Positions 1 through 64,000 of a stretch of 64,000 nt of DNA are shown in pieces. Both the position numbers and the translations under genes were made by a program. The DNA is from a virus. The stretch lies in IMG/VR virus record IMGVR_UViG_3300042922_000250, positions 1 to 64,000 of that record; one strand, written 5' to 3'. Under the pieces are notes generated by a model. That model made no database searches. It was not told the DNA's origin and saw only the letters and a program-made list of their open reading frames with translations. How positions within the stretch are numbered: the first letter of the stretch is position 1; each line of letters starts with the position of its first letter.

Positions 1-176
1 TGAAGCACGGAACCAACTACGATACTTACGGCATGCAATGCAAACTAAGAGGACTTGCTGAAAGATATAAAGATGACGAAGGGCATTACCTTGTAAGCGT
101 CCTTACCACTAACGACCTGAACAGTGCAACCATAAAAGACGTATCAGAACTGGTATTTCAACTCGGAACCCATTAA
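1..176 (+). CDS. 3' end of hypothetical protein identical to 41137..41541
   Basis: Encodes ...KHGTNYDTYG...VFQLGTH*. Confidence 0.85.
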   Translation, partial: KHGTNYDTYGMQCKLRGLAERYKDDEGHYLVSVLTTNDLNSATIKDVSELVFQLGTH

Positions 177-181
177 TCGCA
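1..181 (+). repeat. Direct repeat copy 1 (matches 41366..41546), may extend left of the window
   Basis: Base-by-base match with one synonymous difference at position 128 (GCA vs GCC). Confidence 0.97.
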
Positions 182-233
182 GAGTGAGCCGGGAAACCGG
201 CCTCTGTCCAAGGCGATGAAAGGATGATGCAAA
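177..233 (+). repeat. Array spacer: GCAGAGTGA + hairpin + GAAAGGATGA RBS (twister-like remnant)
   Basis: cgcagagtga-gccgg-gaaa-ccggc; lacks TAATGC and the L4 loop. Confidence 0.5.
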
Positions 234-425
234 ATGTCAACTCTACAGTATAAAAATAAAACAGTATGTTGTTGCTGTGCAAACTGCGGCTGGAAAGGGA
301 TGGTTGAAGACCAGGAAGTGTTTTGCCGAGAGTCGAGGGAATGGAACAATAACTACCACGAATGCCCCCAATATTGGTTCAGTTGGAGTCATTTCGAGAA
401 TTTAAAACCAGATAACGCAGAGTGA
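234..425 (+). CDS. Small Cys-rich (zinc-ribbon-like) hypothetical protein
   Basis: RBS gaaagga; CANC...ECP. Confidence 0.7.
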   Translation: MSTLQYKNKTVCCCCANCGWKGMVEDQEVFCRESREWNNNYHECPQYWFSWSHFENLKPDNAE

Positions 426-476
426 CGGGGCTAGTCCCCTGTAATGCCCCCGGATACCAGGGAAAGGATGATTTGT

Positions 477-746
477 TTGCAAATAGTAATTGGCTGGGTA
501 GAAATGGAACCCGAATTAATTCGCAGACGTAAAGACGACATCGGGGAGCAACATATTTTTTGCGAATCGCCCGTTGCAAGGTCGGCAATGTGGAAAAACA
601 ACGGCACAGAATCCGATACAGAAAAAGCCTTGCAATATGCGGGGGCGAACGGCTATCAAGTTTATGTGTATGCCAATGTCAAAAATCCATTAGAGCAGGC
701 TCGTAAGGATGCAGCGCGACACTGGAATCAAACTAACGCCCTGTAG
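477..746 (+). CDS. Hypothetical array protein
   Basis: TTG start 8 nt after aaagga, within ORF 444..746. Confidence 0.7.
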   Translation: MQIVIGWVEMEPELIRRRKDDIGEQHIFCESPVARSAMWKNNGTESDTEKALQYAGANGYQVYVYANVKNPLEQARKDAARHWNQTNAL

Positions 747-804
747 CGGGAGCCGAAGGCTGCGGTCACAAGCACTGATAGCCAGTAATGAAAGGATGAT
801 GCAA

Positions 805-1041
805 ATGGCCACCGGCGAAGCGTTTATGCGTATCCATCATGCGCGAAGGAACGCAGAAAAAAGAGCTTCCGCAAAGAAGATTGACAAAGAATCGTATCGC
901 AATCTGCGTTGCGAACTAGTGGCACTGCAGACAGCGGACAGTGCGTTATGGGCAGACCTTACACTATCAGATGACTTTGTTGAGCAAAATAGCAAGGAGT
1001 ACAATAGCCGCATACAAGAGTTGATCAACGCGATTTACTAA
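805..1041 (+). CDS. Hypothetical array protein
   Basis: RBS gaaaggatga then ATG (MATGEAF...). Confidence 0.7.
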   Translation: MATGEAFMRIHHARRNAEKRASAKKIDKESYRNLRCELVALQTADSALWADLTLSDDFVEQNSKEYNSRIQELINAIY

Positions 1042-1043
1042 CC

Positions 1044-1103
1044 GACAGAGCACCGGGGAGCAATCCCCGGTAATGCGGCAAGCGGGGGCGCAAGGCTGCC
1101 GCG
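1044..1103 (+). ncRNA. Degenerate twister-P5-like element
   Basis: cagagca-ccgggg-agcaat-ccccgg-TAATGCGGC-aagcgggggcgcaaggc; L4 and T1 imperfect. Confidence 0.4.
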
Positions 1104-1123
1104 TAAGAAAGGAGGGATTTAAT

Positions 1124-1249
1124 GTGAAATATGTATGTTGTATCTGCGGCAAAGAACTGAACGAACTTGACCTGATTCCTAATGATGAAGGCAGAGACAT
1201 TTGCCCTTACTGCGGTAAAGATGATTTAGAGCAGATTGCTCTGTCCTAA
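1124..1249 (+). CDS. 41-aa zinc-ribbon protein (not in ORF track)
   Basis: RBS aaggagg, GTG start; MKYVCCICGK...DICPYCGK. Confidence 0.75.
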   Translation: MKYVCCICGKELNELDLIPNDEGRDICPYCGKDDLEQIALS

Positions 1250-1277
1250 CTAGGGTCATTTAGAAAGGATTGATAAT

Positions 1278-1427
1278 ATGGCCAAGAAAAACGAAGTGCA
1301 AAAAATAAAAAGGCTTGAAACGGCTATCAAAGCTACTATGGATAAACTTGGCGACAAAAACATTGAAATTACATCACAACTTCGAGAGGAATTATGCGAA
1401 ATGCTTTTTGATTCGTTGCGTGGATAA
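1278..1427 (+). CDS. 49-aa hypothetical protein (not in ORF track)
   Basis: RBS gaaagga; MAKKNEVQKIKRLETAIK... Confidence 0.7.
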   Translation: MAKKNEVQKIKRLETAIKATMDKLGDKNIEITSQLREELCEMLFDSLRG

Positions 1428-1470
1428 TCCCCGGCCTAGCCGGGGTAATAAATGGAAAGGATGGATTTAC

Positions 1471-1656
1471 ATGACACTGCAAACACTTGCGAAATACTTA
1501 AATACTGATGATCTTTGGCTGAGCGGGAAAGATGACTTCGGATTTGCACACTATGAAGGAAAAGAAGCCTTAGAAGAAGCGGTGAGTCGGCACGGATGGC
1601 GAAAGGTCATCAAGATTACCCCAGGCGATAACTGCTTGGATATAACAATTGCTTAA
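1471..1656 (+). CDS. 61-aa hypothetical array protein
   Basis: RBS gaaaggatgg; MTLQTLAKYL... Confidence 0.7.
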   Translation: MTLQTLAKYLNTDDLWLSGKDDFGFAHYEGKEALEEAVSRHGWRKVIKITPGDNCLDITIA

Positions 1657-1740
1657 CCACCGCCTGACGATGACATTGAAAGGAGCCAACAACATGCCCG
1701 ATAAAATCATAATCAAGATCCACCCCAGCAGCAGCGCGAA

Positions 1741-1773
1741 AAGAAAAGCCGCCAAGTTAGGCGGCTTTTCTTT
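1741..1773. terminator. Bidirectional intrinsic terminator ending the left array
   Basis: aagaaaagccgcc-aagtta-ggcggcttttcttt. Confidence 0.85.
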
Positions 1774-1816
1774 GTGTAAAATAAAAAGCCCTAGCCCATC
1801 CGGCCAGGGCAATCAT

Positions 1817-2281
1817 CTACCTCACTCTAATCAACCCATGCTGCACAGCCAGCAAAGCCGCATAAGTAACCACATTATCACGCCATTTATAGTAAGTATC
1901 TCTCTCTATGTATAACTCCGCACACGTTTGCTTCCAATCTTGATTATCTTTGTATCGCCTTTGCATAAAATCCGGTATTGAACTGCCAGCGAAATGATTA
2001 TAAGTCCCACCGATAACCCCTAACCACTCTTCTGGCTTTAAAATTGCTTCTTCCTGCTTGCCAAGCATGACGGTAATACATTTTATCCTATCCGCTAATA
2101 AAACGCCTCTAATCGCCGTAGAATCGCTTATAAAGGCATGTCCTCCACCGCCTGACATATCCGGCTTGCGGCTACCGTATAACTGATTGTCTCTGACCTC
2201 TTTAACTGCTTCTTTGATCGCGTTTTCGATACTGATATAATGCTCTATCCGCTTGCAAATAGTACCTTCGAGTACTCCCAT
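1817..2281 (-). CDS. ArpU/RinA-like late transcriptional regulator
   Basis: C-terminal HTH (WKQTCAELYIERDTYYKWR); last gene of the early operon. Confidence 0.75.
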   Translation of the reverse strand: MGVLEGTICKRIEHYISIENAIKEAVKEVRDNQLYGSRKPDMSGGGGHAFISDSTAIRGVLLADRIKCITVMLGKQEEAILKPEEWLGVIGGTYNHFAGSSIPDFMQRRYKDNQDWKQTCAELYIERDTYYKWRDNVVTYAALLAVQHGLIRVR

Positions 2282-2691
2282 TAGCTAGACTCCAATGTAG
2301 ACAATAGCGCAGCTTTGCAAATCGCCTCAGGGACCGTTTGGCATTGGGCGGACGATCCATGCCAATTATGCTTTGGGTTGTTATGATAAGGACACGGACC
2401 ATAATTACAAACAAACTTTACAAGCCACTCACCATGATTAAACCGATACAACTCAGCACTTTCATAATGCAATTCCCGCATTTTTTCAACAACTTCCCAT
2501 GCATAACTTATATCTGTGCTGTAATATTTAAGTGGATTTTGCGTCTCTTTATCGTACAAAAAATCACCATTAAGACCAAAATCATCATCAGTAACTATAT
2601 CGCCTTCAATCTTTACGTGAAATACTTCTTCGGCGACAATAATATCCAGTTCTCTCCCCGGCTTCATCGCCAATATCTCTTTTTTTGTCAT
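2281..2691 (-). CDS. Phage ABA-sandwich-like protein
   Basis: GRELD..VAE, YSTDISYAWEVVEK, PEAICKAAL motifs. Confidence 0.7.
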   Translation of the reverse strand: MTKKEILAMKPGRELDIIVAEEVFHVKIEGDIVTDDDFGLNGDFLYDKETQNPLKYYSTDISYAWEVVEKMRELHYESAELYRFNHGEWLVKFVCNYGPCPYHNNPKHNWHGSSAQCQTVPEAICKAALLSTLESS

Positions 2692-2694
2692 CAG

Positions 2695-3003
2695 TCACGC
2701 CTCCTTTTTCGGGAAATGCTTGTCAATCAAGTCTCGCAACTTCTCGCATTGATATTGATTAAGCGGTATTTTCTGATTGCCTGTTTCTATAATAATATTA
2801 ACACCGTCATCTTCTTTCCTAACACGCACAAACGTTGTTATGTTTGTTCTTCCGAATAAAAAAGCATACTCACGATGACCTTCTGATAATCCAAGCGTCA
2901 CAATCTCAATTAGTTTCTTTTTTTCTTCTTGATCTTCTAACGCCTTAATCCTAGTTGTTAAATCACACGAATCACATTTATCTTTTTTGCTCCAAAACAT
3001 CAA
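2695..3003 (-). CDS. Hypothetical protein
   Basis: RBS and operon packing. Confidence 0.6.
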   Translation of the reverse strand: MMFWSKKDKCDSCDLTTRIKALEDQEEKKKLIEIVTLGLSEGHREYAFLFGRTNITTFVRVRKEDDGVNIIIETGNQKIPLNQYQCEKLRDLIDKHFPKKEA

Positions 3004-3044
3004 TTTCCCTCCCTCTTAAAATCCTACGCCAATTCAAATGTCTT

Positions 3045-3536
3045 TTAACCTGCGTCATTCTGGTGCGAATTTTGGCTATTGTGAAGTTGTTTATCATGCC
3101 AAGTTACCGCAACCGCATATGCACTCCATATGTCAGCCTTAAATCCATAAAACCAACCAGGTGCCTTTTTAGTTCCAACTGTGCCGAATCGATCAAGCAA
3201 TGCCTGTCTAATATTGCTGTCTTTTGCTTTAGTTACTCCGCATATATTTATTTTTACGTCTTTTCGATAAATTAGAATAGGTTGCATCCCCTTGGACTGT
3301 AGTGCTTCATAAAACCTTCCAATCCATACACAAGTTTCAAATACTTCCTTTCCTACAGCCATTCCGTACGATGCAATCATTTCTATGGCAACATGATCGC
3401 ATAATCTAAACGCATCATGATTTATAAATGCTAATAAATCATGATTATTTAGTTTTCCAAAGCAATCAGGCTTTAGATTATCATCAGTAACAACATGAGC
3501 AGATTCTACATTTCCTGGATCTATAGCTAATATCAA
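3045..3536 (-). CDS. RuvC-like Holliday junction resolvase
   Basis: MILAIDPG, VAIE, ADIWSAYAVA acidic motifs. Confidence 0.75.
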   Translation of the reverse strand: MILAIDPGNVESAHVVTDDNLKPDCFGKLNNHDLLAFINHDAFRLCDHVAIEMIASYGMAVGKEVFETCVWIGRFYEALQSKGMQPILIYRKDVKINICGVTKAKDSNIRQALLDRFGTVGTKKAPGWFYGFKADIWSAYAVAVTWHDKQLHNSQNSHQNDAG

Positions 3537-3698
3537 TTCCCAACCTCCCTATACAGTCTGCACCTAAACTTTTTAGGCCTTGTGTAGCTGAATTGTTTGG
3601 CGCAGACTATTGTTTTGTCGTTGATTAACGCTGTTAGGTGATAGCATGATTGGCAGAGGTATTTATTCATGCCCACGGCTGCAGGATTGTTATGGCTT

Positions 3699-4484
3699 TC
3701 ATGGCTGCCCCTCCGCTACCTGTTTGATCGAATCTTTCCATGCGACTTTCGGACGGCCTTTGAGCGCGGCATATAATGCCCGAATCTCGCTGTCACGTTG
3801 CTGATCCTTGATCGCTAGCGCAGCCAGCGCGACTTGCTGACTATCCTTTAAAACGCGCTGGTCAATTTTATTCATTTTACCTAACCACACTTTGTCGGTA
3901 ACATAAGACTGAACAGCCTCAAACGTCCTGATAGCATCCTCCTTGCCGGAAAGCATCGGTTCCATACTGACTGATGTCGAAAAATCAAGTCCATATGCCA
4001 CCATCAAGCACGCAATACGCTCCTTTGGCAAAGGCGATCCCGGTTCCCAAAACCTTGACAAGTCGTCGTCGAGCGTGCCAATCGTAAATCTAAATAAGAT
4101 TTGGTCTTTGAAATGTTCCAGTGCAAATAGCAACGGCTTAATGCAGTCCATTCTTGGCTTTGACACGACCAAAACATTGTTACCGTTCCGCAGGGTTTTG
4201 GTCAGCACATCAATTGATTTTTCAAGATATGTTGGCGTAATGTCGTGGATTGTCGGGAACATGATCACACCATTTCTCTTTGCCATGCCGTTAGGGAAAG
4301 CGTTTTCTCTGACTGTTTCACGTTCCCATTCGCTTCTGTCGGCAATCCGCTTGTATCGCAGAGCGTGAACGGTTGCATAGCAGTACCGGCATTTATTCCG
4401 GCATCCTAGTCCTATGTTCATTGAGTGTTCAGACCATTCGCGGGTTCCTGTTCCTGTTCTTGCGTCGCTAAAGTTGGCTTTCAT
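3699..4484 (-). CDS. Radical SAM protein
   Basis: GCRNKCRYCYA (CxxxCxxC); SMEPML. Confidence 0.75.
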   Translation of the reverse strand: MKANFSDARTGTGTREWSEHSMNIGLGCRNKCRYCYATVHALRYKRIADRSEWERETVRENAFPNGMAKRNGVIMFPTIHDITPTYLEKSIDVLTKTLRNGNNVLVVSKPRMDCIKPLLFALEHFKDQILFRFTIGTLDDDLSRFWEPGSPLPKERIACLMVAYGLDFSTSVSMEPMLSGKEDAIRTFEAVQSYVTDKVWLGKMNKIDQRVLKDSQQVALAALAIKDQQRDSEIRALYAALKGRPKVAWKDSIKQVAEGQP

Positions 4485-4897
4485 GGCTGCTCACCTGCCT
4501 TAGCAGTGGTGTCGCCGCTCCCCAGGGCTTGGCGGGCAATGCTACGCATCCAATGGGCGCATTGTTTTGTTAGTTGCGGCTTACCCGGCCCTACCACTGT
4601 ATACATTCCTTTTTCATCCGGGCCACTAACATCAGGATAGAAATAATGACCCTCTCTTTTTGCTATCCGTTCCAGTGCCCCCGTCAGTTCCGCGATTCTG
4701 GCGTTAAGTTCCGCAATCTTAGCATCAACCGCCTCCAGTCTGTCAATGTGGTCGAGCAGGGCTAGCAGAGTAGTGGGGTTTATAACCAGGTTAAGCGATA
4801 CGCAACCATTGCAAACGCAAGTGTCGTATGTCTTTTTTGTTTTTTCATGTTTTTTAACATACCGTGCCGCCTCCCGCAGGGCTTTTGTGTCAATCAT
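4481..4897 (-). CDS. Ead/Ea22-like protein
   Basis: IDTKALREAA...NPTTLLALLD, coiled coil. Confidence 0.5.
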   Translation of the reverse strand: MIDTKALREAARYVKKHEKTKKTYDTCVCNGCVSLNLVINPTTLLALLDHIDRLEAVDAKIAELNARIAELTGALERIAKREGHYFYPDVSGPDEKGMYTVVGPGKPQLTKQCAHWMRSIARQALGSGDTTAKAGEQP

Positions 4898-5252
4898 TTC
4901 GATTCCTCCAATTCATTGCGAAGCGGCAGAAGTCCATCCACGGGCAACCCGTTCCGCAACGATCTTCGTCATATTCCCACTCATATTCTTCAAGTTCAAG
5001 ACAGACAGGAGTTTCGTTTGACTGCGCGCCTTTCAGAGCCGCCTCCCCTAACTCAGCTTTTGCCGACAGGGATTCGATGAGGTCGGCAATGTCTGCGCAA
5101 TCACTTTCTGTTATCTCAGGAATTTCGCATCGTTTATCACAAAATACTTGATTATCGTCAGAACATTGACAAATCGGCTTTGCGCTTGCTCTAAGTATTT
5201 TTATCGCCGTATCCTTGTCAATCACGCTGCTCACTCCTTTGCGCACGCCCAA
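4890..5252 (-). CDS. Cys-rich hypothetical protein
   Basis: Operon packing. Confidence 0.55.
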   Translation of the reverse strand: MGVRKGVSSVIDKDTAIKILRASAKPICQCSDDNQVFCDKRCEIPEITESDCADIADLIESLSAKAELGEAALKGAQSNETPVCLELEEYEWEYDEDRCGTGCPWMDFCRFAMNWRNRND

Positions 5253-5975
5253 TTTGTAAAAGCTATACAGTTTTCCTCAGCCTTGCAGTACTGCCTTTCC
5301 TGCTCGTCCGGACATGTAGCACACGGACAATCAGGTATCCGTTCATATCCTGGATTAATAACCACTTTAGTCATGACCTCTCCCCTTTCTACTGCCTGAG
5401 AACAGGCTCATCGTCTTCGTTTGTGGTAGTTCTCTGTATTTGTATTTTCGGAGTAAGTCCTAATGCCAACAAAGGCCATGCAGATTGTGTCACGTATATA
5501 GCAATTGAGATTGCGCTATAAAATCCAATAAAGACTAATGCCATACAAAGATTATTCACGGCTTTTCCTCCCTTGGCGGCTCCGGCAGCTTAACAGTTAT
5601 TAAATCGCGACATTTACTGCAAACATAATCAAGCCATTTTCCGGAATAACCACCAGAAAAATACGCCTTACCTTGACACTTCGGACACTTTATTTGGAAT
5701 GGCATTTTCTTTTTCATTCTTCAACCTCGGAAGCGCATTTGCCGCACCTGTAATCTTTATCCGTGCTATCCCAAAACCACTTATGACGCTTGCATTCAAC
5801 CATTTGCTTGATGGTTGGATTCATGGCTGTTCCTCCCTCTCAACAACGGCCAATCTCGCCCTCATAAACAACAGGCACGTTGTTTGATATGGTTCATCGA
5901 TGTAGACTTTAAGGATGTGAGAATTCTTGCACTCACAACTCCTTAAGTATCCGAATATGCGATATTGGCTTTAGA

Positions 5976-6191
5976 CTACCTATGAGGAATTGAAACCTCC
6001 ACAAAACATTCACTATCCCACCCGCACTTTCTACAACGATAACTCCATAATGTTGGAGAGCCATGTTCTGGACGCTTATCGCGATAAATTATCTTCCCGG
6101 TTTTTACATTTCGGCCAACAACGCAATCATAAGTCGTTAACTGCGTGATTCTATCGCTGCCACATTCTGGGCACTTTGTTACTTTGTTCAT
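5976..6191 (-). CDS. Zinc-ribbon protein
   Basis: CPEC...CRKC. Confidence 0.65.
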   Translation of the reverse strand: MNKVTKCPECGSDRITQLTTYDCVVGRNVKTGKIIYRDKRPEHGSPTLWSYRCRKCGWDSECFVEVSIPHR

Positions 6192-6511
6192 GTTTCCCCC
6201 ATCGCCTCCGCCAAAGCGTCGATAGCGTCCAATATTTCAACAAGTACTTCCAGTGCCTCATTTTGATGGGTATCATCGGTTGTTGCTCCCCATTTTTGTT
6301 TTGCACTTATCACCGCATCTGCCGCCTGCTCAAGCCGGGATAGGCGGTTCAACTCATCGGCAATTCGTTCCCTGTCGCCCGGCATAATATCGCATAGCAT
6401 TCGGAAAGACCTTACCGACCTGTCCTTCGGCGAGCATGCCACAAACGATTCCCTGAGGATTTTTTCGAGATATTCTACTTCACTCATCATCTTCCACCTT
6501 CCTGACTCCAT
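6188..6511 (-). CDS. Hypothetical protein
   Basis: Operon packing. Confidence 0.55.
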   Translation of the reverse strand: MESGRWKMMSEVEYLEKILRESFVACSPKDRSVRSFRMLCDIMPGDRERIADELNRLSRLEQAADAVISAKQKWGATTDDTHQNEALEVLVEILDAIDALAEAMGET

Positions 6512-6718
6512 CCCAATTAAACAACCAAAACACTCTTGCTAAAAAATTCGTCCTCCAATTCATCAACCATCGAATTAGCCTTTCGGATTGCTCACCAATC
6601 ACAACAAACAGGATTGGGCAAATCCATATTGGCGACAAAATCAGATCGATAATCAAAATTAAAACCTTCCATTTTTTACTGTCGACTGCTTGGCTGTATA
6701 TGGCAATTCTCTTTTTAC

Positions 6719-7063
6719 TCACAACCGCATACCTCCGATCAAATCCGGGTTGTCGTGGATGTTGCCGCTCTCCCTCTCTAAAACGATAATGGACAATATC
6801 ACCCATCCGTCAAGCAACCCGTACATTGGTCCTTTAAGTACATGAGTGACAACCGATTCACATTTTCTTCCCGTGTACTTTAACTGCTTTCCTGATTTCA
6901 TTTCTTGCACCGAGAACTCAGTCTCTTTAAGAATCAAAATGTCGCCAGACTGATAATCCCTATCGTTGAACCTGATTTCATAGGTTTTATCTCCGTTATA
7001 AACCGCCTCGAATACTTCTGGGTCGGTTTTTAGTTCGTGAACGTTTGGTGTGATTCTACTCAT
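6719..7063 (-). CDS. DUF3850/ASCH-PUA domain protein
   Basis: HELKTDPEVF...GDKTYEIRFNDRDYQSGDILILKE. Confidence 0.85.
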   Translation of the reverse strand: MSRITPNVHELKTDPEVFEAVYNGDKTYEIRFNDRDYQSGDILILKETEFSVQEMKSGKQLKYTGRKCESVVTHVLKGPMYGLLDGWVILSIIVLERESGNIHDNPDLIGGMRL

Positions 7064-7569
7064 CAGCCGCTCTCCTTTCCGCTGAGGGCTTCTCTTGCTA
7101 AATTAATCCAAAAACTATTGTCTTTGCTATAATCCTTTGCTGCATCTGACGATAAAAAAACTAAACGCTTCTTCATTGCTTGTAATGCCTTCACCAGCAC
7201 CGCTATCCTCGCGTCCCTGACTTCAAGTATTTCCACCAACCAAACAGCAGGGATATGTACCGTAACGACATTACAAAGCGATTTTAGCTGTTCAGTTCCC
7301 TGATCCGGGTCATAAGCATAATACGGACAATAATCTTCGACTGATTTTGAGTTGGCGGCATCCAATGCCATGTTAAGAAGTTGGTTTTTATGCTCAATCT
7401 CTTTGTAGGCATCGGCTAGGCTATCCAGCTTGAATTTTACTAGGGACAGTTCCGCTTCACAGGCGGCGAGTTGATTTAATATTCTAATGTTGCCACACAT
7501 CAACCTATTGACCTCTTGCCTCAATTCCCCGCACTCTTCCCTCAGCTTGCAAATCTCAGTTTCGGTCAC
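7063..7569 (-). CDS. Coiled-coil hypothetical protein
   Basis: Heptad-rich; overlapping start/stop. Confidence 0.6.
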   Translation of the reverse strand: MTETEICKLREECGELRQEVNRLMCGNIRILNQLAACEAELSLVKFKLDSLADAYKEIEHKNQLLNMALDAANSKSVEDYCPYYAYDPDQGTEQLKSLCNVVTVHIPAVWLVEILEVRDARIAVLVKALQAMKKRLVFLSSDAAKDYSKDNSFWINLAREALSGKESG

Positions 7570-7793
7570 TTCAATCCCTCCAAATACCGCTTCAACGACC
7601 CCAAGCTATAACTTGGCACCATCGCATAACCCTTGAATCGATGCTCTCTAACTACGGCTGTTGACAACCTGATTAATTCATTTCGCTGTGCTATGATTTT
7701 CTGTTGTCCTTTAGGCATTGCCCACAACATGGCGACGAAGCAAGCGCAGAAACCAATCATAAGAGTTGTTGGTAACCAGTACCAGGAAATCAT
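7566..7793 (-). CDS. Small membrane protein
   Basis: N-terminal hydrophobic helix. Confidence 0.6.
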   Translation of the reverse strand: MISWYWLPTTLMIGFCACFVAMLWAMPKGQQKIIAQRNELIRLSTAVVREHRFKGYAMVPSYSLGSLKRYLEGLK

Positions 7794-8203
7794 TTATCAT
7801 CACCCCTTGCCACTACGCAAACCATCATGCAGCGCATACTAGCGTTTAACAAATGATCCTCCGTCCGATCACCAACAGCCCAATATACCAAGTGCCTAAC
7901 CGCCCGCCATGCATGTTCTCTTGCTTCAATCTGTCGCCAATTGTCAACTCCATACTTTTCTGCTCCTTTTGTCAGCCCTTTGGACAGGTCAATCAGCCAT
8001 TGAGGATCTAGATAGCGGAATTCATCTTGTTCTGATGCTTGTTTACCGCCGGATGGCAAGGTTTCCGTTTCTTGCTTATTTGTCAGTTCCCATAGCGAAT
8101 GATCTTCGTCGCATACGCTACATGGACGTTCATTTATTTGTTTCGTTAACCACGTACATTTCCAGCACGGTTTTTCTTTTGACATACTTATCACCAATTT
8201 CAC
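7790..8203 (-). CDS. dATP/dGTP diphosphohydrolase-like (DUF5664) protein
   Basis: GAEKYGVDNWR...HAWRAVRHL...EDHL. Confidence 0.75.
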   Translation of the reverse strand: MKLVISMSKEKPCWKCTWLTKQINERPCSVCDEDHSLWELTNKQETETLPSGGKQASEQDEFRYLDPQWLIDLSKGLTKGAEKYGVDNWRQIEAREHAWRAVRHLVYWAVGDRTEDHLLNASMRCMMVCVVARGDDK

Positions 8204-8228
8204 TCTCCCAACAATTTCAGATTGCCGC

Positions 8229-8915
8229 CTATTTTCCCAATTTCCTCAAACTATCGCCTGTAAACTCTACAAAAATGCTCGTTGACCTTAACCGATCAAT
8301 AACTCTTGCCGCATACTTCCCGGCTAATTCTGTAGGTGTTAGATTGGTTGTTATAATCGTCGGTCGCATGCGGTTATATCGTTCGCTGATAATTGCATCA
8401 ACCTTAGTCAATACCCATCCTTTCTCGTATTCCGCTCCTAAATCGTCTATCACTAACAACCCGGTATCTTTTAGCCTAGTTTCAAACGCCGCCCATTCTT
8501 CTTTATTGGTTTCTTTGAGTGTGAATATCGTGTCTAGCAAACTTGCCATTCCGACAAATTGCCCTCCACCACCTGCGTTAAGATGTTGGCGCAATACCGC
8601 TACTGCTAAACTGGTTTTCATGGTTCCAACTGGGCCAGCAAGAATTAACCCTATGCCTTTTTTTGCATGGTCACTTAACTTGCTGGCATACTGTTTTATT
8701 GCCGAATATTGAAAGTTTATTGAAAGCGGTATTCCTCTAGCTTCCATTGTAGAAAACTCGCAATCCTTATATCTGTTAAAGATTCCTCGCTTTTCAAGAT
8801 CAATTTCTACTGTTTTTTCAGGTTGGAAATTCGGTTTCCCATTTGAATCCAGATTCAAATCCGGTATTTTTCTGGCTACCCAATCCCGGATATCCCCGAC
8901 TTGAAGTTTTTCCAA
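8229..8915 (-). CDS. DnaC/IstB-like helicase loader ATPase
   Basis: GPVGTMKT Walker A, LLVIDDLG Walker B, TIITTN. Confidence 0.9.
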   Translation of the reverse strand: MEKLQVGDIRDWVARKIPDLNLDSNGKPNFQPEKTVEIDLEKRGIFNRYKDCEFSTMEARGIPLSINFQYSAIKQYASKLSDHAKKGIGLILAGPVGTMKTSLAVAVLRQHLNAGGGGQFVGMASLLDTIFTLKETNKEEWAAFETRLKDTGLLVIDDLGAEYEKGWVLTKVDAIISERYNRMRPTIITTNLTPTELAGKYAARVIDRLRSTSIFVEFTGDSLRKLGK

Positions 8916-9582
8916 ACAAGCTACCTCCTTCTATGTAGTCCTTCCAGTGCTTGTCTCTACCGATGAAAGTCGCAGGCAGTTTTATAAATTGTGGTTCTTT
9001 ACCCCTGCACACAATCGCATAGTTTTTTGCACCAACAACCATTTCAGCAGGAACAGCCTTTTCTTTTAACCTAGATTGCCATTGTCTAAACGCCGTAGGC
9101 TTAGATTCTTGTCTAGGGTAATTCGCCCAAAATTCTTCGAAGTCTGGAGTATATATAACTACGTTCTTTTCTTTCTTATCTTTCTTTACTTTATTGTTTG
9201 TGTCACACGGCTGACATGCGGCTGTCATTTTGCTGTCACTTTCGTTGTCATCGTTTTTATTTCCGACCTGGTAAGACTCCCAATTTACAACGGTTACAAG
9301 GCTATACTTGCTGTTACTTTTGATGTCCAAACTTTCGTTGCCTTGCAACCATAGCAAATATTTCCAAAAGGTTGATGGATTCATTTTTATCTCTGATGCG
9401 CCTTTGAATCTACCGGTTATAAATTGTCCAGGAGCAAGGACAATTTTTTGTATTCCTACCATTTGCTCATGCTCTTTATAACTGGCTTTCAACAAACACC
9501 AAATCCAAGTTTGGAGGAGATTGGCGTTTTGTATCATTGGTTTTTCAATCAAACACCTTGCCAGTTTTATGTACCCATCCGT
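8818..9582 (-). CDS. Phage replication initiator (lambda-O-like)
   Basis: DGYIKL N-terminus, GQFITG, FEEFWANYPR C-domain; upstream of loader; start uncertain (ACG 9582 or TTG 9552). Confidence 0.8.
   Translation of the reverse strand, partial: TDGYIKLARCLIEKPMIQNANLLQTWIWCLLKASYKEHEQMVGIQKIVLAPGQFITGRFKGASEIKMNPSTFWKYLLWLQGNESLDIKSNSKYSLVTVVNWESYQVGNKNDDNESDSKMTAACQPCDTNNKVKKDKKEKNVVIYTPDFEEFWANYPRQESKPTAFRQWQSRLKEKAVPAEMVVGAKNYAIVCRGKEPQFIKLPATFIGRDKHWKDYIEGGSLFGKTSSRGYPGLGSQKNTGFESGFKWETEFPT
9200..9252. repeat. Iteron-like repeats, probable replication origin
   Basis: gctgtcat / gctgtcac / gttgtcat / tgtcac beside an AT-rich tract inside the initiator gene. Confidence 0.55.
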
Positions 9583-9705
9583 TGCGCTCCCCTCCGTTCG
9601 TACAATATGATGATTTGACTTTACTATCCCACCCCACTGCTTACATTATCAAGGATACATATGCAAGCAGTGGGGTGATAGTGATGGGGTTAATCTCCTA
9701 AAGAA

Positions 9706-10224
9706 TTAATTCCATGGAACGTCCTCATCTGGCGGCATAGACTTGCCGAATCCGCTGAATGAATTAGGTTTCAGTTTCTTTAAGGCTGGAACCTCAACGC
9801 CTTTCCTGATTTCCTCAATACTTCGAGGTTTATCGACATACAGCCTAGTGGCGATTGATCCGTCTTGTTTTTCGTATTCTTCCTCGCCGATCACTAAACC
9901 GATAAGCTTGCCATATAGAGATTGCTCATTGCTATTGAATGTGTAGCCATTATTTGATTTTTCAACTGCTGTAATAAAGGCTTTGAAAAACGGCAACGCT
10001 TTTTTTTTGTACGATTTGATGAAGTTAGCCCCCCAAAACCCTTTACTGTCGCTGAGTTGTTGGTAATAGCCTTCAAATTCTCCAGCGGCAATGTCATATT
10101 CAACTTTCAAATATTCTTTATCGGGGACATCCGTAACCGATACAATTCGGCAAATATAACTGCCGGGAGTAACCTTTTTGAATTCTTGAACGTCAGATAC
10201 TTGCGATAAGTCGATATTTTTCAT
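9706..10224 (-). CDS. Probable ssDNA-binding protein
   Basis: PGSYICRI, acidic tail DEDVPWN; follows Sak4-like ATPase. Confidence 0.65.
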   Translation of the reverse strand: MKNIDLSQVSDVQEFKKVTPGSYICRIVSVTDVPDKEYLKVEYDIAAGEFEGYYQQLSDSKGFWGANFIKSYKKKALPFFKAFITAVEKSNNGYTFNSNEQSLYGKLIGLVIGEEEYEKQDGSIATRLYVDKPRSIEEIRKGVEVPALKKLKPNSFSGFGKSMPPDEDVPWN

Positions 10225-10350
10225 ATAATCATTCTCCCTTTGTTTTATGTGGCGGTATTGTATTGCAATTAAATACTCTTTTGCATTTTGGGCAAACATT
10301 CTTCCCGATAGTTGTAGGCTTAAAGTTAGTCCCGCACGAACAATTGATAT

Positions 10351-10998
10351 TCATATTTCGTAAACCTCCAATTTTTTAATAACTTTGTTCAAATCGTTTT
10401 CAATCTCAAAATCTTCAAAACATCCCATAGGACTTTTAGCTGTTGAATTTTTTGATTGAGTTTCAAATATGTGATTTCCATTTACGCATTTTGCAATTAA
10501 TACAGTGGTAAACTTGCTTTCCAATACAATCTTGTCCAGTTTCTTACCGCTAGTCTTAATCCTGGTAAACATAAATCCGCTATCGTCGCGCTCTGTTTGT
10601 GTGTGGGCCATAAAAACAATAGTCAGATCATCGCGATAAAGATGAGAACTGCTCACCAACCCCCACACAGATGTTGCTAAGTCAAGCCATTTGTCAAATC
10701 CCTTTTCCTTGCTGCGCTTGAACTCATCGTCAATCATCATTGTGTTAATTGTGTCGATTATGATTGTTTTGATGTGCAGCACTTTATCAGCAATCCCTGC
10801 GATAATTGAACTAACCTTGTCAACATCACTTGTCTGTAGATAGTTTTTATTATCTTTGTTGTACTGGCTTTTCCAACCCTTCCACGACAATCCTTTGCGG
10901 TCAGAATCAATTATGTATGTTGTTTTTGGATCTAGGTTCCGCAAGGATGTTGTCTTGCCTGCGCCAGATTCTCCAGCGATACAAATAACTCTGCTCAT
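10351..10998 (-). CDS. Sak4-like AAA recombination ATPase
   Basis: GESGAGKT, IIIDT, AKSPMG. Confidence 0.8.
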   Translation of the reverse strand: MSRVICIAGESGAGKTTSLRNLDPKTTYIIDSDRKGLSWKGWKSQYNKDNKNYLQTSDVDKVSSIIAGIADKVLHIKTIIIDTINTMMIDDEFKRSKEKGFDKWLDLATSVWGLVSSSHLYRDDLTIVFMAHTQTERDDSGFMFTRIKTSGKKLDKIVLESKFTTVLIAKCVNGNHIFETQSKNSTAKSPMGCFEDFEIENDLNKVIKKLEVYEI

Positions 10999-11495
10999 CT
11001 AATATCAATCCTCTTCCCAGCGGTAAGGCGGCAACCTTTAACCTTCTTGCCAGCCTTCAACGCTTCTTTAATTTCTGCATTATTCGGTGTAAACGATTTC
11101 GGAATAACAGTCAGATATTTAGCCGGAATCAATTTTTCATCATCAATAACGAGAGCGGGAGGATTTGCTTTAATTGTCACAGCAAATATTGGTGTTTTGA
11201 TCTTTTCCAGCTTCATAACTTCCATCTGTTGCTGTAGATATGCCTTAATTCGCTCTATATTGCCATCAGTTGACTTTTTTCTTGCCTGTAGTCTCTTTAT
11301 CTCTGTTTCAAGATATTTTGATTCAGTGGTCAAATTTGAATGAATTACAGATATGCTATGCGCCTTTTCTTCTATGGCGCATTCGATCGATTCTAAAGTG
11401 TCAAGCAACGCCTGATTATCTAGTTCTGGATTGTCAAGCATATCTTGCACTTTCAGGTAGCTTTGCGACAGTTCATAAAGCTTGATTTTCTTCAC
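10995..11495 (-). CDS. Siphovirus Gp157-family protein
   Basis: KLYEL, EIKRLQARKK, IKEALKAG. Confidence 0.85.
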   Translation of the reverse strand: MKKIKLYELSQSYLKVQDMLDNPELDNQALLDTLESIECAIEEKAHSISVIHSNLTTESKYLETEIKRLQARKKSTDGNIERIKAYLQQQMEVMKLEKIKTPIFAVTIKANPPALVIDDEKLIPAKYLTVIPKSFTPNNAEIKEALKAGKKVKGCRLTAGKRIDIR

Positions 11496-11724
11496 CTTCT
11501 TTGTTTTTGATCAGAGTAAAATATGTGTTCCCGTTGTATTGCTTATTGTGTTGCGTCCATTCCGGATCGCTTTTATCTATGTTTTCCTCTCCCGGAAGTT
11601 CAACAAAAAGACTTGGCGTCACTTGAATTCCTTGGCAATAAACTCCTAATACCCCAAACCGCCAAGCCTCTTTAATCTGTTTCGCATATTCCTCTGCCGC
11701 TGCCGCTTTATCCATTCTCATCAT
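11473..11724 (-). CDS. Hypothetical protein
   Basis: Operon packing. Confidence 0.55.
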   Translation of the reverse strand: MMRMDKAAAAEEYAKQIKEAWRFGVLGVYCQGIQVTPSLFVELPGEENIDKSDPEWTQHNKQYNGNTYFTLIKNKEGEENQAL

Positions 11725-11929
11725 CTACTTTCATAAATTTTAATCTGTCAGGCGGTATGTCGTGCCTTGCTGCTATGATCGCTCTGCCTCTGGATTCCTC
11801 CTCGCCAGGAAAACAAATAACATCCGTAGTTAATGTCAATCCGTTGTACTTAAACCAAATCCTGTGCCGTTTAACGCCTGTAGTGTGATTAAGGATGCTT
11901 TGCATTACCGGGTTGAGGTGATCATTCAT
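11708..11929 (-). CDS. Hypothetical protein
   Basis: Operon packing, RBS. Confidence 0.55.
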   Translation of the reverse strand: MNDHLNPVMQSILNHTTGVKRHRIWFKYNGLTLTTDVICFPGEEESRGRAIIAARHDIPPDRLKFMKVDDENG

Positions 11930-12426
11930 TCCTCTTCTTCCTCCTCCTCCGGCTCGTCAGGTGCGCCCCTATACGTCCGTTGATAGTAATAAGGCTGTTG
12001 CGTTATGTCTAAATCAGGCATTGCTTACACCAACCGCCTTCGCAATCTTTCAACCTCGTTATCCGCTCTAACCGCTCTTCCAATCGCCCAATACCTTTCA
12101 TCATCGCTTGTTGCAGTAACAATTAGCAATCTCGCTAGGCTGTACACATTCTGCTGATGCCATAATTCGCGGGTTGTTGCAGGCCTGTTAATTGGCTTCA
12201 TGGCTGATCGTCCAATTCTGGATGATAATGCCGCCATACAATCAGATCGTCAGTATCGAAGTAATCTCTTTGCCTGTCACGGTTAGGATTATCGCCATCG
12301 CAGAGCAATTGCGCTAGGTTGTCTGACATTTTATTTACCTCCCCGCATAATCCGTATAAAATCCGGATATATTGTCATTAGGGTAACTTTGTGCTAAAAT
12401 CAAGTTGATTATTTTTTGATGGTCGC

Positions 12427-12807
12427 CTATACAAGGGCGACTTTTTTTAATCTCAGTTTTCCTTTGTTGATATTCTTGAATATCTTTGATACAACAGTTT
12501 TTTTGCTTGCCATGTTGGATGATTCTATCAGCGTCATTAATAGACTGTGAAACTGTAAGCAATATTCTCTTGGCGGTTTATATCCTCTCTCAGAGTGTCT
12601 AATCATTCCTCTGTTCTCCGGCAACTCAATGCCCATCGCGATAACTCTGTTTCTGACTGTATCCGGTGAGCATCCAATCAATATCGCTGTATAGTTCATT
12701 GACGTTCCACTTGCTATGTACTTTCTGATTTGCGAATCAATGACAGCATAATCATAGAGTTGCTTGCCCATCACTTCATCGCCATCCGCGCATAATAACC
12801 GCACCAA
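12427..12807 (-). CDS. HTH-containing hypothetical protein
   Basis: TAILIGCSPDTVRNRV. Confidence 0.5.
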   Translation of the reverse strand: MVRLLCADGDEVMGKQLYDYAVIDSQIRKYIASGTSMNYTAILIGCSPDTVRNRVIAMGIELPENRGMIRHSERGYKPPREYCLQFHSLLMTLIESSNMASKKTVVSKIFKNINKGKLRLKKVALV

Positions 12808-13377
12808 CCACCTGCAAACATTAACGAGAGTATGAGAAGCAGACAGCCTAGAAGGTGGATGTTTCCCGCGGTTCGCTGCCCGAAGAACCGGACGTTTTTA
12901 ATCTCGCGGATCGAGGATTTTGTCAATGTCTGCGGCCTCCTTTGGTTCCCAACCAGAAACTTTGTAGTTACCGTCGGCATTCAAACATTGCCGGCAGTTT
13001 ATGCATGAAAATGGTTTGGAAAGATGTTTGCAACCGTGGCAATTTTTATAATTTTCATTCACTTACTTTCCCTCCTCAACTCCAACCATACCGCTACTTT
13101 TACTGCCAGGATGATACACGCCATCAAAGTTGCAACGGCCGCTATCAGTTTCACGCCTAACCCTCCAAATCTCATCTAATTTGGCATTGCGCTTGTCTCT
13201 TCTTCTTGCTTGTGCTTCTTTTGATCGTTTACCCATGTTTCACCGCCTTAATGCAAGCAACTGCTGCAAAGTGTGTGACTTTGATTCCCCATTGTTTGCA
13301 AGCCTCAATTTTGGCTAAAGTACCATTTGATGCTATAACCGTTGCTGTTTTGCCATTGCTGGCTGTTACTGTGTAGG

Positions 13378-14112
13378 TCACGATGCGCTAACACCTTTGA
13401 GAAACTTGTTAACAAAGTACACCTGTCCTTTACCTGTCAATTTTGGTGTTTTGTTGATGGTGATATGGCCATCTGAATGATTGACTGTAGTTTCCTTAAT
13501 CGTGAATAATCCAATTTCCATAGCTTTCTGCGTTGGCATGTTGTAGTCAGATCCGTTGCGGTTAATCAAATAACCATTTTTACGCATCCAGTCAAACAGG
13601 CGATTCTGACCGATATCTATTCCGTTTTGTTTGAGAATTTTAGCCAGTTCACCGATAAGGATTGAAGTTTTGCTGGCTTCTACTGAATCTGCGAAGAGGA
13701 CTTTTGGCTTTGTCGCTTCAAGCTGTGCTGTTGTGACTTGATGCGCCTCAATCTCTGCCGCATAGGCTCTTAGAGCGTCAGGGAGGGTTTTGGGGATAGG
13801 TGTTTGAGTAAGTTGTTTTTCCATTTCGTTGAACGCCTGGATGTATCTGATTTTCCATGTCATTGCCCTATCGCCAGTAAATCCCATTGCTAAAAGGGTG
13901 AACCCGTCGCGGTTCATGAGGTAAATTCTTTGAGACCGGCCATAGCTATCAGGCTCTGTTGTTTCTAAGAACATCAGTCCAAAATTGGACACATCTTTTT
14001 GAAGGCTATCAATATCCCTTAAAACGTGTTTGTGTTCTTTGCCGAAATTCTCAGCAATCTGTCTACTACTTGCTGTTGCTTGTCCATCTTGGATGGTGAT
14101 TAAATCTTGCAT
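13378..14112 (-). CDS. Rha + ANT/KilAC antirepressor
   Basis: SSRQIAENFGKEHKHVLRDI; KPKVLFADSV...TGKGQVYF. Confidence 0.9.
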   Translation of the reverse strand: MQDLITIQDGQATASSRQIAENFGKEHKHVLRDIDSLQKDVSNFGLMFLETTEPDSYGRSQRIYLMNRDGFTLLAMGFTGDRAMTWKIRYIQAFNEMEKQLTQTPIPKTLPDALRAYAAEIEAHQVTTAQLEATKPKVLFADSVEASKTSILIGELAKILKQNGIDIGQNRLFDWMRKNGYLINRNGSDYNMPTQKAMEIGLFTIKETTVNHSDGHITINKTPKLTGKGQVYFVNKFLKGVSAS

Positions 14113-14188
14113 TGCTTGTCCTCCTTTGTTGTAGGAATTTTCCCTCTTTTGTCGAAGTGCTTACTGCGCCCAGGCAGAAAGGAGATAA

Positions 14189-14377
14189 ATGGCTATACTG
14201 TCACCAACCGTAATAGAGGCTCAAACTGCTATTAAGGTTGCAAAAATCCAAGCAGCAGCAACAATTGTGTCTTCCCTGATACAAAACACGGAATTGAATG
14301 AGCATAATGTTGAAAAAACACTTAGCGTTTTCTCTGTAGTACTAAACAAGTTAGATCAAGTAATACCTAACAAGTAA
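14189..14377 (+). CDS. Small counter-oriented hypothetical protein
   Basis: RBS aaggag. Confidence 0.55.
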   Translation: MAILSPTVIEAQTAIKVAKIQAAATIVSSLIQNTELNEHNVEKTLSVFSVVLNKLDQVIPNK

Positions 14378-14645
14378 CTATTTCTTAAGATTTTTGATAG
14401 CCTGGGCGCAATTTAATAGAGTTTCCAAATAATCGAAGCTTCTATGTTCAAGATCAACTGCCTTGTACTCTTCGACTTCTTTGATAAATTCCTGACACAA
14501 AAAATCTACTGCGCTATCAAACTTTTTATTTAGATTTTCCATTGTTTACACTTCCTTTTTATTCATTATTTTCTTTGGAATTTTAATCCATAATGTATTG
14601 TCGCAGCGAACACTAATCCGAAAACGATAGAGCCTATGACTTCGT

Positions 14646-14888
14646 TCATGTATTCATCCATTCTTTTGGCTTGCGTCTTTCTAGCCATTTAATATAGTCT
14701 GTCTTGTATGCCCTTATTGGTTTACCGATTCTAAAACTCAGTATTCCTCCAGCCTCTTCTTTCATTTTCATCATCACGTAAGCTTGCTGTGTTGTGATGT
14801 GCAAATGGCCTGATATGTGTTTTGCGGTTATAACTTCCGGCAATTCGTCTAAGGTGAAACTGTGTTCTGCCGTGCGCGGTGCTTGCAT
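14646..14888 (-). CDS. Excisionase-like HTH protein
   Basis: ELPEVIT...SFRIGKPIR. Confidence 0.65.
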   Translation of the reverse strand: MQAPRTAEHSFTLDELPEVITAKHISGHLHITTQQAYVMMKMKEEAGGILSFRIGKPIRAYKTDYIKWLERRKPKEWMNT

Positions 14889-14889
14889 A

Positions 14890-15081
14890 TTACACCCCTT
14901 TTTTTATTCCTAAATATTCGGCTATTTTGTCCTTGTAATTGTCGCCGCTTTTCTCTCCTTTAAAGATGTACGAAACGTATGCAGTTGATATTTCGAATCG
15001 TTTGGCAAGTGCAGTCATTGTAATTCCTTTTTTAAGCATTGCTGATCTTGCTTTTATCCCAAAAGCCGTGTATTTTCTCAC
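14890..15081 (-). CDS. Cro-like HTH repressor
   Basis: XRE-type HTH; divergent from cI. Confidence 0.8.
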   Translation of the reverse strand: MRKYTAFGIKARSAMLKKGITMTALAKRFEISTAYVSYIFKGEKSGDNYKDKIAEYLGIKKGV

Positions 15082-15272
15082 TTGTTCACCTCCGTATTAT
15101 TAAAATTATCAAATTTAATAGTTAAAACGTTGACAATCAGCAAAAAATATTCTAGAATAAACCCATTGATGAGAATCATTACCAATCGTTCCCCAACGAT
15201 TTTTTTAAAGGACTATTCTAGGCCTCTGGTTTTTTGTTGCCGTTTTTAGTCAATCGCTTAACTGTTAATGTA

Positions 15273-15325
15273 AGTATACTATCACATTTGGTAGAAGTCA
15301 ATATGTTTTCTATCATTTTTGATAG
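15273..15325. promoter_or_regulatory. Lytic promoter (minus strand TTGACT-17-TATACT) with two CTATCA-N4-TGRTAG operators
   Basis: Palindromes at 15279..15294 and 15310..15325. Confidence 0.7.
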
Positions 15326-15345
15326 TTATTTTAGGAGGTAAATCA

Positions 15346-15690
15346 ATGTCATTGTTTAAGAGAATTAAATCGCTATGCGATAATAAAGGGATTAGAATAG
15401 AAGAATTAAGCACCGGATTTGGTTGGGGTGAAAACTCTATTTATAGGTGGGACAAAAATTCACCATCTATAGACAAAGTAAAAATGGTAGCTGATTATTT
15501 TAACGTAACAATTGATTCCTTGTTAGCAGATTCTTATACTAGGACGGAAGATGAAAATGACCAAGAAGAATTAAAAAAGTTCATCGCCAGAAAGGGTAAT
15601 GAACCGTACATAATATTGAGCGCAAAAGCTAAAAAACAAGGTATTTCTCCGGAAGTATTGCAAAAGCTAATTGATCTCTATACTAAATAA
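15346..15690 (+). CDS. CI-like repressor
   Basis: RBS aggagg; HTH_XRE (IYRWDKNSPSIDKVKMVADYF). Confidence 0.85.
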   Translation: MSLFKRIKSLCDNKGIRIEELSTGFGWGENSIYRWDKNSPSIDKVKMVADYFNVTIDSLLADSYTRTEDENDQEELKKFIARKGNEPYIILSAKAKKQGISPEVLQKLIDLYTK

Positions 15691-15928
15691 AATAAGAGCA
15701 GCGCGAGGCTGCTCTTGCGTTAATTAAATCGTATAAAATTCTTTAAATTCTTCCAAAAATAAAGGATCAACAACATATGTACCGTCATTAAGCTCTAGCC
15801 AACAAATGCAACCATCAAGATCAACAATAATAAATACTGGCATTGTCTCCACTCCCCGAATAAATAACATTTTTGAATAAAAATGGTATTTGCTCCAAGC
15901 AATAAGAGCGTAGAGGTGTTTAGCTTAT

Positions 15929-16129
15929 TCAATCCTCCTTAAATAATCTTTCTGGTTCTATTTCAAACACGTTTGCCAGTTTTTGAATCTCATCCCTTTT
16001 TAGGGTGTGCCGGTGTGTTTCAATGTCGCTTATTACGCTTCTTGTTTTTATGCTAGATTTTTTGCTAAGTTCTGTTTGCGTCCAACCTCGTGCCATGCGA
16101 AGCTCTTTTACTCTGTTTGTTCTTGCCAT
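15929..16129 (-). CDS. XRE-family HTH protein
   Basis: NRVKELR..RGWTQTELS. Confidence 0.85.
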   Translation of the reverse strand: MARTNRVKELRMARGWTQTELSKKSSIKTRSVISDIETHRHTLKRDEIQKLANVFEIEPERLFKED

Positions 16130-16337
16130 TGCGAACGCTAAACACCATCTACGACAATAATATGCTCAAAAACTAGGCATAAAATTATACTTAATACGAG
16201 ACACAACGGGATAATCCTGGCAATTTTCTGCAAATTAGTTTATTTTTTTAACAAAATAGGAATTTTGTCCTATTTAAAACAAAAAACACTTACAATTAAT
16301 CAGAATAAACAGATGCAAGGAAGGTGTTTTGTTTATG

Positions 16338-16754
16338 GCATCGATTTTTAAACGTGGTGAAAATTGGGCTTTTGTTATGGACTTCGGCAAAGACAATCAA
16401 GGAAGACGAAGGCGGATAACCAAAACAGGATTTAAAACAAAAAAAGATGCAGAAATTGCTTTGCATGAAACAAAACAGATGCACTATCAGAATAGGCAGC
16501 AAGACATTCAGAAACCATCCTATGAACCATTAATACTACTTGATGAACCTCAAATAAAACCACGGAATCTTAAAGAATATCGGAATATAGCTATAACCAT
16601 AGCACGTTTCGATGAGAATAACCCTGCAGTCAAATATTTCGATAATCTCATTGCTGAACAAGGAGAATATGAAGAAGTCCCTGTCGATGAAAGGCAAGTC
16701 CTTCTTTTAATTTTAAATTTGGCAAATAAAGAGGACGTTAGGCGCGATGATTAG
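16338..16754 (+). CDS. Stand-alone integrase arm-type DNA-binding domain protein
   Basis: MASIFKRGENW...GFKTKKDAE aligns with the N-terminus of the adjacent integrase. Confidence 0.75.
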   Translation, partial: ASIFKRGENWAFVMDFGKDNQGRRRRITKTGFKTKKDAEIALHETKQMHYQNRQQDIQKPSYEPLILLDEPQIKPRNLKEYRNIAITIARFDENNPAVKYFDNLIAEQGEYEEVPVDERQVLLLILNLANKEDVRRDD

Positions 16755-16767
16755 ATAGGAGGCATAT

Positions 16768-17937
16768 ATGGCAAGCTTCTACAAACGGGGTAAAACATGG
16801 TCTTTCAGTATTGATATTGGCTTCGATAAGGATGGCAAGCGCAAAAAGAAAGGCGTTGGTGGTTTTAAGCTAAAGAAGGATGCCGAAGAAGCAGCCGCGC
16901 AATTGTTGCTAGAATTAAAAGCTGGAACCTATGTAGACGAGGAAGATGTTTCATTTCGTAATTTCTCTAAGATGTGGTTTGACGATTATAAACTCGGCAA
17001 TGTAAAAAAAAGTACTATCAGAATAAGGAATAACGAACTATCGATTCTATACAAATACTTTGACGGAATATCAATTAAAGAGATTACAAGAAAGCAATAT
17101 CAGGATGCATTGATCGACTTACTAACACAAGGATATGCAGAAAGCACAATAGAAGGCGTCCACTGTACAGGAGGGATGATATTTGCAAAAGCTGTTGAAT
17201 TAAAGGCGATAAAAGAAGACCCAACTGAATATGTCCGATCGCCTCGCAAGCAACAAACGGCTGAAGAACTCGAAAAAGAAGAAGAAGAACTGCCTAAGTT
17301 TCTAGAAAAAGAAGAACTGGCAAAGTTTTTAAAAACAGCACAACGCGCAGGACTTAAAGATGATTATGCTATTTTTCTTACCTTGTCATACACCGGAATA
17401 AGAGTTGGAGAGCTATGTTCTCTTCGCGATGTAAGCCTAAATAATAATGATTGTATAATAAAGATAACACGAACATATTACAACCCAAATAATAGCATAA
17501 TAGAATATGAATTATTAACACCAAAAACAACAGCATCGCGAAGAACAATAAAAACTAGCAATAAGGTTTTTGTTGAGTTAATCGATTTATTGAAAAGACA
17601 AAATATAACTAAGATAAAATATAAAGAAACATGGCACAATAAAGGGTTTATCTTTTGTGTAGATAGTCACCCTGGTTATCCGATATATCCTAAATTAGTG
17701 GCAAATCGTATGCAAAGATTATTAAAGTTATCTGAACTAAACACAAACTTGTCGCCTCATTCTTTGCGGCACACACACACATCGTTATTAGCAGAGGCTG
17801 GCGTAAGTCTAGAGGCAATAATGGAGCGATTAGGCCACGAAGACGATGAAACAACAAGGAAAATATACCTGCATGTTACCAAGGCAGTAAAAAAAGAGGT
17901 CGCCCACAAGTTTGACGAACTAATGGACAACCTCTAA
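16768..17937 (+). CDS. int: Tyrosine integrase
   Basis: TGIRVGE, HSLRHT, LGH, IYLH catalytic motifs. Confidence 0.97.
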   Translation: MASFYKRGKTWSFSIDIGFDKDGKRKKKGVGGFKLKKDAEEAAAQLLLELKAGTYVDEEDVSFRNFSKMWFDDYKLGNVKKSTIRIRNNELSILYKYFDGISIKEITRKQYQDALIDLLTQGYAESTIEGVHCTGGMIFAKAVELKAIKEDPTEYVRSPRKQQTAEELEKEEEELPKFLEKEELAKFLKTAQRAGLKDDYAIFLTLSYTGIRVGELCSLRDVSLNNNDCIIKITRTYYNPNNSIIEYELLTPKTTASRRTIKTSNKVFVELIDLLKRQNITKIKYKETWHNKGFIFCVDSHPGYPIYPKLVANRMQRLLKLSELNTNLSPHSLRHTHTSLLAEAGVSLEAIMERLGHEDDETTRKIYLHVTKAVKKEVAHKFDELMDNL

Positions 17938-17951
17938 AAATTTAACTATTG

Positions 17952-18174
17952 CGGTAACAAAATGGTAACATTCGACTAATTATCGATTGTCGACCGTTGA
18001 AATTACTAGGATGCACACCGAATTGCCAGCATGGCCGCCCTAACTTAACAATTTAAACAGCAACAAATATTGCAAATTACATCAACAAAAATAGAGAAAA
18101 TAATTCTGCGTGTGCAAAATAAGCAAATATAAAAAAACAAGAAAAACAATACTGGTAACATTTCGGTAACATTT
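17952..18174. other. attP-like site: arm-type repeats on both sides of a GC-rich core candidate
   Basis: YGGTAACA pairs at 17952/17963 and 18153/18164; GC island ~18020..18040. Confidence 0.65.
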
Positions 18175-18263
18175 CAAATAATAAATTAATACAATCATAT
18201 TTATTAAAAGAAGGAATATAATGTTTTTTATGGTAGTTATAATTAGCATTTTATTTACAAGGA

Positions 18264-18962
18264 GTGGCTAGCGTGAAAAAACAATTAGTTATCCTGGTTA
18301 TTTTATTGTTAACTATAACATCAACAGTTAATGCACAAGATACCGAATGGAAGGACAAGCAATATAATTTTAATACTGTAAAAACAATTCTATTACTAGA
18401 ACCTTCTGTTGGTGAAAAAGTCGAAGATCCATTTGCTAAACAAAAAATTACAGAATACATAGAAAAAAGATTGCCTAAAAATATAAAATTCATCAAACTA
18501 AACGATGCTATACAAGATGCTATAAACAATAAAATACTAACGGAAGACGACACAAAAGACGGTAAAGTATTCCTTAGTCTATTTCTTCCATATGCTGCAG
18601 GACGCTATGATGCAATGCTAACTATTCGTTTGCATGCCATGTATTATTCAGATAAGTTCCAACAGGGGTTTTCATATAATTACACGACATATAATGCAAC
18701 GCACGTAACCGGATCTAATGGCTATGTGGCTACCATTCAAACGCCACAACAAAACAATGTAAATGTACCGGGTGGTTATAGAAGTTTCGCAAATACAGCA
18801 ATGGAATTTGTATTAACCGATATGAAAACAAACAAAATGATATGGGGATACACGGCAAGCGAATCAGACATGGAAGCTGTTTTATTTGGAGCGACAACTG
18901 ACGGACTGGCACAAAGCATAATTAAAAAGGCTTTTCGAAAAATGCCAGTTGATAAAGAATAA
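18264..18962 (+). CDS. Exported moron protein
   Basis: Signal peptide (VNA|Q); AT-rich; own terminator. Confidence 0.8.
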   Translation: MASVKKQLVILVILLLTITSTVNAQDTEWKDKQYNFNTVKTILLLEPSVGEKVEDPFAKQKITEYIEKRLPKNIKFIKLNDAIQDAINNKILTEDDTKDGKVFLSLFLPYAAGRYDAMLTIRLHAMYYSDKFQQGFSYNYTTYNATHVTGSNGYVATIQTPQQNNVNVPGGYRSFANTAMEFVLTDMKTNKMIWGYTASESDMEAVLFGATTDGLAQSIIKKAFRKMPVDKE

Positions 18963-19039
18963 AAAAACCGCCTACCAAACGGTAAGCGGTTAAAGAAAGG
19001 AGGCAAACTATAGACAACCGTCAAATAGTATTTGGCGGT

Positions 19040-19423
19040 TTATTTTAATGCTAGATAACCAACAGCAAGCAAAAGAAGGTTGCGTTCGAACTTCAATTTA
19101 TTGCGCTCTCGTTTTACTTCTTTCTCGTACTGTGTTAAAAATTGATTTGCCTTCACTAAAGAGTCCTGAGTTTGAACGATTGATTTCTCTGCTAGATTCA
19201 ATTTCTCTGACAATAGATTGATTTGTTTCTCTGACTTCAACAACAATTCGCTGGCTCTCTCTAACTTCTTCGCTTGCTCGTTGTTGTTGATCTCCAGCTG
19301 ATTGAAGATTTGTTCTAGTCGCGTCAATTCCTGGTCTGTAATCTCGTGAGCCATACCAATACAAGGCGACCATAGCAATAATAACAGCAATAACGATATA
19401 AATAGTTTTCCTTTGATTTTCAA
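19040..19423 (-). CDS. Spanin-like protein A (signal peptide, coiled coil, C-terminal hydrophobic tail)
   Basis: End of lysis cassette; homolog at 44939..45367. Confidence 0.6.
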   Translation of the reverse strand: MKIKGKLFISLLLLLLLWSPCIGMAHEITDQELTRLEQIFNQLEINNNEQAKKLERASELLLKSEKQINLLSEKLNLAEKSIVQTQDSLVKANQFLTQYEKEVKRERNKLKFERNLLLLAVGYLALK

Positions 19424-19424
19424 T
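19098..19424 (-). CDS. Overlapping i-spanin-like protein B (N-terminal TM, coiled coil)
   Basis: Alternative frame open in both phages; possible ATT start. Confidence 0.5.
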   Translation of the reverse strand: MENQRKTIYIVIAVIIAMVALYWYGSRDYRPGIDATRTNLQSAGDQQQRASEEVRESQRIVVEVRETNQSIVREIESSREINRSNSGLFSEGKSIFNTVRERSKTRAQ

Positions 19425-19483
19425 AAGAAAACGACCTCCTAAATCTGCTTATAAGCACGATTAATATTCCGGCCTTTATGTTT

Positions 19484-19633
19484 CTATGCAAAAAGCGTAA
19501 AAACGAATGCGAGTGCCAAAATGACGATAAAAAGGCCAATCCATACTTGCGGCTTTGTGAAGCTGTGTTTGTCGGCTTTTTCCTCAACAAAGTCGTCTAT
19601 TTTGTGACCAAATTTATCCAATTTGTCATTCAT
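19484..19633 (-). CDS. 49-aa membrane protein (not in ORF track)
   Basis: MNDKLDKF...WIGLFIVILALAFVF. Confidence 0.6.
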   Translation of the reverse strand: MNDKLDKFGHKIDDFVEEKADKHSFTKPQVWIGLFIVILALAFVFTLFA

Positions 19634-20147
19634 AGCTTTGTACCCCCTTCACAATTGCTTCTGCTGCTTTATTTTTCCATTCTGTCGAAGCTAGTAATTC
19701 TTCCTCTTGCAAGTTGGTAATAAATGCAAGTTCAACCAGACAGGCCGGACAGTTGGTATGTTTTAATACGTATAATCCGGAAGACTGCTTAACCCCCCTG
19801 TCGGCCAGTCCAGTTGCTTCAACTAATTCGTCTTGTACGCATCTAGCGAGATATGAAGATTTCCCGGAACCATCATAAGCCCATGTTTCTGTTCCGTGAG
19901 CCTGTGGATTAGTTGCGCCGTTGCAATGGATGGAAACAAACAGGTCTGATCCCCACGCATTTGACAAGTCACATATTTCTTCCAGACTATCAGATTGGAC
20001 AAATTGAACTTCATGGCCAAAATATTTAAGCAAGTCGCAGACGGTTGTCGCGACTTCTTTTACTACATCTGCCTCTTGCAATCCATTCTGTCCGATTGCG
20101 CCAGGGTCGATTCTTGGACAATGCCCTGCATTAATTGTGATTCTCAT
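19626..20147 (-). CDS. Endolysin, N-acetylmuramoyl-L-alanine amidase (Amidase_3)
   Basis: INAGH, E, FVSIHCN, LVELAFITN. Confidence 0.93.
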   Translation of the reverse strand: MRITINAGHCPRIDPGAIGQNGLQEADVVKEVATTVCDLLKYFGHEVQFVQSDSLEEICDLSNAWGSDLFVSIHCNGATNPQAHGTETWAYDGSGKSSYLARCVQDELVEATGLADRGVKQSSGLYVLKHTNCPACLVELAFITNLQEEELLASTEWKNKAAEAIVKGVQSYE

Positions 20148-20482
20148 AAATTTTCCCCTTCGTGTAAATTTGGAGTATTGGTTAATGATTGAGCTTTGCG
20201 AACAACGGCAACCTCGCAGTCGATAATAAAGCCGATGATTGAAGCAGGAATGATAATTTTCTTCCAACCCAAAGCATCACGGGCAATATCGATAGCCTTC
20301 TGCCGTTTCTGTTGATTCTCCATGTTGTCAGCTGCTCGATCAAGCTCATATATGATTTTCTGCAAAGCTTCTTTAGGCTTACCGTTTGGCAATCCTCGAT
20401 AAATTACATGGGCAGCTAAAACCAAAGCGGCAATAGCGGCCAGCGCGCCGATCACAGCATACGCTATTTGTAAGTCGCTCAT
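20144..20482 (-). CDS. Holin-like protein
   Basis: N-terminal TM, directly upstream of endolysin; homolog at 46116..46466. Confidence 0.6.
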   Translation of the reverse strand: MSDLQIAYAVIGALAAIAALVLAAHVIYRGLPNGKPKEALQKIIYELDRAADNMENQQKRQKAIDIARDALGWKKIIIPASIIGFIIDCEVAVVRKAQSLTNTPNLHEGENL

Positions 20483-20733
20483 TTGCTTGACTTCCTTTCA
20501 AGTTTCATCTGCTCATTAATCATCCGCATTTGAACCGGAGTAACTTCCAGTCCAGATTCATGCAGAATTTTTCGCAAACTCTTTGACGCAATGTTGTTTT
20601 TGATGTAGACTGGTCTTGACAAGTGAGATTTAGCGGTATTGTAACCGGATGAATAACCGATTTGATACGCTATCCCTGCGCATATTGCGATCACAGCAAC
20701 GGAAAACACCATGAATACATAATGCTTGTTCAT
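20479..20733 (-). CDS. Membrane-anchored hypothetical protein
   Basis: N-terminal TM. Confidence 0.6.
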   Translation of the reverse strand: MNKHYVFMVFSVAVIAICAGIAYQIGYSSGYNTAKSHLSRPVYIKNNIASKSLRKILHESGLEVTPVQMRMINEQMKLERKSSK

Positions 20734-20738
20734 ATCTC

Positions 20739-20933
20739 CTACTTTCTAAGCGCAACATATGCGCCCAATGCAAAGTTGATTAGCATCACGCCGCCAACAA
20801 AGTAATTGTATGATCGTTCGATTGTTGCGACTCGTTCAGCTATTTTAAGCTTTTCCTGTTCTTCAATCTTAGTTCTGATTACTGCGATATCGACAGCCAT
20901 CTGTCTTAAAAGACGTTCATTGTCATCTGGCAC
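20739..20933 (-). CDS. XhlA-like lysis membrane protein
   Basis: Coiled coil + C-terminal TM. Confidence 0.55.
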   Translation of the reverse strand: MPDDNERLLRQMAVDIAVIRTKIEEQEKLKIAERVATIERSYNYFVGGVMLINFALGAYVALRK

Positions 20934-20977
20934 GTCATCACCCTTTCGAATCGGAAAATTGGATAGGAGAGGATTTT

Positions 20978-21304
20978 ATGCTTTATAAGCAGAAAAAAAT
21001 TATTGTTATTTACTTAGTATGCGTAATCATTGCTTGCGTCTATGTTCCTTGGGAGGCAGTAGCAGGAGAAAATATTAGAATGCCTGCCGGATATGCATTA
21101 ATTAGTAATCCACCGATATTTTTTACTTTTTATACAGAAAATAAAAAATTAAATACTAAAAACCCATATATCGAAGATGTTCCACAAGCAAACAAACGGT
21201 ACATAACAAACGTTGATATTAATAGATTATTGATAGAGATTGTTATAATTACCGCTACTTTGGGGATAGCATACATTCAGACGATAAAAAACGACGAATC
21301 TTAA
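20978..21304 (+). CDS. Counter-oriented 2-TM moron
   Basis: RBS, two hydrophobic segments, AT-rich. Confidence 0.7.
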   Translation: MLYKQKKIIVIYLVCVIIACVYVPWEAVAGENIRMPAGYALISNPPIFFTFYTENKKLNTKNPYIEDVPQANKRYITNVDINRLLIEIVIITATLGIAYIQTIKNDES

Positions 21305-21319
21305 AAAAGAAAAGAGAGG

Positions 21320-24106
21320 CTATATTGCCCCTCTTTTCTTTTCTCGTTTATATGCGTCTGCGGCCTCTTTCATTTGCCGACCTAATTCTTTTATCTGGTT
21401 CTCATGATCCTTAATGCGCGACTGCTTTTCTTCTTTTGATAATCGTTGATCTTTTTTTATGTCATTCAAAACGCTATTAATACTCTGTCTTTGCCTAGAC
21501 ATTGCCGACATATTTTGTTTGAAAACCTCGTCAACGTTTATAGGAACATTTTTAACACCTGCAAAAACCTGCGCTAATGCAGAGGCAGGACTGTATTGCC
21601 TGCCCATTCTGTCAACATTGCCGCTTAGACCGTCTCCTAATTTCTCGCCAGCATAATTATACGGCAACGGAAAAGATGGCCCCAAGGAATTCCAGGCATA
21701 CCGTGCATATTCGCCAGCCTTTTCATTGTTTGTCATTCCGGGTTTAATGACTTCCTGCCCTAATCCGTTGCGGCCAGTCTTAATGAGTTGCGCCGCATCA
21801 AACAAAGGATTACCTAATGAAATATCATTCGCAAAAGGCAGGATATAATTAAGATCGATATTGTTTTGCACCTTTTGCTCTTTACCGTTTACGATGCGTG
21901 TCCCCTGTCCGATTGGCAACAGTTGGCGCGTTTGCAGGTGTTCGGGAAGAATCTTTTCTCGATCAGCGGTATTGTCCTGATTTTGTAGTTTAGTGTACTT
22001 GGTAACTTGCGCCGGGCGTTCATACAGTGCTTTGGCTGTCTCTTTTGTCGCAAAGTATGGAAACTTAGCAAATGGAACAAGACCGCTTCGCGACAATGAA
22101 TTAATAATATCCGGAGCCTGCGAATAGTCAAACAATGCTCGATTAGCAATGTCTGCGGCTTCTTTTATTGTTTTTCCTTCCTCGCGATGATATGAATAGA
22201 CAACAGCACGCCAAAATTTATCAGGTGCGCCGAAAGCTTCCATAGCCTTGTCGGCTACTTTTTTAATTCCGGTAGGATTTTCGCCAATGATATTGCGCAA
22301 CTCCTGCTTATTCCACACATTACCAAGGATTCCAGTTTCGCGAAGTTCGCGAAGAATAGGAGCATTTTTTCCTTGTTCAGAGAATACCTTCGATATTTTG
22401 AACATTTGCTTTGGCATTGACTGAAAAGGGACTTTACCAAATACGTTCGCCATCGGGATACCAGAATAGAAGTTTCTAGCAATTGCGGAAGGAGAAGCGA
22501 GTTTTTCAACTTTCCACCACGACACCATCTTTTGCAGAGTGGCATTGATATTATCTGGCTTAGTTCCCATCGTTCCCATTATCTGATTTGCTACGTCCTT
22601 AGGAACCCATTTGCCAGATAATGCACCGTATGCCTTTCCTTCTGGTATTTCAACATACTGCCTGCGTGCTGGCAATGTCCTGGACAAGTCGGCAGCTTCT
22701 TCCGCGCTTTTGCCAAACATATTATCAACGGTTCTCAAGAATTCATCCTCTCGAATTGTCTTCGATGCGCGGTTGAGAGTATCCATTATTTTATACTCTG
22801 GATCCTTTATTTCTCCCAGCTTGCGCAATGTATCTTCTGATAATACTTGCCGCTGCGTAAACTCTTTAACATCAACAGAATGAGCGCGGCCAAATCCTTG
22901 CCGACCGGGAGCAGTTGTATCGGCTAAATCCTTATACGCTCTGCGCCATTCTTCCGGCGTGCCGTTTTTACGCAATGCTTCAAGAAACTGTTCTGGATTT
23001 TCATACTTTCCTATTGCTCGACGCAAGTGAGAACCTTCTTGAAACCTAACAACTGCTTCGTCACCAAGTCGGCCAACATCAGATAATGTATTCTGAATCT
23101 GCAAATTCCGGTCAATTACCTTATCGCCGATAATTTGTATTGCCTTTCTAAGGCCTGGTTCAGGAATGTTAGACAGAACTTCATCACGGAAAGCATAGTC
23201 AGGGATGGATTGACCTGCCTTTTTTGCGACTCGTTGCGGTTCTTGTAGCAGATAGTCCGGTATTTCTTCTCCAACATCGCGCAAAGTATCAAAAGCAGTA
23301 GGCTTATCAATGGTTCCTGCCTTGATATCTTCCAATAGCTTACCTTTATTGAAAGAATTTAAAACAGCGTCTTGAGTTTGTGGTGTAATTGCGCCGCCTC
23401 GATTCGCTCCCTGGATATAATCATTTAAGACAGTCGCTTGATCACCGTATTGCTTTTTCAATCCTTGAACTTCGTCAACGATATCTTGACCTTTTACCAT
23501 ATCAGAAGCGCGACCTGCTCTAAATGCATCCTGCGCCTCTTGGACGCGATTAATACCTGTCCAGTCCTCTAATGCAGCAATAGCCTTTTGCCCACGCTCT
23601 GATCCTTTCGCAGCGTTTACAGCAGGGGTTATAAGGTTATCGGTTAATCCTACAGCCTTAGAGCCTTTAGCTGCACCTGCAACAATCTTGGCCGGAGTAA
23701 TAACATTTAGCGGATCAAGTAAAACGTCTGTAGCAAAGCCAGCAACGGCGGCAGTAGTCGGATTCTCTTTAACCCAATCTTGGTTGAAGGTTTCTTTCCA
23801 GCTTGTATTTTCCTGCCAGCCTTTTTTTGCCCCTTCCAAAAGTGGTGTATCATCTTGATAAGCCTTTACTGTTCCGGCAATAGCTCCGCGCGGCTTGTCT
23901 AGGTATGATATAGCATCCAATGCGGCAGATGCAGGTTTAAGCAATATAGATCCAACATCTGCCGCTACGTTATACACTTTATCGGCTAATGATTCTTCTT
24001 GATTATCTAAATATGGGTTTGATGGTTGCTGAATGTAGGGATTGTTGGACGAAGCAGGAGATTGTTTATCGACATATGGATTTTGCGTTAAATATGGATT
24101 GGACAA
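21320..24106 (-). CDS. Large internal virion/ejection protein
   Basis: 928 aa, helical, NPY repeats at N-terminus; position after tail genes. Confidence 0.65.
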   Translation of the reverse strand: MSNPYLTQNPYVDKQSPASSNNPYIQQPSNPYLDNQEESLADKVYNVAADVGSILLKPASAALDAISYLDKPRGAIAGTVKAYQDDTPLLEGAKKGWQENTSWKETFNQDWVKENPTTAAVAGFATDVLLDPLNVITPAKIVAGAAKGSKAVGLTDNLITPAVNAAKGSERGQKAIAALEDWTGINRVQEAQDAFRAGRASDMVKGQDIVDEVQGLKKQYGDQATVLNDYIQGANRGGAITPQTQDAVLNSFNKGKLLEDIKAGTIDKPTAFDTLRDVGEEIPDYLLQEPQRVAKKAGQSIPDYAFRDEVLSNIPEPGLRKAIQIIGDKVIDRNLQIQNTLSDVGRLGDEAVVRFQEGSHLRRAIGKYENPEQFLEALRKNGTPEEWRRAYKDLADTTAPGRQGFGRAHSVDVKEFTQRQVLSEDTLRKLGEIKDPEYKIMDTLNRASKTIREDEFLRTVDNMFGKSAEEAADLSRTLPARRQYVEIPEGKAYGALSGKWVPKDVANQIMGTMGTKPDNINATLQKMVSWWKVEKLASPSAIARNFYSGIPMANVFGKVPFQSMPKQMFKISKVFSEQGKNAPILRELRETGILGNVWNKQELRNIIGENPTGIKKVADKAMEAFGAPDKFWRAVVYSYHREEGKTIKEAADIANRALFDYSQAPDIINSLSRSGLVPFAKFPYFATKETAKALYERPAQVTKYTKLQNQDNTADREKILPEHLQTRQLLPIGQGTRIVNGKEQKVQNNIDLNYILPFANDISLGNPLFDAAQLIKTGRNGLGQEVIKPGMTNNEKAGEYARYAWNSLGPSFPLPYNYAGEKLGDGLSGNVDRMGRQYSPASALAQVFAGVKNVPINVDEVFKQNMSAMSRQRQSINSVLNDIKKDQRLSKEEKQSRIKDHENQIKELGRQMKEAADAYKREKKRGAI

Positions 24107-24124
24107 TATTAACCGCCTCCTGTT

Positions 24125-25609
24125 CTATCGTCTATCGCTCATTAAGTCTCGAACCCATGTAAGACCGCTCTTTTTTGTCTTGTCAAGAAATGATCCGCTT
24201 TGATATCCGGTATCTGGATCGTATACGTCGGGAGTTGCAGGGTTTTGTTCTGCAACAGAATTCGCGCCAACAGCAGCTAAAAGAGCGTCAACGTCAACGC
24301 CCTGATTAATTAATTCATTCGCTCTAGCTTTGATTCCTTGCGCTATTTTAGCAGGTGCAACTCCGCGAGTTATCGCTTCTTGGATATAACCAAGTTCTGT
24401 TTCTTGAGCATTTCCTTGCTGCTGCAATACGTCTTGCTGTTGACCTCCGTTAACATCCGGGATAATACTGTTAATATACGGAAGTAAACGTTGTGCCAAT
24501 TCCGGATTCTTAACACGCCTGGTCATAATCGGTCTGCCCATTACATCGGTTTCCCCTGTCGCCTCGCTAACTGTTTCGGATGCATCTTTATAAAGAGCAA
24601 GTAATTGGGCAGCATTATTACCGCCGCCTGTACTTCTTGTTCCTGTTGATCTTATTTCTTGTCCCCTAGCGGTTATATCTTGCGCTCTCCTGGTAGAATC
24701 AAGTTGTGCCTGTTGAATCTCAGTAATTCCCGGCTTGCTCCTGTGAACCTCCGTATACTGACCATCCGGAGTAACAGCGTAGGTTACATTCTCGCCATTT
24801 TCCTGCACCGTCTGGAAGTCTCTAGCTCCCATCTTAATAGCCTGGGCGACTAACTGCATATCCGCAGGCTGAAATCCGTAACGATTAGCCAATGAGCGAT
24901 GTTTTGCAGCTGCTTGTAAAATCTTGCGAGGATCGCTCGACCCGAACGCCTGATTCAATTCTTCATCTGCCTGTGCAGCGTATCTGTCGGCAGTTTCCTT
25001 GACTCGCATACCGGCTATTTCTTGAGCCTTTTGATTAACGATACTATAGGCTTCTTTTGCAGAATATCCTGCTTTGACCATATCCTGTATAGATGCTTTC
25101 ATCTTTGGCGCAAGATCACGCATAGCTTCTGCGTTAGTACGATAGTCGCGGTTGACTTGCATAGTCGGAGGCTGTTGCGTAGAAGGTTGCAAAGCAGGTT
25201 GTGCGGATTGAGAAGCGGATAGAGCCTGTCTAAATGGCGTTTGCTGCTGTGTTGTACTCTGTTGAAATGCAGCCTGTATAGGCGAGGTTTGCGAAGGTTG
25301 TTGACTTAACAGAGCAGATTGAAACGGCATTGCCTGCGCGGGTCTATTGCCGGATAGCAAGCCTGTTTGATCAATGCCGAATTGCTGTGGTGCATTATTG
25401 AATTGTTGTCCTGCCGATAACAATCCTTGCCCTGCTCCGGCTGTGTTTAACCGTGTGTCTGTTTGCGGCTGAGTCAATGCAGAATCAACGTTTGTCAGCG
25501 CGTTAGCCTGCGCTCTTTCTTGATTGCGCTGTCCGATTGCGCCGACTATCTGCGCTAATGCGTCCCAACCTGTAGCTTGTGGTTGATAGCGTCCCCACAT
25601 TAACGACAC
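24125..25609 (-). CDS. Ejection protein (Gln/Ala-rich)
   Basis: Composition and position. Confidence 0.6.
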   Translation of the reverse strand: MSLMWGRYQPQATGWDALAQIVGAIGQRNQERAQANALTNVDSALTQPQTDTRLNTAGAGQGLLSAGQQFNNAPQQFGIDQTGLLSGNRPAQAMPFQSALLSQQPSQTSPIQAAFQQSTTQQQTPFRQALSASQSAQPALQPSTQQPPTMQVNRDYRTNAEAMRDLAPKMKASIQDMVKAGYSAKEAYSIVNQKAQEIAGMRVKETADRYAAQADEELNQAFGSSDPRKILQAAAKHRSLANRYGFQPADMQLVAQAIKMGARDFQTVQENGENVTYAVTPDGQYTEVHRSKPGITEIQQAQLDSTRRAQDITARGQEIRSTGTRSTGGGNNAAQLLALYKDASETVSEATGETDVMGRPIMTRRVKNPELAQRLLPYINSIIPDVNGGQQQDVLQQQGNAQETELGYIQEAITRGVAPAKIAQGIKARANELINQGVDVDALLAAVGANSVAEQNPATPDVYDPDTGYQSGSFLDKTKKSGLTWVRDLMSDRR

Positions 25610-26727
25610 CCCCTAACCGCGAATCCGTTCGCAAAATAGATGTTTTCGCCAGTGGTCTTAAAGTCATAAATCAATTCTTTGATGGGGTTAATCTCGACAG
25701 AGCGAACAACTTCGCCACGCTTTAAGCCAACCAACTCTTTGCCGATTAATTCAGCAGGAAGAAAATCGCCTTCGGTAGTCAGGAAAGGCTGTGTTGATGT
25801 AGGCCTAACTTCTGAACTATCAGTATTGATAACCATGTAGTCATTAGGCGATATTTGCGGTTCTTGCACATGAATAACGCTTTCTATTCCGTGAAGCGAA
25901 TAAACCTTGTCACCTACCTGAATTCGTTCAATAGGTTTATTTCCATCAGGGCAAGCAATCATTGTACCTGCAACAAAACAAAGCAATGCCGCCGATCCAA
26001 GAGAACCGACCGCATTCCATGCATTAGATCCTCCATCGCTCTGCGTGGTAGTGGTGCTGCCTGTCCCCATACGACCGCTGTACATTTGATTGAATAGATC
26101 ACTGGTATTGTTTGCTAGAGAATCAGATGTACTAGACAATCCAGACAACATCGTCAAGAAGTTGTTTAAATTGCTAGTGTTATTGGCACTCGCATTGCCT
26201 AACAATCCGGAATAGGTACTTTGATCACTTGCATAGTTTTTAGCTAGAGTATCAGCAGCATTTTGCGATATCTGATCTAATGCACTGCCAGTGACAGAAG
26301 AATTTAATATTCCCCTTGAACCAAGGCTGTTGATTGCACTGCCTACCGTTCCTGTTAAATCGCTGTTTAGAGCCTGTTGTCTAGCAGTTGCATAGGAAGA
26401 CGGAAGATTGCCGCTAAGCAGGCTTGCATAGCCACTGTTGATGTCGTTAGCGGTATTGTTATAGTTGCTGTATACGTTGCCAGCGTTACCTGCTACTGTG
26501 TTAGCAGTTCCAAGAAGACTATTAGCTGTACCCATAGCGGTATTAGCATAGTTAGTTGCACTACCTTGCAATGCTGCTTCTTGTGCTGTCTGATTGGGGA
26601 TTGATCTTTTTGTCGAAGAGCTAGATCCACCCTTAAAATCAACCATTTGTAGATGCAGACGTTTTATTGTATCATCCGGTATGACTGTCCATGTTCTCAC
26701 TAAATCACCTTCTTTTCCATGATCCAA
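25600..26727 (-). CDS. Ejection/pilot protein with C-terminal Hint domain
   Basis: Ser/Asn/Ala-rich body; CFVAGT...KPIERIQVGDKV...IYDF...YFANG. Confidence 0.75.
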   Translation of the reverse strand: MDHGKEGDLVRTWTVIPDDTIKRLHLQMVDFKGGSSSSTKRSIPNQTAQEAALQGSATNYANTAMGTANSLLGTANTVAGNAGNVYSNYNNTANDINSGYASLLSGNLPSSYATARQQALNSDLTGTVGSAINSLGSRGILNSSVTGSALDQISQNAADTLAKNYASDQSTYSGLLGNASANNTSNLNNFLTMLSGLSSTSDSLANNTSDLFNQMYSGRMGTGSTTTTQSDGGSNAWNAVGSLGSAALLCFVAGTMIACPDGNKPIERIQVGDKVYSLHGIESVIHVQEPQISPNDYMVINTDSSEVRPTSTQPFLTTEGDFLPAELIGKELVGLKRGEVVRSVEINPIKELIYDFKTTGENIYFANGFAVRGCR

Positions 26728-27041
26728 TAAAATGTACCGTTTGGTCTTATTCCGCTTAATGCTATGTTTGGCGTAGATTTCGTTAATCGCATATAACCGG
26801 AAGGATCACGAGAAGTTGCTGTTCTGAGCATTTTACATCCTCTCGCCTTTGCCATTTCCACGCATTTGTCATGCGCCCACGTGACATTTTCTGTGCAGGT
26901 GTGGTCAATCTCAAACACATCACCAAATTTATGCCAACAAAAAAAGCCCTTATCAGGCTCGTAATAAATTTGAAAGCCGGGAAGTAATTCAAACTTCTCG
27001 GCTTTCTTTTCGTATTTGGCTATCCATTCACTCAGTTGCAT
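26700..27041 (-). CDS. GNAT-like virion assembly protein
   Basis: AKARGCK motif; position before ejection genes as in podophages. Confidence 0.45.
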   Translation of the reverse strand: MQLSEWIAKYEKKAEKFELLPGFQIYYEPDKGFFCWHKFGDVFEIDHTCTENVTWAHDKCVEMAKARGCKMLRTATSRDPSGYMRLTKSTPNIALSGIRPNGTFYWIMEKKVI

Positions 27042-27169
27042 TTTCTACTTTATCCGGTATGATAATCGGATCGTTGAACTTGCTTAGACAATCAAGGCAC
27101 TTGTACCAATCGGGGCCAAGCTTTGGATAAGGAACAATGTTTGTACTCCAACAAAGTGAACAATGTATT

Positions 27170-27445
27170 TCAGACATTCCCCGACTCCTCCTCTAATGCT
27201 TCTATTTCCGCATTTCTATTTGCTATTGTAGCCAAATAAGCAGTGGAAAGGGCAGTTAATTTTGCCTGTTGGCTTGTTCCATCTGCAGCGAATACAAGCG
27301 GTATAGAATCCTTGTATGCATCAAGCTTAGATTTATATTTAGCAATAACATCCGCTATTTTTTCATCAGCTGTTTTTTCTCTGATTGTGATCATTGGCGT
27401 TAAGCACCTCCATATCCGTCTGGTGTTGAAAAGTCTGCACCCCAT
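27170..27445 (-). CDS. Tail fibre accessory protein
   Basis: Position after fibre. Confidence 0.45.
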   Translation of the reverse strand: MGCRLFNTRRIWRCLTPMITIREKTADEKIADVIAKYKSKLDAYKDSIPLVFAADGTSQQAKLTALSTAYLATIANRNAEIEALEEESGNV

Positions 27446-27618
27446 AACATTCTGGCCGATCTATCTACTGGAATTTCAATAGCATCTACAATTAAAAAAG
27501 GCGTACCTTCTGGCACGTCTTTTTGCGCTAATTCTTCTATTGTGCCGCTATAGCTAGGAGCGGGGATAATTACGGATATTGTTGTTCCATTTGGGTAGAT
27601 TATTCGTTTCATAAACAA
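27400..27618 (-). CDS. Tail fibre assembly protein
   Basis: KDVPEG.PF.IV...P.DR..R..W. Confidence 0.6.
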   Translation of the reverse strand: MFMKRIIYPNGTTISVIIPAPSYSGTIEELAQKDVPEGTPFLIVDAIEIPVDRSARMLWGADFSTPDGYGGA

Positions 27619-27633
27619 CCTCCATTAAAAAAG

Positions 27634-28704
27634 TTAACAGAAAACAGCAATATTTAACGTTGGCGCGTCTGCCGCAGAATCGGGAGAATAAATATTCCAA
27701 GTGGCTATCCTAACGTATGTGGTTGTATATCTGTCAACAATAGAATTCATGCGAGAATTACCACCGGTTCCATCCGAATCCCTACCGGAAATCGCTATCG
27801 CAGAAAAGTTATTGCTCGGCATGGCGGTAATAAAATTAACGGTGTAATCGCCGGTTCCGTTATCGACAATACTTGATATATTACCGCTAGCGCGTATATA
27901 AATATTTCTTGTTATATTACCGCTAGTGGTTAAACTTGTACCTGCTATATAGGTAAATACATTTGCGTTAACTACAGTATCAACAATATACGAACCTGCA
28001 ACTCCAGTTCCGGATGTTGGGGATAAATTCACATTTTCACCAACATTTAAACCATGACCAGTCATAGTGACCGTTACACTTGTACCAGTTTGCGAATATG
28101 TTCCAGTTAAAGGGACTCCATTAAAATTAACCCAAGCTCGACATGCGTAAATAGGAGCGGAGCCAGAAGCGTTCAATTCTGCCTTTATAACATTATTTAT
28201 CTTTAATGGGTTGCCATCCGATCTAGTGTATTTTGTACAATAAACAGTCGTTCCGTCAGAATAATAACTAGCCATATCTCCTGAAGCTGTTGTTATATCG
28301 GCTGTGCCCGGTAGGTTGTTATTGGTCGAGTGGTGCGCAAGCGTTAGTATCCCGTCGAATACAACTTCTCTACGCATTCCTGCACCTAACGTAACCGCAG
28401 TAATAGCGGTATTTCCTGTTATGTGTAAGAAGTTTCCTGTCGCGGTTGTTAAGTTAATAGTTGATGCAGAGGCTATTGCAGAACCAACAGATTCATTTAA
28501 CACGCTGTCAACAACAATTGAACTCAGGTTAATTAGCGCGCCTCCGTCTGTCGTTCCGTCATGCGTATGTCCTGTGGATTCAGAAATAAACGTACTTAAT
28601 TTAGTGTAAATCGAAGAAAATTCATTTTTTAGCTTAGTAAATCCTGTCTGCTTACCATCGCCACCAGGAGCAATATTTAAAGGGTTTTGCGTTGTCCAAC
28701 TCAA
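27634..28704 (-). CDS. Tail fibre / receptor-binding protein
   Basis: GHTHDG, CRAWVNFNG, SSIVDNGTGDYTVNF. Confidence 0.85.
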   Translation of the reverse strand: MSWTTQNPLNIAPGGDGKQTGFTKLKNEFSSIYTKLSTFISESTGHTHDGTTDGGALINLSSIVVDSVLNESVGSAIASASTINLTTATGNFLHITGNTAITAVTLGAGMRREVVFDGILTLAHHSTNNNLPGTADITTASGDMASYYSDGTTVYCTKYTRSDGNPLKINNVIKAELNASGSAPIYACRAWVNFNGVPLTGTYSQTGTSVTVTMTGHGLNVGENVNLSPTSGTGVAGSYIVDTVVNANVFTYIAGTSLTTSGNITRNIYIRASGNISSIVDNGTGDYTVNFITAMPSNNFSAIAISGRDSDGTGGNSRMNSIVDRYTTTYVRIATWNIYSPDSAADAPTLNIAVFC

Positions 28705-30165
28705 TCAGAAATTCACCTCGCTTACGTTAGTAACTAGAGTTTGAACGGCCAACCTTCCCGATGATCCGCTTATTCTGGCCTCTAAATAATCAAGCCTCTT
28801 TTGTAGATTCTTTCTTATTCGAGTATATTTATCTGACACAATTGGCGATTCGTCACCATATATCTCTGATTCATCGCCAAAAATATCGCTGTCCGTAGAT
28901 GAAAACATATACGGATATGACTTTGTACTTAACTCTAAATTTGCATTTCCAGGAACAAAGTTAACCGTCATATAATTGAAGTACTCAAGGATATATTTTT
29001 TCAATGTCGGAATATGGCGTTTTGTAATGAGCAAGTAGTCAAAATTATTACCATCATCAGTATCTATGGTCTCATCGATTTTGCCTATTTTATTACCGTA
29101 TAAAACATACACATTGTTTTCGTTTATCATCACATCGTTAATCTGATAGGCAAACGTTCTGCGTGTCCAACTGCCTGCAATGCCATTCACCGTAACATTA
29201 TAGTGATACATATAGACGAGTTTGTCTGATTGTCCTTTTACCCATATTTGGCGTTTACTAGGAACATGCCACATATGCGCCCCTACATCCGAATTAAGCA
29301 CAAACCACGGGTTTATAAAATAACCAGGTGCAGGATAATCTACTTTAACTGCTCCGTATGAATCAGTGGTTGTGAATGATTGAATGCCATCACTGCCGCA
29401 AAAATACGCTACATTGCCAACGGACAGGCCGCAATTGTAATTATAAGCATATACGTTATCGGCGGCAGCAATTACAGCCACGCTGTTAAAGTTATTCTCA
29501 TTAACAATTCGATACGGTGTACCACTTGACTTAATAACGATAAAATCCTGCGATAGTCGCATTGTTGCAGTAATTACGCCTGCATCTTTATAGCCAACAT
29601 CGATAAACTGAGCGGAAGAAATGTCAGACGGATTATTTGTCCATCCGATACGATCACCGATCGCAGAGTAATTCACAACATCAGAAAAGATATTATAAGC
29701 TCTGACTCGACCAGATACAACGCTAACATGGTGAGAATTTGGCGATCCCGTTGTAGTTGCTAATGTAGATCCATCATACTCCTGAACTTGACCGCCACTA
29801 GCAATCAATGCATAAGTATCATATAAACAAAAAGCAGGCCTATACGTGCCTGTTAGTGTGCCTATATGCGTTTTTGTTGCAAAGTTAGTTGTGACAGTAT
29901 ATAGTTCTTGTCCGCTTACAACCAAGTAAATGTCGTGTACTTTATCATAAAATCCTGCTGTCGCTTCTTCTGTTAAGTCCAACTGAGTGACTACACCAGG
30001 AACTACCTGAGGTTGCAAAACCTCGCCGCCGTACTCCCAATTATAGGCTCTTTGTACACATGCATCAGGTATTGATTCCGGTGTTCCTACTAGGCATTCG
30101 CCGCCCATTAAATTAGAAAGGGTAATTGGGTGTGACGTAGCGTTTTTAGCTTGGTATGTACCCAT
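28705..30165 (-). CDS. Tail nozzle/stabilisation protein
   Basis: Beta-rich 486 aa; podoviral position. Confidence 0.65.
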   Translation of the reverse strand: MGTYQAKNATSHPITLSNLMGGECLVGTPESIPDACVQRAYNWEYGGEVLQPQVVPGVVTQLDLTEEATAGFYDKVHDIYLVVSGQELYTVTTNFATKTHIGTLTGTYRPAFCLYDTYALIASGGQVQEYDGSTLATTTGSPNSHHVSVVSGRVRAYNIFSDVVNYSAIGDRIGWTNNPSDISSAQFIDVGYKDAGVITATMRLSQDFIVIKSSGTPYRIVNENNFNSVAVIAAADNVYAYNYNCGLSVGNVAYFCGSDGIQSFTTTDSYGAVKVDYPAPGYFINPWFVLNSDVGAHMWHVPSKRQIWVKGQSDKLVYMYHYNVTVNGIAGSWTRRTFAYQINDVMINENNVYVLYGNKIGKIDETIDTDDGNNFDYLLITKRHIPTLKKYILEYFNYMTVNFVPGNANLELSTKSYPYMFSSTDSDIFGDESEIYGDESPIVSDKYTRIRKNLQKRLDYLEARISGSSGRLAVQTLVTNVSEVNF

Positions 30166-30168
30166 CCA

Positions 30169-30645
30169 TTACCCTCCCTTGGCTTTAGCGAATGCATTGG
30201 TGTCTCGATCCAAAATGTCAATATCCTGTTGTACATTCATGCTATTGTCTGACTGTAGGCGCGTGCTGATATATGACGCAACAATATCTGCGTACTCGTC
30301 AGGGAGGGGGAAATTATCAGACGATGAATTTACTCTAGACACTTTAGTTGAATATCTGAATTTAACACTGGGAGGCGCACCAACAGCCAAGGAAATAGTT
30401 GAACCCATTGCATTAACTGGATATTGAGAAGTCGGCGGAAAGAATGCGAAAAAATCACTCGGCTTTGTTATTGTTCCTGTAATTACTAATTCTTTTATAA
30501 CTTCCGGATCTTTTGACGATACTCGCAAGTTTTGAACATAGTAAATGCCAGGATTGGTATATGTCATTAACTTTGCGCTGTCGTAGTCGCTTGTGTCGCT
30601 ATTCAGAAGTTGCAAGGCGAGTGCATGAATATCAGATATTTGCAT
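30169..30645 (-). CDS. Head-tail adaptor
   Basis: Position, size. Confidence 0.55.
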   Translation of the reverse strand: MQISDIHALALQLLNSDTSDYDSAKLMTYTNPGIYYVQNLRVSSKDPEVIKELVITGTITKPSDFFAFFPPTSQYPVNAMGSTISLAVGAPPSVKFRYSTKVSRVNSSSDNFPLPDEYADIVASYISTRLQSDNSMNVQQDIDILDRDTNAFAKAKGG

Positions 30646-30647
30646 TA

Positions 30648-31253
30648 TTAATAATCACCTCTGCCGCAACTTCCGGAGTAGTAACCGTCAACAACCGTTA
30701 CGCCTGTCTCAATATTTCCTAGTAGCTTACCAATTGTAGAGTTATATTCAGCCACCAAATCAAACCCATTCCCGGATAAAACAGCAACGATATATTGCAC
30801 CAATAACTCTTCAACGTCCGTCTGATAGCCGCTATCGTCCGTATCTTCCATGTTTTCTGTCTCTGGAATATAGGTAATTTCATAGTCATATGATTTGTCT
30901 GGGATTGGATAGAATTTAACAACGTTTGTATTTAACAAATAGTATCGTCTCGGTTCTCCGGTTCTTGTTTTATCCGGTATCTCAGATAAGGATACCTTTG
31001 TTACTGGGTGTTTATTTAAACGAAAGTCAATAATCTTGATTGGCTTCTTAGCCATTGCCAGAGACTCGCCAGCATTTACCGTTCCAGTAATTTCTTCCGA
31101 TAATTGCATTGGCATATGGTCAAGTATTGTTTTGCGCAACAACTTATTCCCTTTGTTGTATCTATCCATTAATTCATATGAATTGAACACGTCAAATCCG
31201 ATGTTTTTTAATTCATAGTTAGCACTAAGCAACAATTCGTTGATAATCGTCAA
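30648..31253 (-). CDS. Head-tail adaptor
   Basis: GEPRRYY...FYPIPDKSY. Confidence 0.6.
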   Translation of the reverse strand: MTIINELLLSANYELKNIGFDVFNSYELMDRYNKGNKLLRKTILDHMPMQLSEEITGTVNAGESLAMAKKPIKIIDFRLNKHPVTKVSLSEIPDKTRTGEPRRYYLLNTNVVKFYPIPDKSYDYEITYIPETENMEDTDDSGYQTDVEELLVQYIVAVLSGNGFDLVAEYNSTIGKLLGNIETGVTVVDGYYSGSCGRGDY

Positions 31254-31301
31254 TTTGTCACCTCCAATAAAGGAATAAGGAGGGGCAAAGCCCTCCCGTT
31301 A

Positions 31302-31766
31302 CTACGATGTAAAAGTTACTACGCAAGTTCCACTTGCTGCTAATCCCGCAAGTCCTTGCTGTGCTACCAAACTAGCTGTTAATGTAGCCGTTTCAGCATT
31401 TAACCATGCAGCAGCAGCACCGGACAAGGTGACAGATAGCACACCATCAGTCATGAGATGCGCTCCTGCTGCTGGAGATATCGCGGCTGTTCCGGCTGTT
31501 GATGTGTCAGCTACGGCCAAAGTTATTGGTCCGGAGTACCATGTATGGCGTTCGCCGTCTGCCGTTTCAAGAGCAACAGAAACAACCTGGCTCCATGCCG
31601 CAGAAGTTGGAGCAGGTGTTGCGGTTGCCGGGGTGCATTTTACGACAATATCTCCGCTTAAAGCTTTGAATAATGCTTTGATGTTGGTTAATTCGCCAGT
31701 CATACCACCGTTAGCCAATCCGGTTCTTAATGACTCCATGCCTGGGTTATAAGTTACATCTGCCAT
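31302..31766 (-). CDS. Capsid decoration-like protein
   Basis: Ala/Thr-rich; follows capsid gene. Confidence 0.5.
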   Translation of the reverse strand: MADVTYNPGMESLRTGLANGGMTGELTNIKALFKALSGDIVVKCTPATATPAPTSAAWSQVVSVALETADGERHTWYSGPITLAVADTSTAGTAAISPAAGAHLMTDGVLSVTLSGAAAAWLNAETATLTASLVAQQGLAGLAASGTCVVTFTS

Positions 31767-32740
31767 TATTCCACCGCCCCGCCAGTCATTACCTGGATAA
31801 CGCCATAATCCTTGCTGTCGTATACGGATTTATTCATAGAACCCCAGAACGCACAACCTTGACCCAATACGTTTCCGTAATCGTCATCATCTTTAATAGG
31901 CCACATGTTGCGACCAATTGCATGGCAGCAAGCTTGTTGACCAAGTAGCAGATTGTGAACTACGTTTGCAGAGCTTGCGCCGGTAGTGGTGTTTTTAATG
32001 CGCTCCCACTCGTAAACTGCTACACCATCAATAAAGCCTAAAACTCCGCTAAACAATGGGTTTTTCTTCATGTCACGAATGCCAGCACCTTGCTGGTTCG
32101 CAATCCATACGGGATCTGCCTTTAGGTCACGAGCCGCCCAAGTTCCAACGAGCATAATATACATGTCCTCGCCTTCAACTTTTAGCGGTATAACTTTCGG
32201 AGAGTGCGTGATAGCTCTGCGCTTTGCTTTAGAAATAAGCGCACAAGTCAATTTATCATTTGCGGTAATAGCAACTTCAGTACCAGCAGCAGCAGCAGAC
32301 ATCCATTCACCAGCAGAAGAAGTGCCGGTAGGTGAAGTTGTCATTTTAGTTACAAACGTTTTTTCCTGCCAGTTACCATACCACCGGACAAGAGCTTTTT
32401 TAATCATAGGCCATTGCTCATATACGGGTTTTTGAGTATCCCATTCAGTAGAACTAACGGCATGACGCACTTGGTCAATGGTAACCGAGAAATCATGTAC
32501 AATGTGCGCCTCTTCATTGCCTTTAAGCGTTGCATTACCGGTTACGCCATCGCCAGTTAATTCCATTTCAAGGCCGAAGGTAATCGTCGTTCCTTTTTTG
32601 CTTACAAGGTCAGTGTTTTTGTGAATAACGTTGCTACCATCAGTAGCGGTCAACTTCGATACCCAGTTTTCTTTTTCGCCCTCAGTTTGAATTTTTGATA
32701 CCCACAATTGCGGGATTAATGCGGTATTGATTGTATTCAA
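31766..32740 (-). CDS. Major capsid protein, N4-gp56/DUF4043 family
   Basis: GDGVTGNATLKGNEE, IDQVRHAV, NPLFSG, KDYGVI. Confidence 0.85.
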   Translation of the reverse strand: MNTINTALIPQLWVSKIQTEGEKENWVSKLTATDGSNVIHKNTDLVSKKGTTITFGLEMELTGDGVTGNATLKGNEEAHIVHDFSVTIDQVRHAVSSTEWDTQKPVYEQWPMIKKALVRWYGNWQEKTFVTKMTTSPTGTSSAGEWMSAAAAGTEVAITANDKLTCALISKAKRRAITHSPKVIPLKVEGEDMYIMLVGTWAARDLKADPVWIANQQGAGIRDMKKNPLFSGVLGFIDGVAVYEWERIKNTTTGASSANVVHNLLLGQQACCHAIGRNMWPIKDDDDYGNVLGQGCAFWGSMNKSVYDSKDYGVIQVMTGGAVE

Positions 32741-32757
32741 TATTTACACTCCTTTTT

Positions 32758-33759
32758 TTATACCAATCTTGGATCTATTTGTTTTAACATTTCTTTTGGA
32801 ATCTGATCGCTTTTACCATCGCGGATAAGCTGTTCAACTTGCGCCCATGACATTGCAGATGTTTTTGCGCCGCTAAGATTCTGCGCCATTGGCAACCCTG
32901 CCGCTTTATCTAGCGGAGTTGTTGCAATTTGTGCTGCTTGCTCTGGCAAAGAAATAGCACCCTGTGCAGGTGCTTGCGTGATACCTTTCATTTTGTCTTG
33001 ACATTTCTTAGCGAACTCGCGGAGAACAACAAAGTCGTCTTTTGTGCCGAACCCGTTATCAACTCGCTCATAGGCTTCGTCAATCTTCCTGGCTTCTTTT
33101 CTAGGAAGTTCGTCAAGCTCTGCCTCTGCGAATTGTAGCAACACCGGAAAATCAGGTATTGCTTTTAACTCTTGCGCGAAGCTTAAGTTTTCATTCAAAA
33201 CAACCTGTCGCTGTTGATAATCGGCTTCTAGGCGATATTCTTCTTTAGATACGCCCTTAACATATTGCAAATACTTGGCCGGGTCTGTATATTGCAATGT
33301 TTCGATATCGTCAGTTATCTTAAGAGCTTTTCTGATTTTTTCATCAGCCATTTTAGCAATTAGCTCGCTAACATCGATTTGTTGAGGCTGTTGATTTGTC
33401 TGAGCAGCGGCGGGTGCTGGCTGTTGAACAGGCGCTGACTGTTGCTGTTGCGAAGCCTTTACTGCGGCTAATTCAGCAGCAAGAAGCTTGTTCTTGTCGT
33501 TAATCTCCTTGAACCGGTCATACGCTATTACGGTAGGTTTTAACTTTTCGGCTGTATCGCCGCCGACTTGCGAAGGTTCTTCCTGTTCGGCTGAATGTTC
33601 GGCTGAATTATCTTGTTCCTCTGCCAACTCGGCAGGAGTTTCAGTAGTTTTTTCGGTTTCTTTTGGTTGTTCGGTTGTGATTCCTTGCAGTTCTTCCGCG
33701 GTAAAATGGTCTTTTAACGTGTCCACCGGCACGAGATTTATTTCTTCCATTATTAGCAC
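32758..33759 (-). CDS. Scaffolding protein
   Basis: Acidic coiled coil, YDRFKEIN; precedes capsid. Confidence 0.75.
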   Translation of the reverse strand: MLIMEEINLVPVDTLKDHFTAEELQGITTEQPKETEKTTETPAELAEEQDNSAEHSAEQEEPSQVGGDTAEKLKPTVIAYDRFKEINDKNKLLAAELAAVKASQQQQSAPVQQPAPAAAQTNQQPQQIDVSELIAKMADEKIRKALKITDDIETLQYTDPAKYLQYVKGVSKEEYRLEADYQQRQVVLNENLSFAQELKAIPDFPVLLQFAEAELDELPRKEARKIDEAYERVDNGFGTKDDFVVLREFAKKCQDKMKGITQAPAQGAISLPEQAAQIATTPLDKAAGLPMAQNLSGAKTSAMSWAQVEQLIRDGKSDQIPKEMLKQIDPRLV

Positions 33760-33892
33760 TCCTTTTTACGTCTCGTGGACGAAATTTAATCTGTGCTTTT
33801 AACGACTGTTGCTGTCGATTGGCATAAAAAATACACCTATCGCTAGGTGCTATGCGTTTATTGAGAGTGTTTTACCACTCCGATCACACTCC

Positions 33893-34090
33893 TTAGATTC
33901 TTTTAACTAGCGTAGCCTGCATTCCTCTTGAACTTTCTTTTCCTGGTTCAAACTCAACCAATTCACCAACATCAAGCGTTATGTCTGTGCTCTGAATCGC
34001 CGAGAAATGGCAGAAGTAATTAGTTCCATCATCGCCTGTTATTGTTCCATAGCCTTTGTTGTCGTCCCACTCTTTGCATGTTCCTTGCAT
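33893..34090 (-). CDS. Cold-shock domain protein
   Basis: KGYGTI (RNP1) and YFCHFSAI (RNP2). Confidence 0.9.
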   Translation of the reverse strand: MQGTCKEWDDNKGYGTITGDDGTNYFCHFSAIQSTDITLDVGELVEFEPGKESSRGMQATLVKRI

Positions 34091-34101
34091 GAATTACTCC
34101 T

Positions 34102-36141
34102 TTACATAGAATTACCGCCCTGTACAGGCGGTTGCTTCGGCGGGTTATTCATTTGCTGTTGCACTATCAAGCTTGCAGGATCAACCTGTATCCCTGCCTC
34201 TGCCAACACTGCTATTTTGCCTTCAATCGGCAAATCCTTGAAAGCGATTGATAACGAAGTCTTAGGAGGCGGCATCTGGTCAGCATCTTCTTGCTGCTTC
34301 TCCATCATCCTCCTCAACTCTGTTTTGTTATTGATCGGCATATACTCAAGCAACATCTGCGGAGGAATTTGAATTCCTGCTTTTTGCGCATCAATCAACT
34401 GGTATAACGTAGATTGCATAAGGGTTGGAGTCGATTGGCTAGGAGCAACAACAATATCAAACTCAAACTTTGACAGGTCATATAGCACACGCTGTACTAA
34501 TTGCCCTTGTTCATCAATCACTGGCTTCCCTGTGTTCGGGTCGATTTGCGGTTGACGTGTTACCGCTTGATCTTGTCCGTTAGCCAACTCAACGAATTTA
34601 TTCTCGCCATCCTTGCCAATAATTCGCATTACCATTTGTTCTGTAAAGTATTGCGGTATTAGCCCAGGTCTTCCCTTATCACCCCAAAGCAAGTCAAGAA
34701 TTAGGCGTTCTGAATAGTTTGCTTCATCAGCTAAGTCGCTAACCTGCATAAACGAAGCCTTTTGCCTGCGGTCAATCGCAACGCCGGACATATCACCCGG
34801 AACATTAATACTGCCCATCGTTTCAGGATTGATACCACTTATCATGTAGAAGTCTTCGCCGCTAACCTTTTCCATTTCGACATTAGCAGTCGATATCCCA
34901 TCCGGCATGATTCGTTCAACCTTAGTTACGCTAGGCGGAACATTCAATTTTGCTCCCGGAGTAGTTCCAAACGATTTTAACTGCGCATCAAACTCAGGAG
35001 TGCTTGTTCCGTATATAAGCCATATGCCATTAGCCTGCGTATTGACGATATGCATCCGCTGACTTCTGTGCTTATTAAGCTCTCGTTGAATCGGCTTCAA
35101 ATCTCTGATCAGTCCAGCAGGTTCAAGCGAAGCGTCATTCTCGTCCTTTTCTGCCGTGTAATAGGCGAACTCTTGGACAAGAGGGAATCGCTTATGCTTG
35201 TATGGCGAGTCGCTTTCTTCTAACAGCACATCATCTGTGAACACTAGATAGCGGTAATTACAGGATGGAATACGATGCTTTTTGATGCCAGGTATGCGAA
35301 GTGAAGCCATTGACTTCAATTCTTCTGTTTCTTCTAGTATCTCAGGGGTTCCGTCCATCTGATAAACGTTTCTAAATGACCGCTCTTTATACCAATACTG
35401 CGCCACCCTCAGTTTTTTTAATTCCTTACTGTACCAAATTGGTTCGTTGGCGATTGACTCAACTTCTTTTTCTGCCTTGTCGTATTGGTGTTTTAGTCCG
35501 TTTATTTCGCTTGCCTTATCCTCATAAATTAAGGATAATTCGTCAGGATCTTCCCAACTATACACACCACAAAACTCTGCATCTGACAAATCTTCTTTGA
35601 TGCTCTCAGGATCAACAAATACTTCAAACGGTGAACGGCGTTCAATCTTTATCATTCCGTCCATTTTGTCATAATCAAAGTCATAGAACACCCAATAATA
35701 GCCTTTGCCACATATTAGCCTGTCGCGGCTTACCTTCTTTTTGTGGCGATTAAACATGCACTTATCATATACATATTTATTAACGCCTTTTGCAATAGCG
35801 CATATTTCATCATCTTCGCCGCTTCTTGGCAGGAAGTTAGCTTCTGACATATTCTGTCCAAAATAACCTGATACCTGATTGATCAATGGTCTGCAACGGT
35901 TAATGGTGATTGCCGGTCTGCCCTGTTTCATTAGTGCCTGTTCGTCTTTAGCGTCCCATTGCTTACCCTGCACAAAACGAAAGTCTTCCCTTGCTTCCTT
36001 TCGCCAATCAACAGACGCTTCAAGAGATAGGCTAACATTCTGTCTTGCTTTCTGTACTTTGCCTATGTCTGTTGGTTCTGATCTTATTGAATCGTCCATG
36101 TATTCACCTCCTTGAAGTCCAATGTTTGCATCTATTGTCAA
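34102..36141 (-). CDS. Portal protein, P22-like
   Basis: GKQW, RPAITIN, SGVAI. Confidence 0.88.
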   Translation of the reverse strand: MTIDANIGLQGGEYMDDSIRSEPTDIGKVQKARQNVSLSLEASVDWRKEAREDFRFVQGKQWDAKDEQALMKQGRPAITINRCRPLINQVSGYFGQNMSEANFLPRSGEDDEICAIAKGVNKYVYDKCMFNRHKKKVSRDRLICGKGYYWVFYDFDYDKMDGMIKIERRSPFEVFVDPESIKEDLSDAEFCGVYSWEDPDELSLIYEDKASEINGLKHQYDKAEKEVESIANEPIWYSKELKKLRVAQYWYKERSFRNVYQMDGTPEILEETEELKSMASLRIPGIKKHRIPSCNYRYLVFTDDVLLEESDSPYKHKRFPLVQEFAYYTAEKDENDASLEPAGLIRDLKPIQRELNKHRSQRMHIVNTQANGIWLIYGTSTPEFDAQLKSFGTTPGAKLNVPPSVTKVERIMPDGISTANVEMEKVSGEDFYMISGINPETMGSINVPGDMSGVAIDRRQKASFMQVSDLADEANYSERLILDLLWGDKGRPGLIPQYFTEQMVMRIIGKDGENKFVELANGQDQAVTRQPQIDPNTGKPVIDEQGQLVQRVLYDLSKFEFDIVVAPSQSTPTLMQSTLYQLIDAQKAGIQIPPQMLLEYMPINNKTELRRMMEKQQEDADQMPPPKTSLSIAFKDLPIEGKIAVLAEAGIQVDPASLIVQQQMNNPPKQPPVQGGNSM

Positions 36142-36249
36142 ATGGATGCTTTTCTATTTCTTTGTCGTCATATGCGCAAATGTTGCGCATTGCGTTCCAT
36201 TCGTCGCTATGGCTTAGAAGCCATTCGCAATTAGCACATTTATGCCACA

Positions 36250-36483
36250 TTACTGCACCATCCCAGTGTTATAAAACATGTAGTAAATCTCCGATAATTG
36301 ATCGCTTGTTAGCGAATCAACAAAGAATTTAATCTCCAACGGCGTTGTTCCTGGATTGCGAGCTTTTAGCAAATCCATCTCTGACATTAGGACTCGGTAG
36401 GCGAAGTCGCGCAAGGCTTTGTCTGAGACGTGAGGGCTAGCGTACATTATCGAGAAACCTCTTCGCTTTTTCGATTGTGTCAA
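36250..36483 (-). CDS. Hypothetical protein
   Basis: Operon packing. Confidence 0.45.
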   Translation of the reverse strand: MTQSKKRRGFSIMYASPHVSDKALRDFAYRVLMSEMDLLKARNPGTTPLEIKFFVDSLTSDQLSEIYYMFYNTGMVQ

Positions 36484-36703
36484 ACTCAGTTACATATAAA
36501 CCGCGCTCCGCGACTACAACTCTACTGCCTGAATCTTCAACGATCATGTATCCCCGGTATTCTTGAAAAGGAACTGCTGTTCCAGGACTTGAACTAAGTT
36601 CTTTCATTAATGATTTGTTTTCAAGCTCCGCTGCCTGCTTCTTAGCTCTTGCCTCTGCTCTCGCCTGTGCTAATTTCGCTTTTTGCTCGTCAGTCATTGC
36701 CAT
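36437..36703 (-). CDS. Hypothetical protein
   Basis: Operon packing. Confidence 0.65.
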   Translation of the reverse strand: MAMTDEQKAKLAQARAEARAKKQAAELENKSLMKELSSSPGTAVPFQEYRGYMIVEDSGSRVVVAERGLYVTEFDTIEKAKRFLDNVR

Positions 36704-36901
36704 TTATTTAGCACCTTCCTTGTAGTCAATCCAACTCTTTAACGCTTTAATGCACGATGAAGTTCTTTCTGTTTTTTCTATATCTATCTCGCTATTCATT
36801 GTTACGCCGTGCCGAATTACTCCGTCTTTAATGGCAAATATGTTGTTATTATCATCTAAACTAAACGAATACCCCTTATAATTTTCTATCCTGCCATCCA
36901 T
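36704..36901 (-). CDS. Hypothetical protein
   Basis: Operon packing. Confidence 0.6.
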   Translation of the reverse strand: MDGRIENYKGYSFSLDDNNNIFAIKDGVIRHGVTMNSEIDIEKTERTSSCIKALKSWIDYKEGAK

Positions 36902-38193
36902 GATGTTGCCTCCTCTTCCTCTTGACGGTCATAGCCGCCATAGTCTATTTTTGGTTTTTCTTCCGCAATGTGTTCACGCCAATAGACCATTTCCTGCTCA
37001 TTGCCGTATCGAATAGCATCAATCAAGTGATTGTTTCTATCAACAGGCTTGGCAAGCTGTTCACCATGTTTGTTTTCTTCCCACTTGTAAGAGGAAAATT
37101 CATTCTTTGTGTTTTGACAACGCACATCAATAATGATTTCCTGCTGTTGCAGCCATTGTATACCGTAATTAACGCTATCTTTACCCTTAATTGCACCAAC
37201 CGTTGATATGCCGCGCTGCGCCAATTCTATAATTGATTTAGGCTCTGAGCTATCGCAAGTAATTAATTCCTTGCCGATCATCGGCTTTAGTGATTTTGCT
37301 AAATCATCATTAGTCAATCCGCGCTCGTATAACTCATCTAAGATATATAAACGTTTTCGCTTTCTATCGTAATGAGTACGAGCAGCAGCAGAAGGATCAG
37401 AAGCAAATCCGAAGTCAAGACCGTTATTAAACGTAGCAAATGTTTTGCGTTCCTCTGTTAAATCCCTAACAATCCAGTTAGTAAAGATAACGCCGCCAAG
37501 GAATCCCCAATTGCCAAGCAAATAAACATCTTTATAATACTTGTCTTTGGTGTTCTCTAGCCTCTTTATATCGTCAGTTGTCAAGAATGTGTTGTCTTTG
37601 TATGTTGTCTTTAAGATGAATATTTCATCATCTTTGTACTTCTTTGCTCCATCTGTCCAGATGGGCCTAAAGTATGTTGTGTATATCCAATGTGTTTGGT
37701 TGATCGGATTAAATGACAGGACGATTCTCTTATTAACCTTAGACATACCGCGCAGACGTTTATCTAACTGCTGGACATCTTCGTAATCAGCCTCAGTAGC
37801 TTCCTCATACCATATGTCAGTAATAACGCCCTTTGCCGGAGTTATAGACTTAACACGTTCTGAATCATCCATACCAATAAACAATATCTGATACCCATTC
37901 TGACAAGTTATAATCATATCTGTTTGATTAAACTTAAACAGATGAGTACATTTGAATTTACTGATAGACTTACTTATTTCGTTATAAACAGAACGCTTTG
38001 CTGTGTTCGCTACCTTCCGAACAACCAGATAATTATGACCACCTTTCAGTATATCAAGAACAGTTCTATCAGCAAGAAATACTGATTTCCCAGAAGATGA
38101 ACCGCCATAATATACCTCCAACGGCGCAACCCATCCAAGATACGGACGATAAACAGGATTAAAACACTTCTTGTCTATGTTCAAATTAATCAT
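36886..38193 (-). CDS. terL: Terminase large subunit, PBSX family
   Basis: GGSSSGKS, WYEEA, GLDFG, NHLIDAIRY. Confidence 0.95.
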   Translation of the reverse strand: MINLNIDKKCFNPVYRPYLGWVAPLEVYYGGSSSGKSVFLADRTVLDILKGGHNYLVVRKVANTAKRSVYNEISKSISKFKCTHLFKFNQTDMIITCQNGYQILFIGMDDSERVKSITPAKGVITDIWYEEATEADYEDVQQLDKRLRGMSKVNKRIVLSFNPINQTHWIYTTYFRPIWTDGAKKYKDDEIFILKTTYKDNTFLTTDDIKRLENTKDKYYKDVYLLGNWGFLGGVIFTNWIVRDLTEERKTFATFNNGLDFGFASDPSAAARTHYDRKRKRLYILDELYERGLTNDDLAKSLKPMIGKELITCDSSEPKSIIELAQRGISTVGAIKGKDSVNYGIQWLQQQEIIIDVRCQNTKNEFSSYKWEENKHGEQLAKPVDRNNHLIDAIRYGNEQEMVYWREHIAEEKPKIDYGGYDRQEEEEATSWMAG

Positions 38194-38631
38194 TGAATCA
38201 GTCCTTTTTAGGCAATAAAAAAAGCCCTTATTATAGGCTTGAAAAGTTTCGAACGTATAAAAAAAATTAGGATTTTGAAATACCGATAATTGATTGAAAA
38301 GGAGTGAAAAACTTGTAATTAGGGGTGCAATACAATTTGATAGCTGGTAGAAGTAGATATATATAGCACAGGCGCATTCGCCACAGCCCCCATACCCCCT
38401 CGAATCTCACACGCTAACGCCCGCCTGCGCTCATGTCTGCGTGTGAGCCTGTGCGCTCATGCACCAATGATCTGCACGCATGTATGCATTTGTTTGCTGG
38501 CTAGGATTTGCACCTAGCATAACGCAGCACGAATTGCCTTGGCGCACCACTGCATCATCTAACAGCCAAGATTAATGTCTACCTATTCCATCACCACAAA
38601 CAGGCATAAGAAAAGGACGCAACGAATAGTT

Positions 38632-38659
38632 ACGTCCGATAATATTGAGTATGTAAACA
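38632..38659 (+). other. dif-like XerC/D site
   Basis: ACGTCCGATAA-TATTGA-GTATGTAAACA, 11-6-11 layout. Confidence 0.6.
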
Positions 38660-38765
38660 ATAGAATACAGTGTTTATGCGGCTTTCCGGATTCGCAGTTT
38701 ACAATAACACAATTTACCATGTTAAAACAGCTAAAATCCATTGAGCGTGGACATCTTTAGTTTAT

Positions 38766-39203
38766 TTAATCATCAGATATAGTTACATTGATAGTCAAGT
38801 CAGAACCATCTTTGCCGGTGATTTCTGTTTCGTTTTTATCCTTCCAACCGTAATTGTTCTTTAGGTTGAACAAAACACCGTTAGGATTCTTGGCTGTCAT
38901 GCTTAATTCCTCTGCATAATTATGGCAAATACGCTTCGCGCGTGTAATCGCGTCGAAGAACTCAGCCCTACCTTGATAATTTAATAACCCTTCTCTATCC
39001 ATATCTAATGCCAATCCTAGCCCCGTAATAGTATATGGCCTAATCTGCACTCTCTCTACACCTATCACATCGCCGTTCTTATCAATAATAGGCTTATCAG
39101 TAAAGCATGATTCGAAATATCCATCTATTAATTTTTGCATCTCGTCAACAGTCTTATATTTTAACGGTCTTCCACCTGCATGCTTCTGCTTTTCTTCGCT
39201 CAT
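38766..39203 (-). CDS. terS: Terminase small subunit
   Basis: GGRPLKY, PYTITGL, FNLKNNYGWKDK. Confidence 0.88.
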   Translation of the reverse strand: MSEEKQKHAGGRPLKYKTVDEMQKLIDGYFESCFTDKPIIDKNGDVIGVERVQIRPYTITGLGLALDMDREGLLNYQGRAEFFDAITRAKRICHNYAEELSMTAKNPNGVLFNLKNNYGWKDKNETEITGKDGSDLTINVTISDD

Positions 39204-39761
39204 TCAATTCACGTCCTTTCTGCCATTATATATCTTCCTATACAAATCAATTTTAGTGGCATATTCCTCTTTCGTTTCGCCTTCCGTCATCTTTCTGCAT
39301 ACCGATTGCTTTCCCTGTCCACTAAAAATATAAGGAACAGGTTCATTAAAATCAATCTCGCTATTAGTTATATCATTATTACTAGCATTCGATTTCCCGT
39401 TATCGGAAAACCGCATAACGGTGATATTTACTGGCTTCGTAGGTTGTTCGTAAACATTATATAGATATCCAGCAAACTTTTTCTTGCTGTCTCTCTGCTT
39501 TGTTCTGGTGATATAACCTAGCTGTATTAATTCCTTAATCCCCGATCTAACGCTACACAGTTTATCAGCACTATTATTTGCTATGTCTAATTCGTAAACA
39601 TTCCAATTATCCGGCTTACTTAATAGATATAGCATAATTCCTTTAGCCTTCCAGCTCAACCTGTTATCATTGACTAACTGCTTATCAATCTGTACAAACG
39701 GTAATTCCCTTTTATGAATATGAAACACACTCACAATTTTACCACCTCCAAAACACAACAA
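39204..39761 (-). CDS. Winged-helix protein of replication-initiator N-terminal type
   Basis: LSWKAKGIMLYLLSKPDNW...ELIQLGYI. Confidence 0.7.
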   Translation of the reverse strand: MLCFGGGKIVSVFHIHKRELPFVQIDKQLVNDNRLSWKAKGIMLYLLSKPDNWNVYELDIANNSADKLCSVRSGIKELIQLGYITRTKQRDSKKKFAGYLYNVYEQPTKPVNITVMRFSDNGKSNASNNDITNSEIDFNEPVPYIFSGQGKQSVCRKMTEGETKEEYATKIDLYRKIYNGRKDVN

Positions 39762-39793
39762 AAAATAATTTGAAAAAATATTAAAAAATCATA

Positions 39794-39822
39794 TTGACAA
39801 CGCTATTTTGATTTGTTATGAT
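39794..39822 (+). promoter_or_regulatory. Sigma-A promoter with TGATT/AATCA repeats
   Basis: TTGACA-17-TATGAT. Confidence 0.75.
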
Positions 39823-39856
39823 TCAATCAAGATAAGCGACAGGGAGGACGAACACA

Positions 39857-40282
39857 ATGGCAAAACCGCAAACACTCAAACATAATTTAGGACACTACTG
39901 CAACAACCAGGATGATTTAATCGATGAATTAGTGGATTTGCTTGGCGAAGACGGAAATTTTGCAATTGGTATTCGCGGCATGTATGAAACGGAAAAGAAC
40001 AAACTTCGTCAATCATATGTATGGATAGATGGCAATAAAACACGGCAAAAACTCCCGGGAACTAGCTGTTTAGGTATTGTGTCCAATTGGGGAGACGCAA
40101 ACAATCAAGACCTAATTGACGGGTTAAAAAACATCGGTAAATCTGCAATGTATGGCGACGGACGCTTTGCAATTATAAAAGGACAATATGATGTCAATGT
40201 GCAGGATGATTGGGCAAACGACCCTGGAGAATATGTCTTATTAAACGCTGAAATAGTAGCATATACAAATCATGACAACTAA
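39857..40282 (+). CDS. Acidic hypothetical protein, possible ADP-ribosyltransferase fold
   Basis: RBS ggagg; GIRG / GTSC / PGEYVL. Confidence 0.6.
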   Translation: MAKPQTLKHNLGHYCNNQDDLIDELVDLLGEDGNFAIGIRGMYETEKNKLRQSYVWIDGNKTRQKLPGTSCLGIVSNWGDANNQDLIDGLKNIGKSAMYGDGRFAIIKGQYDVNVQDDWANDPGEYVLLNAEIVAYTNHDN

Positions 40283-40424
40283 AACACACGGCGGCTATCG
40301 ACCAAACTCAGGCCGTAAAAAACAACTCCCAGAAGGTGCAAAAATCAAGTCAATCACAGTTACAGAAAATGAATTTGTTAAGCTAAAAGAATATCTGCAA
40401 CAACTTAGAGAGACCGCTAAATAA
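40272..40424 (+). CDS. 50-aa DNA-binding protein (GGxRPxxGR + RHH-like), not in ORF track
   Basis: MTTKTHGGYRPNSGRKK...; overlaps previous stop; terminator follows. Confidence 0.7.
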   Translation: MTTKTHGGYRPNSGRKKQLPEGAKIKSITVTENEFVKLKEYLQQLRETAK

Positions 40425-40759
40425 GCGGTCTTTTCTTTTTTTACCGCCTGGAATAAAGTCTGCAACCAAGCGGCAATATATCGACTGATAATACAGTCAT
40501 TAGTGGTTCTCGCAGACATTACACCGCATAAAACAAAAAGCCACATGCGCAATGCATATGGCTTAATTTTATTAATTCCCCGCCGTGGTGCGGATCAATG
40601 TCTGAACCGGCATATAATCCGTGGCGGGGCTACAATCAGCGGCAGAACTAAATATGTTGTCCTGGTTGCAACTCCGCTGATTGCCTTAAATGTCCTGTCC
40701 TGGTCAGCATTGTTAAGAGGATTGACAGGCTCTGTTTTTTTACTCTCATCATAATAATA

Positions 40760-41014
40760 TCATCTTTGCAATGGCTTGTCATTCGGCGAATCTGACAGGC
40801 TATTTTTCTTTTTCCAAACAATATCAAATCCAGTTATATCCGCAATATCTTCTGCCTCTGATAGTCGCAATGTTTTATTGCGTATTTTATTGTTTAGATT
40901 TTGAACAGAATAAGGCCTTTTGTATTTATCGCTCAATAACTGCGCTACTTCGGTTAACGACATACCTGCTGCCGTTATAATCGTCTTGACATTCATCCAT
41001 ACCACCTCAATCAT
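40760..41014 (-). CDS. HTH regulator divergent from the right array
   Basis: MSLTEVAQLL...SVQNLNNKIRNKTLRLSE. Confidence 0.8.
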   Translation of the reverse strand: MIEVVWMNVKTIITAAGMSLTEVAQLLSDKYKRPYSVQNLNNKIRNKTLRLSEAEDIADITGFDIVWKKKNSLSDSPNDKPLQR

Positions 41015-41072
41015 ATTTTACATCATATGGTTTATAATTGCAAAATAAATATAAATTAATTGATTTAAGTAG

Positions 41073-41101
41073 TTGACATCTTAAATTATATAGTTTAAGA
41101 T
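41073..41101 (+). promoter_or_regulatory. Array promoter with palindromic operator
   Basis: TTGACA-17-TAAGAT; ATCTTAAA-N8-TTTAAGAT. Confidence 0.75.
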
Positions 41102-41136
41102 AAAGACAGGATAATCAATCAGGGAGGTAATCAGGG

Positions 41137-41541
41137 ATGGCGAAGACGGCAATGAGAAAGCTGGAAGAGTCCAGTTGGTTAGCGCAAATTCTACTAGATA
41201 AAATGGATGTCGAACTCGATAAAAACGGTGGTTCACCTCGCTGGCATTGCCTACACACGCTATACATTATCGTAAAAGAAGCTGACGACATGGAAAACAA
41301 CCAAATATACTACGATACTTATAACGGCAAAAGATCTATCACGATATGCAAGATACCATCTCTAATGAAGCACGGAACCAACTACGATACTTACGGCATG
41401 CAATGCAAACTAAGAGGACTTGCTGAAAGATATAAAGATGACGAAGGGCATTACCTTGTAAGCGTCCTTACCACTAACGACCTGAACAGTGCCACCATAA
41501 AAGACGTATCAGAACTGGTATTTCAACTCGGAACCCATTAA
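41137..41541 (+). CDS. Hypothetical protein, first gene of the right array
   Basis: RBS gggagg; 3' part duplicated at 1..176. Confidence 0.8.
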   Translation: MAKTAMRKLEESSWLAQILLDKMDVELDKNGGSPRWHCLHTLYIIVKEADDMENNQIYYDTYNGKRSITICKIPSLMKHGTNYDTYGMQCKLRGLAERYKDDEGHYLVSVLTTNDLNSATIKDVSELVFQLGTH

Positions 41542-41546
41542 TCGCA
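41366..41546 (+). repeat. Direct repeat copy 2 (matches 1..181)
   Basis: One mismatch. Confidence 0.97.
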
Positions 41547-41578
41547 CGAGAGCCAGTAAATATAAGGAGGCAGTAAGG

Positions 41579-41740
41579 ATGATTATTTTCAAAGAGAACA
41601 AAGAAACAGGCTTCTCTTGTGGAGCCAATGATTATGGCGAATTATTCTTAGGCAACGATAATGGCGGCTACAACCTGCCCGATACAGAGGAAAATAGGGA
41701 CTATGTAAAAGCTGATTTTGACTATTACAATAAAAAGTAG
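41579..41740 (+). CDS. 53-aa acidic protein (not in ORF track)
   Basis: RBS aaggagg; MIIFKENKETGFSCG... Confidence 0.75.
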   Translation: MIIFKENKETGFSCGANDYGELFLGNDNGGYNLPDTEENRDYVKADFDYYNKK

Positions 41741-41797
41741 CGCAGACTAACGGCCTCCGGGCCGGTAATGCGGCAAGCGGGGTCGGAAGCCCACCAC
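41741..41797 (+). ncRNA. Twister-P5-like ribozyme candidate
   Basis: GCA-GACTAA-cggcc-tccg-ggccg-g-TAATGCGGC-aagcgggG-TCGGAAGC-C. Confidence 0.5.
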
Positions 41798-41815
41798 AGA
41801 AAGGAGATAACGAGA

Positions 41816-42049
41816 ATGACATACTTAGAAAGCAAACTAATAATCGGGATAAATGAACTATACTGCCCAGGCAAAGGCTGGATACCAGCTAGTCAATATC
41901 AACCATCAATACATGGAATCCCTAGTGCCGCTAACGTTAAGTGTGTAGACCATGAAGGCCGCATTCACCTGCAAGCAGATTTGACCGAAGAGGAATATAA
42001 AAGCTTCCTGGCATTTCCCGCAAGTGAAGGTGATAGCGCCCCGGCCTAG
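41816..42049 (+). CDS. Hypothetical array protein
   Basis: RBS aaggag; MTYLESKL... Confidence 0.7.
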   Translation: MTYLESKLIIGINELYCPGKGWIPASQYQPSIHGIPSAANVKCVDHEGRIHLQADLTEEEYKSFLAFPASEGDSAPA

Positions 42050-42084
42050 CCGGGATAATGCTACCAATGAAAGGACGGATAAAA

Positions 42085-42297
42085 ATGGCAATGAAGTTTT
42101 TAGATGCTATCCATATCGATAATTTTGAGGGCGAAATTCCTATTGCTGATTGGGCGCAAATGAACAAACTCAGCAATGAGCAAAATGGAGAATATAAGTA
42201 TCTCGGCAATAGCTTCGGCGATAACAGGAGCGTATATGCTGTATTTGTAAACTACACAGCCGACATAAAACGCGTAGCCGTAATGATTCGAAAATAA
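42085..42297 (+). CDS. Hypothetical array protein
   Basis: RBS gaaagga; MAMKFLDAI... Confidence 0.7.
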   Translation: MAMKFLDAIHIDNFEGEIPIADWAQMNKLSNEQNGEYKYLGNSFGDNRSVYAVFVNYTADIKRVAVMIRK

Positions 42298-42332
42298 CCC
42301 CGCCTGACGATGGCCTGCAGGGGACAGCGCAA

Positions 42333-42364
42333 AAAGATAGCCGCCCAGTGAGGCGGCTTTTCTC
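42333..42364. terminator. Bidirectional terminator ending the right array
   Basis: agccgcc-cagtga-ggcggcttttct; homologous to 1741..1773. Confidence 0.85.
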
Positions 42365-42368
42365 ATGT

Positions 42369-43406
42369 TCATTTCGTTATTTTACCTAGCATTCTCGCGT
42401 TGTTGCGCTGATTACAAACCTCGCAAAGAGTTAACTGTTTGCCTTTTTTATTAGTCATTGCTGGACGCGCTTTGCACCAAGTACAAACACCGGACTGTTT
42501 CAGCCGCTCATATTCAGCATTTTGCTTGTGGCGTATTTTGGCGTTGCAAGCTTGGCAGCGCGTGGCGTGTTTGCCATCAGGCTTTATTTCTGTCGGTTTT
42601 CCGCACGCTATGCAACGGCCTTCCTTTTTTATAGCAGCATTAGCTACCCTTTGCCGCTCCTTACACGTCTCGCAGAGGGCACTGCCATCGGTCGTGATTG
42701 GTCCGCTACATTTTATACATATACCAAGTGCCTTGTAGCGATCAGCAGAGGCAATGGATGCTTTGCGGACAGCCTCATGCCAGCACTCAGGCGAGCAGTA
42801 TTTCGGCCTGTTTGCCGGTAGTGGTTGGCCGCAAATCTCGCAACAGGAATCATTGGCGGGTGCCATTGTCGGCGAGCAATGGCTACAGTATTTTTGGTTT
42901 CGCTCCCGAACAACAAACTGGTTCCCGCACTTCGGACAGGTATCCGCTCTGCCTAACGGTTTAAGTTTTACGCCGTACCGCTTGCGGCGCTTGTCCTTAA
43001 TATTGGCAAGGTGGCGCTCGTAACTTGCCCGCAAAATCTCAGCCGTGCGGCTTTTATTCCTTACCGCCCACTGTCGAGAGCGCTGCAGGTACTGCTTACG
43101 CTTGTCCGGATCTCCGTAGTACTCTTTTAGCCAGGATTCATGCCTGCGCCGCTTAGAATCTGCAGCAGCACAGGACGCACAGTGTTTCTGGTTGCCGCCT
43201 TTGACCTCGTAAGACTGACCGCAAATATCGCAATAAGCAGTAGAACCGATTTTGCGCAACGTTCCGGCAAGCTTGCGCTGATGCTTCTCACGATCGCGCT
43301 GGCGGATTCGCTCAGTTCGACACTCAGTGCAGTATTTTGCTGTTGGACCGCCGGAAAAACACGCGCCGCAGGTGACGCAGGTTTTTGGTGTGATGTGTGG
43401 GTTCAT
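42369..43406 (-). CDS. Multi-zinc-finger basic protein
   Basis: 13 CxxC plus one CxxxC in pairs, separated by Arg/Lys-rich helices. Confidence 0.8.
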   Translation of the reverse strand: MNPHITPKTCVTCGACFSGGPTAKYCTECRTERIRQRDREKHQRKLAGTLRKIGSTAYCDICGQSYEVKGGNQKHCASCAAADSKRRRHESWLKEYYGDPDKRKQYLQRSRQWAVRNKSRTAEILRASYERHLANIKDKRRKRYGVKLKPLGRADTCPKCGNQFVVRERNQKYCSHCSPTMAPANDSCCEICGQPLPANRPKYCSPECWHEAVRKASIASADRYKALGICIKCSGPITTDGSALCETCKERQRVANAAIKKEGRCIACGKPTEIKPDGKHATRCQACNAKIRHKQNAEYERLKQSGVCTWCKARPAMTNKKGKQLTLCEVCNQRNNARMLGKITK

Positions 43407-43720
43407 TTGCCGCGAACCTCATCGGCATATTTTAGGATTGATTCCCATTCGGCGTCAGTAGCCTGTAAAAAGCGTTTCTTTCTGCCGGTTACGGGACGAC
43501 CTGCACCGGGACGTTTGCCGCCCTGTGTAGGCAAGCCAAGCTCTTTCTTGATCGCGGTCTGATCAAGACTAGATATTGCACCCGCATTGCCACGAACATA
43601 GATTCCTGTGGACATTAAAATCAGTGCGCTGCCATCAACTACTCCGATTGCTTCTGCATCCTGAGGGAGCGGAATTGCTCCCCAATATAGTTTCCAGTTG
43701 CCGTTTTGATCGATATTCAT
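43403..43720 (-). CDS. Protein with C-terminal GGKRPGAGRP + RHH-like DNA-binding domain
   Basis: Motif shared with 40272..40424. Confidence 0.7.
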   Translation of the reverse strand: MNIDQNGNWKLYWGAIPLPQDAEAIGVVDGSALILMSTGIYVRGNAGAISSLDQTAIKKELGLPTQGGKRPGAGRPVTGRKKRFLQATDAEWESILKYADEVRGK

Positions 43721-43723
43721 TAT

Positions 43724-44047
43724 TTAATCCTCCGTAAAATTTAATACTGTTGCTCTATGGCTATCGTCGCATATTTCGCTAATTGGGTAATCTTCTTCTC
43801 CGTCATAACCTTCGATAGTTGAGCACATTTCGTCGCTATAATCGATTTCGTTTATTTCTGGCACTAATCCTAACTCTAAGCAAGCGCGTAAGCGGTGACA
43901 ACCTTCAAGTGCTACCCAGTGACCGTAGCATTCCATCCATACTGCGTTAATTGTAGGAGTTCCGAGAGTTAACATTTCATTTTTAACAGCTTCTAATTTT
44001 TCAACGTCGTAAGCCTTAGTAACTAATGCGACTCTCATGTTCAGCAC
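43724..44047 (-). CDS. Small ParB/Srx-like domain protein
   Basis: PTI...LEGCHRLRA. Confidence 0.55.
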   Translation of the reverse strand: MLNMRVALVTKAYDVEKLEAVKNEMLTLGTPTINAVWMECYGHWVALEGCHRLRACLELGLVPEINEIDYSDEMCSTIEGYDGEEDYPISEICDDSHRATVLNFTED

Positions 44048-44071
44048 CGCCCTTGTTTTATCTTATGATTC

Positions 44072-44101
44072 ATTATACCATTAATCAAATATGATTGTCA
44101 A
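44072..44101 (-). promoter_or_regulatory. Consensus sigma-A promoter
   Basis: TTGACA-18-TATAAT with extended -10; ttgattaat repeats. Confidence 0.8.
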
Positions 44102-44203
44102 TACTATTAATCAAAATAACTGCGATTATTTAAAATAAAAAAAGCCCCAGCCGAAGCCGGGGCAAAAAAGAGCCGCTCACCCTCTGCGGGCGGCTCTTTA
44201 GCA

Positions 44204-44833
44204 TTATTTAAGCTTGATCAGTTCTTCCTTCGTGATTTTTAATTCATTCAATATTTTCGGCAAGTAATCATTCATTATTTCTCCGGACTTTGCGATGGCA
44301 TCTTCATGTCTCCGACAAAAATCTGTAAACACCCCTTGATAGTCTTTGCTGTTCTCTATGCCAGCTCCTCTCATACGCACAAGAAGCCCATCAATATTAA
44401 GAATTTCTCGACTTTCATTTGAGTATGCTCTTACTGTATCGAAAAATACCTTTGTCTCAATATAGGCATTTACTACTTTTGCGGATATATCTTTGGGCAA
44501 CATGCCAATTTTGCTGGCATTCTCTGAAAAAACCGTAAAGTAGTCTTCTGCAATGTGATAATTAACAAGCTCGCCGCCACTCGCTACATATTGCTCCTTA
44601 TGCCTTTCAATTATATTGTGAAGAGCACTAATCTCTGCAATAAGCGATGCTACAAAATTGGATTTACTTCTTTTGGAATCCTGAGACTTGAAATAGTGAT
44701 TTGCCGATAATGTAACTCCGGTTGCAATAAGAGCGCCAAGAAGAGGGCCGGCGAATGGTTGCTCGCTCCAACACCATATTATTATCGAACCTAATACAAC
44801 GGATATTATAAGAAATAATAATGAAATAATCAT
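44204..44833 (-). CDS. 2-TM moron protein
   Basis: Two N-terminal TMs; flanked by terminators. Confidence 0.75.
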   Translation of the reverse strand: MIISLLFLIISVVLGSIIIWCWSEQPFAGPLLGALIATGVTLSANHYFKSQDSKRSKSNFVASLIAEISALHNIIERHKEQYVASGGELVNYHIAEDYFTVFSENASKIGMLPKDISAKVVNAYIETKVFFDTVRAYSNESREILNIDGLLVRMRGAGIENSKDYQGVFTDFCRRHEDAIAKSGEIMNDYLPKILNELKITKEELIKLK

Positions 44834-44938
44834 CTAAATCCCCCCTCAATATTTCTAAAATATGTTCTTCTAGCTAACACCGTATATTTTCCTGCAACAA
44901 CAAAAAAAGCCCCGCATTTCTGCGAGGCTAAAACCATA

Positions 44939-45367
44939 CTATTTTAACGCCAGGTACCCAACTGCCAACAGCAGTAGATTGCGCTCGAACTTAAGGCGGT
45001 TGCGTTCGGCCTTCATCTCTCGCTCGTACTGTTTTAATGATTGATTGGCATTCTCTAAGTAGCTCTGCGCTGTCAGCAGATTGGATTTGGCTTCCTGAGA
45101 TTCGCGTTTCAGCGTCAGCAATTGCGCCTGCAACGTCGCCAAGTCCTTCTGATATTCGGCCAGATTCAGCCGCGCCTGTGTTAAGTCCGTTTTCGACTGC
45201 GTCAAGTCGGCCAGCAGCCTGTTGTTGTTGATCTCCAACTGCTGAAAGATTTGCTCGAGTCGCGTCAGCTCCTGGTCCGTGATCTCGGCTGCCATACCAA
45301 TAGAGGGCACCAAGAGCAAGCAGAGCAGCAAGAGCGACATACAAATATTTTTTATTTGTCGTGTCAA
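44939..45367 (-). CDS. Spanin-like protein A homolog
   Basis: IGMA.EITDQELTRLEQIF...ERNLLLLAVGYLALK shared with 19040..19423. Confidence 0.6.
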   Translation of the reverse strand: MTRQIKNICMSLLLLCLLLVPSIGMAAEITDQELTRLEQIFQQLEINNNRLLADLTQSKTDLTQARLNLAEYQKDLATLQAQLLTLKRESQEAKSNLLTAQSYLENANQSLKQYEREMKAERNRLKFERNLLLLAVGYLALK

Positions 45368-45383
45368 TGAGGATCGCCCCCAA
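44991..45383 (-). CDS. Overlapping i-spanin-like protein B homolog
   Basis: TM + ALYWYGSRD...; coiled coil. Confidence 0.55.
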   Translation of the reverse strand: MGAILIDTTNKKYLYVALAALLALGALYWYGSRDHGPGADATRANLSAVGDQQQQAAGRLDAVENGLNTGAAESGRISEGLGDVAGAIADAETRISGSQIQSADSAELLRECQSIIKTVRARDEGRTQPP

Positions 45384-45507
45384 ACAGTTTTACCCAAAGC
45401 CGCTTTGCTCCCTGCCAGAGCCATACAAACGGCAATTTAATGAGCCACCAGACAAACATAGCCAACATTATGGGGATGTCCTGTTTCGTGAAAAACGGAT
45501 TGCTCAT
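45364..45507 (-). CDS. Small membrane protein
   Basis: MSNPFF..., Trp-rich TM. Confidence 0.55.
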   Translation of the reverse strand: MSNPFFTKQDIPIMLAMFVWWLIKLPFVWLWQGAKRLWVKLFGGDPH

Positions 45508-45520
45508 ACTACTTCCCTCC

Positions 45521-46129
45521 TTATAATCTTGCCAATGCATCGGCGTATTCAGATTCAAACCGACTATACAGCCCATCTCTGAGCGCCGGGCTGCCGTTTG
45601 TCCATTCTGGGGTGCGACACACGTCCAGATAAATTATCCGGATCATGTCCGCATCGAAACTGGGCGCATCCACGTATGACAGGTTAGGATAACCCAGTAC
45701 CAGGCAAGCCGTTTCAAACATTTCAACAATGTACGAGCCATACTGCACAGCGCGACTCCATATCACATCTGCCATAACAGGATGATGATTTTCGACATTA
45801 AATCCCTCGACGCGCAGAGCCTCGACCGCGGTATCGTAGTAAGCATATTTAATGTAGTCATGCTGCAGATCGCCAAACTCTGTAATGTTAGCCGCGCAGT
45901 ATTTCCACGCTGCCGAGAACTCACGACTTCCGGGCTCATGCTGCCCAAGGATGTTGCCGGCAGGGTTATTCTGGTTGCGCAGCCACCGAACAAAACTGGC
46001 CGCGCTGCCTGCCGCGCTGGACAGTTGATATGTACCGTAACTCACGCCGCCAGCGTCGCCGTAGCCGGTCGAGACTGTGCCGGGATCGCCGTTGGATTCG
46101 TATTTTGCGGAGAGTTCACCTAACCTCAT
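45521..46129 (-). CDS. Endolysin, lysozyme-like (VgrG3 C-terminal type)
   Basis: LSAKYES.GDPG.VS...DAGGVSYGTYQ. Confidence 0.8.
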   Translation of the reverse strand: MRLGELSAKYESNGDPGTVSTGYGDAGGVSYGTYQLSSAAGSAASFVRWLRNQNNPAGNILGQHEPGSREFSAAWKYCAANITEFGDLQHDYIKYAYYDTAVEALRVEGFNVENHHPVMADVIWSRAVQYGSYIVEMFETACLVLGYPNLSYVDAPSFDADMIRIIYLDVCRTPEWTNGSPALRDGLYSRFESEYADALARL

Positions 46130-46466
46130 TATTCTCATCCTCCTGATGTAAGTCGGGCGTATTAGTTGCCGCTTGAACCTTCCGGATAAACGCCACTTCC
46201 GCATCAATCAGCCATCCGACCAGCACCTTCGGGATCATGATCCGGCGCCAGCCTAAAATATCCATGACTGCCTGCACAGCCGCAGCTCGCTTTTCCCGGT
46301 TCTGCATTTGGTCAGCATGCCGATCCAACTCGTAGATGATTTTCTGCAGGGCAATTTTCGCACCGCCGACCGGCAACCCCCGATACAACAAATGGACAAC
46401 CAGTACCAATAAAAGGACCGCCAGCAATGCGCCAGCGGCCAAGTAAGCGATTTGTAGTTCGGTCAA
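46116..46466 (-). CDS. Holin-like protein
   Basis: Homolog of 20144..20482. Confidence 0.6.
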   Translation of the reverse strand: MTELQIAYLAAGALLAVLLLVLVVHLLYRGLPVGGAKIALQKIIYELDRHADQMQNREKRAAAVQAVMDILGWRRIMIPKVLVGWLIDAEVAFIRKVQAATNTPDLHQEDENNEVR

Positions 46467-46481
46467 ATTAACGCCCTCCTT

Positions 46482-46658
46482 TTAATGTCCTCTAAAATAC
46501 CCTCCGACAGCTATTGCTGTAGTGATTATCCATGCGACAATTCCTGTGTAGTTTTTACTTGCCTTTTCCTGCTCCTCAAGTATGGTTTCCACCCTGGCCA
46601 TGCGGTCTCTAAGATCATCAATTTTATCAAACAGCCGCTGGATTACATCGTCTGACAC
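46482..46658 (-). CDS. XhlA-like membrane protein (not in ORF track)
   Basis: MSDDVIQRLFDKIDDL...IVAWIITTAIAV. Confidence 0.6.
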   Translation of the reverse strand: MSDDVIQRLFDKIDDLRDRMARVETILEEQEKASKNYTGIVAWIITTAIAVGGYFRGH

Positions 46659-46688
46659 GCATCCACCACCCCCAATAAAAATAGCGCC

Positions 46689-46892
46689 CTATTCTTTTGG
46701 CGCTGCTTCGGTTGTTTCTGTCGGTTTCTCTGGCTCTTTCTTTTCCGCTTCTTGCTCTGCCTGCTGAATCTGCTGTAACAACTGTCCACGCGTCCGAATG
46801 AGCCGCTGAACTTCTAACTGGTGGCAATCGAGTTGCACGTCCAATCTGCCGAGCGTTGCATAGAGTTTTTCAATGTTCATATTAATACTCAC
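46689..46892 (-). CDS. Coiled-coil hypothetical protein
   Basis: Operon packing. Confidence 0.55.
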   Translation of the reverse strand: MSINMNIEKLYATLGRLDVQLDCHQLEVQRLIRTRGQLLQQIQQAEQEAEKKEPEKPTETTEAAPKE

Positions 46893-47109
46893 TCCTCGTT
46901 AACAATCCCTTGCCATACAAAAAATCCCTAAAACCATCAACCACCTGTTTGCCGTTGTCGGTTAACATGCCACGAAGAAATATATCTCCGTTTTTCTCAA
47001 ACCTTAAGATTTCCTTTCCGTTTGAACCAACAAGTAAAAATAAGCTGGGTGACGGTGCTGCTTTAACATAAATATCATTCATTATTTTTAACCCTCCCTT
47101 AATATACAA
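46882..47109 (-). CDS. Hypothetical protein
   Basis: Operon packing. Confidence 0.55.
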   Translation of the reverse strand: MYIKGGLKIMNDIYVKAAPSPSLFLLVGSNGKEILRFEKNGDIFLRGMLTDNGKQVVDGFRDFLYGKGLLTRSEY

Positions 47110-48097
47110 TCATTAATTGTCCTGTCGATGTCATATAAAAATCGCCAGCAACCAACCCGCCAGTAATTGCCGCAGCGTTACTAGCATATGTTGAGATTGC
47201 AGCTATATTTAAAGTTCCTGCTGTAAGCACTGTTTTATAGCCGCTTCGTGGTGTAATTTCAAAATTTCCTCCTAAACTATTAGTCAATTTTGCCGCGAAC
47301 GCTGAATTGTTAGTAGAGCCTCCACCGATATAAATACTATTTCCTGCTGTCCGAAAATGCACATTATAGCCGCTTCGTGGTGTAATGTGGATGTCGCCAC
47401 TTGTTTCTTCGTATTCGATCGTCGCTTGGCCAGCAAGCATGATTGGGCCACCAAAACGCACAGGCGTGGTTCCTGCCGTATAAATTGCATAGTTGCTAAC
47501 GCCACGAGTTAAGCTGTCAACGTATAGACCATACAGATTTGTGATTACGCCTGTTCCAAGCGGGTTCGCCGCCTTAAACTCGCTCAATTCAGTGATAGTT
47601 CCCGCGACAACATCTGGCTGCATCCAAAAACCAGACATTCGGCCTAGTGTCCCGGTGTTGTCGTAATGCGGATATGCTTGGAAACTGTGATGATGATTAG
47701 AATTCTGAACTCCCTGGATTCTAGCGTTATCGTTGAAGCTTGCGTGCGCCTGCGTTGGACTGATCTCCGAATAATCAACGATTGAATCGTCGAGAAAACC
47801 GTAGTGTGCATGGGCGGTGATTTCTTCTGCTGCGTGATAACGCGCTATGCCGGTTAGTCCTGTTCTTGTTCCGGCGAAAACACTCTTGATTATTGCGGTT
47901 GATGTTCCATCCAAAAAACCGCCAATCGTTTCCGCGTTCTCTTTCGCTTTTATGTCTATGTTTTTAAATAAGAAATTGAACAGTTCAAGGCTTGGCGGCA
48001 ATCCGTTTAAAAATTCAAACCCTTGCAAATACTCTTCGTCTGTCGGCGGAGACACCGGTCCATTTTGTGCAAAAATCTTAGAAAAGTCGGCGGCCAT
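47099..48097 (-). CDS. Second tail fibre/spike
   Basis: N-terminus identical to 48232..49113; internal ITPRSGY repeat. Confidence 0.75.
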   Translation of the reverse strand: MAADFSKIFAQNGPVSPPTDEEYLQGFEFLNGLPPSLELFNFLFKNIDIKAKENAETIGGFLDGTSTAIIKSVFAGTRTGLTGIARYHAAEEITAHAHYGFLDDSIVDYSEISPTQAHASFNDNARIQGVQNSNHHHSFQAYPHYDNTGTLGRMSGFWMQPDVVAGTITELSEFKAANPLGTGVITNLYGLYVDSLTRGVSNYAIYTAGTTPVRFGGPIMLAGQATIEYEETSGDIHITPRSGYNVHFRTAGNSIYIGGGSTNNSAFAAKLTNSLGGNFEITPRSGYKTVLTAGTLNIAAISTYASNAAAITGGLVAGDFYMTSTGQLMIVY

Positions 48098-48134
48098 TTC
48101 AAAACCTCCCAAATAAAAATAAACGCCGAAGCGC

Positions 48135-48210
48135 TTAGTACTTAATGTATTAGAAAATGCAACATTACGCGGCCTTGCCTCAGATTCACCGCTTTCAGCG
48201 TTAACGTCCG
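48135..48210 (-). pseudogene. Relic of a tail fibre C-terminus
   Basis: ESEARPRNVAF then frameshifted YIKY*. Confidence 0.6.
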
Positions 48211-48231
48211 CATGCTTTAACGACTCCTTAT

Positions 48232-49113
48232 TTAGTAGCGCATCACCGCCAATGCTGCGATGTTTTGAGGGCGTGCCATGCCAATGAAGGCTTCACCTTG
48301 CACACCTGTGTTTTGATCCAAAAAAGGAGTATTTATGCCCGGAGAATAGGTCCCGAATGGAAATGTATCCATACCAGCTGCAGCTAATGCATCGGCATAG
48401 ACATTCCCCGATGTATACCATAGACCAGATATTGTTACGGCACTTTGCGACGTATCAATCGCAATTGCAGAGCCTTTTTGCCAAGAACCGATAGTTCTGG
48501 CGTTGTCAACGCCTTTCCCGTCATCGGAGTATCTCTCGAATTCCCCGCGCCAATCCGGTAATGAAAATGTGGTGCTGCCATCTCCCATGCCAAATAATCC
48601 GGGATATGTTGCTGTATTAACGGTTGTAAGTCCGTTGTCGATAGCGAACTTCCATAGGCGGGGATATGTTGCTCTATTTACGGTCGCCCCATTAGCTTTG
48701 ATATACCCAGGGCGCACAGCTAAGTCACCGATAACCCGGCCGATCGCTGTGCCATCCCGCACGTCGTCAATTATCCACGTTACAGTTCCGTCTGCCGTCA
48801 TTTCTCCGACATTTGGCCATGTAGGTTCAGTCGATCCGCTGGTCCCTGCGATAACACATTCAAACCGTTTATAGCTTGCGGCATTAATCGAAAATCGGAT
48901 ATCGCCAACAACATACGATGTTAACGGCATCCATTGCCGATTAATCGCCAGCAAGTACTGCATTTTTAAGTCCAATTTCTGGAACATGTAATTAAACAGC
49001 CTATACGTAGGAGGATTGCTGCCCAAAAATTCAAACCCTTGCAAATACTCTTCGTCTGTCGGCGGAGACACCGGTCCATTTTGTGCAAAAATCTTAGAAA
49101 AGTCGGCGGCCAT
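48232..49113 (-). CDS. Tail fibre with collar domain
   Basis: NGATVNRATYPRL, GDGSTTFSLPDWRGEF, ARPQNIA. Confidence 0.88.
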   Translation of the reverse strand: MAADFSKIFAQNGPVSPPTDEEYLQGFEFLGSNPPTYRLFNYMFQKLDLKMQYLLAINRQWMPLTSYVVGDIRFSINAASYKRFECVIAGTSGSTEPTWPNVGEMTADGTVTWIIDDVRDGTAIGRVIGDLAVRPGYIKANGATVNRATYPRLWKFAIDNGLTTVNTATYPGLFGMGDGSTTFSLPDWRGEFERYSDDGKGVDNARTIGSWQKGSAIAIDTSQSAVTISGLWYTSGNVYADALAAAGMDTFPFGTYSPGINTPFLDQNTGVQGEAFIGMARPQNIAALAVMRY

Positions 49114-49127
49114 TAGCTATCACCTCT

Positions 49128-49793
49128 TTAATTTATTCGTCTAGCGAATACGCCTTCGCCAAAGCCTTTATATCCGATTTCAGGATAATTCGAAAAACCA
49201 AACACCGAATCGCCAAAATACGATTTAAATTCAATTCCTACTCCGCCTGGCCTAACGAGTAAATTTATAGCGCTAATCAGCGCTATATCGTTTTTAGTGA
49301 GCTCTTTCCCAATCGCTAACCATATCTTCGCATCCCCATTTTCTTTCATCAGCACCTTGGAATTAAACATCCGTACCAAACTGTTAATGGTGCCTTCGGT
49401 GGTTCCGTCTGACGTGTTATATGCGACCTTGGCCCACAGAACGCGCTTATATTCAGCGTCGCCTAACGTGCGCGAAGAATAATAGGTTTCTCCTATGTCG
49501 CGGAATCGCGCCTGATCAAAGCCAGTTACATAAGGCAATTGCTCATAAAAACCAAAAAATGGGATCGTAATTGCCTTGTCTATTTTTCGGGGGCGAACAA
49601 CTATCTCGCCGCAACCGTCTAGTTGTGCACCTGCTCCGGTATCAATCCAACGTTTATTTTGTAAATCGTCAAATACTTGCGCCAATAGATCAAGTTCAGC
49701 GCCAATAGCATCAAGAAGTCCATGCAGATTCGGAGAGTTCGCAAATTGCATCAAAAGGCGATCTGTCATTTGTTGACCATATGCGCTGCTCAT
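49128..49793 (-). CDS. Baseplate wedge protein (DUF2612-like)
   Basis: GAQLDGCG; position after baseplate J. Confidence 0.75.
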   Translation of the reverse strand: MSSAYGQQMTDRLLMQFANSPNLHGLLDAIGAELDLLAQVFDDLQNKRWIDTGAGAQLDGCGEIVVRPRKIDKAITIPFFGFYEQLPYVTGFDQARFRDIGETYYSSRTLGDAEYKRVLWAKVAYNTSDGTTEGTINSLVRMFNSKVLMKENGDAKIWLAIGKELTKNDIALISAINLLVRPGGVGIEFKSYFGDSVFGFSNYPEIGYKGFGEGVFARRIN

Positions 49794-51214
49794 CCCGCCG
49801 TCACCTCGATCCTCGCAGCATCAAACGTCGCTAGTTCTCTTACCCCGATATTTATATTGGTGGCAGTGTAGGTCACGCCGTCAGCAGAACCGGTTAACTC
49901 AACATATCCGATCCCTTCCACGTTGCGGATTACATAGGCTGATAATCTTTGCAAGATCACGTTCTGACCAACGGAAAGCGTATTCCCTTGCGTAAGCAAG
50001 TATTCAGCACTTTCCAATACTGCATTACCAGACATCCCGACTTCTGTATCCTCGTGGAGTATACACCGCAAATAAACAGGAATATCCGTAGGGCGATTAA
50101 ATTTAATTATGTGCGGGAGACCCTGACTGTCGGTAACTTCAACGGACACGCTGCCGTATGTATCAATTCCCGCAGCTTTTTTCCTCCAAATTGCATTTGC
50201 AATATCTCCTTCGTCTCCGCCCTGAATAACAGCCTCAATACTGTGTGGAGGCCGTCCATCGCTGTCGGTGGCGTCAGTCGTATTTTCAAAAACAATTGCC
50301 GCCGCGACGCCAACAACGTCGTTAATCAAACTCGCTTGTATGGCTTCCACCATTGCGGCGCCTTGAGAAGAAACTGAGCGGGAATATCTTTGCCGCAGTT
50401 CTGTGTCGGTTTCCAAATCACGACCAGGATATGCAGCACTTTCATTGATGGCAGATGTCCACCCAGCAATCTGAGTGACAATGCTTTTAACTGTGCCGAT
50501 AGCAGGATTGAGCGTGCCTGTTTCCGCTGCGTAAAACTCCACAGGGCTGCCAACATTAACAACAGTCAGCGTCGTGGAATAGTTAACCGCCTTTCCATTA
50601 ATCCGGTCTACCTGGGTATAGGTCAGCACATCGTTTGTCACGCTCGCCGTCCATCCAGCAGGCGAACCTACTGTTAACGCCACTAATACGCTATTAACCG
50701 TATCACCGCCGCCGGCTGTTTTTGTCATGGTCGTTCCGTCAATGGTGACGCTATATGTTGAGCCGTTTGACACGCCGTTAGAGGTAATCGACAGGCTCAC
50801 CGCATTAGACAAACTGATCGTATTTGCCTGATTAGTTTCATAGTAGCTGCTATCCGTCCCCTGGATTTGAGCGCCGCTGCCGATTACCGTCCCTGGGGCG
50901 CCATAGCAAACCTCGTAAAGCTTGGTTTTCTGAGCATTAATTCTGGTAATACCCGCGAATCCCACCGAATTCGACATACTCACGCCGTTTGCGGTGTTTG
51001 GATACATGGCATTATATTGATCTTCGGCCACCTGCCAAAGATCATCAATTGCCGCCACGAATACGCCAATGGCCTGCCCGATAACGCTGTTCGGCTTTGT
51101 GCTAATTGCAACGCCGACTGCAGCCGATAAATTGCTTTCAATATCCGATTTGATTTGATCTAGCCGCTTCCGCACAAAGCCATTTACAGTAACTCCATAT
51201 TCACTCGTCGCCAT
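49790..51214 (-). CDS. Baseplate J-like protein
   Basis: GRDLETDTELRQR, PPHSI. Confidence 0.9.
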   Translation of the reverse strand: MATSEYGVTVNGFVRKRLDQIKSDIESNLSAAVGVAISTKPNSVIGQAIGVFVAAIDDLWQVAEDQYNAMYPNTANGVSMSNSVGFAGITRINAQKTKLYEVCYGAPGTVIGSGAQIQGTDSSYYETNQANTISLSNAVSLSITSNGVSNGSTYSVTIDGTTMTKTAGGGDTVNSVLVALTVGSPAGWTASVTNDVLTYTQVDRINGKAVNYSTTLTVVNVGSPVEFYAAETGTLNPAIGTVKSIVTQIAGWTSAINESAAYPGRDLETDTELRQRYSRSVSSQGAAMVEAIQASLINDVVGVAAAIVFENTTDATDSDGRPPHSIEAVIQGGDEGDIANAIWRKKAAGIDTYGSVSVEVTDSQGLPHIIKFNRPTDIPVYLRCILHEDTEVGMSGNAVLESAEYLLTQGNTLSVGQNVILQRLSAYVIRNVEGIGYVELTGSADGVTYTATNINIGVRELATFDAARIEVTAG

Positions 51215-51572
51215 ATCCCAACACCTCCTTTGCGGTAACAAGTCCATAAGTCGTTTCGGCCACAAAATCGACGGTTAATGTTCTGCTTTGGTTGTTCAAC
51301 GTCAAAGATAAAGCAGTTACAGCGAACACATCGTCAACGTCAAGAATTTGCTGGCGCAAGATATTGCGGATATGGTCAAGGCTCGGGTTTTTAATCAGGA
51401 TATCTTCCCAGTATGGCACGCCATAGGTGGTGTCCAGAAACCATTCGCCTAAAAAAGATTTGAGTTTGATTTTTATTTGTTGTGCGACACGCTCAGCGTC
51501 GCTAATCAGCACAAGATCGCCGTCTTTAAAAATCAGGTCATGGTTTGCTGCGGATAGTGCAAAATCATGCAT
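51201..51572 (-). CDS. Baseplate gp25-like protein
   Basis: GEWFLDTTYGVPY. Confidence 0.8.
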   Translation of the reverse strand: MHDFALSAANHDLIFKDGDLVLISDAERVAQQIKIKLKSFLGEWFLDTTYGVPYWEDILIKNPSLDHIRNILRQQILDVDDVFAVTALSLTLNNQSRTLTVDFVAETTYGLVTAKEVLGYGDE

Positions 51573-51583
51573 AAATAACCTCC

Positions 51584-52126
51584 TTAACTCGGAGTCGATG
51601 TATTACTACCGCCAGACTGGACGCCGCCGTGGACATGACCTAAAAACGATATTCCCCCGATAATCAGATCCGTGTTAATGCTGGCCGGTCCGTTCTCAGG
51701 GATAGATAACACGCAGCTACCGTGTTTAATTTCGATCGCATTGTTATTCGTCGCCCTGGTTGGCTTCATGCCAACAAAGGCGGCACAGTCGGTCAGATCA
51801 TACTTTCGCGGATCCTCGCTCTCGCCACTTAACAGCCAATCGTCTATAGACCGCTCAGCAAAAACCAGCCAGCAATCGTCACCATCTTTAACGGGGTATG
51901 TAATTGACGCATTGCCGCCGCTTGGGAAATATACCGGCACATTAACAATGACCGGAGCATCAAGCGTCCGGCCATCGGATACCTTGTATTTTATTGCCGA
52001 CTGCACACTGGCTCTGCCTGTGCCAGGGTCATAACTGATGATCTTGCCGGGGGCAGAGGTGTGAATTCCTGATACTATTCCTTTCGCCAAGTCAACAACG
52101 GCCTGCATTGTCTGGTTGTTACTCAT
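51584..52126 (-). CDS. Baseplate spike (Gp138-like)
   Basis: VFAERSID.W; C-terminal HVH. Confidence 0.88.
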   Translation of the reverse strand: MSNNQTMQAVVDLAKGIVSGIHTSAPGKIISYDPGTGRASVQSAIKYKVSDGRTLDAPVIVNVPVYFPSGGNASITYPVKDGDDCWLVFAERSIDDWLLSGESEDPRKYDLTDCAAFVGMKPTRATNNNAIEIKHGSCVLSIPENGPASINTDLIIGGISFLGHVHGGVQSGGSNTSTPS

Positions 52127-53021
52127 CTTCATCCACCACAATCAACTCCTGTTCGGTGTACCATTCATTACCGTGCGTGTCCCCTGAATGCTTCATCGTT
52201 TCCACCCGAAACCACCCCGTTACCGTGTCGGATTCAACACGAACCAGATCGCCCGGGTTAACGGTCGGCGCAAGCAGAGTAACTATTTTCCACCCGGCTT
52301 TTTTCTCCGCTTTCTTCTTCTTGACCTTGCGCTTCTTTTTGGCAACTTGGTCAGGACGTTTGACCGCCTTTATAATCCTCTCAGGGCTGCCAACAAGGCC
52401 GCTAGATGGAGAAAAGACCAATGCTCTAACGGTTGTACTGCCGCCGTCCATAATGACCTGCAGGACGTTGTTTTGGATGCTCCACGTTGCCCCGGATGCG
52501 TCCAGGACTTTATTGAGGCATTCCCTACCCTGGCCGACAAAAGAGAATCCTGCCGGGTATGATGCGAGTTCCACGTCAGGCGCAATCTGCGCAACCAGTC
52601 CCATCTGCGCGGTTACATCGGATACGATCTTACTGCCAGCAACCCCCGCAGAATAGCCAAGCGATACAACCGTGTCCCGGATAGCGATTTGCCCGTCTGA
52701 TAGTTCAAACTCAGTTACTCTTTCCGGTCCTTCCCTGCGCGTTGTCGCGTAGGTAACTGCGCCAAGAAAAATACGCCGCAGGCCTATGTCCTCGGCGTAT
52801 CCTACCTGTAATTCGCAGATTAAGTCGTCAACCTCTAACTTCCCCCTGGTCGCTTCCGAAAGGTTATAGATTTTGATTGACGACTTATTTGTCTGCTGGG
52901 TCAGGTCCTTATCGATATCGAACTCAATCCGTAGGCTATCGTTTTTACCGTCGGACTCAATGACAATACCCTCTTCGCCTTGAACCCCAGCCATGAGGCG
53001 AAATATACGGTTAAATTGCAT
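52119..53021 (-). CDS. Baseplate hub protein
   Basis: IKIYNLS, WSIQN, HSGDT. Confidence 0.75.
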   Translation of the reverse strand: MQFNRIFRLMAGVQGEEGIVIESDGKNDSLRIEFDIDKDLTQQTNKSSIKIYNLSEATRGKLEVDDLICELQVGYAEDIGLRRIFLGAVTYATTRREGPERVTEFELSDGQIAIRDTVVSLGYSAGVAGSKIVSDVTAQMGLVAQIAPDVELASYPAGFSFVGQGRECLNKVLDASGATWSIQNNVLQVIMDGGSTTVRALVFSPSSGLVGSPERIIKAVKRPDQVAKKKRKVKKKKAEKKAGWKIVTLLAPTVNPGDLVRVESDTVTGWFRVETMKHSGDTHGNEWYTEQELIVVDEDE

Positions 53022-53355
53022 TGATTTCAGCCTCCGTGACGTAAACCAGAATAGCCTTGCTGTTCGAAAAGTCATTTCGGCTTACGGTTTGAATTGTGGT
53101 ATCCATAGTTACTATCATGAGTTCGCCGGGAGGCAAGCCGGGGCGGTGATACGGTTTAAGCAAAGGATAGTCCGGCACAGACTTGACGCCTTCAAGCAGC
53201 GAAACACCGCTGTCGCTTCGAATGCTTAACGTCCAGTAACCGCCTACATCGTTGTAAAGCATGCGGATTTTATATTGCGTGCTATCCAGAGTAGCAGTAA
53301 ACACAATATCATTCGCATCTAAAAAGGCTATTGTCTGCATTGCATTAACCTCCAA
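53011..53355 (-). CDS. Baseplate protein
   Basis: Position, size. Confidence 0.6.
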   Translation of the reverse strand: MEVNAMQTIAFLDANDIVFTATLDSTQYKIRMLYNDVGGYWTLSIRSDSGVSLLEGVKSVPDYPLLKPYHRPGLPPGELMIVTMDTTIQTVSRNDFSNSKAILVYVTEAEINAI

Positions 53356-53953
53356 ACGCCTTGGATATTCCTTCTAATGCTCTTTTGGCCATAGAGGCCC
53401 TTCGGCCAGAATCATCCGGCGCGTTATTTATTTCCTCCTGCGTAGCCGTTCCGCCGTTCGCTTCCGTCTCTCCTGCCCGGTTGATCATGGACAGGTCAAC
53501 AATGTTTTGCGGAATATCGGTTGTTTTGACCTTTACCCGCCGGATTTGGATAAACTCGCAGGGAATGCGGATTAGGTTTTTGTTTTCGACATTACGAGGA
53601 ATTCTAGCCGATGTCATGACCATGTTTTCCCATGTGTTAAACTGCGTGATAATTGTTATAGGCTGAGCGTTTTTATAAATTTGTTCAAAGGCTGCCAGAG
53701 CGGTACTGACCTTATCCGTCGACTGCCCCAATCTATCCAGCCATGTTACCGGGCTTTGTGTAATGCCGACGACTGCGGAAACCTTGACCGGCTTCCTGAT
53801 TACATGATCGGCGACAGGAAAGCCATCTTCTACCGGATGCTCGGTCACATCGCTTTCAAGGCTGTATTCCTGCTCGACAAGAACATCAACTTCGATTAAT
53901 CCTATCTTTGTTGGATTTGTCAGGTCAGGGAAAAATATGCTTGATGTTGCCAT
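53345..53953 (-). CDS. Dit-like/tube initiator protein
   Basis: VTEHPVEDG...DH. Confidence 0.7.
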   Translation of the reverse strand: MATSSIFFPDLTNPTKIGLIEVDVLVEQEYSLESDVTEHPVEDGFPVADHVIRKPVKVSAVVGITQSPVTWLDRLGQSTDKVSTALAAFEQIYKNAQPITIITQFNTWENMVMTSARIPRNVENKNLIRIPCEFIQIRRVKVKTTDIPQNIVDLSMINRAGETEANGGTATQEEINNAPDDSGRRASMAKRALEGISKAFGG

Positions 53954-53955
53954 TA

Positions 53956-55575
53956 TCAGTCGCCCCCTGGGATCAGATACTGCAGATCGCGGGCCAGTTT
54001 GTCGTTGCTTGATCCGGCAGCTTCTGCGGTTTTTTCTCCGACTTGCGCCGCGACCTGCTGGCCAGTTCCAGCCATATTTTGCTCGATATGGGTGTCGCTG
54101 GTATAGTGAACGACAACCGTACTTCCGCCGCCAATGCTTGCCATTCCAGCAGCGCCGACGCCATATGAACCCATGCCCCCCGCTCCTCCGTTGAAGGTAG
54201 GAGCGTTATCTTTTATTTTCTGAAAAACGGACATTGCTTTTTCGCCCAATCCAGTAAAATGCTCTTTGGCCGTTTCAATCGCGCCGCTGATATCGCCGGT
54301 GAACACTTGCTTCCAAAATTTTAACCCGCGCAGCATTATGTCTATAATACTTTGCCACGTAGACAGCCAACCAGTTTTCAAATCATCCCAGTACCCAATA
54401 AGTTGATCTACTAGCTGAGATATCCAAGCGCTTACCTTGATCTTGAAATCGTCCCAACTGCCGAGCCAATCGCCAAGAACCGATTCGCCGCCTGTTATCC
54501 AGTAATACAAATCCTCGACGACCAAAACCAGAGCCATAATCCCTAACGTTATAGCGGCTATGGTCAGAAAGGCAGGGTTGAGAAGAAACGATAGAAACGA
54601 TTTTGCAAGATTAACAACGCCAATCCTCAAAACACCAAGAGCTATCCTCCACATTTCCAAGGTGAATAGCCCCTCACGGAATATAACAAATGCTACTCCG
54701 AAAGAGGCCAAAGCTATTGTGGCTAACTTAAAAGCGTTAGCCCACCCGCCGACAAGTTTGATTCCTTTTTCGAGAACAGTTGCAATTCCGTCAGCAGCTT
54801 TCATGATTCCCCTAGCGATGTGCTGAAATACGCTAGTTTCCTTGTTCAGACCAAAAATAAGGCTTCCGATCCGGTTCAGCGCATAGGTAACAGATTGTTC
54901 AATCGTTACAGGCATGCGTTCAAATTCGCGGTCCATTTTTGCTTTAGCTTTGAGAATGGCTTTAAAGACACCCTCTGCAGTCAGTTCGCCATCGGCGCCC
55001 ATCTGTTTCAGTTTGCCGACCGTCACACCGTAATATTTCGCTACTTCATCCATCAGTACTGACGCGTTTTCACCCAGGCTGCGCAGTTCGTCGCCCTGCA
55101 GTCGACCGGATGATAACGCCTGACTAAGCTGCAAGATCGTTGCCTGTGCCTGGGCCGTGCCTGCACCGCCAACAACTAAGGCTTTATTTACTGTCTCAGT
55201 TACGTCCAGTATGTCCTGTTGAGATGCGCCTAACTGGTCAGAGCTGCGTGCCATTTTATAATAAAGATCGCCGGTAGCAGCATACTCCTGCCTGGTCTTC
55301 TGTGCAATGTCGAAAACCTTCTGCTGCATGTCCGCTTGTTCTTCTGCGGATTTTGTGACCAGGCCAATCCGGGAATTGACGTTAGTCCATTCGTCGCCGA
55401 TCTTAACGACTTCACCAGCGCCTAGCGCCAGACCGACAACCGCAGCCATCCTGCCAAGAACACCGATAGCGGCAGTTGCACGGTCTTTAATATTCGCAAT
55501 GCCCTGGTCAGCCCTTTTAAGTTTGCTTTCGTCCAGGCTAAAACCAAGACCAATAAGCAGTTCTCTAACGACCAT
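53956..55575 (-). CDS. Tape measure protein
   Basis: QLSQALSSGRLQGDE; TM segments. Confidence 0.92.
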   Translation of the reverse strand: MVVRELLIGLGFSLDESKLKRADQGIANIKDRATAAIGVLGRMAAVVGLALGAGEVVKIGDEWTNVNSRIGLVTKSAEEQADMQQKVFDIAQKTRQEYAATGDLYYKMARSSDQLGASQQDILDVTETVNKALVVGGAGTAQAQATILQLSQALSSGRLQGDELRSLGENASVLMDEVAKYYGVTVGKLKQMGADGELTAEGVFKAILKAKAKMDREFERMPVTIEQSVTYALNRIGSLIFGLNKETSVFQHIARGIMKAADGIATVLEKGIKLVGGWANAFKLATIALASFGVAFVIFREGLFTLEMWRIALGVLRIGVVNLAKSFLSFLLNPAFLTIAAITLGIMALVLVVEDLYYWITGGESVLGDWLGSWDDFKIKVSAWISQLVDQLIGYWDDLKTGWLSTWQSIIDIMLRGLKFWKQVFTGDISGAIETAKEHFTGLGEKAMSVFQKIKDNAPTFNGGAGGMGSYGVGAAGMASIGGGSTVVVHYTSDTHIEQNMAGTGQQVAAQVGEKTAEAAGSSNDKLARDLQYLIPGGD

Positions 55576-55632
55576 GTATCACATCTCCTTTTTAAAGGGC
55601 ATAAAGAAACCCGCCATTAGGCGGGTTTGTAC

Positions 55633-56085
55633 TTAATATTTCGGCCTTGTATCAATCGTTTCTTTGTTTTCTCGGATGTATTTTTCTATAACCCCATAGG
55701 GAGATTGATTATTATATTTTTTCCATTTATCGCCTCGCGTATCTCCTGTCACCCATTCGCCGTTCTCGTCGAAAGCGGCAAACGACAACAATCTGGCAAT
55801 GCTTTCGTTAATGCTAAATTCATTCGTACTTTCCATAGTGGCAACCTTTGACCACACGTCTTGCTGTTTCTTCGCAAATTCCGGAGAAAAGGTATGCTTA
55901 ATTTTAACCTTGTAGTTTGTTGGCTGGAGTGTAAATTGCTGGATGGTATCCGATTCAAATAAAAACTTGACTTCTGGATTCGCGGTTTTAACCTCGACCC
56001 ACTCAGCAGATGAAATTCCTGGGAAAAACAAAATAGTAATAACAATGAGCAGTTTCCCAATTGTCGATTTAATATATTTCCCCAA
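55633..56085 (-). CDS. Exported moron protein
   Basis: Signal peptide SSA|EW; own terminator. Confidence 0.7.
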   Translation of the reverse strand: MGKYIKSTIGKLLIVITILFFPGISSAEWVEVKTANPEVKFLFESDTIQQFTLQPTNYKVKIKHTFSPEFAKKQQDVWSKVATMESTNEFSINESIARLLSFAAFDENGEWVTGDTRGDKWKKYNNQSPYGVIEKYIRENKETIDTRPKY

Positions 56086-56188
56086 AGCATGTCACTCCTT
56101 TTTTGCCATCATTATACCATATTCAACCACCTCCGACTATAATCTCCAACAAAAAGGAGCCTTTCGGCTCCCGATGACATTTACTACT

Positions 56189-56962
56189 TTAGGCTGTTTT
56201 ATCTCCGTACTTTATTGCCATTTCTTTTACTATGATTAAATAACCTTCTATCAATTTTTTGTCTTCGGCAATAACATCAAGATAATTCAGACTGGCTATC
56301 TTAGACTTGGAAACACCTTCTAACGACATGTTTTTACGTTTGTTTGTCAATCGGATTTTGAGATTAACGCCAAAACGCTCATCGAGAAGCTTATAGCTTT
56401 CTTTTCTCACATCTTGGATTAATTCATTGCCGCCCAATTGCTTGGCTATTTTATTAATTAATGTCGTTGCATCCCGCCGCCAGTCGTTAGGGCTAAGGGC
56501 AACAATCTCACGAATCCCTTTAATCTCATTTGCCTGTTCTTGCTGAGCGGCAGCAAGTCTCTTAATCTCCTTATCTTGTTCAAGAAGAGATTGTGTGGCC
56601 TGAGCAAGTATTTCAAGTTGGGACATTGGCTTAGTCACATACATTCCGGTTCGGCGAATAGCCGGGAGAATTTCGTCAGCAACGATAGCCTGGAAGGCTT
56701 CTGCGGTTTCATTTTTGGCTTTCATCGCCAGCCGGTAGAAGATGTTTTCGGGGATGAATGATTCTGCCACTTGTGGCAGAAGGCCAAATTCTGCTAAATG
56801 ACCATTTACCCTTGACCACCTAACAGATTCATACTCTTTTCCGCTCTTTGTCTCGGTACTGGTAAACCCCAACCCTCTTGCCACATCTTCCAAATTCAAT
56901 TGTGCAACGCCGTTTTCATCAATATACCCTCGTACGCCAGAAATGGTAATTAAATTACTCAT
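56189..56962 (-). CDS. BRO-N antirepressor
   Basis: LEDVARGLGF, FIPENIFYRL, EILPAIRRTG. Confidence 0.88.
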   Translation of the reverse strand: MSNLITISGVRGYIDENGVAQLNLEDVARGLGFTSTETKSGKEYESVRWSRVNGHLAEFGLLPQVAESFIPENIFYRLAMKAKNETAEAFQAIVADEILPAIRRTGMYVTKPMSQLEILAQATQSLLEQDKEIKRLAAAQQEQANEIKGIREIVALSPNDWRRDATTLINKIAKQLGGNELIQDVRKESYKLLDERFGVNLKIRLTNKRKNMSLEGVSKSKIASLNYLDVIAEDKKLIEGYLIIVKEMAIKYGDKTA

Positions 56963-57521
56963 ACTTTTCCCTCCATTCATTTAACCATTGGTCATAATAT
57001 CTAAAATCTACAAAGATAGTCCCGTCTTCGTGCTCTACCCAATTTGCTAGATTTTGCAGGTCGCATATAATCGTGTCATTCATGCTCCTGCCTCCATTCG
57101 TCCACATATGCCGGGTCAACAATGTATGTACCATCGGTGAACTTCACCCATTTGAAAAAGCCTTGCAGGTCAGCGAACGTTACATTACTCATATGGCTGC
57201 ACCTGCCTTCTTCTTGTCTATCAGATGTTCAATGAGCATTAAGACAATTAAATCTAACACAAGGCTGTCGTTATCAGTCATAATGCATCACCTGCCTCTT
57301 TCTCGCGTTTCGTTTCGGACATTACGTCCCATAGCCAGAGGCGAGCTAGGATTTCAACCAGCGATTCATAGGGGATATCCGTTTTGGTCATAAAAATACC
57401 TCCATCATGCTAAACCTTGCAGATAGAGGGTGGAACATGCTATACTTATAGCAAGTAAGCCTCTTCTGAGGTTTGCGGGATTGGAAGTCCGTCAGAGCGG
57501 CAAACTTGAGCGGGCTTCCTT

Positions 57522-57659
57522 TTACTTTTGGGATTTTTCCAGGTCAGATTTTATAAGTGAGATAACATAGTCCTTGAGGGTGATTCCCTCCAGGGCTATT
57601 TTTACTTTTATCTGCTTATAAAAATCTTCATCGACCTTGAAATTGATGGTTTTTTCCAT
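57522..57659 (-). CDS. 45-aa Arc-like ribbon-helix-helix protein (not in ORF track)
   Basis: MEKTINFKVDEDFYKQIK...TLKDYVISLI; RBS ggaggg. Confidence 0.75.
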   Translation of the reverse strand: MEKTINFKVDEDFYKQIKVKIALEGITLKDYVISLIKSDLEKSQK

Positions 57660-57735
57660 TACATCCCTCCTTGGTACAATATTACAACATTACATTATAT
57701 AATGTCAAGAGGGATTCCCAAAATAAAAGGAAGCG

Positions 57736-57957
57736 TTATTTTCTTTTCCCCGGCGCATTGTCCTTCGCTCTTGCGTCATCAATCGCTTGGTCCTGAATAT
57801 CAGCCTGCATGTCTAAAATTGCATTTAGCTTTTGTAGGTCAACCAATGTTATATCCCCGGACTTCACCGCCTCCAAGCGGCACTGCTTTGCCGCTATCGG
57901 CTTCCATATGATAAGCTGTTCGGCCACGTCTTGCCGGAGCGTACCGGGGATGTTCAC
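57736..57957 (-). CDS. Tail assembly chaperone, frameshift extension
   Basis: -1 frame is open from the slippery site. Confidence 0.7.
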   Translation of the reverse strand: MNIPGTLRQDVAEQLIIWKPIAAKQCRLEAVKSGDITLVDLQKLNAILDMQADIQDQAIDDARAKDNAPGKRK

Positions 57958-57995
57958 CGACTTATCCTTCCGTTTGCTAACCCAAATTGGATTAG

Positions 57996-58460
57996 CTAGG
58001 TTATAAAAAAATCGCTGTAGTTCACCCGTAGCACTTGCCAGGCCAGTTCAAACATGCCTTTTAGTTTGCCGTTGTAGATTGCCGCCAGCGCGGCCCTATC
58101 AAGCTTTTTGACCTTATCCCGGTCTCCATAAGGACCATAACTAATATAGTCGCCGTTGAGGATACGAGTAAGCAGGTCATTCAGTTTCGCGCCGCTAACA
58201 GCCGCAGACAGTTGTTTTAATGCGTTTTCAACGTCCAGTTCCTTGCTCAGGAGCTTAGACAGAGTAACGGCTTCTTTCTGAGTTGGCAGTTCCTCCCCGG
58301 GCTCATCGCCTGCGGCGCCAAGGTTCGTTTTCCCAAGCGCAGCCCCTAATGCAGGCAGAACCGTCTTTTGCAGATCGCCCAACAAATCAAGTGATTTGAA
58401 AGGGTCCATAGGGCGAAGGTAAAACGTATATTCGCCCTGATTAAATTCCGTGATATCCAT
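57996..58460 (-). CDS. Tail assembly chaperone
   Basis: Between tube and tape measure; ends at T TTT TTT. Confidence 0.8.
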   Translation of the reverse strand: MDITEFNQGEYTFYLRPMDPFKSLDLLGDLQKTVLPALGAALGKTNLGAAGDEPGEELPTQKEAVTLSKLLSKELDVENALKQLSAAVSGAKLNDLLTRILNGDYISYGPYGDRDKVKKLDRAALAAIYNGKLKGMFELAWQVLRVNYSDFFIT

Positions 58461-58885
58461 TAATCATGCCCTCCTACAAACAAAGTGCCGTCAGCGGTAT
58501 TCAGAACCCATTCCGTATTTCCTCCGCTGGCGTCGTTGGTCCGGTTTACCTCCGGATGCTTGGTGATCCACGCCTGCGAGGCGAAAAACGTCGTTCGGCC
58601 CGACAGGTCTTTTACCAGGAGGGGGAGGATTCCATCTCCCTTGCTCCTGTCTCGGGCGTGAATAATTGACAATTCATCATTGCTGGAACTTGATTGTTGC
58701 AGTGGAATCGTGACCTCGTGCCGCCGGTCTGGAGACAAGGTTCTGACGACCTGCCCGTCGCAGCCGACGACGGATGTGATCCCGTCACCCATCGGCGATA
58801 TAGTGATTATGCTGTCTTCGGAGAATCCGTGAATATTCAAGCCGCCAAGGGAAACAAGAACCTTTTTCGGATCATATGTCGGCAT
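58460..58885 (-). CDS. Tail tube protein (DUF3277-like)
   Basis: TYDPKKV, LQQSSSSN. Confidence 0.8.
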   Translation of the reverse strand: MPTYDPKKVLVSLGGLNIHGFSEDSIITISPMGDGITSVVGCDGQVVRTLSPDRRHEVTIPLQQSSSSNDELSIIHARDRSKGDGILPLLVKDLSGRTTFFASQAWITKHPEVNRTNDASGGNTEWVLNTADGTLFVGGHD

Positions 58886-58899
58886 CCTTTACACCCCCT

Positions 58900-59970
58900 C
58901 TAAAATTCATAGGTCAGACTACCGGTAATTTCAGCAACGTGGATTGCTCCGGCCAGACGCGCAGAAAACGTCATATCCTCCAGGATACGGCTTGCTTTGG
59001 TGTTTGCGCTGATGTTAGCAGCCAATGGTACGCTAATGACATAGCCAGGAATTTCGTTGTCGTCTTCGTCGTATTCCGTCGGCGCGATTCCACCGCGGCG
59101 CTGTCCGAGTTCCAAGGCTTCGGCCATTTTTGCTTCAATGGTGGCAATACCATCATCTGTATATGGCACCTTGTCGCGGTTGATCAACAGGTTAAAAATA
59201 TTGACTTGCATTTCTTCTTGCAACCAATCGCGGAAGCGGATAACGTCAATCCATTCGCCAGCGGCAACCTTGCCGGTCTGAGTAATTGAAACGCTGTCCC
59301 TAAACGATTCGAAGGTATTGCAGTTCTTGGCTTTGGCGGCCAGGAATTGAGTCTCAGTCAGGCGGTCGGTAGTGACTCCGGCCAGTTTCTTGTTTGCCCA
59401 AGTTTCTCCGCCAGGCAATACCGCAAAGCACCGAGCCATGCAAGCCAGTTCCGGAAAGTCTGTCGCGGCGTCAGCGTGGTAAAAACTAAATGTCCGGTAG
59501 TAGTTGCTTTCTTTTAGCAGGTACGGCGTGTCCGTGGTAGACGCTGCGGAAACGGCTCCTGCTTCTGATACAGCAGTCCCAAACAGTTTTCCCTCGGCTT
59601 CGGCCCAAGCGGCCACTGCAAGGATATCGGCAGACGTGCGGCTGGTAAGCCCCAAACCATACCACTGATTATCTTCTTGAACGATTGCTGCCAGCGCAGC
59701 AGCCCAAGAAGCGTCGGCCGCTTTCTTTTGTCCTATCTTTACATAGCGCGGGCGCGGCGTCTGGCTTAGCGCATCGCGCACGGCCAAATAAGCGGCGTCA
59801 GTATCTGTAAATCCGTCGTCCAGCATCGCACTGGCAGACGTATACGTTACCACACGGCTTGATTCAACGACTTCCGGGCAAAGAATCAGGATCGTGTTAA
59901 AATCCTTTTTGTTAATGCCAGTTGTCTGCAAACTAATTTGCACGTTGGCAATTCTGGTTATATCGGCCAT
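58900..59970 (-). CDS. Tail sheath protein (DUF3383-like)
   Basis: GEWIDVIRFRDWL, KVPYTDDG, LAGAIH. Confidence 0.88.
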   Translation of the reverse strand: MADITRIANVQISLQTTGINKKDFNTILILCPEVVESSRVVTYTSASAMLDDGFTDTDAAYLAVRDALSQTPRPRYVKIGQKKAADASWAAALAAIVQEDNQWYGLGLTSRTSADILAVAAWAEAEGKLFGTAVSEAGAVSAASTTDTPYLLKESNYYRTFSFYHADAATDFPELACMARCFAVLPGGETWANKKLAGVTTDRLTETQFLAAKAKNCNTFESFRDSVSITQTGKVAAGEWIDVIRFRDWLQEEMQVNIFNLLINRDKVPYTDDGIATIEAKMAEALELGQRRGGIAPTEYDEDDNEIPGYVISVPLAANISANTKASRILEDMTFSARLAGAIHVAEITGSLTYEF

Positions 59971-60521
59971 TATTGCACCCCTTTCGTAGTAATGTTGACC
60001 TCGACCTCTGCCGGGTCTGTTTCGTGTATAGTTTGGTCCCGTTCGCCCAGTTCGCCAGTAACAATGACGGTAGTAATGTAGCCGGGTTCGTCTTCTATCG
60101 ACCTGCCGTACGTAACATACAGGTCAATATTTGCGCGTTCTTCCCAACTCCTGCCGTCAAGTAATGCGGTTAAGTCCTGCGGGGCTTCGGCGCGCGGGAA
60201 CGCAATGCTGGCAGCAAAACAGCGGTCTACAATCGTAGGCCGCTGCAACGCTGTCCAGAGCATATTTAATTTGTCGATTGTGCCGGTCCCGAAAGCATTC
60301 ACGGAAAGGGTAGCCTCTTTCTGGCTAACCACGTCAAGAATGCCGGAACCGTCTTTTCTGCGCCGGACCTCAGTCCCTGTTGTTCGCTCGGCCGACAGGC
60401 GCAGGCTGATATAGGGATTTGATGGTTTTGGCGCGTTTTGGTAATCCCATATACATTTCGTTCCGCCGGTTAACTCCCTGACAAGCGGTAATATAAAGGC
60501 TTTCGCCTCGGGATAGGTCAA
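59970..60521 (-). CDS. Tail terminator/neck protein
   Basis: Position; QNAPKP. Confidence 0.65.
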   Translation of the reverse strand: MTYPEAKAFILPLVRELTGGTKCIWDYQNAPKPSNPYISLRLSAERTTGTEVRRRKDGSGILDVVSQKEATLSVNAFGTGTIDKLNMLWTALQRPTIVDRCFAASIAFPRAEAPQDLTALLDGRSWEERANIDLYVTYGRSIEDEPGYITTVIVTGELGERDQTIHETDPAEVEVNITTKGVQ

Positions 60522-60880
60522 TTGGCCTTCACCTCCACGGCAAAAGACTTGTAATGTGAGATAACCCCCATTTGATGGGCATTACAGCCAACAACTTCCC
60601 ACGTTTTCCCTAACCAAGTGATGAGATCAGCATTTCTGCCAGTGTCTCCTTCAGTTTCTGCCTGTTCAGCAGGGAAAAGCTCGGCGCTAGAGTAAATCTT
60701 CACAGACTTACTCGTCCTGCGTCCCTCTGGAAGAGATTCCATTTCGTCAACTGCAAGCGGCTGAATACTCATTGGTATGGTTAACATGAGCGGGGCTCCA
60801 GGAACCCAATTACCGTCATCTCCATAATCCCCTTCAGTGTTTGCCCTGGTTACTGGTATAGGTTTTCTAAAGCTGCTCAT
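60518..60880 (-). CDS. Head closure protein
   Basis: SIQP...LPEG.R. Confidence 0.65.
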   Translation of the reverse strand: MSSFRKPIPVTRANTEGDYGDDGNWVPGAPLMLTIPMSIQPLAVDEMESLPEGRRTSKSVKIYSSAELFPAEQAETEGDTGRNADLITWLGKTWEVVGCNAHQMGVISHYKSFAVEVKAN

Positions 60881-61488
60881 TGGTTCACCTTCCCGCTGCC
60901 GCGCTTGCGGACTACATAACGGATTGATTGACGCATGCGGCCAGAGTCGATAAGGGGGCGAGAACTTTTCTTTTTGCGAATCGTACTGGGGGCATTAGCG
61001 GTAAAAGGGCCGTCAACAATTTTGCGCTGGATATCTCCCTGCATTACGTTGCCGAGCATATCCATGGCCCCCTGCGCCGTAGTCTTACCGTCGACTATTT
61101 GCCCGACTTGTCCCCAAGCTGCCGTTTTCCAAACACCTGTTTTCTCATCGAAAGTATCTCTCATGAATCGGCGCTCAGGGATAGTAACTGAATGAGCACC
61201 AACAGACACATCGCGGGCAAAGTTAGACCGCTTGGCTTTTACGAACCTTCCACCTCGCAGGAATTTGCCCTTTGAACTAATCTTATGAAAGACGGTCTGT
61301 GTTCTAGCTTCACGGTCAATTACGGCACCAAACTCATGTATTGCCCCCAACTCAGCCATATCCATAGTTCCATCCTTGGTCTTTTTGCCCGCCTGCAGCC
61401 CGACAGCAATCTCCTTGCCCTTTAGCTCGGCTAACCCCTGCATGATCCGGCTGAATCCCCGGTCAATATCCCTGATTGCCTTTGCCAC
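60877..61488 (-). CDS. Neck/virion morphogenesis protein
   Basis: HEFG, IPERRF, NAPST, PLIDSG. Confidence 0.75.
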   Translation of the reverse strand: MAKAIRDIDRGFSRIMQGLAELKGKEIAVGLQAGKKTKDGTMDMAELGAIHEFGAVIDREARTQTVFHKISSKGKFLRGGRFVKAKRSNFARDVSVGAHSVTIPERRFMRDTFDEKTGVWKTAAWGQVGQIVDGKTTAQGAMDMLGNVMQGDIQRKIVDGPFTANAPSTIRKKKSSRPLIDSGRMRQSIRYVVRKRGSGKVNQ

Positions 61489-61492
61489 GCCA

Positions 61493-61879
61493 TCACCCCA
61501 TCCTCGTTAGAATCGGTGTGATAACCATCCGGCAGATACGCTTGTATTCCAGGCCGTAGGCGGTGCGCTCCAAGTTATCGGTAAAACTGCCGCTATTGGA
61601 GTTATTGCCGTTATCGGAGTAGCTGCGGGATAGGTCGCCCTCTTTCTCAGCTGTCACCCTGCCGCCAGTAGCCGCGCCGCTATTACTGCCAGATTCGGCG
61701 ATGGTCGCCTGCCACGAAAGCCAGTGAGCAACAAGGTAAGCATGCGCCATAGGGTACAGCTTACCAAATTTGCTCTCGCTGATCATTGGCGCAGTTAATT
61801 CGATCAGCGCCGTTACAGTTTCGTCAGTCGTTGCTGTATACTCAGGGGCTACAATGCGGAATGCCTGTAGCACTGTCAT
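61493..61879 (-). CDS. Head-tail adaptor (DUF4054-like)
   Basis: YLVAH, EKEGDLSRSY, TAYG. Confidence 0.78.
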   Translation of the reverse strand: MTVLQAFRIVAPEYTATTDETVTALIELTAPMISESKFGKLYPMAHAYLVAHWLSWQATIAESGSNSGAATGGRVTAEKEGDLSRSYSDNGNNSNSGSFTDNLERTAYGLEYKRICRMVITPILTRMG

Positions 61880-61881
61880 GG

Positions 61882-62091
61882 CTATTCACTCGCTTTTTTA
61901 CTGGCTTTGGCAGCACTTGCCGTAGTTTCAGTAATTTCGGTCAGAGCCAGCTTGCCAGCAGAAATATAGGCGGCAATCATCGGATGTGCAGCCTCTTCTG
62001 CGGTAACTTCAATTGCCTCGGCGCCGGGAATGAAGTTTTTCGCCCCAAGGCAGATAACGCCTTTGCTAGTGTTGGTGATGAACTTAGCCAT
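61882..62091 (-). CDS. Small virion-associated hypothetical protein
   Basis: Follows capsid gene. Confidence 0.6.
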   Translation of the reverse strand: MAKFITNTSKGVICLGAKNFIPGAEAIEVTAEEAAHPMIAAYISAGKLALTEITETTASAAKASKKASE

Positions 62092-62092
62092 A

Positions 62093-63049
62093 TTAGCAGC
62101 CCTCCGCTTTCATGAGAGATAACGGGAAATAGATGATCACGCCGCCATTCCGGGAGTGGCATGGAACAACGTACTCCAAACCTTCCATTTGCACCGGAAA
62201 CTGTTCGAACGGTTGCGGGATCTCAAGGGTCAGTTTGTCTGGCGATTTCTTGTAGATCATGCAGATATCAGTCCCGCCTGTGCCGACGCCAACAAACTCT
62301 GGAACGACCTGAACACTCTTGATATACGGATTGTTTGCCAAAAAGAAGGCCAGGATAGTAACCTGCGTATCGCCTACACGCCGACTGGTCAAGTCAGAGT
62401 GGGTCGTGTGACCAAGCAGGAGAGTGTCCGGCCTTTCTATGTTCTTGGTTAATTCCAACATCTTAGTAACCATGCCATTCAGATCACGCAATACTTGATC
62501 AGCGGTCTTGTCCTTAAACTTAGTGCTAGTGCCAGTTCCGTCCGCAGGCAATGTGTAAGCCGGAATATTTGGATGAGTCAACAGTCCGACAAGGCCATGT
62601 TCTTCGTCGCCGAAAAAAGCAATGTCGTTGACCTGCTGGTCATTGGCGCGGCGCGCGGCGCTGGCTTTGCGTTGTTCAAGCGGTTTGCCCGCCATCCGTG
62701 CGCCCCGGATATCCTGGATCGAATAGCCGTAGCTAACGCCAATGGACTTCACGTCAGAGGTGAATTTCTTGCCGACCAGATCCACGCGCGGCAAGTCGGT
62801 TGAATAGTTGGCAATAATTTTCGCTTGCCCGACTTCGCCGTACTGGTGGTAGGTAATGGTTTCAGCACCGGCGCCTGCAGAGCTATCAACCGGGATAATC
62901 CCAAGTGCGGACAGTTCAGCCAATACAATGTCATATGTCCGGGCCTTTACACTCTCCAATTCCTGGGCAAAGAAAATGCTCTCGTTGGCGTCAAGCCGCT
63001 GAGAGCTTTCAATTGCATATAAATCTCTTTCGTCGTAACGTTTTTCCAT
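62093..63049 (-). CDS. Major capsid protein (DUF2184 family)
   Basis: DLPRVD, GLLTHPN, GGVIIYFP. Confidence 0.88.
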   Translation of the reverse strand: MEKRYDERDLYAIESSQRLDANESIFFAQELESVKARTYDIVLAELSALGIIPVDSSAGAGAETITYHQYGEVGQAKIIANYSTDLPRVDLVGKKFTSDVKSIGVSYGYSIQDIRGARMAGKPLEQRKASAARRANDQQVNDIAFFGDEEHGLVGLLTHPNIPAYTLPADGTGTSTKFKDKTADQVLRDLNGMVTKMLELTKNIERPDTLLLGHTTHSDLTSRRVGDTQVTILAFFLANNPYIKSVQVVPEFVGVGTGGTDICMIYKKSPDKLTLEIPQPFEQFPVQMEGLEYVVPCHSRNGGVIIYFPLSLMKAEGC

Positions 63050-63065
63050 TCGTGCAATCGCCTCC

Positions 63066-63527
63066 TTAATTTAGTTCCACTACGGCCAACCCGGCCCCAG
63101 TGGTTGAAGTGATAAATTTAGCGCCGGTAATTGCAGACGCCAGCGGACCAGCACCAGCCGCAGCAGCCCATTTGCCTTTGTTTGCACCGGAGAATACCAG
63201 GAAAGCGCCGTTGCCGGCAGTAACCGCCTCAGTGACAGGAACCCACGCCCGGCCTTTGTTTAGGACCGGAACTGTCTGCTCATCCTTATAGATTACATTG
63301 CCGTCTGCGTCCTGCTCTTTTGCCTGCAGCATCGCAATCCCAGCTACTACAGCAGTAGTTGCAGCAGCAAGCTTTACCTGCTTTTCTTTATTTGTTCCAA
63401 GGATAACGCCCATTCCCGGGTAAATGTCATCTGTTTCAACAGCATAGGCATCCACACGACGAAAAGAAATATCGTACTGCGTACCGGCAAGCCCAACGGG
63501 CATTTTCTGATTATAGGTCAGTTGCAT
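63066..63527 (-). CDS. Capsid cement/decoration protein
   Basis: Precedes capsid; Ala/Gly-rich. Confidence 0.7.
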   Translation of the reverse strand: MQLTYNQKMPVGLAGTQYDISFRRVDAYAVETDDIYPGMGVILGTNKEKQVKLAAATTAVVAGIAMLQAKEQDADGNVIYKDEQTVPVLNKGRAWVPVTEAVTAGNGAFLVFSGANKGKWAAAAGAGPLASAITGAKFITSTTGAGLAVVELN

Positions 63528-63529
63528 TA

Positions 63530-64000
63530 TTATTTACCCCCTTTGTCTTCGCCCTTATAGGCGTTTTGTTGGCGCTCAATCATTTTCTGGCGGCGACCTT
63601 CGGCAGAATCTTCCTCTGCGTCGGCTCGTTTGCTGACCTGATACAGTTTCTTGCGCTGCTCGGCCATGCTATCGGTCCGTTTTTCGGCTTTCGCTAGGTC
63701 AAAGGCGGCGTTGATATAGTCGTCAGATTTGCCGGCAGGGTCGAATGAATCACCGTGAACAGCCTTAATAACGGCTAGTTTGATATCCTTGTCAGTTAGC
63801 TCGTCGGCTTTGTCGATACGGAAAGTACCGGCAACCTGCAGCAGATCGACGCGAGTCTTTACCGCGGCGTTAATGCTGTCAGCAGCATCCTTGCGGACCT
63901 TTTCCAGTTCTCCCGGGTGAGCATCGACCTTTACTCTCAAGGTGTCGCGTTCGGCTGTCACGGAGTCAAGCCGCTTCTGAGTATCCTTGCCTGTAGTTTC
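63530..64000 (-). CDS. Prohead protease/scaffold (DUF2213-like), C-terminal part
   Basis: KSDDYINAAFD; truncated by window edge. Confidence 0.7.
   Translation of the reverse strand, partial: ETTGKDTQKRLDSVTAERDTLRVKVDAHPGELEKVRKDAADSINAAVKTRVDLLQVAGTFRIDKADELTDKDIKLAVIKAVHGDSFDPAGKSDDYINAAFDLAKAEKRTDSMAEQRKKLYQVSKRADAEEDSAEGRRQKMIERQQNAYKGEDKGGK

Follow-up and report, generated by a model that had tools for sequence, protein, structure and literature searches.

Two arrays of tiny phage genes were found to have their genes separated by an intact Twister-P5 self-cleaving ribozyme and by relics of such ribozymes, and in other viral contigs the same ribozymes follow a stop codon and precede the ribosome-binding site of the next gene, with mosaic breakpoints at their edges. 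We consider it probable that these twister-built gaps in phage accessory operons act both as RNA-processing units and as joints at which genes are exchanged. What self-cleaving ribozymes do in bacteria and phages, and why they cluster among themselves and near certain phage genes, is an acknowledged open question (PMC6765202), for which the analyzed DNA and its relatives provide a concrete, testable model.

Organization of the two arrays

The window, that is, the whole 64,000-nt stretch analyzed, contains array A at 1–1773 and array B at 41137–42364. A blastn comparison of positions 1–1900 with 41001–42450 revealed five colinear matches: 1–184/41366–41550 (99%), 1067–1094/41762–41789 (93%), 1429–1449/42039–42059 (95%), 1654–1672/42295–42312 (95%), and, in the terminator, 1732–1771/42325–42363 (87.5%). 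With the leader gene and the terminator taken out, the internal spacer matches scored 41.7, 34.4, and 28.8 bits. A match of at least 28.8 bits appeared in 1 of 200 dinucleotide shuffles and three matches in 0 of 200; the three internal spacer matches exceed chance. No blastn match to array A was obtained among 50,697 GenBank phage records. Prophages of Sporomusa and Desulfosporosinus are among the relatives that were identified.

The leader gene (gene 0; 41137–41541, plus strand) encodes a conserved hypothetical protein of 134 aa with 162 homologs at approximately 63–78% identity. Its 3′ part opens array A (1–176, plus strand; 99% identical to 41366–41541). No Pfam domain or PHROG family was detected for the protein. 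The AlphaFold model (pLDDT 80.8) has a weak winged-helix-like fold, with VIA-align Z scores of 5–6 to winged-helix DNA-binding domains, values that lie within the background range; a Foldseek search against the PDB returned nothing at E ≤ 0.001, and a search of the ESM Atlas returned nothing. A sigma-70-like promoter precedes gene 0 (41073–41101, plus strand; 10 of 12 hexamer positions and a 17-nt spacer, a consensus match only). Inside array B, a consensus scan gave weak promoter-like matches at 41816 and 42030 and one terminator, at the array end. This bidirectional terminator lies together with spacer S4′ at 42298–42364 (stem 42339–42358), and array A ends in a bidirectional intrinsic terminator composed of a hairpin and a T-run (1739–1771). 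Each array is best described as an accessory operon in which one promoter and one terminator frame the leader gene and three to six tiny genes.

The cargo genes are all on the plus strand. Array A carries the Cys-rich A1 (63 aa; 234–425), whose stop codon is a UGA inside the 5′ strand of the next twister; A2 (89 aa; 477–746), which has a TTG start and was called from its ORF and ribosome-binding-site spacing; A3 (78 aa; 805–1041); the zinc-ribbon-like A4 (41 aa; 1124–1249; GTG start), with a match to Pfam Zn_ribbon_8 at E 9e-6, below the cut-off; A5 (49 aa; 1278–1427); and A6 (61 aa; 1471–1656). Array B carries B1 (53 aa; 41579–41740), B2 (77 aa; 41816–42049), whose stop codon is part of the following hairpin's loop, and B3 (70 aa; 42085–42297). 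Apart from the sub-threshold zinc ribbon of A4, none of the nine cargo proteins matched a Pfam or PHROG family, and no cargo homologs were found in the 171 loci searched. The sole hint toward anti-defence cargo came from a distant twister array, which includes an ArdC-like gene.

These data bear out the architecture that an earlier note on this DNA had described: a common first gene (near-identical, 99%), identity that stops at the first spacer (8 nt past the leader-gene stop codon), common spacers in the same order (three short colinear blastn blocks), the same terminator (85–87.5% identical), unrelated genes between the spacers (best mutual blastp E 0.28 among the nine cargo proteins), and a GAAAGGA-type ribosome-binding site at the spacer end (9 of 10 spacers).

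An intact Twister-P5 ribozyme in array B

The spacer between B1 and B2 (41741–41797, plus strand) matched the Rfam model RF02684 with 44.1 bits (E 6.7e-6 for the whole window), above the gathering score of 37.6. It was also recognized by R1, an independent covariance model built solely from other viral contigs (39.8 bits, E 6.5e-9), whose three best matches in the 128 kb searched were three array spacers. Four Watson-Crick P2 pairs enclose a 6-bp P1 hairpin, agreement with the consensus is complete (10 of 10 nucleotides) from the cleavage step to the end of the core, and the T2 partners are present. P4 comprises two G-C pairs followed by a mismatch, and its outer pair is non-standard. In the T1 pseudoknot, three of the four pairs are kept, one of them via a double compensatory change, and one is mismatched; of the three changes in T1, two preserve pairing, one as a G-C to C-G swap and the other as a U-G wobble.

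The spacer thus resembles Twister-P5 (RF02684; Roth et al., 2014) in P2, P1, the cleavage-site and core nucleotides, a P4 with an AAGC loop end, and a possible T2, and differs from it in the variant T1 with one mismatch and in the weak P4. Judged by its sequence, it is a bona fide Twister-P5, placed after the stop codon of B1 and ahead of the ribosome-binding site of B2. The Rfam search that the earlier note had proposed as a check came out in its favor for 41741–41797, whereas the twister-P5 layout proved only partial in the array-A spacers quoted there, which, like the other spacers, score below the threshold. The cleavage site of solved twisters is a U-A step (PMC6154101), and by analogy the cleaved bond is predicted between U41766 and A41767. 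Because of the weak P4 and the T1 mismatch, this copy may be slow or dead.

Decayed copies in the remaining spacers

Most of the remaining spacers, taken on the plus strand, appear to be truncated or mutated twisters. Spacer S2 (416–459) is a truncated Twister-P5 in which P2, P1, and the cleavage motif are kept and the P4 loop is deleted; it scored 27.3 bits with R1 (E 1.3e-5, whole window, filters off) and 16.4 bits with Rfam. Spacer S4 (1043–1105) is a degenerate Twister-P5 in which the 5′ strand is mutated and the P4 loop altered (Rfam 23.6 bits; R1 18.0 bits, E 0.004 over the window), and has a 28-nt core in common with the array-B twister (blastn block 1067–1094). Both Rfam scores are below the gathering score, and neither spacer has a complete P4 loop; by their model matches the two are twister-derived and should not be filed as ribozymes.

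Weaker traces were observed in three further spacers. Spacer S1 (177–233) was read as a twister 5′ strand and hairpin without the cleavage-site motif, followed by a ribosome-binding site, and matched R1 weakly at 178–239 (5.1 bits, E 0.32 within 1.8 kb). Spacer S3 (745–804) was likewise read as a fragment of the twister 3′ part, with a P3-like hairpin and a P4-loop-like motif before the ribosome-binding site; its R1 score (5.9 bits, E 0.2 locally) is not significant alone. Spacer S6 (1428–1470), in which a P1-type hairpin and the first part of the cleavage motif precede a ribosome-binding site, is shared with 42038–42084 (95%, blastn), gave a local R1 match at 1430–1448 (7.1 bits, E 0.094), and has an exact match in L173, a locus of a third phage. 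Five of the seven array-A spacers were the five best plus-strand matches of R1 within array A, and S1, S3, and S6 may be regarded as weaker twister fragments. Spacer S7 (1657–1693) contains a conserved block common to 42298–42312 and L173 (blastn). In array B, S1′ (41542–41578) was read as a short remnant that starts like a twister 5′ strand and ends in a ribosome-binding site, with no significant model match, and S3′ (42038–42084) carries the hairpin of 1428–1450 and a cleavage motif, truncated, before the ribosome-binding site (blastn; model match of 3.8 bits, E 0.5 locally). Most array-A spacers are probably inactive as ribozymes, since they are truncated and have no P4 loop or no cleavage site.

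Two other assignments were considered and rejected. A longer spacer of L173 looked hammerhead-like by eye, which raised the possibility of a hammerhead relic in the S7/S4′ block; the Rfam hammerhead models gave no match at E ≤ 10 in either array and none at E ≤ 5 in the related L173 spacers. A single twister split around A2 (416–459 and 745–780) was also discarded: each piece retains its own remnant of the same central segment, so the two are separately damaged copies.

The truncated spacers might instead have been exapted as protective 3′/5′-end hairpins, RNase targets, or translation-initiation modules and be selected for themselves, their likeness to twisters being historical. This would agree with the similar truncated forms in L072, L172, and L173, always directly before a ribosome-binding site, with the 95–100% conservation of the S6 hairpin in three arrays, and with the near-same stretch from ribosome-binding site to start in S1 and S3. 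However, the hairpin is the only retained core common to the different truncations, and we regard exaptation as a rather doubtful explanation. If the spacers are processing units and exchange joints, as we favor, the decayed copies display the life cycle of ribozyme units.

Placement of twisters in other viral contigs

In 53 of 62 Twister-P5 matches in viral contigs, the upstream stop codon fell between 17 nt ahead of the twister start and 7 nt beyond it; in 14 of those 53 it was a UGA inside the twister. A ribosome-binding site and a start codon followed downstream, mostly 14–58 nt past the twister end. Several twisters may stand in one array, with six in L100, four to five in L130, and three in L127. 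An R1 match at E ≤ 1 was present in only 3 of 47 non-redundant leader-gene loci; therefore, operons of this type do not require a twister. Ribozymes of the twister, pistol, or hammerhead-II class were found in loci that share the leader gene. In other loci, the leader gene is repeatedly followed by a pseudoknot-like spacer that had no Rfam match.

Gene exchange at twister edges

Comparison of near-identical twisters revealed at least one unrelated flank in 11 of 15 pairs, with breakpoints at the exact edges. One 55-nt twister occurred in 27 contigs, mostly from one dataset, with three upstream and approximately five downstream genes in reassorted combinations; over its 351 pairs, homology past the edge was bimodal, extending either ≤14 nt or ≥120 nt. 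In L173, the S6 and S7 blocks enclose a third unrelated gene. The window's genes and twister also occurred in other combinations, in contigs assembled from further soil samples: in run X2, B1 stands behind a different, S3-like spacer, and in run X3, the same twister 3′ part is combined with another P1 and another downstream gene, with the breakpoint at 41765. The proposal that the spacers are portable units with exchangeable genes was thus corroborated in the window, in L173, in other soil-sample contigs, and in unrelated viral contigs.

Junctions at gene boundaries are the rule in phages (the Hendrix-type model). The coincidence of a ribozyme with a joint is therefore no proof of causation, as phage mosaic joints fall at gene boundaries anyway. 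Under ordinary mosaicism, one ancestral operon would have been reshaped by illegitimate recombination and selection for gene-boundary junctions, the conserved spacers would be leftovers, and the ribozymes would be passengers with an RNA role only. Consistent with this, most array-A spacers are decayed, and spacer-to-spacer matches were not over-represented by count in 36 non-redundant leader-gene arrays (6 of 47, versus a spacer fraction of 19%). Three observations argue against it. Loci L065 and L147 have fully identical 55–80-nt units of twister and ribosome-binding site, whose neighbors on either side are unrelated; across one twister, two different upstream genes are joined to the same downstream gene; and some breakpoints fall within twisters, at the conserved core, as in L008 and L009, which have only the twister 5′ half in common. 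We consider ordinary mosaicism unlikely as the explanation and infer that twister homology may cause the exchanges and not merely mark them.

Mobility at the RNA level, in which segments freed by two ribozyme cuts would be ligated or copied back to DNA, might be suggested by the breakpoints that fall within a few nucleotides of the predicted cut (L008/L009; X3 at 41765). However, conservation is also highest next to the cut, and homologous crossover therefore accounts for the same near-cut junctions. In addition, most breakpoints lie at twister edges and not at the cut, and no reverse transcriptase was found in the window or in the arrays examined. Such mobility is highly improbable.

Proposed model of the ribozyme joints

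In the model of processing units and exchange joints, the gaps between genes would be built from Twister-P5 ribozymes, and the intact copy would cut the polycistronic RNA at U41766/A41767. The upstream message would have the GC-rich P1 hairpin at its 3′ end and carry a cyclic phosphate there, and the downstream message would start with a 5′-OH and the P4 hairpin, approximately 20 nt before the ribosome-binding site; cleavage in vivo would in this way affect the fate of the mRNA. The other spacers, being truncated or mutated, have most likely lost cleavage and would persist as linkers composed of a hairpin and a ribosome-binding site. Since the twister core does not vary between copies, the 20–80-nt units could serve as homology patches where related phages trade single genes. 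The expected outcome is slots with fixed joints and unrelated contents, and a crossover inside a twister would leave chimeric or truncated relics. The ribozymes mark, and possibly cause, the single-gene exchanges behind the variability of phage accessory regions.

A broader version, which we put forward tentatively and regard as possible rather than probable, is that small self-cleaving phage ribozymes serve as joints in a general cassette system that works without a recombinase, their conserved cores providing the DNA homology for exchange. Any gene between two units would be expressed, because the stop-codon context, the RNA cut, and the ribosome-binding site would all come with each unit. 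If true, this would explain the presence of different ribozyme classes in the same gene neighborhoods as well as their clustering.

Comparison with known systems

Polycistronic processing has been suggested for such ribozymes, with their gene association left unexplained (PMC6765202). That ribozymes of different classes can share a gene context near phage genes is known from Weinberg et al. (2015), as reviewed in PMC6765202 and PMC4604425. The leader-gene loci with their twister, pistol, or hammerhead-II ribozymes resemble those neighborhoods; the reason is left open in those papers, whereas here the ribozymes lie at exact mosaic joints of small genes and decay in place. The PeSLs of T4-type phages, which combine a promoter with a terminator stem-loop, recombine with one another and so shuffle small non-essential genes (PMC2839356, PMC4122927). 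In both cases short conserved expression signals flank small genes in plastic regions; PeSLs, however, act on transcription, while the joints described here would combine a self-cleaving RNA with a ribosome-binding site inside one transcript.

The term integron-like, used in the earlier note, is appropriate as an analogy only. As in integrons, a single promoter serves an array of single-gene units whose joints are conserved and whose cargo is unrelated. Unlike in integrons, there is no integron integrase, and exchange would proceed via general or phage homologous recombination instead of site-specific recombination. No recombinase, dedicated or otherwise, was found in or beside either array, and the only integrase (16768–17937) is of the phage type and 15 kb away. 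The array joints would be explained by twister similarity rather than by attC.

Boundary or linker sequences and morons of lambdoid phages have reportedly been described by Juhala and co-authors in 2000 and by Clark and co-authors in 2001. The arrays resemble them as accessory operons with their own promoter and terminator and with short conserved sequences at module boundaries, and differ in that the boundary sequences here are recognizable ribozymes.

Position of both arrays on one contig

Arrays A and B lie on one 73.8-kb contig. The earlier note had assigned them to a podophage and a myophage; of this assignment, the difference between the flanking virion modules stood, the second containing a tail sheath and a baseplate and none being detected among the ten first-module proteins scanned. 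We lean slightly toward an assembly artefact in which two phages, a circular one of approximately 41.4 kb with array A and another with array B, were joined via the leader gene common to both. A real co-integrate formed by recombination at the leader gene would give the same graph. Each end of the contig falls in a repeat of internal sequence (approximately 127 and 131 nt), and the contig start falls inside the 127-nt exact repeat, within gene 0. In run X1, the leader-gene node had a depth of 58, with approximately 43 on the array-A branch and 25 on the array-B branch, and in run X2, one 13.9-kb contig joined 39500–41546 directly to array A.

Organization of the two small-gene arrays

The IMG/VR record is a single contig of 73,828 bases, the first 64 kb of which are covered by the window. 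Nearly all window genes are carried on the minus strand, and the runs of tiny genes at 1–1773 (array A) and 41137–42364 (array B) are among the plus-strand exceptions. At the head of array B are a sigma-70-like promoter (41073–41101) and the leader gene, gene 0 (41137–41541, plus strand, 134 aa), which is followed by three small genes (B1–B3) and a bidirectional terminator (42339–42358). Array A opens at contig base 1, inside a sequence 99% identical to the 3'-terminal 176 nt of gene 0, and comprises six small genes (A1–A6) and a closing terminator related to that of array B.

Comparison of the arrays by blastn revealed five colinear matches. Two are the shared gene and the terminator, and the other three are short blocks in the spacers (28, 21, and 19 nt; 93–95% identity). 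After the shared gene and the terminator had been taken out, at least one match as good as the weakest spacer block was obtained in 1 of 200 dinucleotide shuffles, and three such matches in none of the 200. No relationship was found between the cargo proteins of array A and those of array B. The earlier note had described a common first gene, spacer order, and terminator with unrelated genes in between, and the comparison bore this out; its statement that most spacers end in a common ribosome-binding site also held, as the same purine-rich site closes 9 of the 10 spacers. Within array A, spacers S1 and S3 are near-identical over 19 nt from the ribosome-binding site to the start codon (211–236 and 786–807), a second kind of repeat that may support recombination. 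A 345-aa protein with many CxxC zinc-ribbon-like repeats (42369–43406, minus strand) converges on the array-B terminator; its sole match was a weak one to a PHROG of unknown function.

Probable assignment of the arrays to two phages

PHROG scans identified a phage integrase at 16.8 kb and two different virion modules in the window: one includes portal, terminase, and capsid genes at 31–38 kb, and the second, at 49–60 kb, encodes sheath, baseplate, and tape measure proteins. Sequences at both contig ends (about 127 and 131 nt) recur in the contig interior. Further near-identical modules (89–99.6% identity) are common to the two contig halves, window positions 3671–4499, 4728–4897, 5998–6212, and 6725–6856 corresponding to contig positions 70780–73828, and the contig terminates inside the last of them. 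In soil metagenome run X1, two paths leave the gene 0 node, which has a depth of 58: one enters array A at a depth of about 43 and the other array B at about 25. In run X2, a 13.9-kb contig extends from position 39500 across gene 0 into array A. A true co-integrate may carry both arrays; nevertheless, the repeat ends, the branch depths, and the contig joining gene 0 to array A argue for two separate phages. Thus, a circular phage of about 41.4 kb is the probable source of array A, and another phage that of array B.

An intact twister ribozyme and degenerate twister copies

The Rfam search of the whole window gave a single family above the gathering score, Twister-P5, at 41741–41794 (44.1 bits versus 37.6). 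The ribozyme starts directly after the B1 stop codon and ends approximately 20 nt ahead of the B2 start. A covariance model (R1) was built from 31 aligned Twister-P5 sequences, gathered from other viral contigs via a short pattern, and was run against both strands with filters off; its best match in the window was 41741–41797 (39.8 bits, E 6.5e-9). Every core nucleotide is present in this copy. Its T1 pseudoknot departs from the usual one by three changes, two of which preserve pairing (G-C replaced by C-G, and a wobble), and its P4 helix is weak. The array-B ribozyme is a member of the known Twister-P5 family. Since twisters are cleaved at the U-A step after P1 (PMC6154101), the cut is predicted at 41766/41767. 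Judging from the sequence, the intact twister most likely cuts a polycistronic message between cistrons, in agreement with an earlier suggestion of polycistronic processing (PMC6765202); the P1 hairpin would cap one RNA end, and the new 5'-OH end would fall a short distance upstream of the ribosome-binding site that follows.

The twister layout proposed for the spacers was therefore upheld at 41741–41794, while in array A the Rfam matches were sub-threshold (1044–1091, 23.6 bits; 416–461, 16.4 bits). R1 ranked the same spacers second (416–459, 27.3 bits, E 1.3e-5) and third (1043–1105, 18.0 bits, E 0.004); its next plus-strand matches within array A were the spacers at 1430, 745, and 178, each insignificant alone. 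According to the alignment, 416–459 is a twister without the P4 loop, in 1043–1105 the 5' strand is mutated and the P4 loop altered, and 177–233 is devoid of the cleavage motif. The spacer at 745–804 is reduced to a hairpin resembling P3 and a motif resembling the P4 loop, and the P1 hairpin with the start of the cleavage motif is retained at 1428–1470 and 42038–42084. P4-less truncated twisters were also observed in other phage arrays (L072:4124–4174 and 3694–3736; L172:3340–3510), in which mini twisters joined directly to the ribosome-binding site recur, so decay in place is common.

Among 62 Twister-P5 matches surveyed in viral contigs, 53 have the stop of the upstream frame in the interval from 17 nt ahead of the twister start to 7 nt past it; in 14 of these 53, as in A1, the stop is a UGA within the twister's own 5' strand. 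The twister end is followed by a ribosome-binding site and a start codon, mostly at 14–58 nt. Arrays of six (L100, above gathering), four to five (L130), and three (L127) Twister-P5 copies were found. One cassette of the five-twister array encodes an ArdC-like anti-restriction protein with ArdcN and zincin peptidase domains (L130:3446–4366, minus strand).

Gene exchange at twister ribozymes

In 15 pairs of near-identical twisters, both flanks were shared in four, one flank in five, and neither in six. Homology begins with twister base 1 in the L088/L143 alignment, stops at the last twister stem in L054/L070, and is limited to the twister and ribosome-binding site in L065/L147, where both neighbor genes are unrelated. 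A single 55-nt twister was found without any change in 27 contigs; its upstream neighbors are of three kinds and its downstream neighbors of about five, and one downstream gene follows two different upstream genes. In the 351 pairs of this twister, homology past the twister was bimodal: it extended for no more than 14 nt upstream in 186 pairs and downstream in 230, and for at least 120 nt in nearly all others.

Contigs related to the window spacers were obtained from three soil metagenomes. In X2, B1 is placed behind an S3-like spacer, and in X3 the 3' part of the array-B twister is combined with a different P1 and a different gene downstream. Viral contig L172 carries a truncated close relative of the array-B twister, and L173 has the S6 hairpin followed, one gene on, by the S7 block; the gene that separates them (67 aa) is the third unrelated occupant of this interval. 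Loci L008 and L009 have in common only a 35-nt twister 5' half, at different positions.

These data indicate that the crossovers of single-gene exchange fall at conserved twister cores, which act as joints for them or, at a minimum, mark their positions. The chimeric and truncated copies of array A would result from exchange within a twister. The joints could also coincide with twisters without a causal role of the ribozyme: most leader-gene operons have no twister, spacer-to-spacer matches were not enriched by simple count, and phage joints fall at gene boundaries anyway, all of which weakens a strong causal claim. The T4-type phages likewise shuffle genes through conserved regulatory cassettes, the PeSLs (PMC2839356). 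No report of ribozymes as mosaic joints, or of their decay in place, was found in the searchable literature, outside of which lie two key discovery papers.

The gene 0 family and its operons

Gene 0 belongs to a conserved unannotated family (162 matches, about 63–78% identity), with homologs in Sporomusa, Desulfosporosinus, and clostridial genomes. Its predicted fold bears a weak likeness to winged-helix DNA-binding domains (Z 5–6). At 52 loci, a gene 0 homolog is followed by a comparable operon of small genes whose spacers are structured. Rfam identified Twister-P5 in L008 and L045 and, above gathering and upstream of the leader-gene homologs, a pistol ribozyme (L008:3372–3436) and hammerhead II (L039 and L043:2380–2439). 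That ribozymes of different classes share a gene context in phages is a published pattern (PMC6765202; PMC4604425), of which this mix is an instance; the pattern is known without an explanation, the reason for the shared context being "not yet determined" (PMC6765202).

In other loci, a spacer of ~30 nt recurs behind the leader gene or one of the cargo genes, with differing genes downstream (L001:4406–4456, L002:4409–4441, L007:1806–1856, L012:1182–1232, and two copies in L013, 3406–3456 and 3661–3712). It matches no Rfam family and can fold, immediately upstream of the ribosome-binding site, into an H-type pseudoknot whose two GC-rich helices interleave. A conserved structured leader (L007:2322–2405 and L012:1458–1550; 84% identity over 104 nt) precedes a tyrosine recombinase gene within the leader-gene operon, and an int-alpA RNA is located at L024:2602–2670.

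Follow-up and report, generated by a model that had tools for sequence, protein, structure and literature searches.

The window analysed here is a stretch of 64,000 nt, positions 1 to 64,000 of IMG/VR record IMGVR_UViG_3300042922_000250, a linear contig of 73,828 bp whose first base is also window base 1. It holds two phage units, A and B, which meet at a gene of an accessory cargo array, and the following features:

1–181, plus strand: left repeat copy, comprising the last 59 codons, the stop codon and 5 further bases of the shared array gene, cut by the contig start
182–1915, plus strand: A-type array cargo of small genes, ending at a bidirectional terminator-like hairpin (1788–1810)
182–41365 plus one repeat copy: unit A, a temperate podophage-like genome of 41,365 bp per turn, GC 0.413
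3689–4485, minus strand: S1, a 797-nt block in both A and B, with an exact repeat at 70798–71594 (outside the window)
6730–6856, plus strand: V2, the internal exact copy of the contig's final 127 bases (73702–73828, outside the window), matched over 127 bases without a difference when read inward from that end
16768–17937, plus strand: unit A tyrosine integrase (phrog_1, 5.8e-73), with phage genes on either side
21320–39203, minus strand: unit A virion module, with TerS (38766–39203), TerL (36886–38193), portal (34102–36141), major head protein (31766–32740), SU10-type adaptor (30648–31253), and tail and ejection genes (21320–30165)
41137–41541, plus strand: gene R, the intact shared array gene (134 aa; no Pfam or PHROG family), containing the right repeat copy, 41366–41546
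41547–42364, plus strand: B-type cargo of a homologous array, ending at a terminator-like hairpin (42339–42358)
41547–64000, running on to contig base 73828, minus strand: unit B, part of a myophage, comprising a virion module, lysis genes and a cargo array, GC 0.481
47099–49113, minus strand: unit B fibres
49790–53075, minus strand: unit B baseplate
53956–55575, minus strand: unit B tape measure
58900–59970, minus strand: unit B sheath
62093–63049, minus strand: unit B major head protein

Unit A carries the gene content of an entire temperate phage. It encodes an integrase, an anti-repressor, recombination proteins of Gam-like and Sak4-like type, replication proteins of DnaD-like and DnaC-like type and a RusA-like resolvase, together with TerS, TerL, portal, major head protein, adaptor, tail proteins and an endolysin. 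Functions for integration, regulation, replication/recombination, packaging, head, tail and lysis are all represented and are colinear once the unit is circularised; a CI-type repressor was not identified in unit A. The podophage-like assignment derives from the SU10-type adaptor match together with missing matches to sheath, tube and tape-measure genes, none of which was detected in the virion module. As judged from the internal position of the integrase, att is predicted not to have recombined and to be in the unintegrated (attP) configuration. The best IMG/VR match to this integrase reaches 51%, and no close relative was found there. Megablast of A (182–25000) and B (41547–64000) against 50,697 phage records returned no match, and neither unit therefore has an annotated close relative among them.

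Unit B contains virion, lysis and array modules only. Past the window (64000–73828) it continues with a protease, a Mu-F-like protein, portal, TerL, TerS, a late regulator and nin-like genes. Integrase, immunity and replication modules are absent from 41547–73828, and all three are present in a closed 46.3-kb B-type myophage, G001, which has its own integrase, immunity and replication block. Unit B, at 32.3 kb, is a fragment that covers about 70% of a myophage unrelated to A. At the A/B junction, GC rises from 0.41 to 0.48.

The two units meet in gene R, which is preceded by a promoter-like site at 41073–41101. Relatives of gene R with 72–75% amino acid identity occur in five otherwise unrelated IMG/VR phages, and none was found among species-representative bacterial genomes. 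Exact-pattern scans of IMG/VR, run with the beginning of gene R and with its junctions to B and to A, matched nothing besides the record itself, which was excluded. The A and B arrays have four short spacers in common, in conserved order. The B-type cargo contains a predicted Twister-P5 ribozyme at 41741–41794 and is colinear with the array at 27.3–27.9 kb of G001. Both gene-to-cargo junctions coincide with natural cassette boundaries; these junctions, together with the synonymous mismatch described below, appear as expected of two functional alleles in two genomes.

The repeat copies at 1–181 and 41366–41546 are identical at 180 of 181 positions, far beyond chance in 64 kb, and chance repetition was rejected. 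The sole mismatch, at offset 128, is synonymous because GCA and GCC both encode Ala. Bases 1–127 thus form an exact 127-mer, V1, that is copied at 41366–41492 and diverges at base 128; the repeat is longer than this because the next 53 bases past the branch SNP are, as it happens, identical as well. At the other contig end, a mismatch immediately precedes the 127-base run that is shared with V2. Exact repeats of at least 127 nt number three in the whole contig, V1, S1 and V2. Both contig ends are therefore exact 127-mers of internal sequence, with divergence just beyond. The JGI workflow runs metaSPAdes at k values of 33, 55, 77, 99 and 127, the last being the largest (bioRxiv 10.1101/2020.09.30.320929). 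In agreement with this maximum, G001 has a DTR of exactly 127 nt, which maps to contig 6771–6897. A value of k = 127 for the present contig is deduced from its own sequence and from this sibling contig, and the exact 127-mer ends are best read as the trace that assembly on a de Bruijn graph with k = 127 leaves behind.

Several observations of the first-pass annotation stand. The 181-nt repeat with one mismatch is as it described, gene content bears out its enclosed 41.4-kb genome with every module, colinear when circularised at the repeat, and the phage genes on both sides of the internal integrase agree with its unrecombined integrase/att region. Its placement of this phage between repeats inside another phage's accessory array does not survive. 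Because window base 1 is contig base 1, nothing lies to the left of the left repeat copy; the annotation had proposed looking there for a continuation of the myophage or for host DNA, and neither is present, the contig having no sequence on that side. Since myophage DNA lies on the right only, the left copy has no recipient DNA outside it and is an overlap at the contig end, not a repeat that flanks an insertion.

The remaining two repeats fall in nin-region genes. S1 spans a 261-aa gene (3699–4484; phrog_13321, unknown function) that is present in A and B. V2 sits in two overlapping genes, encoding a 108-aa protein of no family (6480–6806) and a 114-aa DUF3850/ASCH protein (6719–7063), both of which are also in G001. 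G001 is 100% identical to contig 6771–7083 (313 nt), and beyond 7083 it departs from unit A into early genes of its own.

Relatives of the two units were found apart. Unit B is colinear with G001 and with prophages in two MAGs, neither of which has an A portal anywhere in its genome. No part of the G001 integrase-to-replication block is present in the 73.8-kb contig. For unit A, a gene-for-gene relative of matching size, 39.3 kb (G004; CheckV 100%), is without B genes except for one anti-repressor gene, and G004 genes match contig 9706–11495. The lone early/lysogeny module correlates in tetranucleotide composition with the A virion genes and with G004 (r 0.85–0.91), as against 0.59–0.72 with B. 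Across other assemblies, A and B relatives occur separately and never joined. The hosts appear to be Negativicutes/Bacillota.

Collectively, these data suggest that the 73.8-kb contig is quite probably a k = 127 de Bruijn graph walk through two co-occurring mosaic phages, not one molecule. The first-pass annotation had offered an assembler join of two phages through the repeat as its alternative, and the 127-mer ends and the one-sided recipient favour it. That the join of 41365/41366 to B is non-physical is what we infer, with good confidence, from the repeat, the 127-mer ends, a complete A, an incomplete B and relatives that occur separately.

If the contig arose in this way, two different temperate phages in one sample would share a few near-identical modules, namely the first gene of the cargo array and two nin-region blocks. 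At k = 127 the shared stretches would collapse to common nodes, V1, S1 and V2. The walk would then involve: departure of the assembler from V1 along the A branch; one circuit of phage A (41,365 bp) and re-entry into V1; passage, on this second visit, into the other branch (C, not A, at base 128) and through 32 kb of phage B; and a halt at V2, where the sole onward path would be sequence already used. The direct repeat that seems to bracket a phage would be the ordinary overlap left where a complete circular genome closes, after which the walk ran on into a second phage. The integrase-to-replication block missing from B, about 14–18 kb long if G001 is a guide, would then be on other contigs.

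Two points count against such a walk. First, a path-extension assembler normally requires read pairs to choose the B branch after sequence unique to A. Should the sequence in common ahead of the branch amount to only about 400 nt (41087–41492), read-pair support for an A-to-B link could be genuine. Second, the missing third of B, its early block, was found on no other contig in exact-pattern scans of IMG/VR and metagenome contigs. In the metagenome contigs, a 40-mer inside R and a 46-mer just past V2 gave no match, and the parent contig of G001 was absent there too, which suggests that this collection does not include the dataset; in IMG/VR, the 46-mer matched G001 only. In favour of the walk, a molecule of at least 67 kb would not be expected to fit the capsids of 41- and 46-kb genomes.

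A variant of the graph walk, which we consider unlikely, holds that A and B share an almost identical early/immunity/integration module (about 6857–19000) that was collapsed to one copy, making the contig a compact walk over the genomes of two phages of unlike morphology. The sizes would agree, since 32.2 kb of B plus a shared module of about 12.2 kb gives about 45 kb, close to the 46.3 kb of G001, and the nin-replication-immunity-integrase order is the same in A and G001. Such sharing would also account for the lack of an unused exit at either contig end and of a separate B early contig. Against it, G001 diverges from A right past 7083, the composition of the module and its homologues in G004 tie it to the A lineage, and the A integrase has no close relative in any myophage context.

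Somewhat less probable still is a physical co-integrate, in which an A circle entered a resident B prophage through a Campbell-type single crossover in the array gene that both carry. This was the event favoured by the first-pass annotation, for which no positive support was found, the recipient being one-sided and the ends exact 127-mers. The predicted structure is B-left, R, A, R and B-right, and the assembler would, on this doubtful account, have recovered the right junction and been unable to extend leftward. The order R-A-R-B is as such an event would give; the shared gene and promoter are near-identical over at least 181 nt and possibly over about 460 nt, which offers homology for a crossover; the A and B arrays are homologous loci; and A encodes Sak4-like and Gam-like recombination functions. 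The assembler's choice of the A-to-B link may also reflect read-pair support. However, in the absence of B sequence left of A, half of the predicted structure is unobserved, and the identical topology arises without recombination. Both repeat copies exist, yet the left one, truncated where the contig begins, lies on a k-mer node and is equally a circle-closure overlap. Both contig ends are k-mer overlaps with internal sequence. Read pairs that resolved the right junction should have carried the assembly across the B-left junction too, where their support would be equal. With the missing block of B, the molecule would reach about 88 kb, unpackageable by either capsid. In addition, G001, like unit A, appears in unintegrated form, and relatives of A and B are always apart.

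Highly improbable is a real element with two forms, circular or integrated, in which a backbone (6857–41365) carries, between the array gene and the nin block, either 6.6 kb of A or 32 kb of late region captured from a myophage, the latter gained through a double crossover involving R and the nin genes; on this remote reading, the contig circles twice and takes each alternative once. The contig's own graph does close to one circle with two successive bubbles (V1, a1 or b1, S1, a2 or b2, V2, backbone), all joins would then have read support, and no separate B early region was found in the pattern scans of IMG/VR and metagenome contigs. The long form, however, would be about 67 kb with two complete sets of packaging, head, tail and lysis genes, in excess of the genomes of A-type (39–41 kb) and B-type (46 kb) relatives; past 7083, G001 parts from the nin segment in common and continues with early genes of its own; and backbone composition fits A, not B. 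An integrase-mediated tandem or nested prophage is rejected, since the integrase (16768–17937) is internal and some 23 kb separate it from the array gene in which A and B are joined.

A nested-phage contig that is most likely an assembly product makes the finding itself an ordinary one. Under the preferred reading of a graph walk through two phages, its practical consequence is that a 73.8-kb IMG/VR record rated 100% complete would represent one complete phage and about 70% of another, a quality flag that calls for splitting the record at 41,365/41,366 before taxonomy, host prediction, genome-size or gene-content statistics. Setting the length of the exact matches at the two contig ends against the assembler k values provides a read-free check that is usable for other calls of a phage inside a phage or of two virion modules. 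The presence of near-identical modules in unlike phages is real biology here, and already known. A short-tailed and a contractile-tailed temperate phage, with hosts that are probably Negativicutes-like, have nin-region genes that are identical and a cargo array of which each carries its own allelic version, which points to recent exchange within one community. Should the join be physical, for which the chances are poor, a complete 41.4-kb podophage-like genome would lie within a myophage prophage, in its ribozyme-punctuated cargo array, and would have got in by homologous recombination at the first array gene that the two share, not by way of its integrase. In that event, A could exit again by recombination between the repeats of at least 181 nt, and cargo arrays would be docking sites at which unrelated phages piggy-back on each other.

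Artefacts of related form have been described. Terminal-repeat lengths of viral contigs from metagenomes equal assembler k values (CheckV; PMC8116208), metaSPAdes contigs break at branch points with end sequences of maximal k and chimeric joins occur (COBRA; bioRxiv 10.1101/2023.05.30.542503), and mosaic phages give unresolved graph bubbles (Phables; PMC10104058). As in those cases, the end copies here are 127 nt, a k-mer closes the circle of a complete genome, mosaic modules that co-occurring phages have in common act as graph nodes, and the contig far exceeds the genome size of either relative. Unlike the usual artefact, a same-genome concatemer or a plain DTR, the walk here would close one genome and then enter a different phage. 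The likeness to Campbell-type co-integration lies in the order of repeat, element, repeat and recipient and in the shared array gene, which could plausibly serve as the substrate for homologous recombination. In contrast to such co-integrates and to tandem or nested prophages, recipient DNA is on one side only and host or att junctions are lacking; the join lies away from the integrase att site and is known from contig sequence, not from reads.

Mosaic exchange of modules is familiar from temperate phages, lambdoid and other, whose tails differ in morphology, P22 and lambda being one example. The subject is also treated in the introduction to Phables (PMC10104058). As in lambdoid mosaics, a short-tailed and a contractile-tailed phage here share a moron array gene as well as near-identical nin-region genes (797 nt at 100%; with G001, 313 nt at 100%), the remainder being unrelated. 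Relative to those mosaics the exchange is nothing new in kind, set in hosts that appear to be Negativicutes/Bacillota and not enterobacteria.

The 73,828-bp IMG/VR contig is probably an assembly walk over two separate phages: a podophage-like temperate genome (unit A, 182-41365 plus one copy of the cargo-array gene R) and a myophage fragment (unit B, 41547-73828). The first-pass annotation had inferred that the former lies inside the latter as a nested co-integrate, with an assembler join as the alternative; as a biological feature, the nested reading is not supported.

Unit A has 41,365 bp per turn and a GC content of 0.413. Its features are:

3045-3536, RusA-like resolvase
8229-8915, DnaC-like, replication
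8818-9552, DnaD-like, replication
10351-10998, Sak4-like, recombination
10995-11495, Gam-like, recombination
13378-14112, anti-repressor, regulation
16768-17937, integrase, integration
19626-20267, endolysin, lysis
21320-30165, tail and ejection genes
30648-31253, SU10-type adaptor
31766-32740, major head protein
34102-36141, portal
36886-38193, TerL, packaging
38766-39203, TerS, packaging

The description "podophage-like" is reasonable but presumptive, reflecting that no sheath, tube or tape-measure genes were detected in unit A. The integrase lies in the interior of the unit, flanked by phage genes on either side; att is therefore unrecombined, as had been proposed. This integrase has no close relative in IMG/VR (best 51%), and megablast against a 50,697-record phage collection returned no nucleotide relatives of unit A (182-25000) or unit B (41547-64000). 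In the tail or ejection region of unit A, the protein encoded at 25600-26727 (minus strand) has a Hint_2 domain at its C terminus, which Pfam scores at 29.4 bits versus a cut-off of 28.4.

Unit B has a GC content of 0.481 and holds no integrase, immunity or replication genes within 41547-73828. Its features are:

41547 to ~42364, plus strand, cargo array
45521-46207, lysis enzyme, within the minus-strand operon after the array
47099-49113, fibres
49790-53075, baseplate
53956-55575, tape measure
58900-59970, sheath
62093-63049, major head protein
past the window end: protease, Mu-F-like protein, portal, TerL, TerS, late regulator and nin-like genes

Two adjacent tail-fibre genes (47099-48112 and 48232-49113) begin with the same ~30 codons, made up by an exact direct repeat of 90 nt (48009-48098 and 49025-49114, minus strand). 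The two genes share an identical N-terminal attachment part and have unlike distal parts, which suggests alternative or paired receptor-binding fibres.

The repeat linking 1-181 to 41366-41546 with one mismatch was confirmed. The mismatch lies at offset 128 and exchanges two alanine codons (GCA versus GCC). The right copy forms the 3' end of a gene that is intact:

41137-41541, plus strand, R (134 aa)

The left copy is likewise the 3' end of R, its 5' part being absent where the sequence begins. The two copies diverge a few bases past the R stop codon; the small gene that then follows differs between them, and each of these genes has a ribosome-binding site of its own. R has no match in representative bacterial genomes. 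Relatives at 72-75% occur in five IMG/VR contigs, three of which place the gene within ~400-800 nt of a contig end; this suggests that assemblies often break at such arrays, where a conserved first gene is followed by variable cargo. Upstream of R, within the plus-strand moron cluster, Rfam gives a match to the abiF RNA motif that stays below threshold (40693-40729, minus strand; 29.6 bits versus a gathering threshold of 37, E 0.014).

The window covers bases 1-64000 of the 73,828-bp record, which is linear. Window base 1 is contig base 1, and the left repeat copy is the contig's first 181 bases. The "bracketing" of one phage by another thus lacks its left half, and no sequence exists in the contig that could continue myophage or host to the left. 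The first 127 bases are identical to 41366-41492, base 128 being the first difference, and the last 127 bases (73702-73828) are identical to 6730-6856, the preceding base differing. Compared with itself, the whole contig shows mosaic homology between its right end (70780-73828) and 3671-6856. It contains just three exact repeats of at least 127 nt, the two end 127-mers and one longer block:

3689-4485 and 70798-71594, 797-nt exact repeat (S1), 261-aa gene of unknown function (phrog_13321)

The JGI metagenome workflow runs metaSPAdes at k 33, 55, 77, 99 and 127, the largest being 127 (bioRxiv 10.1101/2020.09.30.320929). Terminal-repeat lengths of metagenome viral contigs cluster at assembler k values (PMC8116208), and metaSPAdes contigs break at multi-path points, leaving max-k end sequences (bioRxiv 10.1101/2023.05.30.542503). 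In a sibling record, the closed B-type relative IMGVR_UViG_3300042923_000541 (G001), the direct terminal repeat is exactly 127 nt long. Together, the end 127-mers, the largest k and the G001 repeat mark both contig ends as probable branch nodes of a k=127 graph: the left end is the last shared 127-mer ahead of the A/C branch (V1), and the right end is the first shared 127-mer after the paths merge (V2).

In graph terms, the contig would read V1-a1-S1-a2-V2-backbone-V1-b1-S1-b2-V2. The walk would exit V1 by the A allele, circle unit A once and, back at V1, follow the B allele through 32 kb of unit B, ending at V2, where the sole continuation had already been used. The bracketing repeat would then be the overlap at which a complete circular genome closes; it measures 181 rather than 127 nt owing to a further 53 identical bases past the SNP. 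The walk passes the 797-nt exact repeat twice. As short-insert pairs cannot phase across 797 nt, the assignment of 4486-6729 to A and of 71595-73701 to B is insecure.

Mosaicism across temperate phages with different tails is textbook knowledge. Here, near-identical short modules are common to three phages of one community (A, B and G001), and such stretches collapse into shared nodes of de Bruijn graphs. Units A and B have R in common, and S1 is 100% identical between them. The overlapping gene pair at 6480-7063, whose second member is DUF3850/ASCH, is 98.8-100% identical between unit A and G001, with a 313-nt stretch of the DUF3850/ASCH gene at 100%; the 127-nt closure of G001 maps inside the pair, at 6771-6897 of the contig. 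The identities at S1 and in the 6472-7083 region, which holds the DUF3850/ASCH gene, look like recent module exchange between unlike temperate phages of one community. The arrays of A and B are homologous loci with the same first gene and different cargo. They have four spacers of 13-21 nt in common, identically ordered and set among unrelated small genes (23 shared 11-mers versus 0.6 expected). One is a Twister-P5 ribozyme, matched in the B array at 41741-41794 (plus strand; Rfam 44.1 bits versus gathering 37.6), with a colinear sub-threshold match in the A array at 1044-1091 (plus strand; 23.6 bits, E 0.047). A further gene common to both phage types is the unit B anti-repressor (56189-56980, minus strand), which sits as a moron with the sheath/tube genes on one side and the tape-measure gene on the other; its identity is 59% to gene 2477-3235 of the A-type relative G004 but only 36% to G001.

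Relatives of units A and B exist separately and were never seen joined; pattern scans of IMG/VR and metagenome contigs found the exact junction sequences on no other contig. G001 has 46,337 bp and closes on its 127-nt repeat; from portal to fibres, its genes match those of unit B one by one, at 60-100% amino-acid and 82-90% nucleotide identity. Its remainder comprises a cargo array (27.3-27.9 kb), Ku-like, integrase, ImmA-like regulator, SbcC-like/recombinase and DnaD-like replication genes, beyond which it returns into the nin segment. None of its integrase-to-replication block is present in the 73.8-kb contig; unit B therefore represents ~70% of a B-type genome. As the unit B array is colinear with that of G001, the R-bearing array belongs natively to B-type phages. 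G004 (39,311 bp, CheckV 100%) matches unit A virion genes at 45-80% amino-acid identity and, in circular synteny, the genes at 9706-11495 and the RusA-like gene. It lacks the opposite-strand array between RusA and TerS, making the unit A array a moron-type insert.

B-type prophages occur on 248-305 kb host contigs of two MAGs (Bacillota bacterium JAEZJM010000025 and Sporomusaceae bacterium JAHDPL010000014), which point to Negativicutes-like hosts. They are colinear with unit B from TerL or portal to fibres, with sheath at 82-87%, varying with the comparison, and a weakly similar (26%) integrase-like gene ~22-25 kb past TerL. The unit A portal has no match anywhere in either MAG genome. In both MAGs, the fibre end of the prophage lies within ~3-7 kb of the contig end.

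The composition fits two genomes: GC rises stepwise at the A/B join, from 0.41 to 0.48, and by tetranucleotides the lone early/lysogeny module groups with unit A virion genes and G004 (r 0.85-0.91, versus 0.59-0.72 with B). Unit A and G001 are both in unintegrated configuration, and a 67-88 kb molecule would presumably be too large for capsids with 41- and 46-kb genomes. A version of the two-phage walk in which B shares this module of A, and would be G001-like in size (~45 kb), is rather unlikely. Still less likely is a physical Campbell-type co-integrate, which would yield the same graph topology. In its favor, a path-extension assembler usually needs read-pair support for taking the B branch. 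G001 similarity to the contig begins at 41087, so the sequence collapsed ahead of the branch might span just ~400 nt (41087-41492) and some real pair support is conceivable. A 67-kb element in two forms is very improbable.

The practical worth of the observation is a flag on the IMG/VR record and a read-free test: the exact-match length at contig ends against the assembler's k. Chimeric joins do happen in metaSPAdes assemblies (bioRxiv 10.1101/2023.05.30.542503), and mosaic phages yield "bubble" graph components (PMC10104058). The closest known counterpart is the documented behavior of de Bruijn assemblers on circular or mosaic phage genomes (PMC8116208; bioRxiv 10.1101/2023.05.30.542503; PMC10104058).
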